Source of the DNA: Psammoneis japonica | Taxonomy: Eukaryota | Assembly (NCBI GenBank): GCA_008632985.1 | Contig: QPGO01000233.1 | Location: forward strand, 62,001 to 104,209 | Length of the DNA stretch: 42,209 nt | Direction of reading: 5' to 3' | Shown: piece by piece, positions 1 through 42,209 of the stretch | Numbering within the stretch: position 1 is the first letter of the stretch | Layout: every line of letters begins with the position of its first letter | Translations under genes and position numbers: made by a program | The notes under the pieces: model-generated | Databases searched by the model: none | Told to the model about the DNA's origin: nothing | What the model saw: the letters and a program-made list of their open reading frames with translations, nothing else

Positions 1-1
1 T

Positions 2-1282
2 TGCGGTTGTACCACCACCGAACCGTTTTGTGATATCTGCGAGGACGGTTCGGCTATTGAAGTTGAAACATTGGCCGAGGAAATATTCTTTGGGTTCACT
101 TGTCTAGATCTAGCAGGTTCTGCTTTTGGGAGGGACTCTGATGCGGAGGATTGTCCGGCATATCAGAACACGTTTGGAGTTTATTGCGGTTGCGACAACC
201 CCATTGCTAGTGAAGATGCTTGTCGTGTTTGTGATGTCAATGGTGGCTCGGTTGTGCCGGATCCAAATCGCACCATTCTCATTAATGGATTTCCGGCGGA
301 CTGTGGTGAAATTGAATTTGCTGGAAACGACCCTTTAGATGATTTCACGTGTCAGGAATCCCGTGAGGATGGTGCGGAATGCTGTGACGCTCCACCAGAA
401 ACACCGCCACCGACAACTGAGCCCACGCAAGCACCACCCATCGATACTCCGTCACCTACTATTTCTTCAACCATTGTTACAACTTCGGAGCCGACAGCAA
501 AACCAACCCAAGGCTCCACAATAAGTCCGACGCAGACGTCCACTCAAGAATCCACAGACGGACCTACCGCGGAACCAACACCAAACGAAACAACACAATC
601 GCCCACGTTGGAGCCAACACCCGAAGAAACGGCGCCACCAACGAATGAGCCGTCAGCGAGTCCAACACCAGGAGAAAGATCGCCATCAACCGATGAGCCT
701 ACAGCCGAACCGACAGAACAGACCACATCCAATCCCACACCTTCGCTCAGGCCATCTCGGAGGCCGACAAGAAGACCTACACGAAGGCCAACAAGGAGAC
801 CATGCACTCATAGACCTGCAAAAAAGCCTGTCGGGTGCGGGTATCACCGACAGCCTGTCTATTGGGGGAACAGAGTATATTGGTATAAATGGGTTTATTC
901 TTGCCCGGGATATGGAAAAGGCCGAGGCCGAGGTAAAGGTAGAGGGAAGGGCAGAGGAAATGGTTGGAGCTGGACAAACCATGGTAGAGGAAAGGGCAGA
1001 GGCCATGGATATGGCAATGGTTGGGCACATAGTTGGAGCTGGAGAACAAGCAGTCACCATAGTTGGAACAAGGGTAAGGGACATAATCGACAGCCATCTA
1101 CGAATAACAAGCATGGTACGTGGAATAATTATCGCTGGAGGGGTGGTCATCAAGCGAACCATGGATCTTTACGGCAGCAAAAACAACCGTCAAAGCCCAT
1201 CAAGAGCAACTACTACAACGACCGCATGAACTACTGGAGAAATTACAAGAACCATGATAAAAAAGGACATCACTCTTGGTGA
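2..1282 (+). CDS. Secreted/cell-wall-type protein, 5'-truncated by the window: Cys-rich repeats, Pro/Thr/Ser stalk, basic Gly/Trp/His/Tyr-rich tail
   Basis: Frame is open from base 2 (CGCTTTEPFCDICEDG...) into ORF 71..1282. Repeated CxxC..G...C...CGC units, then PT/SPT repeats, RPTRRPTRRP, GKGRGRGKG and a W/H/Y-rich C-terminus. Confidence 0.8.
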   Translation, partial: CGCTTTEPFCDICEDGSAIEVETLAEEIFFGFTCLDLAGSAFGRDSDAEDCPAYQNTFGVYCGCDNPIASEDACRVCDVNGGSVVPDPNRTILINGFPADCGEIEFAGNDPLDDFTCQESREDGAECCDAPPETPPPTTEPTQAPPIDTPSPTISSTIVTTSEPTAKPTQGSTISPTQTSTQESTDGPTAEPTPNETTQSPTLEPTPEETAPPTNEPSASPTPGERSPSTDEPTAEPTEQTTSNPTPSLRPSRRPTRRPTRRPTRRPCTHRPAKKPVGCGYHRQPVYWGNRVYWYKWVYSCPGYGKGRGRGKGRGKGRGNGWSWTNHGRGKGRGHGYGNGWAHSWSWRTSSHHSWNKGKGHNRQPSTNNKHGTWNNYRWRGGHQANHGSLRQQKQPSKPIKSNYYNDRMNYWRNYKNHDKKGHHSW

Positions 1283-2079
1283 TCAATAGAAGGTTGATTC
1301 CATGCACACCTGACGTACACGCGGAAACTTGGATTTTGTTCGAGTATAGTATTCCAAACTTCAGTGCCTGCCTTAATCCGACAAAAGAACGTTCACCGAA
1401 GGCAGCGGAATCATCACAGAAAGTGCCGCTGGCTCTAGGACAAGGTCCGCTTGTCGCTTGTTGATCCATCTATTGCAGTACTCTGGTTTCGGTAGGGGGT
1501 TGATCAGAATTGCAAGCCACGACGGTGAGAAGAACTTTCTAATGAGTGTGCAGAGCTATAACTTTACATTACATGTTTCTACCAAGTCAGGCGTTTTTCG
1601 AACGGCTGCCTGATCCAGCGAGTTGAAGCGATCAGGGCAACACCTTGACGATGACGCCTAAAGGGGGAGCAAGCAGCGAGACGTTGACTTTTAGTGTACG
1701 GTACGAACGGTATTATAAACTAATCGGACCTAGTTTATCGATTTACGTAACATCAGTGTGGAGATGAACGCGACATGATGTGTAGATGAATTAGATATTA
1801 TTGAAAGAAATGGCAGACCAACCACACCACAGTCATTTTTCTGATGTATCACATGGACTTGAATGTTATGGCATGAATCAACAGTTAGTTGTAAAGACAC
1901 CAGCACCGACCTTTTACAACTTTGACGCACCCACCCTCAGATCCCGAGAGGGGAGGGCATCTGTCGGCACACTGTCTCGCGAGTAATACCAGAGAAGACG
2001 AGCTTGGGTGATGCATTGAAGCAAGCAATGATGTCAAGAGCACAAGTAAGATCTTACTTGCTGTGGGGTCGCACAGTTA

Positions 2080-4150
2080 GTGTGCTGTCCAGGAGCGTCT
2101 TCGACAACGACCCGGGGCACTGCGCGTGGTGAGAAGACAAAGTCAGAGGTGTGGACAAAAAGCTGTGGAATCAAAACAAGGTTCACAGGTGCAGCACCTG
2201 CTTTGTCCGCAGGAAACCACTTCCAAAGAAGTCCCAGCTCGCGTCTGTGACCGCCTCGGACATTTGCTGAATTGCACATGGGCAGAATCAAAGCGGAAGT
2301 TGCTAGAAAGCTGTTCTTCATGTTTGTTGTTTGACTTGAGAGTGCAAAGCATTGAACTGAATGAGGTTGTGTGCTTGATCTTGCAAAAAGGGTTCGGGGT
2401 TCGGGTCGCATTGCTGTGCATTGGCGGCGCAGCCTGCCACAGCACAGTGCACATGGCAGATGTGTGTCTCAAAATGCGGGATTGCGTCATGGCCGGATGA
2501 TGAGCTGCGCTCCATCGGATTGATTCAATGAAACTCTTGCTGTGCTGCAGACTGCTCTTTTGTGAACGATTGAGTCATCATTCTAAAGAGTGATTGTGAA
2601 AAGGTGCAACACCAGGTGTTGAGAACGAAACAGGTCTTGTTTTGCCCTGAGTGGCTCTCGTCTCATGGGCCACATGCTTGCAAGAACGGCGCGCTCAAAA
2701 CTCATTTTTGACAGAGTCGTGCCTTGCGGCACCGCGATCACCCGAAACTTCCTGATTGAACAGCAGAGCATGTGTCAGATGTTCTCGCCTTCTTCCTGGA
2801 TCAATGTCTTGGCATGGTCTCAATCACAACGGCAGACACTTCACTGCTGTCTCTCACCTGCCCCTGCAGTCTGTTCTCTCAAAGTTTGTCTGAGTTCACG
2901 ATGGCAGCATTTCGAGTTCACAAAAAGGCACAACACACCTTTCCTTTGCAGATTCGGGAGGACTCCAGGTGTTCTCGTTGGCACATGGGTGTGTTCAAGA
3001 GGAATGCACCAAGCACACTTAGACAAACCTTTCCATTCTTGTGCAAGTTGGGGCCAAACCTGACGATGCCTCCGCCGGTCGTTTGCAGCAGCACCACACG
3101 AGGTGAGTGGTGAGGGCAGTCATTGTTGACACAACTCTCTCAACTGTGGCTTAAAAAACACTGTGCAAGGTGACTTGACAAGAGCTTTTCCTTGTCATGC
3201 AAGAGCTCCATTTTTTGAACTGTGTGCTTTGTGTTTCGAATCTTTTGCCAACCATTCAAAGCCAATCTCTTTCAGTTTCTCAATCCAACATTGACCCATT
3301 TCACAGTTTCCCCGCTTCATCTGAGAGTGTCTTCTCCTCTGATTTGATGCCCACATGCCTGGAGAAGGGTCAGACTCGCAATGACAAGGAACACTGCAGT
3401 GTCCAACACTTCTTCCATGCTCTGCTGGTCTCTCCCACTGCGCTCGCCACTTTGCTTGCTGTTTTCCGGTCTTTTGTCTCTCCTTTTGAATGCAACCAGT
3501 GATTCCAAGATTTTTCAAAAGCTCTTGGCACCTGGGGTCGAGCTGGCTGGTCTTCATAAAGCTCCTTTGTCTTGACAACCAACCGGAAAGGGAAGCGCTT
3601 TCTCCGGCTTTGACAGCAACATTGCCCTGTTTGGTGTGTGGGTCCTTCAATTGCTTGTGCTTGCTTTCCCATGCCTTGTTGTCTTGTTCTTGGTGGCAAG
3701 GCACTTCTTTGTAGTTGGTGCTTTTCAACTGCTCCAACTGTTCCTTTCGAAGCATTTTGTGGTGGTGACGTTGACACGCAAGCCATCATTGAGACAAATG
3801 AGCACATTCTGGATCGTTTGGAAGCGACAAATGCCCATTCTCCACATAAAAGTCCTTGAGCTTCTGAAAGTCACTCGACCATGCTTCATTCCTTGATGGG
3901 TTGACTTTCATCAAGGAAGAAGTCGTCATGGTCGAGGCCCTTCGTGAGTCCTTGTCACGCTTTCTTCTCGAATCGTGTGATTGTGTGCACTGCTGTAAGG
4001 GCTGAGATGAGCGCGCGGATGAAGGAAGTGGTCAGTCCCGCACACTCATGACTCAGTACTTTCCTGCGGTGAAAATTGCGCAGAGATCCGGTGACAAAAA
4101 CGGTCCGATGACTTCCGCCAACAATGACATTGACTGCATGCGATGTGCAT
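2080..4150. other. TpA-depleted domain 1
   Basis: TA is nearly absent and CA/TG abundant. CpG is still fairly common. Normal TA frequency on both sides. Confidence 0.9.
3195..3890 (-). pseudogene. Helicase-associated (HA) repeat protein, decayed
   Basis: Three HA-like repeats: W..DFQKLKDFYVENGHLSLP...*WLACQR, WESKHKQLK...GNVAV...LSGWLSRQR, and W...GHCSVP...GMWASNQR...IEKLKEIGFEW. In-frame TGA near 3790. His/Cys occupy positions where Tyr is expected. Confidence 0.8.
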
Positions 4151-4452
4151 TCTATGTTCTTTAGCATGTGAATGAACCACTTTAAGCGTTGGATGCAGTT
4201 ACTTTGATGAACTTCGCCAAAGTGGCGCTTAGCACTGCTTTACGTACAAAGCTAGTCTCCCTTTGTATGTAGGGTATGGGATTTGTCTCCGTGTGTTAGA
4301 CCAACTACAGGTCGATATGATAATTACTCGTTTTCATTGAACGAGAACTATAGAGCATTTGCTTTTGTCTTTTTTTTTATTCTTTAATGTTATCCGGGAC
4401 CAGTGAAGGGATACGAGGTATCTTGATTGTTGGAGTTGGAGAATGGAACTTT

Positions 4453-5311
4453 TTATCGTTGGTGGTTGGTATAGCCGGATCGATCATAGGTGACACCGTA
4501 ATCCATAAACAATTCCTCTCCCTCGTACACATCTCGACACAGCGAAAAGACCACTTTTCTGTTTGCTGTATCTTCATCTGTCACGACATTGACACTCGAG
4601 CCAGGCGGTGGCTCATTGATGCGACAAAGCGTCGTTGGTACTTGGACAAATTTTCCCACTAAATGTTCCATGAGCCACGTCGATCCAAAGGAGGATGGGT
4701 TCCCACCTCTGGTCATGGGTTCAATCTCTCCTTTGGAATTGGTTGGATCAATCACCATGGCATTATCCGAGAATCTCCACACATAAGCCTCACAAGCCGG
4801 ATATTCTTTCAATTTTCTTAGATTCTGTTCCAACGGCAACACTACTCCAGGATATGTTCCCAAAACCGTGTCTTTTTCACACAAAAATCAGTGTGAGATT
4901 GGCAACGAAAATGACTAAGCGACAACCACACGGAGATTCGTTTCAATACACACCCTTTGCCATGTTTGCTGTACAATACAAACCGAGCCCCGCACCCTTG
5001 ACTTGGCTCTGGGCAACTCGTAAACAGTCGACATTGACTTGTCCCCGCGGTCGATCCAAGCCAACCACAAGTCCAACATAGGTGAGCGAGGCAGAAGCCG
5101 CTCGAGCAAGCCACAGCGATGCGCCGCTCGATGCAAAGGCAATGAGCGGTGGTGGTGGCGGTGACAATGCATCACACGATGGATAATAATTATTGGAAAA
5201 GGCGAGAATCAAAAAGAAGGCAAGTGATGAGCAGATCTGCCTGCGTTGTCTTTGTTTACGCGCATAAGAATTTCTCTTTCGAGAATATCGACAAAGAAAA
5301 GATTTGTTCAT
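4453..5311 (-). CDS. SET-domain protein (2 exons; intron 4872-4953)
   Basis: S.VKGAGLGLY..., LCRINEP, RDVYEGEELFMDYG motifs. An 82-nt GT..AG intron joins MAK|DTVLGTYPG in frame. ATG at 5311. Confidence 0.85.
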
Positions 5312-5977
5312 GTTTCCTCCAGTACTGTAAGAAATCAATCTCACAATCAGCTTTGTTGTGGTTGGTGTATTCTTTTTCGGTCGCCTCGCCTCATCGTCCC
5401 GTCATGGCTGGATGTTTTTCATTGTTGTATGTTGGATGTGGCGACGGTCAGCCGTCAGTCTTGGCTCGTGCGATCTTGCTTGGCGCCAAATTTTCTGTAC
5501 AATAATACCAGAGAGCCTGTATGTAGAATCTTACATAGAACTTATACTGATTCATGCGTTGGATTCCACAAATTTTGTGAGTTGGCGCGCCGTGGTACGA
5601 TTGTACATACACGGACATTATGACTTCTCGAATATATTCAAATTATTCAAGTCATATACATTTTAGTTTAAGTCATTTTGTCTAAATGTTGAAATGACCA
5701 TTTGTGACGTTTGTACAAGAACAACGTAGATTCCTACGCCATTTAGTCTGAAAGACCCACGCAACGCTCAACTCCCGCGAAATTTCGAGTTTGAGGGGAA
5801 CCAAAACACACGATTCTTGTTCATTCATATGTTCTCAAAAAGGTGAAGTCGAGTGTGCTGACCACCCTGCAGGGAATAGAAAAGAACACAAGGCACCCCG
5901 TCTTTGGCTGATTTGATCTTGGTGTCGAGCGAGAACGACAAAGCCGAAAAGAACAAACAAGATATACATCATCAATC

Positions 5978-8446
5978 ATGATGGCGCGTTTGACAATAAT
6001 GCCATCGGTCCTCTTGTCACTCATTGGCACAGTCTCGGCTGCCTTTACGCCGTATGGCTACCAATCGGGAAAGGATATTGGGAGCTCCTTTGCGGGCGGG
6101 ATGGTCTATGACAAGCAGAATCATCTTCTCTTTGTAACGGGTCAAACCTACGGTGAATTCTTCTTGGGAAACGACATTGGTCTCGTCCCCAATCCCATTG
6201 CATCCAATTGTTTCTTGGGAATCGCCAAGTTGCCGTCGGAAACCAATACAAGATTTGAGTGGCTGTACACTCGTGAGATGGGAAACGCGTCCGTGGCGGA
6301 AGCCTGCACATCGTTGATTCATTATCCCGCGCCGCAGAACAAGCTCTATGCCATTGGCCATTCCGAAGAGGGAGGTACCGTGACTAGGATTCGTCCCGCG
6401 GGTTCCTCCAAATCGAAAGTCTATGGTGTCATGGCGGACTTTGATGTCATGGTTAGTGGTTCTGGAGATGATCAAACGGCATCATTGAAACTCAACGGTG
6501 GTCGCTTGTTGCATCCCGAACCTGGTGCTCATTATCCCATGGCTGTATCCAGCGAATGGGATCGGCGCGGGTTTTACATGGCTGCTATGAGTGCTAGGAA
6601 TTCCTATCCCTCTCTTCAAGAATTACCTGAGAGTCAGTCAAGGCCGGATTTGACCAAGGGTGGTTGGAGAAAGTACGGGAGAGGCTATGAGTTGATTTTG
6701 CAGTATCTCAGTCCTCTCGAGACACCCATTACGTCCGACAAGGTGGACTTGAATGAAACTCTCAAGGGCGAACGCATCTTGACGACGGGTGCGACGGACA
6801 GTGACGGGAAAATTGTCGATGTACACATTACATCGGTTCAAACCATGAGTCCAACGTCGTTGCTGATCGCCGGATCGACATCTGGATTCGGGAATGCCTT
6901 TGAAGAAAAAGGATCGGAGAATGGTGATACCGACGGCTTTGTCACCAAGGTGAATCCATCCATAAGAAAGGTCGAAAAGGCGGTCCGAATTGGCTCTGGT
7001 GAAGATGATTACATCAATGCCATTTGTCACCATGAGGACAGCGTCTTTGTGGTTGGTACGACCTACGGTATGCTCCGCCAAGAAGATCGGGAGAGCATTG
7101 GAGCCGAGGCCTTTATTGTCAAGTTGGATGCCGAAACGATGGACATCATTTGGATTCGGCAGTTTGCAGCTGTGGCGGGGCCCAACTCTTTTGAAGATCC
7201 CGAGTATGAAGAGGAGTATGACGCTCATGCAATTGCATGCGCCGTGACACCCGATGGCGATACCGTGTATGTTGCTGGCAATGTGGATGAAGGCGCGTTG
7301 CTTGTGGAGAATGAAGACGACGATCCTAAAACATCCTCGTTGGGAGGCGATGACATTTTCTTGATTCAGCTTACTGCGAAAAATGGGGAAGTCAACTACA
7401 TTGTTCAAGAGGGTACCTCCAAACATGATCGCATGGCCCATGGCGGTGGGTTGGTTGTCGACAATGATGGCAATGCCATTGTCATGGGAAGTACCAATGG
7501 TGCTTTCATTCGGAACAAGGATGTCGATGACGAGCACTTTACAGATGTCTTCTTTTTGGTCTTTGACAAGAGTACAGGTCAGCATCAGACATCGATTGAA
7601 CGTGAAAAGGCCATGAATGGCGGAATCATTCCTCCCAAGGGTAACCCGCCACCAGCAGAGTTTGTTGACCCCGGGGACGATGACTATGATGATGACGATG
7701 ACGACGATAACTCACAGTTCTACGATGATGATGACGACGACGACGCTGGCGACGCCCCTGAAAACTTGGAGAAGAGTGGTGAAGGTGGAGGTGGTGTTTC
7801 AGGATTTGTCATTTTTCTCTGTCTTCTGGTTGGTTTGGCAGTTGTCGTCTGCGGGACATTTATGGCTCTTCGGTCAAGAAAAGAAATACACAGGAAACTT
7901 CAGAACAGTCCCACGGTCGATCCTGTATCACCTTATCTTGTTAATTTCAACTACGGCGACGTTGATATGAAGCACTCCGCCACCGGTGGCTACCACGGTG
8001 TTTACACGGATCCAAAGTTTAGTCAAGGAGTCGACACGAGTCCAAAGGCACGCACTCAGACGACAGAGTTGGAAGAGATCAAATTTGACGTTGGCGCCAC
8101 TGGCGGTGGAGCAATCTCTTCCTCAACATTCAATTCGTCCATTGTTATGAATTCACTCTTTATGGATGACTTGGACGAACCTCAACTAGGCTCTACGGCC
8201 TCTGGCGACACCCGACGCCTAGCCACCATGAATGAAGACGACGAAGCTGAAGCAAACCATAGTGCTTCGCAACGGCAACTCAGTACCTACGATGACTTGC
8301 TTGATGCGTACAATACCACTTGGGACGATCTCAATCCCCATAAACTCCCTAGCAGTGGCTTGTCTGCATCAGGGAGCAGTCGGAAGAAGGAGTCGGAATC
8401 CTTATTGTCTAATGACAACGATCCTTGGGGCCAGGAAATCATATAG
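5978..8446 (+). CDS. Type I membrane protein: signal peptide, beta-propeller (SBBP-like) ectodomain, poly-Asp linker, one TM helix, acidic cytoplasmic tail
   Basis: Intact 822-aa ORF with a hydrophobic N-terminus, repeats such as VFVVGTT.G, D.F..KL...G...W.RQ and VYVAG, a DDDDYDDDDDDD tract and TM FVIFLCLLVGLAVVVCGTFMAL. Confidence 0.88.
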   Translation: MMARLTIMPSVLLSLIGTVSAAFTPYGYQSGKDIGSSFAGGMVYDKQNHLLFVTGQTYGEFFLGNDIGLVPNPIASNCFLGIAKLPSETNTRFEWLYTREMGNASVAEACTSLIHYPAPQNKLYAIGHSEEGGTVTRIRPAGSSKSKVYGVMADFDVMVSGSGDDQTASLKLNGGRLLHPEPGAHYPMAVSSEWDRRGFYMAAMSARNSYPSLQELPESQSRPDLTKGGWRKYGRGYELILQYLSPLETPITSDKVDLNETLKGERILTTGATDSDGKIVDVHITSVQTMSPTSLLIAGSTSGFGNAFEEKGSENGDTDGFVTKVNPSIRKVEKAVRIGSGEDDYINAICHHEDSVFVVGTTYGMLRQEDRESIGAEAFIVKLDAETMDIIWIRQFAAVAGPNSFEDPEYEEEYDAHAIACAVTPDGDTVYVAGNVDEGALLVENEDDDPKTSSLGGDDIFLIQLTAKNGEVNYIVQEGTSKHDRMAHGGGLVVDNDGNAIVMGSTNGAFIRNKDVDDEHFTDVFFLVFDKSTGQHQTSIEREKAMNGGIIPPKGNPPPAEFVDPGDDDYDDDDDDDNSQFYDDDDDDDAGDAPENLEKSGEGGGGVSGFVIFLCLLVGLAVVVCGTFMALRSRKEIHRKLQNSPTVDPVSPYLVNFNYGDVDMKHSATGGYHGVYTDPKFSQGVDTSPKARTQTTELEEIKFDVGATGGGAISSSTFNSSIVMNSLFMDDLDEPQLGSTASGDTRRLATMNEDDEAEANHSASQRQLSTYDDLLDAYNTTWDDLNPHKLPSSGLSASGSSRKKESESLLSNDNDPWGQEII

Positions 8447-8794
8447 TAGGGAAATGCTCTGATTGAGGCGTAGAATAGACGAATGAAGAACCTTTGGGCC
8501 TTGTTCGTTTAACGGTCGGCGTGGCCAGAGACTCACCTTGTTATCGATGTGTTACACGTTCTCCATTAGCAACTGTAGGCCGGCGCTTCTTTTGTCGATT
8601 CGACAGCTATTTTAGCTGATTGAGTTCTTGTGCCATAATCTACGTACTGTAGGCATATCTAGAGTGGGATTTTTAGTAATTGTTTATGATAATAATGCAT
8701 TTATTCATAGGGACACTTTCGTTTACGCTGCTGTCGTCGTATGAAACATGAAACTGAGCTTGAGGCTTTCCTGATTTTGTAGTTACGCGTGAAA

Positions 8795-9418
8795 CTATGC
8801 AATATCAAGGTCGCGTTGAAGTAACAGAGGCGAGCTTCCACGTAAGTTCTCGATGTCGTTCAAGCCAAAGATCAAAGAAACTGAATTCGGTGAACTCCGA
8901 TGGTCCAAGGTAGCAACGCGAGGCCTTTCAATATTCTGCGGGGATCCAAGCAAACGACATGGTCTTGGCTTCAATCTGATGATCTTCGGAGGAGGCAATG
9001 GTCTTGCCTCGGGTCTTGGTGATGAGTTGAATCTTTCACGTTGCTGAATGCTCTCTTGTTCGAAGAACTGCATTGTGCTGACGGATATAGAGAAAGATTC
9101 TATGCTATCCTCCCTTTCGAAACGACCTTGTCGTAGATCAGCTCCTCTGCAAGGAGGACTTGGGTAGTATCTCGACTGCTCAGCTCTTTTACTCTGCTCA
9201 ATTTCTTGTGGTGTAATAAGAACGAAGTCGCGCCTTTTTGTCTTCTTCGTTCGGACCAACGGATCTTCATTTCGGTTCAACAAAGAGTCGGCGCGATTTG
9301 GGGTGTGTTCTTCCATTCTACTAGGGATCACAAGCTGCGGGTAAGGGTGCGGCTGAAAACTGCCACCGATGTCCATGGCTTCTGTGAGAGCGTGATTTGT
9401 GTGTTCTTCGTTGCACAA
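8795..9418 (-). CDS. Hypothetical protein (DFVLITP.E / IRLKPRP motifs)
   Basis: 207-aa ORF with normal composition. Its motifs are shared with the neighbouring paralog at 10195-10872, which supports real coding. Confidence 0.65.
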   Translation of the reverse strand: MCNEEHTNHALTEAMDIGGSFQPHPYPQLVIPSRMEEHTPNRADSLLNRNEDPLVRTKKTKRRDFVLITPQEIEQSKRAEQSRYYPSPPCRGADLRQGRFEREDSIESFSISVSTMQFFEQESIQQRERFNSSPRPEARPLPPPKIIRLKPRPCRLLGSPQNIERPRVATLDHRSSPNSVSLIFGLNDIENLRGSSPLLLQRDLDIA

Positions 9419-10194
9419 GTTCGTTCAAGATTTATGCTGATTGAATTATGCCAATGTTAAGTATCGCGGATTCTGTTCGGATTCAGAATCTTTTTTCGCG
9501 CCAATGACTTTGACACGTAATCACTGGATGTCATTGAAGGGAAATTTGGAACTGCGAATGAGCTTTGAAGCGTGTAACGCCCGTCCTTAAATGAAAATAT
9601 CGGTTGAAACGCAAGTGGAACTTCATAGAATTCACTCCGATGTGGTACATACCTTACGCAGTTCTACGTAAATTCGAAAATTTGGGGAAAGCATGATGTC
9701 AGCTGGGGTCACAGCAAATACAAAACGCCGCGGTCGCGACGGAAGAAAACTTCATGACGAAGCCTGGGAGGCTTTGAGTGACCTTTCAAAGCGGATTTCG
9801 ACTCTTCCTTTCGATGCAATTTGTTAGTCGTCAAACGTGGATGAGAGGATCCATCCTGGTGGAGCTCGACGTGTCATGACATTCTGGATTTCAAATGCAT
9901 TGCTTGAAACAAGTTGAGTCCTGCGCGCGCACCCATGCAGCAGCGGAACAGTCTGATTGGAAATGCTTCGCAAATTCCTGGGATGACAAAATCATCACAA
10001 TCTTTGCTTTCTTCAATGAGCTTCCTGACCATGCAGGAGAAGCGGCATGTGTGTGTCATAAAATGGTGGACGGAGTGGTCAATTCCGTCGCCACTCTGAA
10101 TGAGCTCGCTGTCCATGCCTTCATGGCAGGCACCACAGAGGGAAAAACAAGATGTGAGAGAATTGTTTGTGCACGCTTGTGAAAAATGAAATGG

Positions 10195-10872
10195 TCAAGC
10201 TGCACTCAAGAGCCACGCGTCAAACTCCGATGTGACAATGCAGTCGTCATGAAGTGTTGTTGCAGGGCTTTCCCCACATTCGGGAAGATCAGACACCGAA
10301 GCAACTGCGCGAGGAGAAAGCAGATGGTCGCTCACACTTTCTCTACATGAGGTCACATTTCGAAACCTTTCAGCATTCAGCTGAGCTCCAAATGGATGAC
10401 AGGGTCTTGGCTTCAGTCTCACAAGCTTCAAAGCAGAGGGCTCCACTCCTTGTTTTGCTGACAATTTAAAACTCTTGGGATGGTCAATTTTCTGCCCTTG
10501 TTCGTTGAAGTTTGTGTTGGTGGCCAGCAAGGAAAATGTTTCTGTTCTCTTCCCTCTTTCGAGGTGACCTTGTCCTGCATGCAGATCAGAGCATAAAATG
10601 AAGACTGCAGTGGGACAGTCTCCAGAAAGATGCTTGGCTCTTCTGCTCCCCTCAAGTTCCAGAGGTGAAACAAGAACGAAGTCATGATGAACCTTGCTTT
10701 TCTTTGCAATCTTTTGCACTGGGGCCATGGAATCTTCAACATGATTTGGCAAAAACTCTGGATGGGGATCTTTGAAGTCTGCCATGACTTTCAGGTGGGA
10801 ATGCACGCCAAGTTTGATTTTCATTGTTTCGCACAAGCAAGGAGAAAATGGCTGTTGCCGGTCCTTTCTCAT
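10195..10872 (-). pseudogene. Tyr-free, probably hypermutated paralog of 8795-9418
   Basis: DFVLVSPLELEGSRRA vs DFVLITPQEIEQSKRA; KLVRLKPRPC vs KIIRLKPRPC. No Tyr in 225 aa. Lies within TpA-depleted DNA. Confidence 0.65.
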
Positions 10873-11356
10873 TTCTGTGTTGCTCAGATTGTGAGGGCAA
10901 ATTCACACAACACTCTGCCATGCAACCATTGTGCAGTTCAAGCTCAGCCCGGTCAGCGGTTTTCTTCTGCATGACTGACTTGCTTCGGATCATGTCCACG
11001 AGTGTCTTGGCAAGACAGACAGCACATGCTGAAATGTGCTGACAAACACCGGTGAAAAATGGCGGGAAATTTTTGGGTGTCAGGCCCTTGTGACGGATGT
11101 GACAAATGGCTGTGGATCTTCCTTGGCATCATCTGTGTCACAGTGAATGCCAAATGAATCACCACAAAGAAAAGTGCATCAGCCAATTGTCTCAAATCTT
11201 TTCTGACGCATGTCTGGGATGTGTGCAAGTTCTGCGCTGCTGCATGTGCCATTGGCAAAAACTGCGCTTTTGTCTGCCAAGACCTGCAAGATTGCAACAG
11301 ACCTTGGGTCTCTTTGGCAGCCCTGTGCTGCTGTGAGGAGTTGGAGAAGGTGATCA

Positions 11357-12390
11357 AAGCGTTTGTGAAACAGGTGCTGCTCTGGGTGTGGCCCCACTGG
11401 CCTGGAGTCTAGGCTGGTGAAACTGGAGCGACCAGAAATTGGGCTCCAGTGCAGGAGCAAAGTCTCTCACCTCAACACAAACAGCGGTGCAGTGCTTGGA
11501 GGCAAGATTGCTGCCGCAAATCTAAAACTCAAAGGAGGTCAAGGAAAGCAACCTGAAGAAGCTGCAATGGATCCGGTCCTCAGCAGAGAGAACACACCAC
11601 CTCTGCTGGAGACTTGCCAACTCTACATGCACGGTTTCCTTTGACAGTCCATTGCCACCACCTGTGCAATCCTTTCCTGATTTGTGAAATGGCTCAGTTT
11701 GTGTGGCACAAAACAGTGTGAGGTGTTGCAGCAGTGCAACAACCTGTTGCTGTGACAAGTCACAAGTCAGCCCTTCTCTTCATTTGTTCGTGGACATTGT
11801 CAATGAATTTCTGTGGTGGCTTTGTGCAGTGCTTTTGATGCAGTGTGTGCATCCCTGCGGCCAGTTGCAACTCGAATCACCCGTGCAGGTGATTCCCATT
11901 GCTTTGTTGCACAGACAACAAAAGGCCAATCCTTGCCATCGTTGCAGCACAACGGGTTTGTTCTTGATGTCTTCGTTGTCAGAATCAGAAGCAATGTTGA
12001 GGCAGTCTGTCACCATTTTTCTTTCCAGTCTTTGCTGACCTGTGCATTCTTGGCTGATCCCAGTCCCTCGTCTTCCCAGTGATCAACTGCAATTCATCCA
12101 TCAATGCTGCTGGGGTCAGATTTCTTGTTGAACACAAAGGCCATGCTTGCAGGTTGACTGTGAATGGGAGTTGGCACCCAAGCATTTGCAAGCACAATGA
12201 GAAGACGAAGGCTGACAATCACTTTCCACAAGAGCGACTCTTGACTCGGTGGCAGAATTGACACAACTTTGTTCATCAGTTTCTTTTGTTTTTTTTGAAG
12301 TCTTTGCTGCGAAGCAGTGGGACAATGTGTGCGCGGCAGAGCCAATGGATGTGGATCTTGTTGATTGTCACTTTGGAAGGATGCAAGTGC
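11357..12390 (+). repeat. About 1-kb direct duplicate of 18914-19948, TpA/CpG-mutated copy (includes a pseudogene of 19320-19841)
   Basis: Co-linear match, e.g. tgtgacaagtcacaagtcag at 11751 and 19311. Protein MVTDCLNIASD / NWPQGCTHCI here vs MVIDYLNIASD / NWPQGYAHYI in the other copy. Confidence 0.95.
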
Positions 12391-12504
12391 AACAGCATTT
12401 GACAAAGAATTGCATCAATCAACGAAGTGTTGCCACTTTGTTTTTTAGACTTTCTTTGACCAGTCAATGACAATCTCACCGCATGCCATGTTGTGTGCAT
12501 CAAT

Positions 12505-15028
12505 CGTGTGTGTCAGGGATGACTCAATGGAAATGTGTCAGTGGAGCCACCAAGCAATGCACATTTGCCACAACCCCAAATGTCGAACATGCACCATCCA
12601 ACTGTCTGGAACTTGCAGCCATGTGTTGATCTTCAGCCTTGAAAATGGCAAGTTTTTCGTGCAGTGATTTTTGCCAAATGTTGAGAAATCATGATGGCAA
12701 ACCTCTCTGCTGTGTCTCTGACTCTCTCAGAGCATTGCTGAGACAAGCTCACTCTCTTTGATTTGCAGTGAATGACACCTTTGAAAGCTTTTGCAATGAC
12801 CATGACAAGCATGGTTGCGCACTCTGATGCTGCTTGCCACAAACAAGACAGGAGCGCCCATCCCAATGTCAACCTTTCCAAGGAGAAAGGCTTTGTCCCA
12901 CTTGGATGAGACAACAAGAAGGTGAGTTGACCACATGTTGTGCAGCAGTTGTGCAGAATTGCTTTCGTGGCTTGCTCTCTCCATGTCTGTCTCTCTCTCT
13001 CTTCTGTTGTGTTGTCGCTGCATCTGGTTTCTTCTCATTGTCTCACCATCACGGTTTCATTTGATCTGCAATGACTGCATGCTCTTGAGTCATGTCTCAC
13101 TTGTTTTGACAATGAGGGGGCTCTTGACAAATGCTTCAATGGGCTCCATGGGCTGGAGATTCTTGAAGTCAAGGCCACGGAGAAAGGTCAAGCCACACAT
13201 CTGAATCTCCAAGAGAAAGAGGAGGGAGCATGCCCTGTCTGCTGGGGCGGCAACAAGCAGAAAGTTCTCAAGCATGCTCCTGTGAAAAATGTGAGTTGAT
13301 CATTCAGTGCAGTGCCTTTGAGTTTTGCTGCTTTGCTGTGATCGGATTGTCCTTGTCTCATCGTCGCTTCCATCAAATTTTGCCTTTCCCGCTGGTTCTC
13401 ATCTCATGCATCCCAAATGATGGGCCATTTGTGCCAGAGGTTCTTGAGCATAAGAACAAGGAGACGGTTCAAGCAGATGCTCCAAAGAAAGAGAAGTGAT
13501 CCAGTTTCAACAATGGCTGGGGAGAGCAAGAAGTGCTCGAGTGTTCTCCTCTAAAAAATGCAGGCAGTCATTCATTTGGCATGTCGACCACAGCATGAAA
13601 GTTTCAGATTGTTTGCTGTGATTGATTCTTTTCATCTCACCATTGTTTCAATCTTTTTGTCTTTTCCTGCAGGTCCTCGTGTCTTGCATCCCTGCTTTGG
13701 CCGCTGGATTTTCTGCACTCAAGCAGCGCAATGCAACTGTGCCAGAACGTGAGGACAAGGAGACGGCTCAAGCAGACACACCGATTCTTCAGAAGAAAGA
13801 GAAGTGACCCAGTTTCAACAATGGCTGGGGAGAGCAAGAAGCACTTGAGTGTTCTCCTCTAAAAAATGCAAGTCATTCATCTGGCACATCGACTGCAACA
13901 TGAAAGTTTCAGATTGTTTGCTGTCATCAATTCTTTTTGTCTCACCGTTGCTTCAATCTTTTTGTCTTTCCTGCAGGTCCTCACATCCTGCGTCCCTGAT
14001 TTGGCTGCTGAATTTTCTGCACTCAACTGGTGCAGTGCAACTGTGCCAAAACACAAGGACAGGGAGACAGCTCAAGCGGACACGCCGATTCTTCAGAAGA
14101 AAGAGAAGCGACCCAGTTTCGATGATGATGGCTGGGGAGAGCAAGGAGCACTCGAGTGTTCTCCTCTGTAAAAAATGCAAGTCATTCATCTGGCACATCA
14201 ACTGCAACATGAAAGTTTCAAATTGTTTGCTGTCATCAATTCTTTTTGTCGCACCATTGTTTCAATCTTTTTTGTCTTTTCCTGCAGGTCCTCGCATCCT
14301 GTGTCCCTGGTTGGGCCGCTGAATTTTCTGCACTCAACCGGCGCAATGCAGCTGACGTGTTCCAGCCCCAGGTGACGCACAAAACAACAATTGGATTTTG
14401 AGTGTAATTTATGTGTGTTTTAGTGCACACAGCATTTTAACAAAAATGCTTGGACGGATTGACTTTCATGGGCTTCTAGAGTGTGAACATTTAAACAGTT
14501 TTTTGAGGGGCACTCAAATCCTCATGGGACGTGTGTCACAAACTTCCTCAGTGGACTCAGCGCTGATTGCACGTCAGCAGATTTACACTGAGATTTTTTT
14601 GTAGGTAGAAAACCTGCCAAGTAGCATCGTAGAAAGACACATTTAGGTGACATCCAAATGACGGCAACATTTTCGCCGAAAATCATCCGTTGTGTTGCGA
14701 GTCTTTCAACGCAATGAAAAACATGGACAGCACAACAACAATGACATTGCAACACTCACACGAGTCTTGTTGGTGTGTTGCAAAACATTTATATTTGTTC
14801 AAATCTATACTTTTGGTGGTGAAAGTTCGATCGTAAGTTGGGGACCGCGCAAAAATCGCGCAAATGTCGTTTTTGTGCACGACTTGGTTCGCGTGCGGCT
14901 GGAACACGTCAACTGTGCCAGAACACAAGGACAAGGAGATGGCTCAGACGGACACTCCCATTCTTCAGAAGAAAGAGAAGTGACTCAGTTTCGACGACGG
15001 CTGGGGAGAGCAGGAAGTGCTCGAGCAC
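12505..15028 (+). pseudogene. Copy 1 of a gene made of tandem ~300-bp exon+intron modules (split by the MITE)
   Basis: Co-linear with 32830-34600. Repeated unit ...cctgcag|GTCCTC...GGCTGGGGAGAG..GAAGTGCTCGAG..TTCTCCTCT.AAAAAT|gcaagt. Many TGA stops at former CGA codons. Confidence 0.8.
14355..14909. mobile_element. Non-autonomous TIR element (MITE-like), about 555 bp
   Basis: Perfect TIRs ACGTGTTCCAGCC (14355-14367) / GGCTGGAACACGT (14897-14909), with weaker subterminal symmetry. Flanked by CAGCTG / CAACTG. It interrupts a repeat module whose intact copies read ...gcaatgcaactgtgccagaa. Confidence 0.85.
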
Positions 15029-15394
15029 TGATCAGGACCCGCAACATCATCACCGGATTCGGCGTTTGAAGGACTTGTGCCAAATGACTGACATCTCGTG
15101 TTGCAACAACCGGAGTGACGGCCTCATCACTTGCATCAGGGATACCAGTGACAGTGTCAGCGGGATCAGTGTCCTGGAAAGTGGTTGGTGACGATTCCCG
15201 AGACATCGTCATGGTCGAGTCGATGTGACGCTGTGTGTGTGTTGTGAGAAAAATGGGCAAAAATAATAGGTCATGAGTTTTTTACAAAAATCACAGCGGT
15301 GGCCGCGCGAACGTAGGGCTACCGGTATGGCCCAAAAGCGTCGTGTGTTGTTGGCATTTATGCCGAGGCTCTCCCACAAATGTTTCCCCAACCA

Positions 15395-16254
15395 ATGAAT
15401 AGCAATTGCAATGAGAACTTTGCACAGCTTGCAAGCGGTGTTGACCGAAACGAACCCAAGTGAGGTCGATGAAATCAACATCTTGGCTAAAGAAATCGAT
15501 GTCGAAGGTGTCCAGCAACTTGTTGCTCCCAAAGCTGTCTCTCCTTCATTTGGCTCACAATCACATTGGGGACGACGGTGTCAAGTGTTTGTCGAAAGTC
15601 ATCCCTTCTCTTTTTCTGCTGGAAACGCTCATCCTGGAAGAAAATGGCATTGGCCCTGAGGGTGTCAAGTCTTTGTGCGAAGTGCTGGAGCGGAACGCAA
15701 AAATCAAAGTTGTCAACCTTGAAGACAACGCACTCGGAGATCGAGGTGCAGAATGCATTGGAAAAATGTTGCGAAAAAATCGCAAACTGACAACGTTGTG
15801 GTTATCGAATTGTCGCATTGGACAAAAGGGAGCTAAAGCGTTGGCCAGTAGCGTGCGAGAAAACTCATCCATTGTTACTCTTCGTCTCGATGGCAACAAC
15901 ATTGGAGACGGTGGTGCAAGAGCCCTCGGACAAATGCTTTCGCAAAACGACACAATCGTACATGTGCGTGTGTCGCGTGCCTCTTTTGGAGATGAGGGGG
16001 AGGCGGCCCTAGTGGACGGCGTGAAGCAAAATAGGAAGGTTGATCCTTACTTTTTATGGTACGGCATTGATGAGGAGCTAGTTTCTGAGATTGAAAGGGA
16101 CCGTGAGCTGTTGCGGCGCATTTTGCTGTTGTTGCGTCGTGATTCCGTTAAGGATGGTATTTGGGCCAAGGTGTTGGCACGGGTTGGCGAAAACCACAAC
16201 CTCCGTTACCTTGTTATCAAGGCCAAACCAGAGATAGTCAGGAAACCAAAATGA
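15395..16254 (+). CDS. RNI-like/NLRC3-like leucine-rich-repeat protein; 5' part appears frameshifted
   Basis: 28-aa LRRs (L.L..N.IGD.G...L...L..N..L). C-terminal W.KVLARV...YLVIKAKP. LRR-like N-terminal pieces (QLASGVDRNEP; EVDEINIL..EIDVEGVQQL) lie in two other frames upstream. Confidence 0.8.
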
Positions 16255-16820
16255 TTCTCTTTACATGACATTGGGAACAGCGGGTTGGTTCCGAATTCGA
16301 GGAGCATGATGTACAGTATATGAGACACAACCATAGCGTCACTTGGTTTTTGTTATTTTTGCAAATAACCGACAACAATTTAGTAAAACAAACCATATGT
16401 ATATGTTTTTGTTTCCACCAATGCCCACTCTTCGTACGGCGTAGGTAGTCACTAGCAACCGATGCTCTATACTTCCGCGCGTACAAACCGACCTCTGAGT
16501 CGACTGGACTCATTGGCTTTGCGGCTTGTTGTAGTCCATCTATTTTTTGGAATGCACCTCTATAAGGCCTCTTTTTCAATGATGCAAAACAACTTTTAAC
16601 AGTGTTCTGATGGAGTTCACATTCTTGATTATTTCTTTTATGATTGGTGCCTCCGGTTTCCCAAATCATTCTTTACACACAAAAAGAGCTTATGCGTTGT
16701 GCCTTGAATAAGAAACGTAGCTGCCGCGACACGAACGCACCTTCTCTCTCTCTCTTTCCAACGATACAATATCTTCCTCCCATTCTCCTTTATGACTTCT
16801 CGTTCAATCCATTCTGTACT

Positions 16821-17080
16821 TCAGCCGCTTATGTAGTCGAGCTTCATATTCTTATTCTTGTTTCTTGCACACATTGCCCGCGCGTACTGATCCGACAAAT
16901 TTGCACTGGACACACGCATAATTGGTAATACTCTCAAGACATCCCTTAGAGCGGCAACAAAGAAATGATTCCAAAAGGTCGTTCCATCGACTCGATAGTT
17001 CAACAGACACACCGACATGTTAGCACCTTCTTCAATCGATCCCCAAAACTTTTCCAACGCCTTGGGTCCTTGAAGGAATC
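16821..17080 (-). pseudogene. AUREO1a: Aureochrome-1a-like LOV domain C-terminal remnant
   Basis: FLQGP..., MSVCLLNYRVDGTTFWNHFFVAALRD, then after frameshifts ITNYACVQCK and SDQYA, matching the diatom aureochrome 1a C-terminus as I recall it. No GRNCRFLQ core and no bZIP recognisable. Confidence 0.75.
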
Positions 17081-17896
17081 ATCGACCACTCTGTAATGGA
17101 CGGGGTTCAAGAAAGCAGCTGATGTCATCCGCTAAGAGATCAGCTCCAGGCTGTTGAAGATTGAAGCATAGAAGCTCTTGATCTTTCATTTCGTCCCCAC
17201 TTTCACGGGGCACAGTATCCTCAGGCCTACTAAGGCCGCGAACGTTGTTGAGTAACAGTAGCGAAGAGTAAAAGTGCACCTATCGTACGGTCTTGGGTAC
17301 GCATGTTTCTGAATAAGTATCTCGTCGGTGTACCCGCCAGCCGCCACATTCAGGAGCTTATCTTCTTGGAACTCCAAAATCAATTTAATAGCATTCGTAG
17401 TCGCATCATTCAGGACAACAGATAACGAAAGTTTCAATGTTGGAGCTTGCGATGGCAAGTGGCAAGGCGGATGGACTAGTAGTAGTTGGCGGAAGAAGAG
17501 ACGTCGGTGGTGCAGTCGGGTTGAATGACTCGACCGCTGCAGTGTTTTTTGCCTCATTCAATACCGAGAACATCTTAGCAGACTTCACACTAAAACATTG
17601 ATCGTCTCGGAATATATAAGCTGTGGAAAGTCTGAGAGATCGTAAACGGTGAGTCTTACTAGCTCACTTCGCGAAAAAGGCAATCATATTCCTTACCCAA
17701 AACAATGGACTCAATGATGTTACTCGGAGTATTCACAGTCACCCCCAGTCGTCTACGATTATTCAACTTCCTTTGAAATTCTGCAGCGAGATGCAGGTTG
17801 AGAAATTGTCCATAAAGCAGCGCGATTTTTTTATTGATTTTTGGAAACGCGGCGAGCAACCGGAGGAAGCACGACTGAAAGATCGCTTCAAGCAGG

Positions 17897-18880
17897 ATGA
17901 TTCGAATCGCGTTTGTGATGTATGCCGCGCTGCGAGGAGTCGTCGCTCGTCGCGTGATGCGTTCGCCATTATTTGTTTCAGCTCTTGCAGTCCAACAGTC
18001 GGATGCTCATCATAACAAAGGCACCATAAAACGAGAAGTAAAAGAAGGAATGAAGAAGACAGCAGGCAAGAGAAAGCGTGAGTCGGACAGCGCAGGAGCA
18101 TCCGATCCAGTTGAAACGACGATCGAGACGACGACAAGCAATGCCAAGAACGAAACAAGAAGGAACCATCAACCTCGACGGAAAGGCGTGCGGATAAACC
18201 AAACAAAAAGACCACAGCAAGAACAACTCTTCCATCCGACAGTCCAGTTTATCAAAAGATCCTGCAGTCCTCACCAAGGCTTGTCCACATCACATGTCCT
18301 TGTCATCCCATCAAGAACGCGAGGAATGGGCCAGGCGATTGTTGACCACACTCGTGGCCAAACATGGACCCACATGAAAAGCACTCAAGCACTGAGAGAT
18401 CATGTGCGGTCTCTTATCTTCAATCTCAAAAAGAATGGTGACAATCTGGTACTACGCTATTCTCCTGAATCTTTGGTGGAACTGTCAGCAGAACAGCTCG
18501 CGGTTGGCACCAGTGTCGAACGACAACGAGAGACGGCACGTTAGAAAGGTTGGAAACCTCCTCCTCCCGAGTCCAAGCTTGACCCCGAGCGTAGTGCATG
18601 GTATACATCGTCCGACCTGCAAACAAAACGTCTAGTCCTAGTCTTGCGAGATGAAGCAACACACAGAGCGTACTGCAACTGTTTTGGAAACAACGCTACA
18701 CCAAGAGTTGATGTAATTCTCCATAACAGCATTTTCACTGTACCAGGTCGAGTGGATGCGTATGTATCACCTGCCAATACCATGGGAGACATGGATGGCG
18801 GTATTGACAAGGCATACGCGGAGTACTTTGGATGGTCCTACGGAAGACCGTACCATTCACCAAATGCAACTAGCTATTGA
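17897..18880 (+). pseudogene. TFIIS central-domain-like segment in frame (across one TAG) with a truncated macrodomain
   Basis: VRSLIFNLKKN...SPESLVELSAEQLA, TAG at 18542-18544, then the same frame continues KGWKPPPP...LVLVLRD...DAYVSPANTMGDMDGGIDKAY (macrodomain signature) and ends prematurely at 18880. Confidence 0.7.
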
Positions 18881-18913
18881 CCGAATCAAGGGAGACTATG
18901 GTGCCAGGCTTCC

Positions 18914-19948
18914 GAAGCGTTCGTGAAACGGATGCTACTCTCTAGTAGGTATGGTCTACTAGTGAAAATAGAGCGACCCGAGATTGGGTTCCAACACAGG
19001 AGCAGAGTCTCTCGCCGCATCACAAACGGTGGCGCAGTGCTCGGAGGTAAGATTGCGACCGCAAATCTAAAACTCAAGGGACGTTACTAAAAATGGAAAG
19101 TCAAGGAAAGAGACCTGAAGAACCTACAACGGATCCGGTTCTCAGTAGAGAGAACACACCACCTCTACTGGAGACTCGCCAACTCCATATGTGCGGGTTC
19201 CTTTAACAGTCCATCACCACCACCTGTGCAATCCTTTCCTGATTTATAAAATGGTTTAGTTTGTGTAGCATAAAATAGTGAGATGGTGCATCAATGCAAC
19301 AACCTGTTACTGTGACAAGTCACAAGTCAGTCCTTCTCTTCGTTTGCTCGCGGATATGATCAATGAATTTCTGTGGTGGCTTTACGTGGTGCTTTTCGAT
19401 GTAGTGTGCGTATCCCTGCGGCCAGTTGTATTTCGAATCACCCATGCAGGTGTTCCCCAGCGCTTCGTCGCACAGACGACAAAAGGCCAATCCTCGCCAT
19501 CGTTGCAGCACAATGGGTCCGTTCTCAATACCTTCATTATCCGAAGCAATGTTGAGGTAGTCTATCACCATTTTTCTTTCTCTGGGATCCCAGTCTTTGT
19601 CGACCTGTGCGTTCTCGGCGGATCCCGGTCCCTCGTCTTCCCAATAACCAACCGCGATTCGTCCATCGATGCTGTTGGGATCAGATTTCTTGTTAAACAT
19701 AAATGCCATGCTTACAGGTTGGCTGTGAATGGGAGGTGACGTCCAAGTATTTGTAAGCACAATGAGAAGGCCGAGGCTAACAATCGCTTTCCACAAGAGC
19801 GTCTCGCGTCTCGGTGGCAGCACAGACACGATTTTGTTCATCAGTTTCTTTTGCTCTTTCTCACGTCTTTACCAGTGGGATGTTGCACGTTCGGCCGAGC
19901 CAATTGATGTGGAGCTCGTCGATTGCCACTTCGGAAGGATACAAGTGC
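18914..19948 (+). repeat. About 1-kb direct duplicate of 11357-12390, TpA-retaining copy
   Basis: Co-linear alignment by eye; TA and CG retained where the other copy has CA/TG. Confidence 0.95.
19320..19841 (-). CDS. Hypothetical protein with a CxxC + HxxxxH putative metal site (likely start MFNKK...)
   Basis: AVGYW...VIDYL...WRGLAFCRLC...G...YNWPQGYAHYIEKHHVKPPQKFI; intact frame, and a decayed duplicate exists in the window. Confidence 0.65.
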   Translation of the reverse strand: MNKIVSVLPPRRETLLWKAIVSLGLLIVLTNTWTSPPIHSQPVSMAFMFNKKSDPNSIDGRIAVGYWEDEGPGSAENAQVDKDWDPRERKMVIDYLNIASDNEGIENGPIVLQRWRGLAFCRLCDEALGNTCMGDSKYNWPQGYAHYIEKHHVKPPQKFIDHIREQTKRRTDL

Positions 19949-20787
19949 CGTTCGATGCCGGTAATGCGAAGTGACACCGCACACGATCGACAGCAAGATC
20001 TATCTTCAATCTCGTTCGTTGGTCGCGCGTACGTGATTGAGTCGTGAGAATGGGTCATTTGGACAGATGACAGAACGCTCCCGCCAAAATCATTTATAGT
20101 TTTATACCGCCACGTATTATTTCATTTGAGGATGCGTCGCGATGATTTCCAATGGCGGCCGGCGGCACGACGGAAAATGAATGCGGCGCAACCATCAACT
20201 CCTAGAGCTACTAGTAGTAGCCATACTCAACTATAACCCCGGCGTGTCTTTAGTTTGCAAGGGACGTTTGTCCAATGTGGCGTTGCCGGCATGAATCAAA
20301 CAAAGATGTGGAATGGAGGCCAGAACTGGCTTTTTTGAGACGAGAGCTCAAGTCTGAAGTAAGCACCCACCTCTCTCGAGTGAGCCCCTTCACGCAGTGT
20401 CGAACTCAATCTGCCGGTACCACGTTTGCTCGTCACTCCTTACCTTAGATTGAGGAGTTGAGTTATTGAGGGATATATGGTATATACCCAAAAGCCTGAG
20501 AATTCAACATGCTGTGCTCGTCGGCATGTTCCAGGTTGGTCGATCAGCACTTACCAGCCCTACTAGCTAGCTAGGCCTACTCTAGCTCTAGCTAGAGAGA
20601 GTAGAGCACCTTCTGTACTACAGGGTGATAAGGCCAGCGAAAAGTGATGCAATCGAAGGAATCAGAGAGGTTGCATGAAAACCTTAGAGTCTACATAGTT
20701 AGACTACTACTCTACCTGAAAATGTAGTACATCTTACACGCTCTTAGACACCAACGCAATTGAGACAATCAAGCCTTCCATAATACA

Positions 20788-23060
20788 ATGGAACGTCGCC
20801 AATGGACAGAGCCGTATGGGCATATCATGGCCGCCCCATCTACGTTGGAGCGTATAGGACCTGGTTTGGTAGGTGGCGCTTTGCAAGGAGACCATCTATC
20901 TCAAGTAGCACTGACAGTCATTCTCCAGATGTTGGATGCTCGCTCCGATCAAGAGTTTCAGGAGTTTGCCTTTGATTTAGAAGACGGCGAAAACGACCAC
21001 TTGCTGAACCTTTCAGTTCGCCTTGCTGAGCGGCCGTACAGGCTTGCGTGCGAGGAATTCGATGAACCACAACTAGAGCGATTTTTTCGCTGCATATTCT
21101 TTGCCGCCTGTGCAAACGTTTTCCGCATGACGCACTTCCTTCCCTCATGCGTATCGGTTCTCTGGACGAAAAGGCGAGTGGCGGAGTGTTTCGGCATGGT
21201 GTGGCCCTGGGACTCCCTGTAGAAGGTGATCCTCGCCTTCTCTTGAAATGTCTACTGGAAGATTTTCGATTTCCTCGTCCAGCATCAACCTGACCACTTC
21301 ACTGGGTTGCTAGTTATGTATCTTCCGTCCCTGGCACCGGCTCTCAACCTGGCTCTCGACGACCCCCACGAAAGCTTTGAACTTCTCTATTTGCTTGCAG
21401 AATACTTCCTCAAGCAGAAGATGTACTTGTGCGTCGCAAACATTCCCGAGATTTTTCATGCAATCTCGCATCAGTACGAAGAAAACCAAGAAGCCCTCAA
21501 AGACGATGCCAGGAGAGTTAAGTCTGTATTGCTCGTGCAAAAGAAGCAATCGGGGATTTAATCGGTGCGCGCGACATCTATCGTTCATGTGGGGCCGATA
21601 GCCTTGCTGCGTCGCTCAAACCGTGCATATCAGGATCTCAAGTTTTTGTTTCTGAGGTACCCCTGGCGTCAGCAGTCACCGATGTAGGCAATCGAGCAAG
21701 CTAGAACTTCAAGCTTCTTGATCCAGTGTCAAATTCAATCGAAGATCGCCCTATTCCTGAAAACGGAAGCCGATGGAGAGTTGCGTAAAAGCCATCCCAG
21801 ATCCGACGTCTGAACGTTTTCGAATCCTAGTTGCCCCAAGATCTGATGATGGGGAGGAAAATGGAAGAATGGATGACATCAACGACATGGTGGGTGGCAT
21901 GTTTGGCAGGCAAGCAAGCGGTTCATCCGACCAGCGCCGAATCGAAAATGTCGAGCTGTGGCAGTACGGAGATCAAGGTTGGCACGAAACCAGGACTCGG
22001 GGAAGCATTCCAGATAGGTATGTGGTTTCTCGGATCGAAAGCCACTGTGTCATCTTTGAAGGCAGACTTGTTGTCTTAGGGGGGCAATCAGATTGGAAAC
22101 AGAGGTCTGTCTAGCACAAGTGGCCGGACTTCGGCCGGAGCTTTTGTGCTAGACTTTGAATCTCTTGAGTGGCTACGAATCCCACACCCTTTTGGACAGA
22201 CTCTTATGCTAACCGATCACCCCGGAATGTCGAATTCAGCCCCCCGCCACGTAAATGTTTCCCTTCCTCCATTTGTAGCTGCTTCTAGCATTGATATCAG
22301 GGGTCAAAAGATGGTGGCAATACTGGGCCACAAGAGCGAGGTCAATTCCAGAAGAAACAATGAGCTTGTTCCGAAGTACACCCTAAACTTGCTTGGGTTT
22401 TTACCCGGTGCTCTTCGGCCGGAGTGCTTTTGGATTCTGGATGTGGAAACCAAAGATCTAAGCGGGCATGTGGCAGCAATGACCGCTGCGACGTGCCATC
22501 AAGTTGGTCCTACGGTGGTTGTTGCGGGTCTTCCGTCTCCCATAGTCCAAACACTACAGCAGAATGGAGCTACTCGTATTGCCAACTCTTCGTTCTCTTC
22601 TTCGGAGCTTCCCGTGACAATGGAAGCTCTGGATGTAAGGAGCATGGAGTGGAGGGGCCTTAGAATTCATTACTCTGACTTGATTGGATGTGGAGAGACA
22701 CAGCTGAAACTGGTTCCGGGATCGAATCGAGACTGTTGCCATCTGCTGACAGTTTCCTCAGGATCCTTGAACATTTACAAGCTTTCGAATCTTAATTCCA
22801 TATCGGATTGTTTCACTGAACCTTTGACCAAACGGAAACGCCTGTCGAAGAAGAATACTGTGAGCTATCGGCTGGCAAAGGCGCAGAAGAACAAGGCCCG
22901 GTGTCTGCGAGAGTGTGGCTGCTGCCATATCTTTGAAACTGGTGGAAAGGTGTTCCAGTGCTGTGCTAAATGCCGAGAGTCCTTCTACTGTTCACGTTTC
23001 TGCCAAATGCGTCATTGGAAGGCTGAGCACAAGTCTACCTATTCTCCGTCAACTGCTTAG
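20788..23060 (+). pseudogene. Disrupted Kelch-like + C-terminal MYND zinc-finger gene (possibly two genes)
   Basis: 20788-21561 is one frame broken by TAG (21220) and TGA (21244). Kelch-like HCVIFEGRLVVLGG and LDFESLEW; TAG at 22112 plus a frame change. MYND CGCC...CAKCRESFYCSRFCQMRHWKAEHK with the last Cys replaced by Tyr. Confidence 0.7.
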
Positions 23061-23307
23061 CAAGTGCCTGGTTTCGTCACAATTGCTAAGAAGTTTCTGA
23101 TGAAAAGACGAAATGCATGGGTTTCAGTCACGCAAAATGGCTTTTTTATGGGTCGTTAAGTCTTACGGCCGCGGCTTTTCTCAGTTCTGGCCAGAAGCAT
23201 TTGTGAGTTCTTGTTAACTATTCCAACGTCGAAGCAATCAACGAAGACAGTGGTGGGAGTTGGACAAGGGAAAACAGATCTTTGCAGATTTCAACTGATG
23301 GCAACAG

Positions 23308-24168
23308 TTATTGAGATATGTCTGGCTTTTCTCGGAGCAAATAATAGATGAGATCAGTCTGCTCGCCTTTCAGTAAGAGAGTCCGTACCAGAACATGCGG
23401 CCACAATGCTTGTGATAAAGAAATGTCTCCAACATGTTTACGTCCCGCCATGTTTCCGATGAGCAAGTAGGCAATCTTTGCCGGCACTTGTTTCCAGAGG
23501 AAGATGTGTCGGAGCGTAGTGTTGCGCTACACCATGAGCTCAAAGGTAGTTTCCAGCGGTTCGGTTTTTCGAATTGGATTCAAATACAAATCCAGCGACA
23601 ACAGTGACTCGTTTTCTTCTAATCCCCGAGTCAGGGCCACAGCGCCCACATTTGTAATGTTGTTCTTGCGCAGTGAAAGGCTAGTCAGCGACTTGTTTGT
23701 CGTCAACGCCTCGCTCAAGGCAATGGCACCTTCATCTCCGATATCATTCCCGTTCAACACCAAACTCGTCAAAAGCGACTTCTGCGGTTGTTTTAGAGAT
23801 CGTGACAAGGACATGGCACCAACCGATGTGATTTGATTGTATGAAAGGATCAGGACCCGCAACATAACATTCGGCGTTTGAAGGACTTGCGCTAAGTGAC
23901 TGATATCCTCGTCAGTAATTTCATTTCGAGACAAGACCAGTCTAGCCAGCCGTGTATGAGGCAAAGCGTTCGCCAAGACACGTACTCCTCCGCCACCAGT
24001 TGTATTTCGACGAAGGTTCAAATCGCAAAGGGCAGTGTTGCCTTTGAGCGATCGTGCCAACCCCCCAACGCTCGAAGCATCAATGTACGTATTGTCCAAG
24101 TTCAGTTTTGATATGCGTTCATCGTTCTTCTCCAATCGATCACAATACGCGAACAAAAGAAGGCTCAT
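23308..24168 (-). pseudogene. RNI-like LRR protein with a premature TAG at 23527-23529
   Basis: LRRs such as LVLNGNDIGDEGAIALSEALTTNKSL. After the TAG the frame continues RNTTLRH...GNMAGR...LWPHVLVR...DLIYYLLREKP to TAA at 23308, the usual C-terminus of these diatom LRR proteins. Confidence 0.8.
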
Positions 24169-25499
24169 GGGATGTACTGTATATGTTTTAGCGACTGAGA
24201 GTAAGTGCTGCGGCGTCACCAGTTGAAAAATCGTCACTTTCTGCGTTCATCGTTTTCTGCAACTGAAACCGATACTGATGCTTTGAGTCTCTGCAAACCA
24301 AACCTACTCAGTGATAACTCTAGAGCCCTTCATGAGCCTTTCTAAGCAGCTGGAAGGATTGCAATTGGAACTCCGTTGTGTCACAAACGCAAGACGTGAT
24401 GCCCATGCCGACAGCAAAAAACGCAGCTATGGGTGAGTCGAATAAGTCGATTGCACTCAAACTTTCAAAACGGCATGTTGCACTTATGATGTGTCTCGAC
24501 ATTCAGAACATGGCAAACATCGTTGGGTCGACGTATCTTTCATGGGGGATCTTTTTCTACCGTTGTGTTATAAAGAGGTTGATACATTGGTTTGGTTTCC
24601 GGGGGGCTTCGGTTGCGACACACGGCATGATAAACAAACTGTTGCGTGCCTCGACTCCTCGTGACTCAACACTCAACTGCGCGGGACGTTTAACACGTAA
24701 CACTTGAATGGTCGACAACGCTGCGGCGGCAAGTTCTTTCTGTTTTTCTCATTTTATATCGTTTTCTTACTCACTAAAGATCATTGTTGCGTTTTGTTAC
24801 AGCTTGAAAGGTGGATGGATCGTCTCCTGCGGTCGATCATGGTGTCTGTTGTGTTGGCATGTTTTTCAAGTCGTTGGTGCCAAAGCGCATCCGTTTAGGA
24901 GCTTTGTGCTTCATCCCACTCTACATCCTTTGGTGAAGATGAGGCGGTGGCTCAAGCAGTCGAGGTCTCTTGCGCGTAGCGTGAGTCCCTGGTTTCGGCG
25001 TTTGATTTTCTTTGTTGTTCGCACTTCGGCACACGTCCTCTAACACGGCAAGGGAAATGAACGACGTTTTGGACCGGTGGTTCTTAATTCTTGCTATCGG
25101 TTCCTGCTCATATTCTCGTGTATTTGCTTCTGGCGGGCTTTTTCACTGTTCAAACGATTGTGGACGTGCTGAACGTAGGGGAGTTGGGCGGCGCGAGCTG
25201 CTGTCACGGTCGCTCCTTTTATCATCGCTTGCGGAATGGAAAGGCTAATTTCGACCGCTTTGAGCTTGCTAACGATTTATTTCAACTTCCGCAGTGACAC
25301 TTTCTTCCCACCATTCAACGTGATCTGGACACATTTCAACACGTTTTGCTAGTGTTGCATGTCCGAAGCGACAGCAGAACTGTCGAGAAGACCGTACAGC
25401 GGCATTTTCTTCAGCATCCTTGAGCAATGAAGCAGCAGATAATGTATATAGATGACTCATGGTTTGTCACTGTTCTTTATAGTGTTTGTTGACCCGTCG

Positions 25500-26800
25500 C
25501 GTTGGACAGGCAGAGCAACACCCAACTCAGGATTTGTCACTCCATGACTCAGATGATCCAGAATCTGCAACTTCAGAGACTCCAGAGGGAGCAGAGCTTG
25601 ATGAGCTCAGCAATGACAGTGACGATGAATTGCCCTTGTTGATCATCATGACTCACATGAAGATCTAGATGTTGGTTTTGATGAAGCAGAGCCTGTGCCA
25701 CCAGCTCCAAATGCTGCTGCTGCTCCCACTCGGACTTGCAATGACCACACTGTCAAGAAACCAGATTGCATCTTCATTGAGTCCATGAAGGCCAAAATCT
25801 GCACCCCACCCAACAAGTCACACTGGCTGCACATGAAAATTCCAAATGCTTTGTCAGGTCAGAGACATTGAACAAGCAGTTTTTGATGACACTGCATTGG
25901 GAAAGCATCACAAATGCCCTCAGATCAAAAGACTTGCGTGCTGTGATCAAAATCTTTGACAAAAATGCTGGTCAAGAATGTGGGCGATGCACTCAAAGAA
26001 ATCCAACTTGGGAAGAAGGAACAAGTGAGCCTGATTGCACAGCCCATCTCCACCAGGCTTGTGACATCAAAGTTGACTCCCTTGCCACCAAGATTGGATG
26101 AATGTGCTCCCACCCACTTGGGCCTTTGCCCTGATTGATTCATCCAAAAATGTGATGCCAATTTTTTGTCTGTGGAGACAAGGAGCAGCTGGAAGTCATT
26201 GATCATCTGATGCTTCAGCTCTGGTTGTAAATCAGACAGCAGCCCAGCTTGTGGTCATGCTGTCTCAAATTTTGGAGATCTCTGCCAAGCAAGTCAATCA
26301 TGTCACTGCTTTTGCACATGCTCCCATCAGCACGGATCCCAAATGGGGTGCCATGATGCCCAAAGAGTGGGGGTGCACTGGCGCATGTGTGCAAGGATGC
26401 TCCAAGCCTGACAAAGCACTGAAGCTCAAGAAGACCATTTGCAATCTCAAACAAGGACCGTGCAATTTTTTTCCTGCAGCTGAAATCAAAGCTTGAAGCT
26501 GGGCTTCAATCGCAAAAGGACGTGGGCTCATGCCTCTTTGTGTCTGACAAGGTCAGAGTGCATCAACAAGGAGGTCAAAAAGTTCAAAATCAGTGGTGGT
26601 GTGTCCTTCAAAAACTCAGATTCTGCTGCATTTTCTTTTGGGCATCCATGTCAATTGTGATGCCAACAATGGCTCAACCAAGCTGACCCAGTGTGCCTGG
26701 TGGCCAAGTGCGCCATTGATGCTCTCAATGCAGGTGATCTTCCAAAGGCCCCAACACCTGCACCAGCGGCTCTGTTGGTCTGCGTTGGTCAAGGATGCTG
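25500..26800 (+). mobile_element. Ty1/Copia (CoDi-like) reverse-transcriptase remnant 1
   Basis: WMNVLPPTWAF (26096), CGDK, KQVNHVTAFAHAPI and KALKLKKTICNLKQGPCNFF (consensus LKKSLYGLKQSPRNFF); many frameshifts. Confidence 0.85.
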
Positions 26801-27699
26801 ATGGAGACCCACAGAATGGAGCCCCCAGTTGTGCCAGTGTGGCTGGCATGCTCCAGTGGTGCCTCTGAGGCGCCCCAGGCCCCCAACGTTGTCACCTGTG
26901 CAGCTGCTGGCCCAGCAGCCAGGTTTGTTTTTGGCCCAAGCTGCTCACATGAGCTGGCCCTCATGAGGATCAGCAAACTCATCAGGGGCTCACTTGAGGA
27001 AGAAGGTTCAGCCCCCAAGCCATCTGGGGTCTTCAGCGCCAATTTTTTGTCAGTGCTGCTCAGAGTTTGCCGGGGCTGTGCCCTCACGAAGACAAGCAAG
27101 ACCAGGCTTGTGTCAAGAGTCAATCAGGACTTGTGGCCTGCATTTCAAACTGTCCTGTCATTGAGTCTGGCAAGCTTGCACTCAAGATTGCTCTCTCCAC
27201 CATGGAGGCAGAGTGCCGCCCCCTCCCCAGTTGTGCCAAAGCCGCCCTTCCCTCCCTTTCTCTGCACCACGCAAGCCACTTCTCAAGGTGCTGGAGCTGG
27301 TCTGGGAGCTGTCGAGACCACCAAGACTGCCTTGAGAGAGGGCAATGCTGGAGCTTTAATTTTGGCCAATGTGGAACCTGGACAAATTGCACCAAGGTTG
27401 TCCCAGCTCTGCTCTGTGGTTGGCAGCTTCTTTGTTCAAGAGGCAGTGTCATTGCAGTGCGAGCTCATGCATGCTCATGCACACAAAAATTTCGCGCTTG
27501 CACCAAATTGTTTTCCCATGGGAAAGTTGTGCTGGAACGCTTGCAGACAGGAACGGTCAGAAAGAAGATCAAGCAGTCTACGTGGTGCTGAGTGCATTGA
27601 AAGCAAACTGTTGGGTTGTTGTTGTTTGTTTGTCATCCCATTGTTTGCCAAGCAACCAGCCCTCTGGAGGCAGCAAGACAACCAAGCAAACACACCATC

Positions 27700-28830
27700 A
27701 TGGACGACGGCAAGCACAAGCACACGACCAGACTGGGGCGTCGCGCTTGGACTCCTCTGCTCTGGGATGTCTGTCTCACTCAGACTCTGCTCTGGGATGT
27801 CTTGCTTGGACTGGACAATGACTCACCCACACTGCTTTCTCACTCCATCTGATGACAGGATGTCAACCTGTTGGATGGATTGCTCTGAAAACACAGGAGG
27901 AAGTCGTCACTGATGCCATTCAGTTTGTGGAAGAAATCATCACCACCAATGATTGCTCAGACAAAGAACTTGCAGAGTTCTTTTCAGAGTGTTCTCAGCA
28001 CCATCATGGCTGCAACAAATGCCAGCAAGCATTCTGTTGAGCACACGTGGCATCCAAACAGTCCAACAATTTGGAACTTGCACAGGACATCCAAATGTGG
28101 TGTGAAAGCCACCCTGAATTCATGTCGTGGCACCAGGTGTGTCAAGGATCCTACACGGCGAACCAAGAGCTTCCCAAGTGGGACAATCATGAATCGGTGA
28201 AAGCAGATGGAGTGGTCAATCACAAGCCTGCGCCGTCCGTGGAATCATGGCTGCTCCTTCTCATCAAGCAAAGCCACACCTGGCTGGAGAACAAGAAAAA
28301 AGGATGGGAGGAAGGCCTTCCTCATTGTGGTGCACCAATCTCAGACTTTTTCAACAAGCATTGCATGACAGCTGGTTCCTTTGTCACACGGGAAGTGCGC
28401 TCCAGGATTGAGACGGCCCTCAAGAGCGCTCCGGAGCAAGAGGAGCTTGAATTTTGCGTCCCCAGTGACACCACTGCCAACAATGACCCCTCATCCCACA
28501 GTGCGGCCATGTTGCCTGCTGAGTCCCCCGCAGTTGTTCCCATTGCACAAGATTTGCGTGGACGAGGTTCAAGACATGAGTCAAGCTAAGATCGGTTTGC
28601 CATTTTTGGTGAGCACAAATCACCCTGATTTTCTTTTTCTGGCTGGTGACCCTGCTCAGGCTGTGGCCCAGGGTGTTGACTTTTGTTTCAAGGTGGTCCG
28701 TTCTGTCATTCACATGATTTTTGAAGGCAGGGAGAAGATTGAGCATTGGCAAAAACTCTGCCACAACTTTTGCAGCCATGAGGGGATGTCCTGAAAGTGG
28801 CCAATTCTGCACTGGGCTGTCTTCTCAAGG
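27700..28830 (+). pseudogene. UvrD-like SF1 helicase fragment (TRANK1/LBA1-like)
   Basis: ICVDEVQD (Walker B), FLAGDPAQAVAQGVDFCF, LCHNFCSHEG (consensus L..NYRSH.G); frameshifted. Confidence 0.7.
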
Positions 28831-29104
28831 CCTTTCCCACAGCAGCATTGAAGCTGGAGCATGATGCGGGACTTGTTCAGGGTGAGCTTTAAGTGTGCAT
28901 CAAACTGTTGCCTTTTGCCATTCTTGAAAGCAAGCATCACTTGTCCATCTGTTGGCTTGTTTTTCCTTGTTTTGTTTGAAAGGACTCCAGCCAGGACTGC
29001 TGACCAGTGACCACAAGGAGCTGCCCGAGCTTCTTTGCATTGCAGACACAAAAAAAGCAAAAAGAATGCTCTTCAAACCCTTGGACCACTTCAAACAGTG
29101 TTGA

Positions 29105-29190
29105 ATGTTGGCATCTGCTTGAGCCGCCCAGCAAGCTGTTGGCACCTGCTCAAGCCACCTGGCAAGCTGTTGGCATCTGTTTGAGCCACC
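29105..29190. repeat. About 31-bp tandem repeat, roughly 3 copies
   Basis: tgttggca(t/c)ctg...(g/a)agcc..c..gcaagc repeated. Confidence 0.7.
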
Positions 29191-29929
29191 TTGCATGATG
29201 CAGCGTGCACTTGAGCCGTCTTGTTTGAAATGGCATGAACTTGAGCTGCACCACATGATGTGACATTTTCCTGTGGAAACATGGACAAAAAATCAAAGGA
29301 AAACAAGAAGTTGAGAAAACTAAAAAATGCATTGAATCAACAGATTAAATCAAATGCTTTGGAGTGATGGGATCATCTTGCTGAGAATGTGAGAGAATGA
29401 AGAAACAAATTTCGGCTCCAGAGAATGTTTTCATTTGTTTTCATCATGAGCCAGTTTTTGGGTTGACAACAGCAGGTCCAATGGCATCAACACAAAATTG
29501 ACAATGCTCATTTTCAGCCATGATGACCATTGTTGCAGGTGCTTTGTGTTGGTGATGTTTGTGGTGGTGGGAGAAACTGGAAACTGGCTGTTTCCGTCCA
29601 CACACATGCTGCTCACTGCAATGCTGTGCAATCACCTGTGCTCCTGATGTGAGCACTGGTGCTAACTGTGATGCTGTGCAAGTGCCTGTGCTCCTGATGT
29701 GAGCACCGGTGCTGCACTGTGCCCCAACTGGGCTCTGTTTGTTTTGTGCTTTGCAGTGTGAATTTGAAATTTTTGACATTTTGGCCTTTTTCTGTTGTTT
29801 TCGCTTGACGTTTTGGCAAGCGTCCCGCAGTGCTGCAGCGTGCACATGTGTTTTCAAAATCACAACAATCAAAGCCAGACATCTCTGCAAAACACTGTTT
29901 TTAAAATCACAGACTCAAGTGGTGGATTG

Positions 29930-31180
29930 ACAGCATGTGGAGGATGGCATGGAAGATGCACTTGGTGGCGGAGCACAAGGTGATTCAAGTCATTTGAAGC
30001 ACAATGTGGTGATTCGATTGCAGCAACAAAGCCTTGCTCCTGCCCAAGAACTCACATGGGTGTTGCACCACCACTTCACATGCACGTCAAAAAAAGACTG
30101 CAGTTGGACATCATTCTCTGGAGGAGTGTCACTTCAGCATTGCAGCAACGGCAATCATTTGCAGCATTTTGGTCACTGCAAGTGTGGCAAAAGAAGACAG
30201 TGCTGTCTTTTTAACAGAAATGCCAGACAGATCTAGATTGCAACAAGATGATTGTGTGTGCAGAGTTCTTGCCGGTCAAACAGTCATGGCATTGCAGCAC
30301 AAGGACAAAAATGCATTGGAGCTGATCACACAGTTGCACAAAGACAGAAACAACAGAGGCTTCCTGAAGGACTGGCAACATTTTCATGCTTGAAATGGAC
30401 CTCTGCTTTCCCCAGTCATCACACCAAATGTGTCTGCAGACACTTGTCCAAGATGCCACATGGTGCCCTGCATGTGCGCACTGAGGAACCCTGCTGTTTG
30501 GACCTTCCCAAGCCTGTGTGCAACTGGGCTCAAACCATGAGTGGTGGTGATGCAGAGGAACTCCTCAACCAAGACACACCCAAGCCACTTGGCAGTTTGG
30601 TTGCCATGACTCATCATGTTGATGCAAACTTGTTCCATTGCATGCTTGCCAGTGGGTGTTTCATTGTGGGCATCATTCATTTCCTCAACAAGTTTCTGGC
30701 TGGCCAATGGTTGTTCTCCAAGAAATGAGCCACAGCCAAGACTGCAACACATGGATCTGAGTTTGTTGCTGCCAGGACCTGTGTTGAACAGATCATTGAT
30801 CTGCGCATCACTTTGCGTCACCTCAGTGTCCTGATCCATGACACCTGTCACATGTTCGGGGATGACAAGTCAGTTGTGGACAGTGCTGCCATCCTGCACT
30901 CCAAGCTGCACAAGCAACACACACCACCCTCTTGTTCCTTTGCATGTGCAAAGCCATTGCCTCCAGCTTCCTTGAGCTTCATTTCATTGAAGGCTCGCAC
31001 AACCCAGCTGATGTCCTCAGCAAGCAGTGGGGTTGCCCCCAGATCTGGAGCCTCCTCTGCCCCCCCCCCCCCCCCCTCATGTTTTGGAACTTTGATCCCA
31101 AGGCCTTTGTCCAATGTCCAATCTGATGTCAAATCTGTCACTGCAGACTCTTCAAGCAAGAAACTGGGGAGTGACAGGAT
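29930..31180 (+). mobile_element. Ty1/Copia (CoDi-like) RT-RNase H remnant 2 with 3' polypurine tract
   Basis: HVRTEEP, PKPLG..V.MTHHVDANLFHCML, FSKK*ATAKTATHGSEFVAARTCVEQIIDLRITLRHL, MFGDDKSVVDSA, HSKLHKQH, NPADVLSKQWG. GGGGAGTGACA at about 31166. Confidence 0.9.
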
Positions 31181-31299
31181 TTGACCAAGACTTCAGCTTG
31201 TGCACATGATTCTGTGTGCTCTTGGTTCCATGCGTGGTGTGCAATGCAGTTTGCTTTGAAGCCACTCAGCTCACAAGAACAACAACAGCAGTGCTGACA

Positions 31300-32540
31300 T
31301 CATGCCACACATCTTTCAGCTCCTGCAGTGGTCTTTGCATGGAGACTCATCTGCCATTTAGACTGCCGCAAGGAGCCATTGTTTTCTTCCATCCATTTCC
31401 TCCTCAATTGCTGTCAAACTGTTTTGAGCGAGTCAAAAAGATTGGCCCCAACCAATCAAAAAAGTTGGTTTCTGGCTCTGCAGGAAATGGGGATTGTGCA
31501 GTGGCAAAAAATGGACAGAAATCCTGCAGCTGGGAAAGCCAAGTGTGCTGCTGTTGGGGACAATGTGACCTGGGGCACAGTGCTGCAAGATCAACCTTGC
31601 AATGCCCAACAACAGCTCTTGAAGTCTTGCCCTGGGCCCATGAGAGCTGTGTCCTCAGCTTGCAGCCATCAGCTTGGCCAGCGCCACAATGGCACACTTT
31701 TGGAATGAAATGACTTGGAAATTAAAGTTTGTTGTTGCTTCATTTTGTCAACAAGCACAAAATTGTTCTGGAGCACTTGTTGAGAACACAGGATTCTTGT
31801 TGTCAAGCACAGATCAGCTCTGAACAAGAACAACAAAATTTTCCAGACAATGAAGACATTGGGGGACAGAGCAACCAACCAAGCAAACTCTGGAGTGAGG
31901 CAAAAGAAAACAGGGATGGCAATGCTGGTTTGCAGCTGCCACAACTTTGCAAAGTTGACAAAGTCACAAATGACAACAAAGTTGACAATGTTGCCAAAAT
32001 TGCCAAACTTGACAAAGTCGCCCAAATCAGCACAGTTGCCAAAGTCAGCAAACTTGACAAAATTGCCAAACTTGACAAAGTTGTGCCTGCAAAAGGTTTT
32101 CTCTCTTCTGCACATGAGACAAAGTGCTTGATGATTCACACTTGGGCGAATGTTGGCTCAAATGTTGACACAAAAATGTCTGCAATTGCTTCATTCTTGT
32201 CAACACACACAAAACCAATCCCCCATTCCTTGTTGGCACAAGGAATGCATGCATTGCAGATCCAAACATGGGTGGAGCATTTTGACTGTGCCCAGTTTTG
32301 CATTGTTGGTTTGGATGAAATGTCCAGCAATCCCTCCACAGCACTTTGGAACGGGTCTTGGATCATTTGGACAATCCTCCTCGTGTTGTTGACACTCCCC
32401 CAACTTTGGCCCAAACAATCAATGGGACTGTGGTTTGGATGCCATTGTTGACCAGGACACACTGGCTCTTTTGGCCTGGTTTTGTGAGTGGCGCAATGAG
32501 ATTCTCCAATTTTTGTCGAGCTTGTTGCAAATGTTTTGTG
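31300..32540 (+). pseudogene. Sulfotransferase-domain gene remnant with an internal low-complexity insert
   Basis: PMRAVSSACSH (cf. P..RAYSAY.H), SLLAQGMHALQIQTWVEHFD.AQF.IV..DEM..NP, ERVLDHL, WFCEWRNE.L. Confidence 0.55.
31950..32085. repeat. 9/18-bp period tandem repeat (aaa-ntt-gmc; KVDK/KIAK/KLDK)
   Basis: aaagttgacaaagtc...aaaattgccaaacttgacaaagt repeated. Confidence 0.75.
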
Positions 32541-32829
32541 CCTTTAGAATGGCGATTGTCACCCCAGCGTTGTGCAACTCTGTGCAGGAGGATCACAACA
32601 GCCAAATCAGTTGCTTTGTCATTGGCTCTCCACTGAAGCCAACTTCCACAACTCTGCTGGAGACACACCTCAAGAACAATGAGGAGCAGCTTTTGTTTGT
32701 TGGTTTTTGAAAGCGGCACTTCTGGCAAGTTACTTCGAAGTAGAAGAGATTGTGAGTTGAAAAAACGCTGTGTTATGATGTGCCGCATGCAAAGTAGAAG
32801 CATTCTGTCACACACACCAACTGGAGTGT

Positions 32830-34600
32830 TTTGTGTTAGAGATGACTCAACGGAAAGGAATCGCCGGAATCACTGAACAATGCACATTTCCCACGACCCC
32901 AAATGTCGAACATACGAAGTGTACACACAGCAATTACACAGACTCATGTCACAGTCTCTCCAGTCTTGAACATTGCATGCTTTTCGGTTCGACAGCGGTT
33001 TTGCCAAAAACGTTGACAAAAATGAACCATGACGGCAAACCTGTCCCCTGCGTCTCTGACTCTCTTGTGGCATCGCTGAAACAAGCTCACTTTCTTTGAT
33101 TCGCATTGAACGACACCTTTGAAAGCTTTTACGATGACCATGACAAGCATGGTTGCGCACTCTGATGCTGCTTGCCACAAACAAGACCCGGACGCCCATC
33201 CCGAGGTCAACCTTGCCGAAGAGCAAGGCTTTGTCTCGCTTGGACGAGACAAAAAGGAGGTGAGTTGACTGCGCATTGTGTTTCAGTCGTGCAGTTTACT
33301 GCAATCGCTTTCGTGACTTGCTCTCTCTCTGTCGCTCTCTCTTCTGTTGTGCTGTCGCTGCATCTGGTTTCTTCTCATTGTCTCACCATTTCGGTTTCAT
33401 TTGATCTACAACGACTGCAGGCTCTCGAGTCATGTCTCACTTGTTTCAACAACGAGTGGACTCTCGATGAACGCTTTGACGGGCTCTGTGGGCTGGAGAT
33501 TCTTGAAATCGAGGCCATGGAGAAAGGTCAAGCCGCACCTCTGAATCTCCAAGAGAAAGAGGAGGGAGCACGCCCTGTCTCCTGGGGTGGCGACGAGCAG
33601 AAAGTTCTCGAGCACTCTCCTGTGAAAAATGTGAGTTGATCATTCAGCGCATTGCCTTTGAGTCTCACGGCTTTGCTGTGATTAGATTGTCCTCATCTCA
33701 CTGTCGCTTCCATCGAATTGCCTTTCCGCAGGTTCTCGCATCATGCATCCCAGGTGATGGGCCCTTTGCGCCAGAGATTCTTGAATGCGAGAACAACGAG
33801 ACTGCTCAAGCGCATGCTCCAAAGAAAATGAAGCGACCCAGTTTTGATGACGGCTGGGGAGAGCCAGAAGTGCTCGAGCATTCTCCTCTCAAAAATGCAA
33901 GTCATTCATTCGACATGTTGTTTGCCAGCATGCCATGTGTTTGGGGACTTGTTGTCTCATCGTCGTTCGAATTTATGTGTGTTTTCCTGCAGGTCCTCGT
34001 GTCATGCGTCCCTGCTTTGGCTGCTGAATTTTCTGCACTCAACCGGCGTAATGCAACTGTGTCGGAACGCGAGGACAAGGAGACAGCTCAGGCGGACATG
34101 CCAATTCTCCAGAAGAAAGAGAAGCAACCCAGTTTCAACGACGGCTGGGGAGAGCCAGAAGTGCTCGAGCATTCTCCTCTCAAAAATGCAAGTCATTCAT
34201 TTGGCATGTCATCTACAGCATGAAAGTTTCAGATTGTTTGCTGTCATTCAGGCTTGTTGTCTCACCCTTGTTTCAATCTTTTTGTCTTTTCTACAGGTCC
34301 TCGCATCTTGCGTCCCTGCTTTGGCCGCTGAATTTTCTGCACTCAACCGGCGCAGTGCGACTGTGCCAGAACGCAAGGACAAAGAGACGGCTGAAGCAGA
34401 CACGCCGATTCTTCAGAAGGAGGAAAAGCAATCCAGTTTTGATGGCTGGGGAGAGCCAGAAGTGCTCGAGCATTCTCCTCTCAAAAATGTAAGTCATTCA
34501 TTCGGCATGTCATCTACAGCATGAAAGTTTCAGATTTTTTGCTGAGTTTGGGGAGTTCTCATTGTCATTTCAATCCATGTGTTTTCCCCTGCAGGTCCTC
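32830..34600 (+). pseudogene. Copy 2 of the exon-module gene (phase-0 exons 33421-33630, 33732-33896, 33993-34187, 34297-34488)
   Basis: All four exon lengths are multiples of 3. Acceptors are YAG after pyrimidine tracts. Donors GTGAGT (33260, 33631), GCAAGT (33897, 34188), GTAAGT (34489). Exon peptide VLAS.VPALAAEFSALNRR...DGWGEPEVLEHSPLKN. Confidence 0.82.
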
Positions 34601-34814
34601 CCGATCTTGCCTTGGGCAGTGGCTCCCAAAAGGGCACGAGTGAGTGACGAGGCATCCTTGCCAAGATGGTTGTCGTTCCCTTTCTTGAAAAAGGTCAGAT
34701 CCAGCAGTTGCTTGTTTGCAGGATGCTCGTCCAGGTTGTCATTCTTGAGAGCACAGACACTGGTGCCCAATGCACATTTCTCAAATGCCAAACAGATGTT
34801 GCTGGTCTTGAGTG

Positions 34815-35075
34815 CACGCATCTGATGGTCTGATGTGAGCACCTTGTGGAATGAAATGCACTCCACTGAGCTCTTGCCAGCCTCTGCCATGACTTGGCAA
34901 AACAACTGTGCAGATTCATGGGGAGCGGATCTGCCCCTTTGCGAATGATGCACGCATCTGATGGTGTCTGATGTGAGCACCTTGTGGAATGAAATGCACT
35001 CCACTGAGCTCTTGCCAGCCTCTGCCATGACTTGGCAAAACAACTGCAGATTCATGGGGAGTGGATCTGCCCCTT
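34815..35075. repeat. About 136-bp tandem duplication
   Basis: cacgcatctgatgg...gattcatggggag.ggatctgcccc at 34815 and 34951. Confidence 0.9.
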
Positions 35076-36474
35076 AGCAAATGGCACTGCTGTGAACTTG
35101 ATGGTTTGTGCACCCCTTCAAGAGGCAATTGCCTTGGCAGAACAATCCAAAGCAGGTCCAATCTCTGCATTTCCAATGGATGCAACAGTGACGCTGAGCA
35201 ATTCACCAGATTTGCACCACTCTCCATGGGCACAGGAGCTGCTTTGAAAGGGGCCATGCCAGTTTTGATAATTCTTTTGCCAGTCTTCTCCACTTGCTGG
35301 GTGGCATTGGCATTGATGGCCATTGTTTGTTTGTCCAGCTTGCTGTCCAAAAGGGTGGCCATTCGATCTTCCGCCGACTGCTTGGCTTTTCATGCCGCAT
35401 TTGATGCCTCCAACTGTGCTTGCAACTCAAGCATTTTTTCATTGTTCCTTTCTTTGCCTTGTCAGCAGCAATCTTGGCTTTTGATGTTGCATTTGATGCC
35501 TCCAGCTGTGCTCACAACTCTGCAATCTCTTGTTGTTGTTGTTCCAGCTTTGCATTTTGCTCCTTCATTTTTTGATCTTTTTCATTTGATCCAAGCGCAG
35601 GTCATCAACAAGATCTTTTGTAAAACTGGTTTTGTCTTTGATCACACTGACTTGGATTTGTCATGCAGCTGCATCATCAGCTGCTGCCATGACCTTGCTT
35701 TCTTCCATGTGAGCCCAATGATCTGCAGACACAAAAAAGGACCATGCATCATGCTGGGGGGTGGCGGTCCACGATGGCCACCTTCGAGTTCCCCTTTGAC
35801 ATCATCTTTGAAAGTTCTGATGGGCACAAGGTGTTGATGGTAGGAGGTGTCACAGCAGACATGGGTGGTGGCTTGCTGCTGTCATTGGCACTGGCAATGT
35901 TGCTGCTGTGCACGGAAGCTGCGGGTGCTTGCAGGGCATGGTCGATCTTCCATTGCATGTGTCTGGACCGTGTGGAAGCAAAGAGCTCACAGATGGGCTT
36001 TGGGCAAGGGACATTGCACAATTCTGAAAGACCATCCTTGATCTCTTGGACAGACCATTCCGTCTTTTGGGGGTTCTTGTGCATGACAGCTGAAATGGCT
36101 TGGTGCGTGTCGCGAGGCTCCAACTCAAACTTGCCCGATGGCTTGCGAATGAAATTTGATCCATCAAAGCTGAAATGATTCTTCTTGACTGATCACAAAC
36201 TCTAACCAATCACTGTTGCATCCTTTGGTCTGAAAGTAGATGGTGTTTTGCTCGACAGATCGAGATCCAGCTTTGGCCAAACAGAAGCGCCAGGCGTCGT
36301 GCATTCGCTGATCTCTCACAACTTGCTGCAATCAACGCATCGACGGTGCGCATGACACATTGCGTGCTGCCAACAGTGGTGACGTCCCTGTCGGGTGCCA
36401 GTTCTGCACGACAAACGCGGCGATCGGAATCCTTCGTCATGGTGGATTTGTTGTTGCTCGTTGTGTTTTTTTTT

Positions 36475-36861
36475 NNNNNNNNNNNNNNNNNNNNNNNNNN
36501 NNNNNNNNNNNNNNNNNNNNNNNNNNNNNNNNNNNNNNNNNNNNNNNNNNNNNNNNNNNNNNNNNNNNNNNNNNNNNNNNNNNNNNNNNNNNNNNNNNNN
36601 NNNNNNNNNNNNNNNNNNNNNNNNNNNNNNNNNNNNNNNNNNNNNNNNNNNNNNNNNNNNNNNNNNNNNNNNNNNNNNNNNNNNNNNNNNNNNNNNNNNN
36701 NNNNNNNNNNNNNNNNNNNNNNNNNNNNNNNNNNNNNNNNNNNNNNNNNNNNNNNNNNNNNNNNNNNNNNNNNNNNNNNNNNNNNNNNNNNNNNNNNNNN
36801 NNNNNNNNNNNNNNNNNNNNNNNNNNNNNNNNNNNNNNNNNNNNNNNNNNNNNNNNNNNNN
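36475..36861. other. Assembly gap (N run)
   Basis: Run of N. Confidence 1.
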
Positions 36862-39800
36862 CAGATCCCAACGATCCGACTTCTCGAAACGGTATTTTTG
36901 CCAATGCCGACTTGGAGGAGGACGAGCTCATCATATCCGTCCCTCCCGAGTGCCTCATTCGTTCTACTCCACCCAAGAAGGACGGTCCTCTGGCTGTGGG
37001 GGACCGAGTCGAAGGAAACTACAGAGACGAAGGCGAATGGTATCCGGCGAGTTGACTGCGGTTCACAGCGACGGAACCTTTGACATTCATTACGATGACG
37101 GCGACAAAGAGGCAAACGTCAAGCCGAATCTCATTCGAGATATTCGACCTGGAGAATACGGGTCCATGGATTGTCTTACGGTCCGCAATCTGATTAAGGA
37201 AATGCGTTTGGCCGATGAGTCGCAGTTTGCACCGTATGTGAACTATCTACTCGAGCAGGAACGAGGACAGTTGCCGAGTGCGTGGTCTGAACCTGCAAAG
37301 AGTCTATATTCTGAAATTTTACAAGGCGGTAAAGGGCAAGTTCTCCCGCCTAGTCATGCGGTTGACTGGATATCCGAGACCTGGCGAAAGGTATGCAACG
37401 GCAGTAAAGATCCGTTTGAAGAAAACGCCGCGTTGCTCGTGGTGCAGCGTGGATGGGACGATATCCTTATTCCTCTATACGACATGATGAATCATCGCAA
37501 CGGACGATGGCTCAATACCAAGAGTAACTCAGTACAAGAAGTCTACGATGGGGCCGACGTAGAGGTCCGTGCGTCTCGAAAAGTACATGCGGGAGAAGAG
37601 TTGTGCACCACCTACAACTTTTGTGAAGACTGCGGCGCAAGGCTCGAAACTTATGGCACTCCGGAGATACTCCGCGACTATGGCTTTGTTGAGCAATATC
37701 CACAGCGCTGGATATTTCACAACCAGCGGCTTGCGTTTGATCTGGACGAGAACGATGCTGGCGAAGTGCAGCTTTGGTGGCTCCAGGAACCCAATGAAAG
37801 GGGAATCCAATTTCTTCGACAACAGTTACAGCGACTTCAGCAGATGGAGGAAACTCAGCTGTCATTAAAGCCTCGTTCAATACCGGCAAATGAATGGGCA
37901 CTCATCAACAAATTTCATCAAGCCATCACGAATGCAATGCGGCATGCCATCAGGGACGTGAACGGGGAAGACGACGCGTGTGCCAGCGGACAAGGCGAAT
38001 GCGCCGTTTTTCTTGCTAGATATGACGATCTAGATTGGCAGGCAGACGATTTAGAATACTCCATGTACACATGTGACACGGACGAGAGTATGGGGTTTCG
38101 TGGGTATGACTCGATCGAGACAATCCATTCACCCTACCAGAAGATACATTTTATCAAAGACCCGAAGAACAACGACGTATGCTTCGATTTGGACGGTACG
38201 TAATCACTATTTTTTTCGAAATTCCTCTTCAATTATATTCGGCAAAGACTGCCCTATTTTACGCTTCTGATTGATTCATTCAACTCAAACTTTTTCTGAC
38301 TCTTTAGACATTGTCCAAATTTGCGGAAGCTATCGCCCGCACTATCACGAAATGGTGGTTCACTACGCCGCACGTTTTCTAAAGGATATTAGACGGGTAG
38401 TTTGGGTTGGTGGAGGTGATTCAATGCTTTTGCACGAAATTATCAAGTACCCGAACCTTGAAAAAGTCATTGGCTTAGAGCTCGACCAAAAGGTAACAAG
38501 GCACAGCTTCAAGCATTTCGGGACACAACCCCATTGGGATAATGACAAGGTCGAGTGGTGGTATGGGGACGCGACCAAGAGCCTTCTCATGCTACCAGAA
38601 GACTATTTTGGCTCGTTTGATATGGTTCTCGTTGATCTGTCCGAGACTGTTAGTACGTATCGAAGCGTGTCGAGTGCCTATTTCTCTCGGACCTTGTATC
38701 AAAATTCACATTCCGACTCTTTCTCCAGTGTCATTCTTGGTAACGGCAGAATTGGATGTCATGGAAGCCCTTTCGCTTCTTTTGAAACCAGAAGGCATCT
38801 TTGTAAAGAATGAGCTGTACTTGGAGAAGCTGAGCAAAATATTTGACTACACTATTCAAATTCACTACTATGACACTCCTGTTATTTGCTCCCAAGCACT
38901 GATAATGGGAAGCAACAAGGTCGATTTTCTTCATCGAAATCTCACGGACCATGGAATAGAGAACCTCTACTTGCCACCGCTTGACTTGAGCAAGGATAGG
39001 TACGAGATCTTCCACGACTACAGAAGGAATCACACGAGTGTTCAAAAGCATTGCAAAGATGTGTTGGACCCGGAGCGAGAACCGGAGGTACAAGACAAGA
39101 GCCCAGGAATTCTCATGATTCTCGAGGCTGAGAATGTCGCTGGAAAGCTTTCTACTCCGAAGGATTTGAAACATTCAGTTGAGCAGGCCCTCAAGAATGC
39201 CGGTCTTTCTGTGAAAACATCTGTATTATCGGATGAGAAGGGTGGCATTATCTTTACTATCCTTAAAGAAGGCTACGTGGTCGCTCGTATGTGGCCGGAG
39301 CATAATTATTGTGCGTTTGATGTCCACTTGTGGAGTCGCTTCAGCCTCCACGACAACGTGAAGAAGGCTCTACTGGATGCCGTTCAAAGTTCTTCTTCAT
39401 CTTCTTTTCGTATCGTTGCGGGAGGCATGTTTAACGTAGACTCATGGCAAGGGGACGTGAAGAGCCGTGGGCCGCGTATTACTCAATTGTGTGACCGTCC
39501 ACCCGCTGTCGCACGAGATGCTGAGTTTGATCAGAAGCAAATCGATGTAGTGCTGGATGAAACCTTGGCCCTTACCCAAGACAGTAGTTGCTTCGTTTCG
39601 GTTCTATGTGGACGGGAGAAGAACGGCTGCAGCAGCTTGGATGTACTTCAGAAGAGTAGCAACGTCGGCGATGTGTTGGCGCTGTGGACATGTTCCGGCT
39701 TGGACAGCAATGAGTATGCCGAAGGAGTATCGAATCAGATGTTTGAGTGCGAAAAGGAGCTTCTTGCTGCAATGAGGGGAGCAGTCGCTGAGAAAGACCA

Positions 39801-40671
39801 GCAAATTCGCTCAATCGTTGTAGACACCGGCGCACCTCGTGCTTCTACTCAGATCCTGCATAGAATCTTTAGCAGCAACTTCAACAGGCACGAACTGTTG
39901 ACCCCGGACGTGTTGATTGTTGCACCAATGGTTAACCCGGACGAAGATTGGCGAAGACACTTTTTGGAGCGTTTCCGGAAAGATATTATTGAATTTGAGC
40001 CTGTGTTTAGGAGCGAAGTCAAGTTCAACACATCAGACAGCAGTCTCGAGCTAGGCCTCACCTCATCGGGCGACACTCATTTCTTTCGACATTTGGTCGA
40101 ATTGACGGAGAGAATTGAAAAGCTGACTGGTCTCGTATCAGAACCCCGCATTGTAGCCGGCGGCTTTTGGACATACCAAGACGACTTTGTGCCGTCTCAA
40201 TTCTTTTTGCCTGGTGACTACGACCAAAGTGGACCGCTTGAACAGTTCACTAAACAGCAGCCATTGGGCCATCAAACCATCTTTCAACTGGAAGACCAGG
40301 GAGACGTTCCCAAAATACGTTGCAGCCAAGTCAAAGAGAATTTGAGTAGAGCGCTCGAAGGAGTGGCATCCGAAGGTACTGCTCGTGTGAAGGTTGATGA
40401 GTTCTCGGACGAGGGGGACGGGTGTGTTCTTCTTTCCATGTGGTCAGGAGGTTGTGCCATTGTAATGTGGGACGGGAATATCCACATTGACATCAACATA
40501 TTCACTTACTCGGAAAGTGTGGATGTTGCCAATAACTTTGCGGATGCCTTCAAGGCAGAGAATCCATCGTTGAAGGTCGTTCTGAGAGATGAACAACCGA
40601 GAGGGTTTGGTCGTGTTGTCAACTTTCTAAAAGATATTGAGCCACGGGCTGATCCTCACTGGGCCACTTAA
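36862..40671 (+). CDS. Putative long-chain polyamine synthase fusion: SET methyltransferase with inserted Tudor domain + aminopropyltransferase + two degenerate AdoMetDC-like domains (5' end missing at the gap; introns 38196-38307 and 38653-38728)
   Basis: GIFANADLEEDELIISVP; Tudor VGDRVEGNY..EGEWYP/..DGTFDIHYDDGD; PLYDMMNHRNG; ELCTTY; ILRDYGF; YHEMVVH, WVGGGDS.LLHEI.KYP, GDA, FDMVLVD; AdoMetDC-like ILKEGYVVARMWPEHNYCAFDV and HIDINIFTY..EQPRG. One frameshift near 37045 (CCGG), probably a sequence error. Confidence 0.88.
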
Positions 40672-40959
40672 AAGATGACCAGTCAGGTAAGCCAGGTCCG
40701 TACTTCTATCTACTGACGCCGCAGGCTACAAACTGTAGGAGTAAGATACTGCACTACTCCTCTGGCTTTAGGGAAGAAAATAGCGCCTTATTCCTAGGAC
40801 GTTGGTACCCGTGCTCCATGCTGCCTAACATTAAAAACGGAACCTCTAGAGTGCAGTACTGTAGAGGGTGCCCGGCAAATTATGAAAGGGAAGTCCATCC
40901 GTCCATGGCTTTTTTCTGTAGTCGGACGAGAGCGCATGTGCAAGCTTTCGAAGAACCCG

Positions 40960-41443
40960 AGAGACTCTTTGATGAAGAGCGACTCGGTGAGATATCGAGT
41001 CGGAACTGCCATGTCAAGGTAGTCTTGGAAGCGATGCTTCAAATACGTGAATCGATTCTGAACAAAGATCCAGTGTGGTATCGACTTCGCAGAGAATGCA
41101 GGTATCGAAGGAGCCGTGGTTCTAGCCAAGATTTAAGCTCTTACGGAAAAAAAAGGGAGTAAGTCGTCTTTGTATCAGGTGGCCCTAGTTCTTGCAGTAT
41201 GGTTGGGGGAGGGATGCTGCTACCCTGGAATACTGCGACTTGATGGAGAGAGGTATCATTGACCCAGTCAAGGTGACTATTAACGCCAATAAAAACTCGG
41301 CAAGTGTGGCTGGATTGGTTCTCACGACCGAATGCCTGGTGACGGAAGTTCCGATTGAGATGAGCGAAGAGGATAAGCAGAGGATGTTTGACCATAACGC
41401 CACGGAGCAGGCTTGGGTCCCGGTATTCCAGGTGCGTAGATAG
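40960..41443 (+). pseudogene. cpn60: Chaperonin Cpn60/GroEL C-terminal fragment
   Basis: [55 protein letters not shown]. Upstream part is frameshifted and the N-terminal bulk of the gene is absent. Confidence 0.75.
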
Positions 41444-42209
41444 CAACTCAATCTGACTAGTTTACTTCCTGGTGTGACTCGTTTACTTCCTGGCGACTGT
41501 TTACATATGTCTCTCACAACGTGGCATTTTTTGTTGTTGTAGACTACTAAATAGCTAAAGCCTCTACTGGTATGTTGTATTATTGCAACCTCTCTCTATG
41601 GTAGAATGGGGATTCTTGCAAGTATATCAAACCGTTTGAAATGCTTGCAGCTAGAAGATGCATTTAAACCCGTCTATTGTCCGAAGTGCAAAATGGGATT
41701 GTAGCATTGCTCGCCAGTCAAGTTGCAGTGTGAGGGATTGTTTCAGGGCTATTTAGGTCGACCCAAAGCGCGTTGATAGCTCAAACGAGGGAGGCAGTAC
41801 TTCGCTACGTCCACCGCATCGCCTCCTTCATTGTATAGCTTCTTTCACCTACGCAGCAAATGGTGCAGCCCTGGACGCAGCCCTCTGCAATTTCGGAAAA
41901 CGATCTGTTTTGTTATTTAAGGAGCCACGAGAAGAAGAGCGAACACGGTAAATGGGCTTGGGGCGGCAGATGTGAGTACTTGTTGAAATCGATGCGCACT
42001 CGAGTCGACTGCTCGCAACGCAGAACCGCTTTTACATGGATTGGAGGGAGCGATTGGGTGGCATTCTCGATTTTCTATCTAGTTTCAAACAAAGTAACCA
42101 CCAAGGCTCAGGGAGTCACGTCATTTGTAGGTGTGTCGCGAGAGGGATGTTTCTCGGGGAACACGTCAACCGGCAAGGGCCAGAGTCGCGCCTGTTGCTT
42201 AAGAACGCA

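Follow-up and report, generated by a model that had tools for sequence, protein, structure and literature searches.

Kilobase-scale blocks of TpA loss in the diatom Psammoneis japonica and a candidate region-restricted A:T-to-G:C process

Deaminases of the TadA/ADAT2 type have the U33-A34-C35 motif of the anticodon loop as substrate, and engineered TadA base editors are DNA-active relatives of these tRNA adenosine deaminases. In amphioxus, BjADAT2 was reported to deaminate DNA cytosine preferentially at TCG (PMC10354150). The closest described system is that of Bigelowiella natans (Mettrop et al., bioRxiv 10.64898/2026.01.13.699255). According to this preprint, mutation accumulation showed TpA hypermutation of integrated viruses. 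Two viral regions together carried 231 de novo mutations; with one exception these were A>G or T>C, and the A>G/T>C mutations were stated to fall on TpA. Mutation was observed as it happened, at ~6e-7 per site per generation, and TpA was reported still to make up 3.3% of dinucleotides in the large viral region. The preprint proposes an ADAT2-like deaminase. A single-copy target was also mutated, so homology was not the trigger there. The first-pass annotation of the diatom sequence studied here knew of no published description of such a process; this 2026 preprint supplies one for TpA-specific hypermutation in B. natans. A literature search for a report of TpA-specific hypermutation in diatoms found none. 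We analyzed a stretch of 42,209 nt from Psammoneis japonica (GCA_008632985.1, contig QPGO01000233.1, positions 62,001 to 104,209), called the window below.

Extent and composition of the blocks

Sliding windows and pooled counts gave three TpA-erased blocks, at approximately 2079-4000, 9826-15143, and 25481-36474. Together they held 79 TA in 18,457 nt (o/e 0.06), compared with 936 in 23,365 nt outside (o/e 0.59), an approximately ten-fold depletion. At the outside o/e, 720 TA were expected in the blocks (Poisson P ~1e-204). The longest TA-free runs were 1129, 1125, and 1005 nt, and the median TA-to-TA gap was 18 nt. The o/e values in the blocks were 0.41 for CG, 1.68 for CA, and 1.66 for TG, compared to 0.98, 1.17, and 1.13 in non-block sequence. 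CA and TG were raised equally, and the GC content was the same inside and outside. When 93% of TA and 60% of CG were converted in a simulation on non-block sequence, CA/TG reached 1.7-1.8, as in the blocks, with a GC of 0.484 compared to 0.485 observed. The intact genes of the window showed a TA o/e of 0.28-0.63 and CA/TG of only 1.05-1.30. The blocks therefore formed a class of their own and were not an extreme of the variation seen among genes. The results were consistent with the first-pass annotation, which had described three TA-poor blocks with an excess of CA and TG. The edges were slightly corrected, and its spot counts were exact (2 TA in 30001-30600 and 5 TA in 38821-38880). The bounds, which it had called sharp, were very sharp at the left of block 3 and sharp at the left of block 1, but gradual at the right of block 1. 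It had also placed most duplicated sequence in the blocks, and 14 of 15 self-matches of at least 80 nt lay wholly inside them; one linked a block with a non-block copy.

Block 1 (2079-4000) kept CpG over approximately its first 60 nt, and 9 TA were counted in 2080-4150 (o/e 0.07; CA 1.58, TG 1.52). On its minus strand, 3198-3785 was the remnant of an open frame in which a helicase-associated (HA) domain was recognized (PF03457, E 1.5e-18); the frame had 2 TA in 588 nt (TA o/e 0.05, CG 0.39, CA/TG 1.57). Block 2 (9826-15143; 30 TA in 9850-15250, o/e 0.08) consisted of a core at 9826-14404, an inner patch of normal TA density at 14405-14834 (17 TA), and an end at 14835-15143 where TA was erased again. 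An erased, diverged copy of the non-block stretch 8908-9229 was located at 10350-10683 (63% identity).

Block 3 (25481-36474; 40 TA in 10,985 nt, o/e 0.06; CG 0.34, CA 1.70, TG 1.72) was cut at its right end by an N gap at 36475-36861. Its part at 30350-31951 was highly repeated, with a summed contig word depth of 565 to 13,890 compared to ~60 over the single-copy gene region. A Copia-type reverse transcriptase/RNase H remnant, 5'-truncated near the block edge, was found by protein matches on the plus strand at 25841-27397 (tblastn extent). It had 130 database matches (best E 1.1e-34), with RVT_2 in all 10 of the matches tested, and was not detected in a Pfam search of the window. Two Copia remnants had been claimed in the blocks; only this one could be confirmed. 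At six Tyr columns conserved among relatives, the remnant carried Cys three times and His, Trp, and Phe once each. The absence of Tyr at all six matched a loss of TpA. At six conserved Arg columns, Arg was also found at none.

Direction and spectrum of the change

The DUF7919 gene region at 18915-19948 (minus strand), outside the blocks, was intact and unmutated (TA o/e 0.60, CG 0.96), and the direction and spectrum of the change were read against it. Its ORF at 19323-19868 (minus strand) encodes a conserved DUF7919 protein, with a weak match to PF25535 and six homologues of 53-61% identity. The erased pseudogene copy was located at 11357-12390 (~80% identity). The 34 TA of the intact copy had become TG at 18 sites and CA at 14, and 2 were kept (32/34 changed). 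The reverse was rare, since only 1 of 146 CA/TG sites of the intact copy was TA in the block copy. N[T>C]A gave 32 events over 82 strand-sites, or 94% of TA sites, and non-TpA T>C and non-CpG C>T were near 3-5%. The TA changes were not clustered by strand (21 runs compared to 16.1 expected, z 1.84). A regional A:T-to-G:C change at TpA on both strands had been proposed from the first reading, and this pair agreed with it, as did the Copia protein comparison, the simulated composition, and the CA/TG swaps between block copies given below.

Pol eta makes A->G errors at WA motifs, and TA is the hottest. Error-prone repair synthesis of this type (WA/TW hotspot), recruited to silenced chromatin, was among the mechanisms suggested at first. 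It fitted poorly because the AA/TT contexts were at background (N[T>C]T 7/151); the selectivity for TpA was far too strict, and transversions at TA were not raised. We regard it as very improbable.

The segment at 12509-14232 in block 2, including ~300 bp tandem units (13450-14354), was shared with 32832-34544 in block 3 (81% identity). The block 3 copy with its ~300 bp tandem units covered 32832-34610, where TA was erased (o/e 0.07-0.24) and CpG was largely kept (0.63-0.89). The shared segment held 48 CG in block 3 compared to 13 in block 2, and 16 CA/TG swaps separated the copies. The two block paralogues had resolved the same sites differently, which indicated that erasure occurred in place, after duplication. 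An RNA-level origin, by A-to-I hyper-editing of retroelement transcripts fixed through reverse transcription and reinsertion, was also considered. RNA-editing deaminases prefer a 5' U, as discussed in the B. natans preprint (10.64898/2026.01.13.699255), and a Copia remnant was present in one block. However, the changes were strand-symmetric and interleaved (TG:CA 18:14; CA 1.68 compared to TG 1.66), which contradicts this origin. Non-retroelement DNA was erased too (the host-gene pseudocopy, the HA remnant, and tandem repeats), the two resident segment copies were erased independently, and erasure ended at domain edges, not at element ends. We give this origin hardly any credence.

The DUF7919 region 18915-19948 is itself duplicated, yet it was untouched, and erasure was found only in its block partner. 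This suggested that targeting follows the domain and not homology, and the comparison of the two sequences argues against a RIP-like homology trigger. The notion of an "inverse RIP" acting on repeats did not hold as the trigger.

Contigs of the public run X1 matched 28300-28896, 28872-29481, 29671-30536, and 31593-32485 with 0-1 differences, at a depth of 64-80 compared to 60 for the single-copy region. Since they carried the TA-free sequence of block 3, it was not a polishing artefact, a concern raised at the outset; run X1 may be the assembly's own data, so that the match rules out polishing error and is not a fully independent sample. A reading with no special process, whether the blocks were an artefact of assembly or polishing, were foreign DNA with a composition of its own, or arose through selection or GC-biased gene conversion, found no supporting evidence and was contradicted. 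In addition to the match with the X1 contigs, GC content was not raised and non-TpA W>S changes were at background. The affected sequences were pseudogenes and dead transposable elements, and the paralogues within the window showed that the change happened there. Such a reading is scarcely credible.

Flanking bases, candidate mechanism, and CpG loss

In the DUF7919 pair, 19 sites were informative in that one strand offered 5'-TAY, and at 18 of them it was the A of that strand that had changed (p 8e-5). Where one strand offered TAC, that strand was the mutated one at 15 of 16 sites. Most of the evidence for the 3' pyrimidine bias in the window comes from a single paralogue pair. Residual TA was depleted at RTAY, with 6 where 23.5 were expected, and enriched at YTAR, with 32 where 13.8 were expected (p 1e-8). 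Compared with an unbiased simulation, TGC/GCA were in excess and CAC/GTG in deficit. Tyr was absent in 7 of the 130 database relatives, and in these proteins and the window remnant conserved Tyr was replaced by Cys and His at 19:6. The bias supports a T-A-Y motif of a deaminase-like kind. It was not replicated in the environmental locus L062 (8 of 18 sites), where the TA o/e was 0.06 and CA or TG stood at 26 of 32 columns with TA in relatives. In a related environmental family, Tyr columns held His as often as Cys. Five of the 8 swap sites whose flanks were identical belonged to the class in which no swaps would be expected under a strong bias, although some of these may be CpG-derived. Among 80 related environmental Copia loci, one was erased as fully and one partly.

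The best explanation, which we hold to be probable, is a region-restricted change of TpA to TpG/CpA, likely by a TadA/ADAT2-like adenine deaminase targeted to domains. The process worked at the DNA level and turned nearly every 5'-TpA-3' into TpG or CpA, so that the A:T->G:C transition could fall on one strand or the other. The affected domains consist of the truncated Copia element, repeats, and dead host-gene copies, and the process acted in place after insertion or duplication until saturation. GC content stayed unaltered, and all TAA/TAG stops and Tyr codons were lost. The candidate enzyme would act on DNA that is transiently single-stranded and convert its adenine to hypoxanthine, and A->G would be fixed because hypoxanthine pairs with C. 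It would require a strict 5' T and, in P. japonica, prefer T-A-C over T-A-T over T-A-R. Targeting would depend on a chromatin or silencing domain, not on sequence homology. The 3' pyrimidine bias lends indirect support to this candidate, a TadA/ADAT-like deaminase having been among the mechanisms suggested at first.

Since TpA is palindromic, a T lesion and an A lesion are indistinguishable by sequence alone. All spectra can be read as T>C at R-T-A, with G[T>C]A changed at 15 of 22 sites in the DUF7919 pair. A TET/JBP-type dioxygenase might make 5-hydroxymethyl- or 5-formyl-uracil, or a derivative, at 5'-(G/A)-T-A-3' in silenced DNA, and the modified T would mispair with G, giving T->C. In dinoflagellates, 5hmU is concentrated at TpA and TpC; 5-formyluracil causes A:T->G:C changes. 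However, the present data gave a thymine lesion no preference over adenine deamination, and the authors of the B. natans preprint favour a deaminase, likewise unproven. We consider a thymine lesion unlikely, though worth serious attention.

CpG was lost over most, but not all, block DNA, partly decoupled from TA erasure. TA was erased while the CG o/e was 0.6-1.05 in the stretches 32501-34500, 14501-15250, and 36001-36474, as well as over the initial 60-100 nt of every block. T[C>T]G was changed at 14 of 38 sites, compared to 4-5 of 24-28 in the other NCG contexts. The changed CpG cytosine had a 5' T in 28/55 cases compared to 16/55 on the spared strand (p 0.03), and a 5' W in 42/55 compared to 27/55 (p 0.005). 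These preferences would fit a single TadA/ADAT2-like deaminase that acts on both A and C (T-A-Y, (T)-C-G) and makes both layers. The CpG loss would then be not, or not only, spontaneous 5-methylcytosine decay. The TCG preference of amphioxus ADAT2 on DNA (PMC10354150) is in line with such an enzyme. However, AT-rich flanks raise spontaneous 5mC deamination. The two layers were spatially decoupled, and all four NCG contexts decayed above background, as methyl-CpG predicts. CpG methylation of transposable elements is established in another diatom (PMC2806351). We infer ordinary methyl-CpG decay for the CpG->TpG/CpA loss and find a dual deaminase doubtful.

Comparison with known systems

Methyl-CpG decay in silenced transposons resembled the CpG->TpG/CpA part of the blocks (CG o/e 0.41). 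However, such decay cannot account for lost TpA, and some parts of the blocks showed it spatially decoupled from TA erasure. The blocks resembled RIP of ascomycete fungi in that transitions had accumulated regionally, up to saturation, in transposons and duplicated DNA, with coding capacity destroyed and a dinucleotide signature as readout. In contrast, RIP turns CpA into TpA, makes TA, and lowers GC, whereas here TpA became CpA/TpG with GC unchanged; RIP mutates both duplicates, and the intact DUF7919 copy was spared. TadA/ADAT2-ADAT3 share the 5' T/U beside the target adenine, and the 3' C preferred in the window is like U-A-C of the anticodon loop. TCG was the favoured CpG context in the blocks, as for BjADAT2, but the DNA adenine preference reported for that enzyme is GAA, not TA (PMC10354150).

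The blocks were like B. natans, as the preprint describes it, in several respects. In both, the changes are exclusively A>G/T>C at TpA and yield TpG or CpA, whichever strand is hit; they are restricted to certain regions, where the DNA is non-host or silenced; the long-term trace consists of TpA-depleted and CpA- and TpG-enriched clusters; and reverse transcriptase and transposase domains occur among the depleted sequences. B. natans is a rhizarian, whereas P. japonica is a diatom (stramenopile). In B. natans the reported target is integrated viral DNA, whereas in P. japonica the Copia remnant, repeats, and pseudocopies of host genes were hit, and the live process contrasts with a window that shows only the saturated end state (o/e 0.06). 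The diatom blocks also had a CpG-decay overlay and a 3' pyrimidine bias; a term search of the preprint text gave no match for "CpG", "flank", "trinucleotide", or "downstream". The diatom blocks and the live mutation in B. natans point to a means of destroying unwanted DNA about which little is known.

Composition, edges and authenticity of the TpA-erased blocks

Dinucleotide ratios were calculated in 500-nt windows as observed/expected (o/e). The TA ratio fell from 0.4-1.0 to 0.00-0.10 across three stretches, in which CA and TG rose to 1.5-2.0 and CG was 0.04-0.4 over most of the length. Pooled over the blocks as delimited in the first-pass annotation, there were 79 TA in 18,457 nt, with o/e values of 0.06 for TA, 0.41 for CG, 1.68 for CA and 1.66 for TG. 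The rest of the window contained 936 TA in 23,365 nt, and the corresponding values were 0.59, 0.98, 1.17 and 1.13. About 720 TA were expected in the blocks at the outside rate (P ~1e-204), which confirmed the three erased blocks that had been claimed, and the two spot counts of TA given with that claim were exact. The longest TA-free run was 1129 nt, compared to a median distance of 18 nt between neighbouring TA. The GC content was 0.485 in the blocks and 0.478 outside.

The edges were placed from TA positions. Block 1 extended from 2079 to about 4000, block 2 from 9826 to 15143, and block 3 from 25481 to the N gap at 36475. The blocks had sharp edges and together contained a Copia remnant, repeats and pseudogenes, and the genes between them were normal. 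The TA o/e of intact genes in the window was 0.28-0.63. However, their CA/TG ratios were merely 1.05-1.30, and the blocks therefore formed a separate class. The LRR gene at 15445-16251, which has a 315-nt TA-free run, was considered as a case of erasure spill-over and rejected, since its TA o/e (0.32) and CA/TG (1.23) were within the range of the other genes. Inside block 2, a patch of normal TA density was observed at 14405-14834 (430 nt). It contained 17 TA as well as CpG, with TA-free DNA on either side (14169-14404 and 14835-15143). Either a later insertion or local protection from erasure could explain the patch.

The block composition was simulated by random conversion of 93% of the TA and 60% of the CG in non-block sequence to CA/TG. 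The simulated values were close to those of the blocks for CA (1.78 vs 1.68 observed), TG (1.70 vs 1.66), CG (0.38 vs 0.41) and GC content (0.484 vs 0.485). This meant that the TA and CG layers together accounted for the composition. What remained was more GC, and less AC/GT and AT, than simulated, and part of this remainder was explained by the flanking-base spectrum described below. The coding consequences were visible in the six-frame triplets of the blocks, where TGA (467) and TCA (475) were common compared to TAA (32), TAG (23), TTA (28) and CTA (22). Because TAA and TAG were scarce, long spurious ORFs abounded, such as that of 391 aa at 26738-27910, and gene finders will over-call false long ORFs in erased regions of this kind.

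A polishing artefact had been named beforehand as something that could undo the claim, and it was not borne out. In block 3, four TA-free stretches were matched, at 0-1 differences, by contigs of run X1, a public sequencing run of the same organism. The depth of these contigs was 64-80, compared to 60 for a 4.6-kb contig over neighbouring single-copy genes. Two further runs (X2 and X3) gave little or no coverage of block 3. The match ruled out polishing error, with X1 possibly being the assembly's own data and so not fully independent. The environmental and published cases described below provide the independence that X1 cannot give fully.

TA was lost in place, after duplication

The direction of the change was determined from a duplicated gene stretch. 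The ORF at 19323-19868 (-) encodes a conserved DUF7919 protein, which is 53-61% identical to its six relatives, and its gene is a host gene and not a transposon. The stretch around it, 18915-19948, has an erased copy in block 2 at 11357-12390. In the case of the 34 TA of the intact copy, the block copy had TG at 18, CA at 14 and TA at only 2. For the 53 CG, it had TG at 20, CA at 12 and CG at 12, so that about 32-33 were changed to TG/CA. In the opposite direction, TA was found in the block copy at 1 of the 146 CA/TG sites of the intact copy. When sites of the pair were classified, 65 differences fitted TA/CG loss in the block copy and 6 fitted the reverse. The intact copy had an ordinary composition (TA o/e 0.60, CG 0.96), which meant that TA had not been enriched there by a RIP-like process. 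The core proposal of the first-pass annotation, a regional A:T to G:C change at TpA on both strands, was correct, with 32 of 34 TA changed and with strand symmetry in the blocks (CA 1.68 vs TG 1.66).

The coding traces of the Copia remnant provided an independent check, and other copies were compared as well. At six Tyr columns conserved among its relatives, the Copia remnant of block 3 had Cys at 3, His at 1, Trp at 1, Phe at 1 and Tyr at none. At six conserved Arg columns it had Gln at two, and Trp, Cys, Lys and Ile at the others. This pattern is predicted by the conversion of TAY to TGY/CAY and of CGN to TGN/CAN. Block 3 was also compared with other genomic copies in run X1, and among the 12 differences listed, 3 would restore TA and 2 would restore CG. 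A 1.7-kb segment that includes ~300-bp tandem units occurs in both block 2 and block 3. Its two copies were 81% identical (761/936) and showed 16 CA/TG swaps (9 + 7). Adjacent double differences of this type are to be expected if the two copies resolved the same ancestral TA differently, one to CA and the other to TG. TA was erased where the sequences lay, after they had been duplicated, and this went faster than CpG decay. In the DUF7919 pair the per-site hazard, an indirect estimate of rate, was 2.8 for TA and 1.5 for CG, over a period in which divergence at other sites was a few percent.

The CpG layer was partly decoupled from the loss of TA. In the shared segment, the block 3 copy retained 48 CG and the block 2 copy 13, and TA was lost from both. 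TA was also erased where the CG o/e was 0.6-1.05, namely at block edges and at 14501-15250, 32501-34500 and 36001-36474. As a sequence pattern, the CpG to TpG/CpA substitutions of the DUF7919 pair matched methyl-CpG decay. The bases flanking CpG were counted in two pairs (11357-12390/18915-19948 and 12509-13460/32832-33790), in which the CpG cytosines that changed had a 5' W more often than those that were spared (42 vs 27 of 55, p 0.005).

A spectrum of intact-to-block changes with unchanged neighbours was compiled and written on the pyrimidine strand. Two peaks were observed. The first was T>C before A, with 15 of 22 sites changed for G[T>C]A, 7 of 19 for A[T>C]A, 6 of 21 for T[T>C]A and 4 of 20 for C[T>C]A. 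The second was C>T before G, in which TCG was the most decayed CpG context (T[C>T]G, 14 of 38), with 4-5 of 24-28 sites changed for each of the other contexts. The background of T>C off TpA and C>T off CpG was ~3-5%. Error-prone repair by a Pol eta-type polymerase with WA/TW hotspots, one of the mechanisms suggested in the first-pass annotation, should give A>G at both TA and AA. It was excluded by a TA over AA selectivity of more than 10-fold. The counts of changed strand-sites were 7/151 in AA/TT context and 32/82 in TA.

Since each TA has an adenine on both strands, the outcome reveals which strand was hit. TG and CA outcomes were interleaved (21 runs vs 16.1 expected, z 1.84), and no strand-processive clustering was found. 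At sites where one strand only read 5'-TAY, the mutated A lay on that strand 18 times out of 19 (p 8e-5), and the 5'-TAC strand was mutated at 15 of 16 (p 5e-4). The 79 surviving TA were scarce at RTAY (6 vs 23.5 expected), a context in which either strand is favourable, and over-represented at YTAR (32 vs 13.8 expected; p 1e-8), in which neither strand is. In addition, TGC/GCA was higher in the blocks than in an unbiased simulation (62.0 vs 52.7 per 1000), and CAC/GTG was lower (45.1 vs 50.4). In the tandem units, one-strand-class sites mostly had the predicted TG, 11 vs 3 in copies that are not independent. Against a strict rule, five of eight swap sites with identical flanks belonged to the one-strand class. 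The T-A-Y/T-A-C motif is a candidate and only partly supported.

Block contents and traces of erasure in other sequences

The Copia remnant was located by tblastn at 25841-27397, at the start of block 3. A full HMMER search of protein representatives with the read-through translation of 25720-27540 gave 130 matches (best E 1.1e-34). RVT_2, the Copia reverse transcriptase domain, was present in all ten matches tested, and gag-pre-integrase and SH3 domains were present in some. No gag, protease or integrase was found upstream of the remnant by tblastn. Pfam gave nothing on read-through translations of the Copia region even with E up to 10, which showed the extent of sequence degradation. It was claimed in the first-pass annotation that the blocks contained two Copia remnants, and just one was confirmed: 24 Copia-like proteins of at least 800 aa matched 25841-27397 alone (tblastn, E up to 1e-3). 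When the threshold was relaxed to E 5, the sole recurrent extra signal was weak and lay outside the blocks, at 338-826. This segment lies on the (+) strand in the open frame 2-1279, and the part after the integrase of several Copia polyproteins matched it weakly and co-linearly (E 0.004-0.3). It had ordinary TA (o/e 0.63) and may be a Copia fragment that was not erased, or the second remnant that had been noted.

Among block ORFs of at least 90 aa, Pfam recognised just an HA domain, in a remnant at 3198-3785 of block 1 (E 1.5e-18), and a weak UvrD-like domain. The latter lay in an open frame of block 3 at 28369-28791 (+), with a weak match to UvrD/REP helicases (E 0.0034). It has what we take by eye to be DExQD- and GDPAQ-like motifs and is probably a helicase pseudogene. 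Also in block 3, the segment 30884-31417 had a summed contig word depth of ~13,900 in run X1, compared to ~60 for single-copy DNA, and is part of a repeat family that is very abundant. Two identical direct copies of an 81-nt stretch were observed at 34828-34908 and 34966-35046, 138 nt apart. The stretch was duplicated recently and locally, after its erasure.

Downstream of the N gap, a spermine/spermidine-synthase ORF overlaps an AdoMet-decarboxylase ORF at 38271-40668 (+), forming a fused S-adenosylmethionine decarboxylase/aminopropyltransferase gene. It has 97 database relatives. Those named by organism are all from diatoms, with at most 49% identity over most of the query, and on this basis the window was assigned to a diatom rather than to Bigelowiella. 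Many diatom relatives carry both domains, and many also carry a SET domain. A separate SET-domain ORF is located 34 kb away in the window, at 4456-4887 (-).

Metagenome contigs were scanned with an alignment of five intact Copia relatives. The scan gave 597 matched stretches, of which 451 were confirmed as relatives, and the best 80 loci were analysed. The TA o/e was 0.41-0.86 in 78 of these 80. One locus, L062 (2329 nt), was fully erased, with TA at 0.06, CG at 0.45 and CA/TG at 1.53, and another, L033, was partly erased (0.21, 0.54 and 1.47, respectively). Seven relatives of L062 (77-82% identity) had TA o/e of 0.36-0.49 over the aligned parts. At the 32 columns with TA in at least 60% of these relatives, L062 had CA at 15, TG at 11, TA at 2 and other states at 4. 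In a leave-one-out comparison, loci L036 and L037 had lost about a third to half of the family TA, with 5 of 17 and 5 of 9 TA, respectively, changed to CA/TG. The strand bias for a 3' pyrimidine was absent from L062 (8/18), and His was as frequent as Cys at the Tyr columns of its family.

Proteins free of Tyr were found among the database matches. Seven of 130 Copia-like proteins (P0119, P0123, P0130, P0159, P0176, P0220 and P0222; 108-409 aa) contained no Tyr. At conserved Tyr columns they had Cys at 16, His at 5 and other residues at 3, compared to three control proteins in which Tyr was kept at 18 of 20 columns. Together with the remnant of the window, the seven gave a Cys:His ratio of 19:6 (p 0.015). 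A preference for TAY predicts such an excess of Cys, because the A of a Tyr codon always precedes a pyrimidine. These database proteins are probably ORFs that were called on TA-erased DNA lacking TAA/TAG stops.

Mechanism and relation to known systems

The change was at the DNA level, on both strands, strictly specific to TpA, limited to domains, carried to saturation and independent of homology between copies. GC-biased gene conversion was excluded, since GC content was constant and other W sites were at background. RNA editing followed by retrotransposition was also excluded, since the changes were strand-symmetric and non-retroelement DNA was erased too. We infer that the TpA change is enzymatic.

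As for the agent, the most economical choice would be a deaminase of adenine that strictly requires a 5' T. The anticodon-loop substrate of TadA/ADAT2 is U33-A34-C35, and the T-A-C preference of the window matches it. The flank would suit such a deaminase in the window data (TAY, TAC and Cys:His as described), and no such bias appeared in L062. A lesion on the thymine side instead of the adenine fits equally well, as the TpA target is palindromic. Whichever base is hit, targeting most likely follows a putative silenced chromatin domain. This would account for two observations, namely that the block copy of the host gene was erased with the functional copy 7 kb away untouched, and that TA erasure extended slightly past the CpG-depleted core.

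A wider reading can be offered, which we regard as unlikely. It is that an old defence, SAR-wide or older, is common to diatoms and chlorarachniophytes. Its enzyme, a TadA/ADAT2-type DNA deaminase guided by chromatin or small RNAs, would read DNA like an anticodon loop (T-A-C-G). Wherever a domain is silenced it would irreversibly erase TpA, and perhaps TCG, whether the DNA there is a transposon, an integrated virus or something else. If so, Tyr codons and TAA/TAG stops would all be destroyed at constant base composition, and the Tyr-free Copia frames and TA-free environmental contigs would be its widespread footprint.

To our knowledge, cytosine is the only base for which programmed or targeted mutation of DNA is a well-established genome defence, as in RIP, AID/APOBEC and methyl-CpG decay. 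For targeted A:T to G:C change at TpA there is a single experimental precedent, less than one year old and from one rhizarian alga. The end state in this diatom extends TpA erasure to a second major lineage, which is ecologically dominant and genetically tractable. It also shows that transposons and bystander copies of host genes are erased, not viruses alone, and that targeting is by domain rather than by homology. The candidate flanking-base motif narrows the search for the enzyme. In addition, Pfam misses the proteins of erased regions, and public databases already contain Tyr-free 'proteins'. For base editing, a natural deaminase that acts on DNA adenine and is tightly specific to TpA would be of interest.

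Two cited papers bear on the enzyme. The amphioxus ADAT2 has the DNA cytosine motif TCG, which is the favoured CpG context here, and its adenine motif, GAA, differs (PMC10354150). In a comparative survey of deaminases, several clades are listed in stramenopiles, among them LmjF36.5940-like and CDD-SAM-Tudor deaminases, and RNA editing or DNA mutagenesis is suggested for one clade (PMC3239186), which serves as a lead only. A term search of the accessible text of a Phaeodactylum transposable element survey (PMC2806351) gave no mention of hypermutation, RIP or dinucleotide, and that of a Phaeodactylum mutation-accumulation study (PMC6604790) gave none of TpA, hotspots or transposons.

The first-pass annotation knew of no published description of such a process. 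The literature search found one description of this type of mutation, a 2026 preprint on Bigelowiella natans, and none in diatoms. According to the accessible preprint text (10.64898/2026.01.13.699255), 231 of 302 nuclear point mutations in mutation-accumulation lines fell in integrated giant-virus and virophage regions, and all but one of the 231 were A>G or T>C, stated to be on TpA. The mutations arose in some of the lines only, at ~6e-7 per site per generation. The B. natans genome has 124 TpA-depleted clusters enriched in CpA and TpG, and RT and DDE domains are enriched among the depleted coding sequences. The authors of the preprint put forward an ADAT2-like DNA adenine deaminase, as a proposal only. 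A term search of that text gave no mention of CpG, flank, trinucleotide, downstream or diatom (10.64898/2026.01.13.699255).

Fungal RIP differs from the present case in both product and trigger. It changes C to T at CpA, with an excess of TpA and a drop in GC, whereas here the TA o/e was 0.06 and GC was unchanged. It is also triggered by homology and mutates all copies, whereas 18915-19948 was spared. The Bigelowiella process is the closer counterpart. In both, A>G/T>C change at TpA gives TpG/CpA (32/34 in the DUF7919 pair and 26/32 in L062 here), and the changes fall on either strand without strand-coordinated clustering. Unlike the viral targets described there, those found here include a transposon and bystander copies of a host gene. 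Saturation, independence of homology, the partly decoupled CpG layer, the candidate motif and the environmental traces go beyond that description. The finding is thus not unprecedented; it is TpA hypermutation of the kind reported in one recent preprint, now in a new major lineage.

Follow-up and report, generated by a model that had tools for sequence, protein, structure and literature searches.

Our results showed that the TA dinucleotides remaining in TA-depleted DNA of Psammoneis japonica are slowly mutating sites. In repeat-rich parts of the genome nearly every TA has become TG or CA, and the letters next to the leftovers slow this loss manyfold. The resistant motif is TYTA/TARA; the TNTA/TANA rule proposed in a first-pass annotation is incomplete.

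The window, that is, the whole stretch of 42,209 nucleotides that was analyzed (contig QPGO01000233.1, positions 62,001 to 104,209), was divided into blocks by two-state segmentation, and its repeats were located by self-alignment. The span 9850–36474, which the annotation had treated as depleted, does hold two TA-depleted blocks, but it is not one domain, and 11 kb of ordinary DNA lies between them. Block 1 (9720–14404) has 13 TAs in 4685 bases and also a reduced CpG content; self-alignments showed that it is made of decayed duplicated and tandem-repeat DNA. Block 2 (25481–36474) has 40 TAs in about 11 kb, is less far converted at about 32700–34520, and ends at an assembly gap. A third block, outside that span (2079–4152), has nine TAs, eight of them TNTA/TANA. 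TpA is down to about a tenth in depleted DNA, and the GC content is 0.48–0.50 inside the blocks versus 0.47–0.49 outside. The TC dinucleotide is not depleted. In a genome sample outside the window (55 stretches of 10 kb, 550 kb), 259,555 of 535,789 scored bases, about half, were TA-depleted. By the segmentation of the window and of this sample, depleted blocks contain duplicated and transposon DNA, and intact Pfam-matching genes lie outside them.

Copies within the window differ in how far they have been converted. The converted copy at 11407–12390 (+ strand) has three TAs left, and its unconverted partner at 18954–19948 (+ strand) has 37; the two align at 81%, and of the partner's 33 aligned TAs, 31 are TG or CA in the converted copy. 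Protection had been described as partial, and this pair bears it out: TTTATAAA at 19243–19250 of the partner is TTTGTGAA in the depleted duplicate. A second converted copy (12509–14232, + strand) has 81% identity to the less converted stretch at 32832–34544 (+ strand), with 4 TA and 31 CG versus 14 TA and 82 CG; its tandem units of about 305 bp bear several recurring survivors (CTCTAAA). At the edge of block 1 lies a partly converted, non-coding, MITE-like transposon of 555 bp with terminal inverted repeats (14354–14910, + strand). It has 16 TAs in its first 475 bases, compared with 49–54 in the least changed copies, and an unchanged CpG count.

All 22 positions named in the first-pass annotation have a TA within 0–3 bases, in the context given there. 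Its estimate by eye put T at −2 or A at +2 in well over three quarters of residual TAs, where chance would give about half, and the counts agree: 42 of 52 (81%) in the two blocks inside 9850–36474. Unaffected window DNA gave 454 of 950 (48%; Fisher p = 2.7e-6), and the CA/TG sites of these two blocks gave 1499 of 3297 (p = 3e-7 versus the TA survivors). Elsewhere in the genome, survivor flanks also differed from those of unaffected TAs: 851 of 1053 survivors were TNTA/TANA, versus 5129 of 10965 TAs outside depleted DNA.

The bias is therefore real, but the ±1 bases explain more of it. Cross-validated log-likelihood gains were 475 with just the −1 base, 286 with just the −2 base, and 664 with both, so the −1 and −2 bases contribute independently to survival. 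Survivor enrichment in the genome sample was 1.94 for T at −2 versus 0.77 for C. Counted by pyrimidines before plus purines after the TA, from zero to four, enrichment was 0.0, 0.21, 0.72, 2.0, and 5.8. Read literally, TNTA/TANA also covers sites in TATA runs, which rank among the fastest-changing. The survivors are not assembly errors, because 33 of the 40 TAs in 25481–36474 share an identical 18-mer with a second contig. Run X1, possibly made from the sample that was also assembled, has two contigs over eight survivors; seven are TA there, and the eighth (10344) is CA.

In 39 alignments of unconverted with converted copies, 323 of 402 TAs had become CA or TG, and survival was 5/188, 12/176, and 8/38 with zero, one, and two protective ±2 bases. 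Of 46 survivors in the pair data, 21 stood opposite no TA in the partner, 10 of these opposite CA or TG; some are therefore newly made, or the partner copy has changed. Comparison of the window with the near-identical contig C256 gave mostly indels, the few TA differences pointing either way, and it was excluded from the rates. Rates were estimated from two young transposon families (54 + 30 = 84 copies, 83 TA sites), whose copies were chosen by likeness to partly converted queries and share ancestry, which may inflate the differences among sites. Per-site rates ranged from 0 to 8.3 and correlated with the genome-wide survival score (Spearman −0.79).

Context-dependent mutability, the source suggested for the bias, was supported by a strand model trained on the 83 sites alone. 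It predicted a TNTA/TANA survivor fraction of 0.808, and 0.808 was observed; for YTAR the values were 0.49 and 0.519, and for TYTA/TARA 0.653 and 0.726. The model separated window survivors from ordinary TAs with an AUC of 0.82. In the youngest, least biased cohort, TYTA/TARA sites were slow, with 3 hits at 10 sites compared with 54 at the other 19 (p = 0.006). For TNTA/TANA the counts were 20 at 15 sites and 37 at the other 14, a non-significant difference (p = 0.21). TAs adjacent to CpG were slow as well (median rate 0.58 versus 1.80; 14 versus 69 sites; p = 0.008). Two sites with the identical hexamer CGTACT had rates of 0.64 and 4.49, sevenfold apart, and therefore flanks within three bases are not the whole story. 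Flanks at ±4 and ±5 worsened the site-wise cross-validation, with a small effect at −5 in the genome-wide fit, and neither family showed a rate trend with distance from the element ends (p = 0.30 and 0.67). Near-identical copies (98–99.7%) already carry TA changes, which shows that the process is recent.

On both strands, TA sites change purely by transition. A>G (which in sequence is the same event as T>C on the other strand) was found at 1075 of 6362 TA sites (0.169), and at 55/7276 AA, 24/4344 CA, and 11/4204 GA sites; the TA rate is thus 22 times that of AA and 30–65 times those of CA and GA, the rates elsewhere being 0.003–0.008. Transversions at TA numbered 37 in 6420 (0.6%). Within single copies of two inverted-repeat DNA elements, TG and CA outcomes followed a binomial mixture without overdispersion (p = 0.80 and 0.86). 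ADAR/APOBEC-type editing of retroelement RNA or cDNA would leave its changes on a single strand of each copy and acts on elements that pass through RNA; it was rejected on this mixture and on the nature of these elements.

The flanking preference had been described as strand-symmetric, which holds at ±2 and fails at ±1. Fitted +1 weights were T 2.29, C 1.69, G 0.61, and A 0.42, and the strand with a +1 pyrimidine was the one that changed at 27 of 32 sites; +1 T alone was non-directional (15 of 26), and the T:A pair at ±2 had no effect on strand choice (14 of 30). Statistically, then, the +1 pyrimidine picks the strand, and a T:A pair at the second flanking position slows the change equally on either strand.

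With moderate confidence, we attribute these patterns to a host process that turns TpA into TpG or CpA in chromosomal repeat and mobile DNA, likely through a deaminase of the TadA/ADAT type. It would act on one strand per event, over many rounds, until about 90% of the TAs are lost. As the site rates show, the flanks alter its speed more than tenfold, and the last TAs are those slow on both strands. On the strand of the A-to-G change, the preferred target is 5'-R A T [A] Y C-3', and 5'-T Y T [A] R A-3' changes most slowly. The most likely agent, a candidate only, is an adenine deaminase recruited to silenced DNA, whose product, inosine, would be fixed as G on replication, and the ±2 pair may control, by shape or ease of opening, how the duplex is entered. 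The blocks also lose CpG, through a separate, slower, almost flank-blind process that is probably 5-methylcytosine deamination; a flank code common to TA and CpG loss was rejected, CpG survivors having biases of just 0.84–1.29-fold.

The order T>C>G>A at +1 and the TAY context match TadA-type adenine deamination (TAT>TAC). Guide-independent ABE8e edits have a TAT motif with T over C at +1, and ABE7.10 prefers YAY, in the part of the source consulted (PMC11983105); the TA preference of TadA-derived editors also appears in PMC13225742. The first-pass annotation had suggested comparison with TadA and polymerase eta signatures, and the former would fit in its TAY context and +1 preference. A search of the genome gave nine PF00383 matches, one TadA-like (133 bits, below the 150 cut-off) and one ADAT2-like. 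Every eukaryote would be expected to have genes like these two; housekeeping roles could account for them, and they are no proof of DNA editing. The deaminase reading has evidence against it: TadA enzymes require a single-stranded substrate, yet the TA changes lack strand clustering. The tRNA substrate of TadA is UACG, with which the slowness of CpG-adjacent TAs is at odds. We regard as possible, though rather doubtful, a more specific form: a dedicated natural adenine editor of double-stranded chromosomal DNA, serving a genome defence opposite to RIP and guided to mobile and repeated DNA. It would read a nearly palindromic site of six bases, favouring GATATC/RATAYC and refusing TTTAAA/TCTAGA, and would have rewritten about half of the genome.

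The same sequence outcome would follow if the lesion were on T. A TET/JBP-type dioxygenase would then mark repeats by oxidising the T of TpA to 5-hydroxymethyluracil (5hmU) and further to 5-formyluracil, whose pairing with G turns TA into CA; the flank code, 5'-G R [T] A T Y-3' on the T strand, would be the preference of that enzyme. We consider this unlikely, although the sources, as far as consulted, offer precedents: dinoflagellate 5hmU is TET/JBP-made, repeat-enriched, and replaces T preferentially in TA and TC (PMC11572971), phage T-dioxygenases are sequence-specific, one preferring NTG and then NTA (PMC13229309), and 5-formyluracil can pair with G, giving AT>GC transitions (PMC3084264). 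According to the same part of the last source, it pairs with C too, yet transversions at TA are rare; the 5hmU literature consulted yielded no report of TA erasure in dinoflagellates, and the +1 order fits a known adenine deaminase logo. A search for the TET/JBP family PF12851 gave a blank that carries no weight. We give still less credence to a two-step or repair route. Here methylation or damage of the adenine of TpA in silenced DNA would be followed by deamination or miscopying, or else repair would fail at these sites, and the flank code would reflect DNA shape (YY-TA-RR versus RR-TA-YY) and not the pocket of an enzyme. The steady climb of survival with pyrimidines before and purines after the TA and the equal ±2 effect on both strands speak for it. 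The strict TA specificity and pure transitions are easier for an enzyme, and survivors are enriched at −2 for T, not C. Duplex stability, tried as the driver, correlated weakly at ±2 (rho 0.26, p = 0.02) and not at ±3 or ±5 (nearest-neighbour energies). This route overlaps with the favoured deaminase explanation, which likewise needs a duplex-level gate, and choosing between enzyme and DNA shape would be beyond the reach of sequence alone.

Error-prone synthesis in repeats by polymerase eta (WA motif) is very improbable. AA is indeed the next most changed context, but this polymerase, while favouring TA over AA for A>G, leaves spectra with substantial AA changes and transversions; the 22:1 ratio of TA to AA largely refutes it, and with 0.6% transversions at TA the WA spectrum was not matched. 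UV photoproducts or psoralen-type TpA damage were rejected as well, dipyrimidine contexts being spared and transversions absent. We find it scarcely credible that the residual TAs are unprotected, being new in T/A-rich contexts, assembly errors, or products of composition or GC-biased gene conversion. The survivors opposite no TA and the many single-base indels between near-identical contigs of the assembly could suggest this. However, ancestral TAs in protective contexts were lost more slowly in aligned copies, and most of the survivors checked recur on other contigs. The survivor fractions can be predicted from the loss rates alone, which, with the slower loss, refutes this reading as the main cause. 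Generic GC-biased conversion, already disfavoured by the first-pass annotation, is excluded by a GC content that is the same in and out of the blocks, A>G confined chiefly to TA, and CA/TG flanks without bias.

The flank fingerprint could identify a barely described DNA-editing activity. Being quantitative and strand-resolved, it allows a direct enzyme test, in which a candidate must rank RATAYC above TYTARA, and it is the assay by which a dedicated adenine editor, if there is one, could be found; an enzyme editing A in duplex DNA would matter for base-editing tools. It also allows dating of repeat copies by the fast and slow sites retained, and the mutations of Bigelowiella natans can be scored against it as a test of whether the same machinery is at work in two distant algae.

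Among known systems, ABE7.10 and ABE8e resemble the Psammoneis process in changing A to G in DNA where the A follows a T and precedes a pyrimidine, preferably T (PMC11983105 and PMC13225742). They are engineered, and their 5' preference is strong, not absolute, whereas in Psammoneis the process is natural and the enzyme class a candidate only. A ±2 rule for these editors was not found in the literature consulted, nor did a search for the term PyAPy give a match. Dinoflagellate 5hmU, made by TET/JBP, likewise alters bases in repeats and favours TA (and TC), but in the part of PMC11572971 consulted it is a modification with no mutation reported, and Psammoneis does not lose TC. RIP of ascomycete fungi, from the sources as far as seen, shares the repeat focus and dinucleotide-specific transitions in bounded blocks; it changes C:G to T:A, mostly at CpA, and creates TpA, whereas here TpA is removed and CpA/TpG created, opposite to the RIP signature of rising TpA. 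For natural, targeted A-to-G editing of nuclear DNA in vivo, one preprint was found in the literature consulted, on TpA hypermutation of integrated viral DNA in B. natans (Mettrop et al., bioRxiv 10.64898/2026.01.13.699255); it comes without an enzyme, an ADAT-type deaminase being proposed as a hypothesis, and its main text, as far as consulted, gives no flank rule beyond TpA. Both TpA>TpG/CpA transitions and bounded mobile or repeated regions were found here, and the two systems share near-pure transitions, bounded mobile or foreign regions, and TpA-poor, CpA/TpG-rich clusters. In the parts of the preprint consulted, the Bigelowiella process was observed in mutation-accumulation lines at two viral inserts, with a rate per generation about 1000-fold higher and activity in some lines only. 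In Psammoneis, by contrast, it is deduced from copies, has reached about 90% loss, and extends over about half of the DNA sampled, where duplicated stretches and non-viral MITEs are affected too.

The window's contig, C235, belongs to a eukaryotic assembly of 91 Mb in 597 contigs. A two-state segmentation of the window gave three blocks nearly without TA, at 2079-4152 (9 TA), 9720-14404 (13 TA), and 25481-36474 (40 TA), where CpG was lower and CA plus TG higher, with the same GC content as elsewhere. The span 9850-36474, given in the first-pass annotation, takes in two of these blocks and 11 kb of ordinary DNA. The TAs left in the blocks (survivors) are real sequence. Identical 18-mers of C256, a second contig near-identical to the window, cover 33 of 40 survivors, and 7 of the 8 TAs covered by two contigs of sequencing run X1, possibly the assembly's own sample, read TA.

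Frames with matches to spermine synthase and S-adenosylmethionine decarboxylase adjoin at 38271-40671. The C256 copy of that segment has ~95% identity, with many base differences, and 23789-31853 is 99.4% identical; divergence thus differs abruptly between the two sides of the N gap (36475-36861). Leucine-rich-repeat frames lie in unaffected or lightly affected DNA (15445-16254 and 23527-24246), and there are matches to MYND (22080-23060) and SET (36383-38203).

It had been proposed that survivors tend to have T at -2 or A at +2 (TNTA/TANA), and the TA sites listed for this were all present (22/22). Of the 52 survivors within the span, 42 had this flank; in unaffected window DNA it stood at 454 of 950 TAs (p 2.7e-6), and inside the same blocks at 1499 of 3297 CA/TG sites. 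A wider sample comprised 55 hand-picked stretches of 10 kb outside the window, six from its own contig, two from a contig known to carry a paralog, and the others chosen blind to content; trimming 100 bases at block edges gave 259,555 depleted and 276,234 unaffected bases. There, 851/1053 survivors had the flank versus 5129/10965 unaffected TAs. For TYTA/TARA, the fractions were 38/52 versus 272/950 in the window and 765/1053 versus 2878/10965 outside it. The observation is confirmed, and its interpretation is partly supported.

Survivors were compared with ordinary TAs, every site being counted on both strands. Enrichment was 2.08 for T at -1, 1.34 for C at -1, and 1.94 for T at -2; A was depleted at -1 (0.26) and -2 (0.49). 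For T at -2, the odds ratio was 3.1 when the -1 base was C, 3.0 when it was T, and 2.0 when it was G; with A it was 0.2, because TATA contains a second target. The two positions act independently, with cross-validated gains of 475 (-1), 286 (-2), and 664 (both). The rule is wider than the one proposed and includes the ±1 bases; its compact statement is TYTA/TARA. TCTA weighs about as much as TTTA, so the effect is more than one of T/A runs. CpG survivors had far weaker flank biases than TA survivors.

The segment 11407-12390 reads TG or CA at 31 of the 33 aligned TAs of its partner copy, 18954-19948. TTTATAAA of the partner is among those converted; therefore, protection is partial, as had been claimed. 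In 39 alignments of unconverted with converted copies, CA or TG stood at 323 of 402 TAs, and survival was 5/188, 12/176, and 8/38 with zero, one, and two protective ±2 bases. As counter-evidence, the partner copy has a TA opposite just 25 of the 46 survivors. Besides CG to TG/CA changes, eight CpG sites of 18954-19948 read AG or CT in 11407-12390, a hint of C>A at CpG in old blocks that is absent from young elements (7/4648).

Two short inverted-repeat transposon families, found mid-conversion, gave stronger evidence of protection. Counted across the matched part, copies of the 555-bp family, one of which lies at 14354-14910, keep between 54 and 5 TAs, with CpG going from ~14 to 9 only. The 390-bp element (L029:864-1253, that is, G000:C16:100864-101253, and fetched stretches L059-L114) has 4-bp target duplications and 1524 first-look candidates. 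Flanks were TA-poor on both sides (<10 TA per 500 bases) in 25 of its 30 youngest fetched copies, so it inserts or persists mostly in already converted blocks. Young copies L082 and L084, in TA-rich flanks, carry 3 and 2 TA changes, no fewer than depleted-flank copies; in this small sample of two, the element may itself be the target or may have inherited its changes.

Site rates were estimated from 54 + 30 copies (83 of 84 sites kept), leaving out reference copies, same-locus duplicates, and first-family copies below 88% identity; the test is limited in that copies were selected by their similarity to query sequences, two of which were partly converted, and share ancestry. Relative rates ran from 0 to 8.3, and the medians outside TATA runs were 1.97, 0.50, and 0.05 for zero, one, and two protective ±2 bases (32, 28, and 3 sites). 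The genome-wide survival score correlated with these rates (Spearman -0.79). A strand model was trained on the transposon sites alone, its single exposure being set to reproduce the overall survival of 10%; it gave survivor fractions of 0.808 for TNTA/TANA (observed 0.808), 0.49 for YTAR (0.519), and 0.653 for TYTA/TARA (0.726). Context-dependent TA loss alone is therefore enough to explain the survivor bias.

The one cohort free of query-ranking bias comprised 29 copies with 98-99.7% identity to a near-intact query. Here TNTA/TANA in its literal form was not significant, with 20 hits at the 15 sites that fit it and 37 at the other 14 (p 0.21), because the hot AATATA and TATATC sites fit it; TYTA/TARA was significant, with 3 hits at its 10 sites and 54 at the other 19 (p 0.006). 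Two CGTACT sites differ sevenfold in rate, so there is an influence beyond the hexamer. In these MITEs, the 14 TAs flanked by CG changed more slowly than the other 69 (median rates 0.58 and 1.80, p 0.008); methylated CpG neighbours might shield adjoining TAs.

Per site-copy, A>G occurred at 1075/6362 TA, 55/7276 AA, 24/4344 CA, and 11/4204 GA; transversions at TA numbered 37/6420 and C>T at CpG 113/4648. Within each copy, TG and CA outcomes were mixed like a coin toss (p 0.80 and 0.86 in the two families), a pattern that suggests single hits recurring on chromosomal DNA rather than a single pass over RNA or cDNA. Fitted weights for the strand carrying the changed A, numbered from the TA, were A 1.47, G 1.56, C 0.76, and T 0.58 at -2; A 1.74 and T 0.67 at -1; T 2.29, C 1.69, G 0.61, and A 0.42 at +1; and C 2.0 and A 0.56 at +2. 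The changing strand carries the +1 pyrimidine at 27/32 sites, and T at +3 tags the spared strand (26/31). A at +2 was no strand marker (14/30 sites), so the ±2 pair slows both strands alike, in agreement with the strand symmetry first suggested; the cause may be a single effect at the duplex level or a pair of equal strand effects.

The process makes transitions specifically at TA, on both strands and at context-dependent rates, has been active recently, and removes TA before CpG. As to chemistry and enzyme, its action would resemble that of a TadA-type deaminase. Nine PF00383 (deaminase family) matches occur in the genome, including one TadA-like and one ADAT2-like gene. Such genes are possible in any eukaryote. 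The main rival places the lesion on T rather than A, through thymine oxidation of the TET/JBP type. Dinoflagellate TET/JBP enzymes are described as marking repeats with 5hmU, preferentially at TA/TC (PMC11572971), phage T-dioxygenases as sequence-specific (PMC13229309), and 5-formyluracil as able to cause AT>GC (PMC3084264). The spectrum does not fit GC-biased conversion, polymerase eta, or RNA-stage editing. A 491-aa frame at L149:319-1791 on the minus strand (G000:C79) fuses a cytidine/guanine-deaminase-like domain with a 2-oxoglutarate dioxygenase; a thymine dioxygenase is among the latter's best solved relatives (E 1e-20). The predicted role of the frame is probably nucleobase salvage.

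The likeness to a TadA-type deaminase is drawn from the +1 order, which agrees with the accounts consulted of TadA-derived base editors: guide-independent ABE8e edits show a TAT motif with +1 T over C, and ABE7.10 prefers YAY (PMC11983105; PMC13225742). The TpA-erasing process is of a barely known kind; our search of mostly open-access literature found no other paper on it than a preprint on TpA hypermutation in Bigelowiella natans (bioRxiv 10.64898/2026.01.13.699255). The main text of that preprint gives no flank rule and no mention of diatoms; its supplements list mutations and could hold such a rule or allow one to be tested. The process seen here matches the Bigelowiella one as described there; we add that the ±2 term is independent and strand-symmetric and that loss rates predict the survivors.

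Follow-up and report, generated by a model that had tools for sequence, protein, structure and literature searches.

Why should one member of a duplicate pair lose nearly all of its 5'-TA-3' steps while its partner keeps them? This is the question raised by the window, the whole 42,209-nucleotide stretch of DNA that was analysed, in which two diverged duplicates, copy A and copy B, are 84% identical by pairwise alignment (Table 1). The original prediction had compared two 40-mers, 19241-19280 and 11679-11718, counting seven differences, six of them at the six TpA of copy B (three to TG and three to CA), and had quoted an example of CG turned into TG/CA. Both observations are correct, the latter being found at 19464 and 11903, and the same spectrum extends over the full alignment, whose 1063 columns comprise 847 matches, 158 mismatches (124 transitions and 34 transversions) and 58 gap columns. 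Copy A retains just 2 of the 36 TpA of copy B, the other 34 having become TG (18), CA (15) or CC (1), and 43 of the 56 CpG are altered as well (21 read TG, 13 read CA and 13 are kept). When change is tabulated per base, it affects 35/73 bases in TpA and 44/113 in CpG against 79/819 outside TpA and CpG, so that the anticipated enrichment at TpA is clear (Fisher p = 6.6e-15), as is that at CpG (p = 6e-14).

The direction of these changes can be read from the encoded proteins. The intact ORF of copy B contains GYAHYI, whereas copy A has GCTHCI in its place and a reading split over two frames (12094-12414 and 11780-12082), in agreement with the prediction. The copy B protein matches Pfam DUF7919 (E = 3.7e-5, below the curated cut-off) and has seven homologues from elsewhere with E values of 1e-43 to 8e-59. 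At the 46 non-synonymous codon differences between the copies, these seven outgroup proteins back copy B at 30 and copy A at 5, with the other 11 uninformative; all five Tyr codons and the CGN Arg codons 61, 116, 122 and 164 are ancestral in copy B by this comparison. They show that the TA and CG states of copy B are ancestral and those of copy A derived, as had been proposed. Judging from its reading frames, copy A is a pseudogene, paralogous to the small DUF7919 gene of copy B. The claim that a single copy was affected also stands, since the copy B ORF retains a TpA o/e of 0.50 and a CpG o/e of 1.06.

Table 1. Coordinates of the features discussed in the text (positions in the window).
Feature	Position	Strand	Description	Basis
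TpA-erased block 1	2079..4152		9 TpA in 2074 bp, o/e 0.07; CpG o/e 0.60	Two-state segmentation
HA (helicase-associated) domain gene relic	3198..3785	-	In block 1	Pfam HA, E = 1.5e-18
Left flank of block 2	9048..9463	+	Extra TpA>TpG in run X1 (variable block edge)	Run X1 comparison
TpA-erased block 2	9720..14404		13 TpA in 4685 bp, o/e 0.04; CpG o/e 0.42; includes copy A	Two-state segmentation
Copy A	11357..12390	-	Hypermutated, frameshifted pseudogene copy of the DUF7919 gene, with flanks	Alignment to 18915-19948
Second internal duplicate, block 2 copy	12509..14301	+	Contains 304-bp tandem exon-intron units	Alignment to 32832-34609, 84% identity
Copy B	18915..19948	-	Unmutated duplicate with intact 173-aa DUF7919 gene at 19320-19841	ORF, Pfam, homologues
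TpA-erased block 3	25481..36474		Up to the N gap 36475-36861	Two-state segmentation
UvrD-type helicase gene relic	28546..28788	+	In block 3; motifs II and III	Residues 60-140 of ORF 28369-28794
Second internal duplicate, block 3 copy	32832..34609	+	Without TpA, most CpG kept	Alignment to 12509-14301

The loss of TpA reaches well beyond copy A. Three sharply bounded blocks, amounting to 18 of the 42 kb of the window, have a TpA o/e of 0.04-0.07, against 0.54-0.66 outside them within the same window. They hold 62 TpA where about 703 are expected, which makes 0.35% of their dinucleotides; the segment 25481-36892, corresponding to block 3, contributes 40 of them (o/e 0.06, with a CpG o/e of 0.36). 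GC content is 47.6-49.6% in the blocks and 46.8-48.8% outside, and the composition switches in less than 100 bp at the block edges. The TpA-depletion test of the preprint on Bigelowiella natans that is discussed below is passed by 15 of 42 one-kilobase windows, including runs of four (10001-14000) and seven (26001-33000). With 4685 bp, block 2 is 4.5 times longer than the 1034-bp duplicate within it; the edges of the two differ, and on the left the block continues past the duplicate for 1.6 kb of sequence that has no partner in the window. Moreover, non-ORF DNA outside the blocks retains its TpA (452 in 9226 bp, o/e 0.44-0.97). Given this length, the differing edges and the TpA kept by outside non-coding DNA, a positional or chromatin-based trigger, rather than a homology-based one, is plausible. 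A practical consequence concerns annotation: DNA free of TpA lacks TAA and TAG stops, so long spurious ORFs appear in all frames and annotation pipelines will miscall them. The 18 kb of the blocks contain 87 ORFs of 90 aa or more.

The sequence context of the changes is equally specific. Strand-folded A>G rates from copy B to copy A are 17/18 for TAC, 7/18 for TAT, 6/17 for TAA and 4/17 for TAG, and outside TpA they fall to 0.14-0.17 for NAC, 0.09-0.12 for NAT and at most 0.03 for NAA and NAG. The flank sets the outcome, NTAC giving TG in 8/8 cases and GTAN giving CA in 8/9. Read as A>G, the changes fall on A before a pyrimidine (T-A-Y). In the blocks, survival of xTAy is 0-0.04 for ATAT, ATAG, ATAC and GTAC, and 0.28-0.31 for CTAA and TTAA. 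In copy A, events giving TG and CA are interleaved on both strands. Since A>G at TpA is indistinguishable from T>C at TpA on the opposite strand, the spectrum is compatible with damage to A or to T.

The losses of TpA and CpG can be told apart in space. At the block edges, in 33001-34500 (where CpG o/e is 0.68-0.89) and in 36001-36474, TpA is lost but CpG is kept; as TpA is fully lost even at places with intact CpG, two separate processes are at work, with TpA erased first and CpG decay as a later step that need not follow. The survival of CpG in the blocks also depends on the flank, ranging from 0.20 in AT-flanked ACGT to 1.06 in GC-flanked GCGC. In the second internal duplicate, 57 CpG of the block 3 copy correspond to TG/CA in the block 2 copy, with just 10 cases of the reverse. 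An exon-intron repeat unit is also found immediately outside block 2, where it adjoins an LRR_6 ORF.

In all three blocks, the recognisable content consists of relics of cellular-type genes with Tyr replaced by His or Cys, and Arg by Cys, Gln, His or Trp. The HA relic of block 1, compared with P0011 (the only homologue found, with 63% identity), has His or Cys in place of 9/10 Tyr and Gln, Cys or Trp in place of 7/17 Arg. The UvrD-type relic of block 3 comes from an ankyrin/MYND family and has 313 relatives at E ≤ 1e-3; the long ones that were scanned carry Pfam UvrD-helicase in 10/10 cases and ankyrin repeats in 4/10. Where these relatives conserve Tyr, Tyr, Arg, Arg and Arg, the relic has His, Cys, Cys, Cys and His. 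The exon-intron repeat units are likewise counted among the relics. No viral or transposon Pfam family was found among the 87 block ORFs, and about 14 kb of the blocks are without recognisable content. Scans of viral contigs, which reach close relatives only, found no relative.

A second data set from this organism, run X1 (one run, of a library type not on record, from the same sample as the assembly or from another isolate), reproduces the blocks. Its contigs, rebuilt independently at a word depth of ~60, reproduce 9927-11795 with 11 differences and 11846-12784 with 6, and block 2 appears at a single-copy depth of ~64. In this one run, differences from the window amount to 18 in 3405 bases in the blocks against 5 in 5111 outside, about 5-fold more (p = 3e-4). 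Interchanges between TA/CG and TG/CA account for 12 of the 17 differences listed in block 2. At its left flank, 9001-9574, there are nine differences, of which seven are at TpA of the window and seven are A>G on the plus strand. The excess in the blocks and next to them suggests that the changes arose in place, and TpA activity may be recent, to judge from the seven sites of one contig in this run.

The data show a spectrum with a direction, a division into domains, a dependence on flanking bases, TpA loss that can part from CpG loss and, inside the blocks, more differences between the two data sets. Taken as a whole, we think, these are probably best explained by a region-limited TpA mutator, likely an adenine deamination, acting in place and followed by slower CpG decay. 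In three delimited domains, a fast, context-specific mutator that acts on either strand would leave hardly any 5'-TA-3' unconverted, with TG or CA in its place. The putative enzyme would deaminate adenine in DNA, requiring a 5' T and favouring a 3' pyrimidine, and the resulting inosine would be copied as G. Its target would be a bounded domain, probably silent and methylated, rather than a homologous pair, and CpG would then be lost to 5-methylcytosine deamination in the core, the older part of every domain. Here the loss of TpA is near saturation and affects copies of cellular-type genes.

Other explanations can be weighed against this one. In a RIP-like defence, pairing would recognise duplicated DNA and copy A would have been mutated as a duplicate; block 2 is in fact a mosaic of duplicated pieces (both duplicate pairs of Table 1 contribute to it), and the relics in all three blocks belong to multi-member gene families. 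We regard it as improbable, because the partner copy B is untouched, the block extends into sequence without a partner in the window, TpA is destroyed rather than made, and the main hypermutable region of B. natans is described as single-copy (bioRxiv 10.64898/2026.01.13.699255). RIP of the ascomycete type, with C>T at CpA and AT enrichment, was rejected on the opposite direction of change and the unchanged GC content, as well as on the unmutated copy B and the extent of the block relative to the duplicate. Chemistry on the thymine side seems to us no less doubtful than a RIP-like defence. Here, the T of TpA, and possibly the 5mC of CpG, would be oxidised by a TET/JBP-type dioxygenase. The 5-hydroxymethyl or 5-formyl products would mispair with G (or A), and a single enzyme class would cause both the T>C changes of TpA and the C>T changes of CpG. 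5-Formyluracil mispairs with G, a rule of T>C at R-T-A describes the data no worse than one of A>G at T-A-Y, and both palindromic YpR targets would be joined in one chemistry. However, the spatial uncoupling of TpA and CpG loss, at the edges and at 33-34.5 kb, argues against one shared step, and a literature search for 5-hydroxymethyluracil biology in diatoms gave none among the matches listed, all of them on dinoflagellates.

Still less likely is that the composition was acquired before integration, as a viral signature or through an edited single-stranded or RNA intermediate. The sharp edges do resemble insertion junctions, and the targets in the preprint are integrated viruses (bioRxiv 10.64898/2026.01.13.699255), but interleaved changes on both strands do not suit one edited strand, the relics are cellular-type gene copies with derived, damaging changes, the clustering of run X1 differences in and beside the blocks speaks for change in place, and the viral contigs yielded no relative within the reach of the scans. 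An ADAR-edited retrocopy, which was tried as a specific candidate, is ruled against by the interleaved strands (18 TG, 15 CA) and by TAG being the context least hit. Most improbable of all is that modified bases caused a sequencing or assembly artefact. Systematic miscalls at such bases are known for some long-read base callers, and run X1 has no library type on record; against this, the independent run X1 contigs reproduce 9927-11795 and 11846-12784 of block 2, copies A and B also differ by transversions and gap columns, and three gene relics show coherent Tyr>His/Cys patterns.

With the region-limited mutator as the preferred reading, several consequences can be considered. Until now, a single preprint on a single alga has described A:T>G:C hypermutation at TpA that is limited to regions, and this window shows a saturated end state, near the completion of the process, in which the internal duplicate and the outgroup proteins give the direction of the spectrum. 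The T-A-Y rule narrows the search for the enzyme, and the targets appear to be wider than viruses, as copies of ordinary cellular-type genes can be affected. If the organism belongs to another lineage, the mechanism would be older or more widespread than thought, and a natural DNA adenine deaminase of such specificity, if true, would be of interest to builders of base editors. A bolder version, which we put forward tentatively and would not bet on, is that a second eukaryotic lineage, diatom-like and distinct from B. natans, has a DNA-level, TpA-directed adenine deamination, an "inverse RIP". It would mark bounded domains, erase every TA in them and creep outward at the edges, with methylation decay of CpG coming afterwards. 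It would serve to retire not only invaders but also duplicated cellular genes, with a natural double-strand DNA adenine editor obeying the T-A-Y rule.

Comparison with known systems helps in placing this locus. RIP of ascomycete fungi makes TpA from CpA. It shares with the blocks the dense, dinucleotide-specific transitions that kill duplicated genes and the skewed composition, yet it is homology-triggered and usually mutates both partners, whereas here copy B is intact, GC content is unchanged between blocks and outside, and TpA is destroyed. CpG decay driven by 5mC in methylated repeats has in common the CG>TG/CA changes on both strands (here 21 TG and 13 CA of 56, with a block o/e of 0.36-0.60); deamination of 5mC from a presumed methylation would account only for the slower half of the signature. 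ADAR hyper-editing is likewise A>G with a preference for 5' U, but ADAR prefers a 3' G, the least favoured base here, and edited RNA would leave changes of one strand. For the tRNA adenosine deaminases TadA and ADAT2/3, the natural substrate is A34 after the invariant U33, and the bacterial tRNA-Arg loop reads U-A-C-G. The preference for a 5' T and a 3' C observed here resembles that of a TadA/ADAT-like deaminase, in sequence context only. In eukaryotes, the substrates of ADAT2/3 carry a purine at position 35 in most cases, which fits the T-A-Y rule less well. A TadA-8e variant, from the TadA-derived DNA base editors, is described in a review as editing A within "YAC" (PMC13109818). The preference for T-A-C in the present data agrees with this.

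The closest parallel is found in B. natans, a chlorarachniophyte, for which Mettrop et al., in a 2026 preprint that is not peer reviewed, describe TpA-specific hypermutation of integrated viral DNA, measured in mutation-accumulation lines (bioRxiv 10.64898/2026.01.13.699255). According to the same source, two regions together have 231 de novo mutations, of which 230 are A>G or T>C, all of these at TpA; the large region is both silent and single-copy, the genome has 124 TpA-depleted clusters, and an ADAT2-like candidate enzyme is proposed. The single-copy nature of this main target implies that the process described there is not homology-driven. There are also contrasts. TpA makes up 3.3% of the dinucleotides within the B. 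natans NCLDV region as reported, against 0.35% in our blocks. CpG decay alongside TpA loss and a 3' pyrimidine rule are visible here, while the main text of the preprint is silent on CpG and flanking bases. The reported targets are viral there and the recognisable relics cellular-type here; given the lack of viral or transposon Pfam families in the block ORFs, the "foreign DNA" logic of B. natans is not apparent here. The organism also looks different, with long uninterrupted ORFs, whereas B. natans is intron-rich. Nevertheless, the likeness extends to A/T>G/C changes from TpA to TpG or CpA on either strand (33/36 copy B TpA), to the restriction to discrete regions (three blocks within the 42-kb window), to TpA depletion with a gain of CpA+TpG in clusters of 1-kb windows, and to more differences inside these regions, between isolates there and between run X1 and the window here. 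In our opinion, the window can be read as a further case of the kind of process described for B. natans as TpA-only hypermutation.

The two members of the internal duplicate, the 11-kb copy (copy A) and the 19-kb copy (copy B), were compared by local alignment (1063 columns), which contained 847 matches, 158 mismatches (124 transitions and 34 transversions) and 58 gap columns. Among the 36 TpA sites of copy B, 18 read TG in copy A, 15 CA and one CC, and two are unchanged; its 56 CpG sites read TG in 21 cases and CA in 13, with 13 unchanged. The original prediction was of a TA>TG/CA plus CG>TG/CA spectrum, its TA part based on two 40-mers with 7 differences, six of which are all six TpA of the 19-kb copy (now three TG and three CA in the 11-kb copy); the spectrum extends over the whole duplicate, where 33/36 TpA and 34/56 CpG have changed in this way. 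When the substitutions were sorted by dinucleotide context, 79 of the 158 mismatches fell on bases that belong to a TpA or a CpG in copy B; 35 of 73 TpA bases and 44 of 113 CpG bases differed, compared to 79 of 819 outside both dinucleotides (Fisher p = 6.6e-15 and 6e-14, respectively). The dinucleotide-specific spectrum is real and far beyond chance.

The direction of change can be read from the gene in copy B. Its intact ORF gives a weak Pfam match to DUF7919 (E = 3.7e-5, under the curated cut-off) and has seven homologues elsewhere (E 1e-43 to 8e-59, identity 51–67%), while in copy A the frame is broken across two frames. The copies differ in 65 codons, of which 46 are non-synonymous; compared with the seven outgroup proteins, 30 of these favour copy B, 5 favour copy A and 11 are uninformative. 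At all five Tyr codons (TAY) of copy B the outgroups carry Tyr or Phe and copy A carries Cys or His, and the CGN Arg codons 61, 116, 122 and 164 correspond to Arg in the outgroups and to TGA, CAA, TGT and CAC in copy A. Because the outgroups side with copy B, the TA and CG states are ancestral, as had been proposed for the TA-rich state, the CA/TG states are derived, and copy A is the mutated one. A metagenome scan gave three sequences (L001–L003, 40–50% protein identity), too distant for base-level comparison, and polarisation was therefore done on codons against proteins.

The TpA changes occur on both strands, interleaved, and the flanking base decides which strand is hit: NTAC went to TG in 8/8 sites and GTAN to CA in 8/9. 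After folding the strands, A>G rates were 17/18 for TAC, 7/18 for TAT, 6/17 for TAA and 4/17 for TAG; outside TpA they were 0.14–0.17 for NAC, 0.09–0.12 for NAT and at most 0.03 for NAA and NAG. Over all the TpA-erased blocks described below, ATAT, ATAG, ATAC and GTAC stand at 0–0.04 of their outside density, and CTAA and TTAA at 0.28–0.31. The mutator requires a T on the 5' side and prefers a pyrimidine on the 3' side.

Composition in 500-bp steps, together with a two-state segmentation on TpA density, delimited three blocks in which TpA is erased (see table). They hold 62 TpA against about 703 expected at outside density, and the rest of the window has TpA o/e (observed/expected) of 0.54–0.66 and CpG o/e of 0.87–1.02. 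The GC content of the blocks is the same as outside; the strongest gains are CA/TG (1.44-fold) and GCA/TGC (1.90-fold), and the borders are sharp, with the switch completed in less than 100 bp. Outside the blocks, TpA is retained in DNA that belongs to no ORF (452 in 9226 bp, o/e 0.44–0.97), so a pressure acting across the genome but hidden by selection does not explain the loss.

Coordinates of the TpA-erased blocks, duplicates and gene relics in the window
Feature	Position	Strand	Remarks
Block 1	2079–4152		TpA o/e 0.07; CpG o/e 0.60
Block 2	9720–14404		TpA o/e 0.04; CpG o/e 0.42
Block 3	25481 to N gap at 36475		TpA o/e 0.06; CpG o/e 0.36
Copy A	11357–12390		Mutated copy
Copy B	18915–19948		Holds the DUF7919 gene
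Intact 173-codon ORF	19320–19841	minus	In copy B
HA domain relic	3198–3785	minus	In block 1; Pfam E = 1.5e-18
UvrD-type helicase relic	ORF 28369–28794		In block 3; weak Pfam match confirmed by HMMER
Second duplicate	12509–14301 and 32832–34609		Blocks 2 and 3; 84% identity; 304-bp exon-intron units

At the right edge of block 2 lies a MITE-like element (14349–14915), with 27-nt terminal inverted repeats (85% complementary) around 513 bp and an interior with TpA o/e of 0.37 and normal CpG. In public sequencing run X1, whose contigs were rebuilt and compared with the window, the summed word depth of the bin 14337–15003 is 16,255 versus about 60 in the flanks, so the element is very high-copy; it was probably inserted after block 2 had mutated. 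To its right, 14916–16000 combines a low TpA count (o/e 0.22; 15 in 1085 bp) with a normal CpG o/e of 0.95; it contains two TpA-free runs, of 227 and 314 bp, and the start of the intact LRR_6 ORF 15445–16254. The stretch may belong to the rim of block 2, hit in part and extending into a live gene, or its composition may reflect normal codon usage in an LRR gene.

In the blocks, 87 stop-to-stop ORFs reach 90 aa or more, a number this high because TGA is the only stop in TpA-free DNA. In a Pfam search of these 87 ORFs no viral or transposon families were found; the HA domain alone was above threshold, and one of three weak matches, UvrD, was later shown to be real. The HA relic has one homologue (63% identity), against which it shows His or Cys at 9/10 Tyr and Gln, Cys or Trp at 7/17 Arg positions. 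For the helicase relic, a word-indexed search gave no longer relatives; HMMER run in full then recovered 313 with E <= 1e-3, of which 43 reach E <= 1e-10; the ten long relatives scanned carry UvrD-helicase in 10/10, ankyrin repeats in 4/10 and a MYND finger in 1/10. The relic reads His, Cys, Cys, Cys and His at two Tyr/Phe columns, where 4/6 and 5/6 aligned relatives have Tyr, and three Arg columns, where 7/7, 7/7 and 6/7 have Arg. The second duplicate includes 304-bp tandem units (13485–14354 and 33948–34544) that resemble repeated modules of one exon and one intron, each exon preceded by a polypyrimidine tract and CAG. One unit of block 3 has a GTAAGT-like splice donor and the other units have GCAAGT, so splice donors have also been destroyed by the mutator. 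Every block thus holds remnants of cellular-type genes that are damaged in the same way. Some 14 kb of the blocks gave no identification; the long ORFs 26738–27913, 10198–10902 and 35031–35837 look like non-coding translations. Two scans of viral contigs, which reach close relatives only, gave no relatives, and self-tblastx gave no further paralogues within the window. A translated similarity of about 26–29 residues (48–54% identity, several frames) between 8907–8995, in normal DNA left of block 2, and 10349–10437, inside it, could represent a further small duplicate pair of which one member is mutated.

The X1 contigs have a word depth of about 60 in the blocks, equal to the flanks, and reproduce 9927–11795 with 11 differences and 11846–12784 with 6. 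Given this agreement, the transversions and indels that separate the copies, and amino-acid changes that form a coherent pattern in three relics, it is very unlikely that the signature arose from errors of base calling or assembly. Differences between X1 and the window number 18 in 3405 bases of block pieces versus 5 in 5111 of normal pieces (p = 3e-4). By site, among the 40 of 385 differences listed, all from this one run, which may come from the assembly's own sample or from another isolate, 12/17 in block 2 are TA/CG <-> TG/CA interchanges; in the left flank (9001–9574) X1 has 9, seven of them at a TpA site in the window's sequence and seven being A>G on the plus strand. The edge of block 2 seems to lie further left in X1, and recent activity of the mutator at the blocks is suggested by this single run. 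In a second run, X2, one contig lacks 74 bases bounded by GT..AG at 24431–24506, a joint that makes X2 resemble a transcriptome despite its label 'DNA?'. The missing segment is an intron just outside the LRR_6 ORF 23527–24246. X2 has no cover over 9668–15003 and 25676–27009, which is no evidence of silence.

CpG decay behaves as a separate process. The rims 2079–2300, 9720–9900 and 36001–36474 are TpA-free yet CpG-normal, and 33001–34500 has TpA o/e of 0.07–0.13 with CpG o/e of 0.68–0.89. In the second duplicate neither copy has TpA, and CpG of the block 3 copy reads TG/CA in the block 2 copy at 57 sites, with the reverse at 10. Since TpA is gone where CpG is normal and the CpG changes are so asymmetric, TpA erasure is faster or earlier than CpG decay and separable from it. 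The same duplicate, compared for the order of TpA loss and the second duplication, has 23 TG-versus-CA discordant sites, of which we estimate that about 17 could stem from independently decayed CpG. In block-wide counts, survival is 0.20 for ACGT and 1.06 for GCGC; the lack of GCGC depletion means either that CpG decay depends strongly on its flanks or that new CpG arises from CAC/GTG through the A>G process, which may account for some of the GCGC excess.

We think that the sequence patterns are best read as DNA adenine deamination at 5'-T-A-Y-3' in a bounded domain, followed by CpG decay. An enzyme would deaminate adenine in this motif on either DNA strand, and a slower, 5mC-driven loss of CpG would come afterwards. 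The tRNA adenosine deaminases target A34 after U33, within U-A-C-G in bacterial tRNA-Arg, and the obligatory 5' T and TAC preference seen here resemble this choice of substrate. A TadA variant edits within 'YAC', according to a review (PMC13109818). Oxidation of thymine, giving T>C at TpA in place of A>G, would leave the same marks, as A>G is indistinguishable in these data from T>C on the other strand; still, we regard this route as improbable.

As for what directs the mutator, only one partner of the duplicate was hit, as the original prediction held. The intact state of partner B speaks against a RIP-like trigger by homology, as does the size of block 2, which with 4685 bp exceeds the 1034 bp of copy A; the edges of block and duplicate do not coincide. 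A chromatin trigger is plausible.

Literature searches for a TpA-erasing signature in diatoms found no relevant report, and related searches gave fungal RIP papers only. The closest parallel comes from mutation-accumulation lines of Bigelowiella natans (bioRxiv preprint, 14 April 2026, 10.64898/2026.01.13.699255), in which 231 of 302 nuclear mutations fell in two integrated viral regions, 230 of these 231 being A>G or T>C, all on TpA, at a rate of about 6e-7 per site per generation. The large region is present once and is transcriptionally silent, 124 clusters of 1-kb windows in that genome show depletion of TpA together with enrichment of CpA+TpG, and an ADAT2-like adenine deaminase acting on DNA is proposed as the agent; the main text of the preprint makes no mention of CpG, trinucleotides, pseudogenes or diatoms (10.64898/2026.01.13.699255). 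With the same cluster thresholds, 15/42 1-kb windows qualify here, in runs of 4 and 7. Uninterrupted ORFs in the present window reach 844, 724 and at least 426 codons, whereas B. natans genes are intron-rich, so B. natans itself is an unlikely source; if it were the source, the locus would be among the clusters already reported. The Pfam domains of the window are HA, LRR_6, MYND and SET. The 724-codon ORF (38497–40671) shows an S-adenosylmethionine decarboxylase domain at residues 209–288 only (E = 1.1e-8), the rest having no Pfam match. The process described here is of the same kind as the very recently described TpA hypermutation of B. natans, and new to it are the saturated state, the rule on flanking bases, a CpG decay uncoupled from TpA loss, and targets that are relics of cellular genes.

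What the first reader, a model, noticed from the sequence alone, without database searches (positions are those of the whole stretch)
25500..31180. Conserved Copia tyrosines systematically replaced by His/Cys
Relative to CoDi-type Copia consensus as I recall it: THYVDAN->THHVDAN, ATYGSEF->ATHGSEF, LRYL->LRHL, YMFGD->HMFGD, WGY->WGC, LYGLKQ->ICNLKQ, VDY->VNH. TAY->CAY or TGY is exactly TpA->CpA/TpG. This fixes the direction independently of the duplicate pair and shows how the process would disable transposons by removing nearly every Tyr.
Basis: partly seen in the sequence, partly recalled or inferred. Interest (0 to 1): 0.75.

Follow-up and report, generated by a model that had tools for sequence, protein, structure and literature searches.

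The report
Tyrosine codons erased by TpA hypermutation
Two dead Copia retrotransposon fragments have lost every conserved tyrosine to histidine or cysteine because almost all TpA, and most CpG, in their 11-kb block were turned into CpA/TpG, the end state of a TpA-directed mutation process so far described in only one alga.

Summary
Aligned to 119 and 101 intact relatives, the two Copia pieces keep 0 of 17 conserved Tyr. Fifteen are His (CAY) or Cys (TGY), whereas 239 of 404 other conserved residues are kept. Relatives almost never carry His/Cys at these positions, so the direction is TAY to CAY/TGY.

- 25500-31180 is not one CoDi element. It holds two unrelated Copia remnants, 25802-27466 and 30426-31111.
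- CpG decay acts as well: Arg CGN becomes Cys/His/Gln/stop.
- The effect is not specific to Copia. Three sharply bounded blocks (2079-3995, 9826-14404, 25481-36470) have TpA o/e 0.03-0.10.
- A pseudocopy of a DUF7919 gene in block 2 changed 5 of 5 Tyr codons and 30 of 31 TpA, while its intact twin at 19320-19868 did not.

His and Cys outcomes are about equal, and two depleted paralogues resolved the same sites differently. The process therefore acted on DNA, on both strands, after duplication.

A 2026 preprint measured this same TpA to CpA/TpG hypermutation in integrated viruses of Bigelowiella natans. This window is a saturated example in retrotransposon debris of an unnamed eukaryote, possibly a diatom. 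The enzyme is unknown.

The parts
25481..36470 (.). TpA-depleted block 3, about 11 kb, running to the N gap at 36475-36861. A mosaic of degraded repeats.
   Evidence: The last dense TpA are at 25478/25480 and the next at 25666 and 26228. In 2-kb windows TpA o/e is 0.03-0.10, CpG 0.11-0.63 and CpA/TpG 1.55-1.88.
25802..27466 (+). Copia family B remnant: RT and RNase H part of pol, cut off at the 5' end, in five frame pieces with 4 in-frame stops.
   Evidence: tblastn with 34 phmmer hits. All 7 hits scanned by Pfam carry PF07727 RVT_2. 0 of 9 conserved Tyr kept: 3 His, 5 Cys, 1 Trp.
30426..31111 (+). Copia family A remnant: the last ~225 residues of a 1860-1915-aa polyprotein. One TGA at 30726-30728 and a 2-nt frame break near 30918.
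   Evidence: tblastn with P0002: 62% identity over 163 aa and 47% over 64 aa. 0 of 8 conserved Tyr kept: 5 His, 2 Cys, 1 Ser.
30615..30617 (+). CAT His in THHVD, where 87% of 119 homologues have Tyr
30750..30752 (+). CAT His in ATHGSEF, where 98% have Tyr
30819..30821 (+). CAC His in LRHL, where 98% have Tyr
30849..30851 (+). CAC His in HMFGD, where 83% have Tyr
31034..31036 (+). TGC Cys in SKQWGC, where 95% have Tyr
26299..26301 (+). CAT His in QVNH, where 100% of 101 homologues have Tyr (QVDY)
26440..26442 (+). TGC Cys in TICNLKQ, where 100% have Tyr (SLYGLKQ)
31112..31740 (.). Sequence 3' of the family A remnant, on which very many contigs of run X1 lie. Possibly an LTR; this is inferred and not tested.
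   Evidence: Summed word depth is 25,397 at 31209-31475, against 64-176 over 25.6-29.0 kb. The tool warns that depth is not copy number.
9826..14404 (.). TpA-depleted block 2
11414..12305 (-). Mutated pseudocopy of the DUF7919 gene inside block 2
   Evidence: 85% identical to 18959-19870. 30 of 31 TpA became TG (16) or CA (14), and 28 of 47 CpG became TG/CA. 5 of 5 Tyr codons became CAC (1) or TGC (4), and CGA became TGA.
19320..19868 (-). Intact DUF7919 ORF (182 aa), the unmutated twin, in DNA with normal TpA
   Evidence: PF25535, E 3.7e-5, below Pfam's cut-off. 6 homologues at 53-61% identity keep Tyr at 4 of the 5 sites; at the fifth, 5 of 6 do, with one Phe.
12480..13640 (.). Depleted segment paralogous to 32803-33960, including 304-nt tandem units further on
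   Evidence: 80% identity. 24 dinucleotides are CA in one copy and TG in the other, against 8 under the mirror RpY control.
2079..3995 (.). TpA-depleted block 1, holding a helicase-associated-domain ORF at 3198-3785 (-)
   Evidence: PF03457, E 1.5e-18.

Best explanation
The Tyr to His/Cys pattern is the coding footprint of a DNA-level mutation process confined to particular stretches. That process has converted nearly every TpA in three sharply bounded repeat-rich blocks into CpA or TpG. A second, ordinary decay of CpG to TpG/CpA, as expected of 5-methylcytosine, runs in the same blocks.

Tyr is the only amino acid whose codons (TAY) must contain an in-frame TpA. Saturation of the process therefore removes every Tyr: T to C gives His and A to G gives Cys. 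TAA and TAG vanish as well.

Shown here:
- Direction, from outgroups.
- Specificity for TpA.
- Near-saturation.
- Equal use of both strands.
- Action after duplication.
- Sharp block borders.
- One copy of a gene pair hit while the other is spared.

Inferred:
- That this is the same kind of host-directed hypermutation of foreign or selfish DNA measured in mutation-accumulation lines of Bigelowiella natans.
- That targeting follows the silenced state of the blocks rather than duplication as such.
- That the chemistry is either adenine deamination at TpA in DNA (the preprint's ADAT2-like proposal) or a thymine modification that mispairs with G. Because TpA is its own complement, sequence alone cannot tell these two apart.
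For: Direction:
- 0 of 17 conserved Tyr kept and 15 His/Cys, against 220 homologues that have His/Cys there almost never.
- In the DUF7919 pair with 6 outgroups, 5 of 5 Tyr codons changed only in the depleted copy.

Specificity:
- T>C in 14 of 31 T before A, against 13 of 209 elsewhere.
- A>G in 16 of 30 A after T, against 14 of 184 elsewhere.
- 30 of 31 TpA converted, never at both bases.

Strand symmetry:
- 16 TG against 14 CA in the gene pair.
- 8 His against 7 Cys at the 17 conserved Tyr columns of the two Copia pieces.
- CpA o/e 1.73 against TpG 1.84 over 25500-31180.

Mutation after duplication:
- 24 CA-versus-TG discordant sites between two depleted paralogues, against 8 in the mirror control.
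- Of 27 differences inside the block among the 40 rows listed (159 further rows not shown), 13 are CA/TG in the window where another contig of the same run has CG (10) or TA (3).

Coding consequences: transitions that end in CA/TG alone explain 30 of 55 (family A) and 34 of 127 (family B) replaced conserved residues, against 8 and 14 under a mirror rule.

Intact relatives: 80 loci have TpA o/e 0.33-1.07 (median 0.70), against 0.00 and 0.02 here. Their CpG o/e goes as low as 0.13, so only the TpA loss is unusual.

Precedent (bioRxiv 10.64898/2026.01.13.699255; abstract, Results and Discussion read):
- 230 of 231 mutations in two integrated viral regions were A>G or T>C, and all of those 230 were at TpA.
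- TpA-depleted CDS were enriched in reverse-transcriptase and DDE domains.
Against: - No per-generation rate, base-modification or chromatin data exist for this organism. 'Targeted' and 'defence' therefore rest on block borders and on analogy.
- The preprint text never mentions CpG (0 occurrences), whereas CpG loss is strong here. The match to that system is not complete.
- One target here is a copy of a gene with no transposon signature, so 'foreign DNA' may be too narrow.
- The 80 control loci were found with peptide patterns that require Tyr or Phe. They could not have included mutated copies.
- Run X1, which reproduces the sequence, may be the source of the assembly.
- The third-base context is inconsistent between data sets.
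Confidence: 0.75

Rival explanations
1. A duplication-triggered process like fungal RIP or MIP. Repeated sequences are recognised by homology and mutated, here at TpA and CpG instead of CpA.
For: - All three blocks hold repeats: segments shared between blocks 2 and 3, a dispersed repeat at 30.4-31.7 kb, and a duplicated gene copy.
- Borders are sharp, as in RIP.
Against: - Only one of the two DUF7919 copies is mutated. The other keeps an open 182-aa frame and normal TpA, whereas RIP as described mutates both copies.
- The chemistry runs the other way. RIP makes TpA from CpA; here TpA is destroyed.
- The family B remnant is depleted although few contigs lie on it at 90% likeness.
Confidence: 0.1
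2. Editing of retrotransposon RNA, ADAR-like A-to-I with a 5' U preference, before reverse transcription. On this view the copies were already mutated when they were inserted.
For: - ADAR favours a U before the edited A, as quoted in the preprint's Discussion.
- Two of the affected sequences are retroelements.
Against: - Editing of the genomic RNA would give only A>G on the sense strand, so Tyr to Cys and never His. His (8) is as common as Cys (7) in the Copia pieces, and the gene pair gives 14 CA against 16 TG.
- Whole blocks holding unrelated fragments, tandem repeats and a gene copy are affected alike.
- Two paralogues resolved the same sites differently after duplication.
Confidence: 0.03
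3. Sequencing or assembly artefact. Heavily modified bases in silenced DNA are miscalled, so CpG and TpA are read as TpG/CpA.
For: - Both affected dinucleotides are palindromic, as the sites of many base modifications are.
- The platform of the runs is not on record.
Against: - Contigs rebuilt from run X1 match the window with 0-1 differences over 497-866 nt inside the block (records 2, 4, 5, 6). The run may, however, be the assembly's own source.
- The remnants also carry frame breaks, deletions and many transversions: 72 of 227 differences between the paralogues.
- A second contig keeps TA/CG at some of these sites, which a systematic miscall would not allow.
Confidence: 0.03
4. Selection rather than mutation. 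On this view the elements evolved to avoid TpA and CpG, for instance to escape a nuclease or a sensor, and are still functional.
For: Joint suppression of CpG and UpA is known in RNA viruses. This comes only from the title and abstract-start listings of PMC3829696 and PMC7879557.
Against: - Both Copia pieces are truncated, out of frame and interrupted by stops.
- Residues that are invariant in 100% of relatives, such as the Tyr of YGLKQ, are lost.
- An o/e of 0.00-0.04 lies far below the lowest of 80 relatives, 0.33.
Confidence: 0.02

Closest known systems
TpA-specific hypermutation of integrated giant-virus and virophage DNA in Bigelowiella natans (Mettrop et al., bioRxiv 10.64898/2026.01.13.699255, 2026)
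   Same: - The same change, TpA to CpA or TpG.
- Both strands used.
- Confined to particular stretches.
- Leaves TpA-poor, CpA/TpG-rich clusters that hold reverse-transcriptase and transposase remnants.
   Different: - That work measured new mutations in culture lines. This is only the end state.
- Its measured targets still held TpA (Rho 0.45 for the NCLDV region). Here TpA o/e is 0.00-0.10.
- Its text does not mention CpG, tyrosine, Copia or a third-base context. Here CpG decay is co-located.
- The organism here is unnamed, and its gene content hints at a diatom rather than a chlorarachniophyte (inference).
Repeat-induced point mutation (RIP) of Neurospora and other fungi
   Same: - Transition mutations restricted to one dinucleotide.
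- Sharply limited to repeated or selfish DNA.
- Saturating, and destroys coding capacity.
   Different: - RIP turns CpA into TpA and enriches TpA. Here TpA is removed.
- RIP, as described in the abstracts listed, mutates both aligned copies. Here one copy of a pair is untouched.
CpG decay of methylated transposons. CpG methylation of LTR elements in the diatom Phaeodactylum: passages of PMC2806351 and PMC9998398.
   Same: - CpG to TpG/CpA inside the same blocks.
- CGN Arg changed to Cys/His/Gln/stop.
- Also seen in relatives elsewhere, with CpG o/e down to 0.13.
   Different: - It cannot remove TpA.
- The two depletions are separable: 32-34 kb has TpA 0.10 but CpG 0.63.
Deaminase hypermutation of retroelements in animals (APOBEC3 on cDNA, ADAR on dsRNA); recalled, and as summarised in the preprint's Discussion
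   Same: Context-specific transitions that inactivate retroelements.
   Different: Those processes mark one strand of a replication intermediate. Here both strands are hit equally, in place, and non-retroelement DNA is hit too.

Membership tests
Ty1/Copia LTR retrotransposon (Pfam RVT_2 lineage) | RVT_2-type reverse transcriptase | tested here: inconclusive
   The raw ORFs give no Pfam hit. However, 26203-26493 finds 34 proteins (best E 1.2e-12), and all 7 of them that were scanned carry PF07727. Family A relatives also carry PF07727, but the window holds only their C-terminal part.
Ty1/Copia LTR retrotransposon (Pfam RVT_2 lineage) | Complete gag-protease-integrase-RT-RNase H frame flanked by LTRs | tested here: not met
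   Only 3' parts of pol are present: residues ~1632-1851 of 1859 for family A, and RT plus RNase H for family B. The frames are broken. No LTR pair was sought.
CoDi groups of diatom Copia elements (Maumus et al. 2009, PMC2806351) | RT domain clustering with a named CoDi group | not tested
   No named CoDi reference sequence was at hand. The nearest named relative of family B is a Nitzschia inconspicua polyprotein. Family A has lost its RT part here.
TpA-directed hypermutation as in B. natans | Changes are A>G or T>C at TpA only | tested here: met
   30 of 31 TpA converted. Rates are 45-53% at TpA against 6-8% at other T/A. 15 of 17 Tyr became His/Cys.
TpA-directed hypermutation as in B. natans | Confined to particular regions holding foreign or selfish DNA | tested here: met
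   Three blocks with borders sharper than 200 nt. They hold Copia remnants, repeats and one gene pseudocopy.
TpA-directed hypermutation as in B. natans | Per-generation rate about 1000-fold above the rest of the genome | not testable with these tools
   This needs mutation-accumulation lines. The only estimate here is a relative one: 97% of TpA changed, against 6-8% of other sites.
Fungal RIP | C>T at CpA, giving an excess of TpA | tested here: not met
   TpA o/e 0.03-0.10 and CpA/TpG 1.55-1.88 in the blocks.
Fungal RIP | Both copies of a duplication are mutated | tested here: not met
   The copy at 19320-19868 is open with normal TpA, while the copy at 11414-12305 is saturated.
RNA editing before reverse transcription (ADAR-like) | A>G on the sense strand only | tested here: not met
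   8 His (T>C on the sense strand) against 7 Cys in the Copia pieces, and 14 CA against 16 TG in the gene pair.

The most novel reading that the evidence does not exclude
TpA-directed hypermutation is not a peculiarity of one chlorarachniophyte. It is a widespread genome defence of marine protists and a mirror image of fungal RIP. In a second, distant lineage, probably a diatom, it works on double-stranded DNA in place, marks silenced blocks together with CpG methylation, spares the active twin of a duplicated gene, and runs to saturation. It thereby deletes tyrosine and two of the three stop codons from whatever it hits. The relative survival of Y-TA-R sites would then be the first hint of the enzyme's wider recognition motif.
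Probability: 0.4. Interest if true: 0.8.

Novelty: new member of a known kind. Interest (0 to 1): 0.6.

Why it matters
If the unnamed organism is not B. natans, this window shows that the newly reported TpA hypermutation also occurs elsewhere and acts on LTR retrotransposons. It also shows what its end state looks like: DNA with no TpA, no Tyr codons and only TGA stops.

That end state has practical consequences:
- Such stretches give long spurious ORFs.
- They escape Pfam. The raw frames here gave no hit.
- They can be found with a simple dinucleotide scan.

The gene pair with one mutated and one spared copy, and the co-located CpG decay, give concrete handles on how targets are chosen and whether the two palindromic pyrimidine-purine dinucleotides are marked by one silencing system.

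Tried and rejected
- Pfam on the raw ORFs of 25.6-31.2 kb: nothing above noise.
- Whole genome: none is held. Copies of the families could not be compared within the genome.
Dropped. Genes lie on both strands.
- One-element reading: the 24 full-length family A polyproteins match nothing upstream of 30426 even at E 50. phmmer of the RT piece against them finds nothing.
- Earlier notes of this scan: none.
- Sequencing runs: no RNA holder is listed. Run X2 has contigs that skip 74 nt (GT..AG) and 75 nt (GC..GC) left of the block and has no cover over most of the block. Its kind is not on record, so this says nothing about expression.
- Organism: cluster members carry no informative names. The Atlas gave only viral-labelled DUF7919 clusters at score 0.82, below the level the tool trusts.
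- Third-base model (T-A-C or T-A-Y preferred):
  - For: 14 against 1 in the gene pair.
  - For: survivors enriched in Y-TA-R, 27 of 59 against 169 of 956.
  - Against: 6 of 8 Tyr to His codons changed on the strand with the 'wrong' neighbour.
  - Left open.
- Literature, 7 searches: apart from the B. natans preprint, no listed paper describes TpA loss in transposons. The two papers holding TpA, diatom, transposable elements and dinucleotide were seen as listings only. bioRxiv supplements (Tables S2-S12 of the preprint) are closed and may hold context data.

Full report
**What is there.** The window (42,209 nt, one N gap at 36475-36861) falls into two kinds of DNA.
- Most of it has TpA o/e 0.5-0.7 and CpG near 1.
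- Three stretches have TpA 0.03-0.10, CpG 0.11-0.63 and CpA/TpG 1.55-1.88.
- Their borders are sharp: 2079-3995, 9826-14404 and 25481-36470.
It holds 13 TpA in 5.7 kb, o/e 0.04.

**Anatomy.** The stretch is not one Copia element.
- A search with the frame at 30576-30935 (one TGA read as X) found 262 proteins. Of these, 120 were listed, many of them 1860-1915-aa polyproteins with PF07727.
- The 24 full-length ones match the window only at 30426-31111, which is their last ~225 residues. There is one TGA and a 2-nt frame break near 30918.
- The RT-like piece at 26203-26493 shows no similarity to them. It finds 34 other proteins (best E 1.2e-12), and all 7 that were scanned carry RVT_2.
- With these, a second remnant can be followed from 25802 to 27466 in five frame pieces with four stops. 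Its nearest named relative is from the diatom Nitzschia inconspicua.
- Between and beyond the two remnants lie:
  - a weak UvrD-like trace;
  - short tandem arrays;
  - a stretch at 30.4-31.7 kb on which very many contigs of the run lie;
  - 304-nt tandem units shared with block 2.

**The observation.**
- *Family A.* Of the 120 listed proteins, the 119 that cover the domain were aligned with the window's translation and 1 was dropped.
  - In the 8 columns where at least 70% have Tyr, the window has His 5, Cys 2 and Ser 1.
  - 100 of 147 other conserved columns are kept.
- *Family B.* A search with P0126 gave 1220 hits, of which 120 were listed. The 101 covering the region were used and 19 were dropped.
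  - The 9 aligned Tyr columns read His 3, Cys 5 and Trp 1.
  - 139 of 257 other conserved columns are kept.
- *Together.* 0 of 17 Tyr are kept, against 239 of 404 other residues (Fisher p 4e-7), and 15 of 17 are His/Cys.
  - In the homologues only 13 of 132 non-Tyr residues at these columns are His/Cys and 100 are Phe (binomial 9e-14).
  - 111 of 119 and 99 of 101 homologues have no His/Cys at all in these columns. The highest is P0023 with 3 of 8.

**More than Tyr.**
- Conserved Arg is kept in 4 of 10 columns (family A) and 1 of 12 (family B).
  - All 6 replaced Arg in family A, and 9 of 11 in family B, are Cys, His, Gln, Trp or stop, as expected of CGN to TGN/CAN.
- One rule covers both TpA and CpG loss: only transitions whose product is CA or TG. 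It explains 30 of 55 and 34 of 127 replaced conserved residues. The mirror rule, with product AC or GT, explains 8 and 14.

**Not specific to Copia.** Block 2 holds a copy (11414-12305) of a 182-aa DUF7919 ORF that lies intact at 19320-19868 in normal DNA.
- Six homologues were found, and all six were used as outgroups.
- 5 of 5 Tyr codons of the intact copy are CAC (1) or TGC (4) in the depleted copy. The outgroups have Tyr at these sites, with one Phe at a single site.
- Of 7 CGN Arg codons, 1 is kept and 5 became TGA, TGT, CAA (2) or CAC. Of 6 AGR codons, 4 are kept.
- At the DNA level:

| Dinucleotide or context in the intact copy | Fate in the depleted copy |
|---|---|
| TpA, 31 sites | 16 TG, 14 CA, 1 kept |
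| CpG, 47 sites | 16 TG, 12 CA, 11 kept |
| T>C when T precedes A | 14 of 31 |
| T>C elsewhere | 13 of 209 |
| A>G when A follows T | 16 of 30 |
| A>G elsewhere | 14 of 184 |

**How it acted.**
- Both strands are used equally: 16 TG against 14 CA, and 8 His against 7 Cys at the 17 conserved Tyr columns. This excludes editing of a sense RNA before reverse transcription.
- Two depleted paralogues, 12480-13640 and 32803-33960, are 80% identical. They differ at 24 dinucleotides that are CA in one and TG in the other, against 8 in the mirror control. These sites were therefore still TA or CG when the segment was duplicated.
- Contigs of run X1 reproduce the window inside the block with 0-1 differences (records 2, 4, 5, 6). 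A second contig differs at 38 places over 27619-28112.
- Only 40 of 199 differences were listed. Of the 27 listed ones inside the block:
  - 13 are CA/TG in the window against CG (10) or TA (3) in the other contig;
  - 3 are the reverse at CpG;
  - 7 are transversions;
  - 4 are other transitions.
- Less mutated alleles or copies therefore coexist with this one. The run may be the assembly's own source, so this is not independent proof of the sequence.
- The two depletions are separable: 32-34 kb has TpA 0.10 but CpG 0.63.
- Only one copy of the gene pair is hit. This argues against a RIP-like homology trigger and for targeting by place or state. That last point is inferred.

**Controls from elsewhere.**
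- The 80 best of 328 confirmed metagenome loci encoding family A relatives have TpA o/e 0.33-1.07 (median 0.70) and CpG 0.13-1.30 (median 0.64).
- The two remnants here have TpA 0.00 and 0.02 and CpG 0.11 and 0.18.
- CpG loss is thus common in this family, and TpA loss is the oddity.
- Caveat: the loci were found with peptide patterns that require Tyr or Phe, so mutated copies could not be caught.

**What is known.**
- A full-text search led to Mettrop et al. 2026 (bioRxiv 10.64898/2026.01.13.699255). I read the abstract, Results and Discussion and searched the text for terms.
  - In mutation-accumulation lines of B. natans, 231 of 302 nuclear mutations fell in two integrated viral regions.
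  - 230 of these were A>G or T>C, and all of those 230 were at TpA. The rate was about 6e-7 per site per generation.
  - TpA-depleted CDS were enriched in reverse-transcriptase and DDE domains.
  - 124 TpA-poor, CpA/TpG-rich clusters were found.
  - An ADAT2-like adenine deaminase is proposed as the enzyme.
  - The text does not mention CpG, tyrosine, Copia or a third base.
- Six further searches found no other report.
- Passages of PMC2806351 and PMC9998398 document CpG methylation of diatom LTR elements. They also describe RID-related DNMT4 of unknown function in diatoms.

**Organism.** No name is available, and none was sought beyond gene content.
- The surrounding genes are:
  - two LRR_6 proteins;
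  - a MYND-finger protein;
  - SET-domain ORFs;
  - a spermine/spermidine-synthase domain next to an AdoMet-decarboxylase domain;
  - a helicase-associated-domain ORF in block 1.
- From memory, the polyamine-enzyme pairing and the abundance of HA domains are typical of diatoms, and the Copia relatives point the same way. This is a guess, not a result.

**Open point.** Context beyond TpA matters, but not simply.
- Surviving TpA in the blocks are in Y-TA-R in 27 of 59 cases, against 169 of 956 outside (p 1.6e-6).
- In the gene pair, the A that changed has a 3' C in 14 of 29 sites. The A that did not change has one in 1 of 29.
- Yet 6 of 8 Tyr to His codons changed on the strand with a 3' purine.

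**Verdict.** The cause is a block-wide TpA to CpA/TpG process plus CpG decay. It is of the kind just described in B. natans, seen here at saturation in retrotransposon debris and in one gene pseudocopy.

Noticed in passing
window 38271-40668 (+): A spermine/spermidine-synthase domain (E 2e-16) lies directly before an ORF with an S-adenosylmethionine decarboxylase domain (E 1e-8). This may be a fused or adjacent polyamine-synthesis pair. From memory, such pairs are typical of diatoms.
   Followed up: no
window 3198-3785 (-), inside TpA-depleted block 1: An ORF of 196 aa still scores E 1.5e-18 for the helicase-associated domain PF03457, even though it lies in DNA with TpA o/e 0.09.
   Followed up: no
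window 13485-14354 and 33948-34544: Arrays of 304-nt tandem units (2.8 and 2.0 copies, 86-87% matches), shared between blocks 2 and 3. Both arrays are TpA-depleted.
   Followed up: partly
window 34828-34908 and 34966-35046: An exact 81-nt direct repeat, 138 nt apart, inside the otherwise diverged block 3. It may be a recent local duplication or an assembly effect.
   Followed up: no
proteins P0128 (158 aa) and P0023 (215 aa) from public assemblies: P0128 reads QVDC, GVCVEM and SLHGLKQ where relatives have Tyr. P0023 has His/Cys at 3 of 8 conserved Tyr columns yet keeps 9 of 11 Arg. These may be partly TpA-mutated copies in other data sets.
   Followed up: partly
window 28369-28791 (+): A weak UvrD-helicase trace (E 0.0034, below Pfam's cut-off) around FLAGDPAQAV, between the two Copia remnants. 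It may be a third degraded element.
   Followed up: no
window 24431-24506 and 24728-24804: Contigs of run X2 skip 74 nt (GT..AG) and 75 nt (GC..GC) just left of block 3, as spliced transcripts would. The kind of run is not on record.
   Followed up: no
window 19320-19868 (-): The intact DUF7919 gene has its nearest Atlas clusters labelled mostly viral (score 0.82, below the tool's trust level). The 'host' twin may itself be of viral descent.
   Followed up: no
window 36863-38200 (+) and 4456-4887 (-): Two ORFs with weak SET-domain matches (E about 1e-4), each flanking a TpA-depleted block.
   Followed up: no
blocks 2079-3995, 9826-14404, 25481-36470: Surviving TpA are enriched in Y-TA-R contexts: 27 of 59 against 169 of 956 outside. 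TGC/GCA is the trinucleotide with the largest excess. This may be a trace of a recognition motif wider than TpA, but it conflicts with the Tyr to His contexts.
   Followed up: partly
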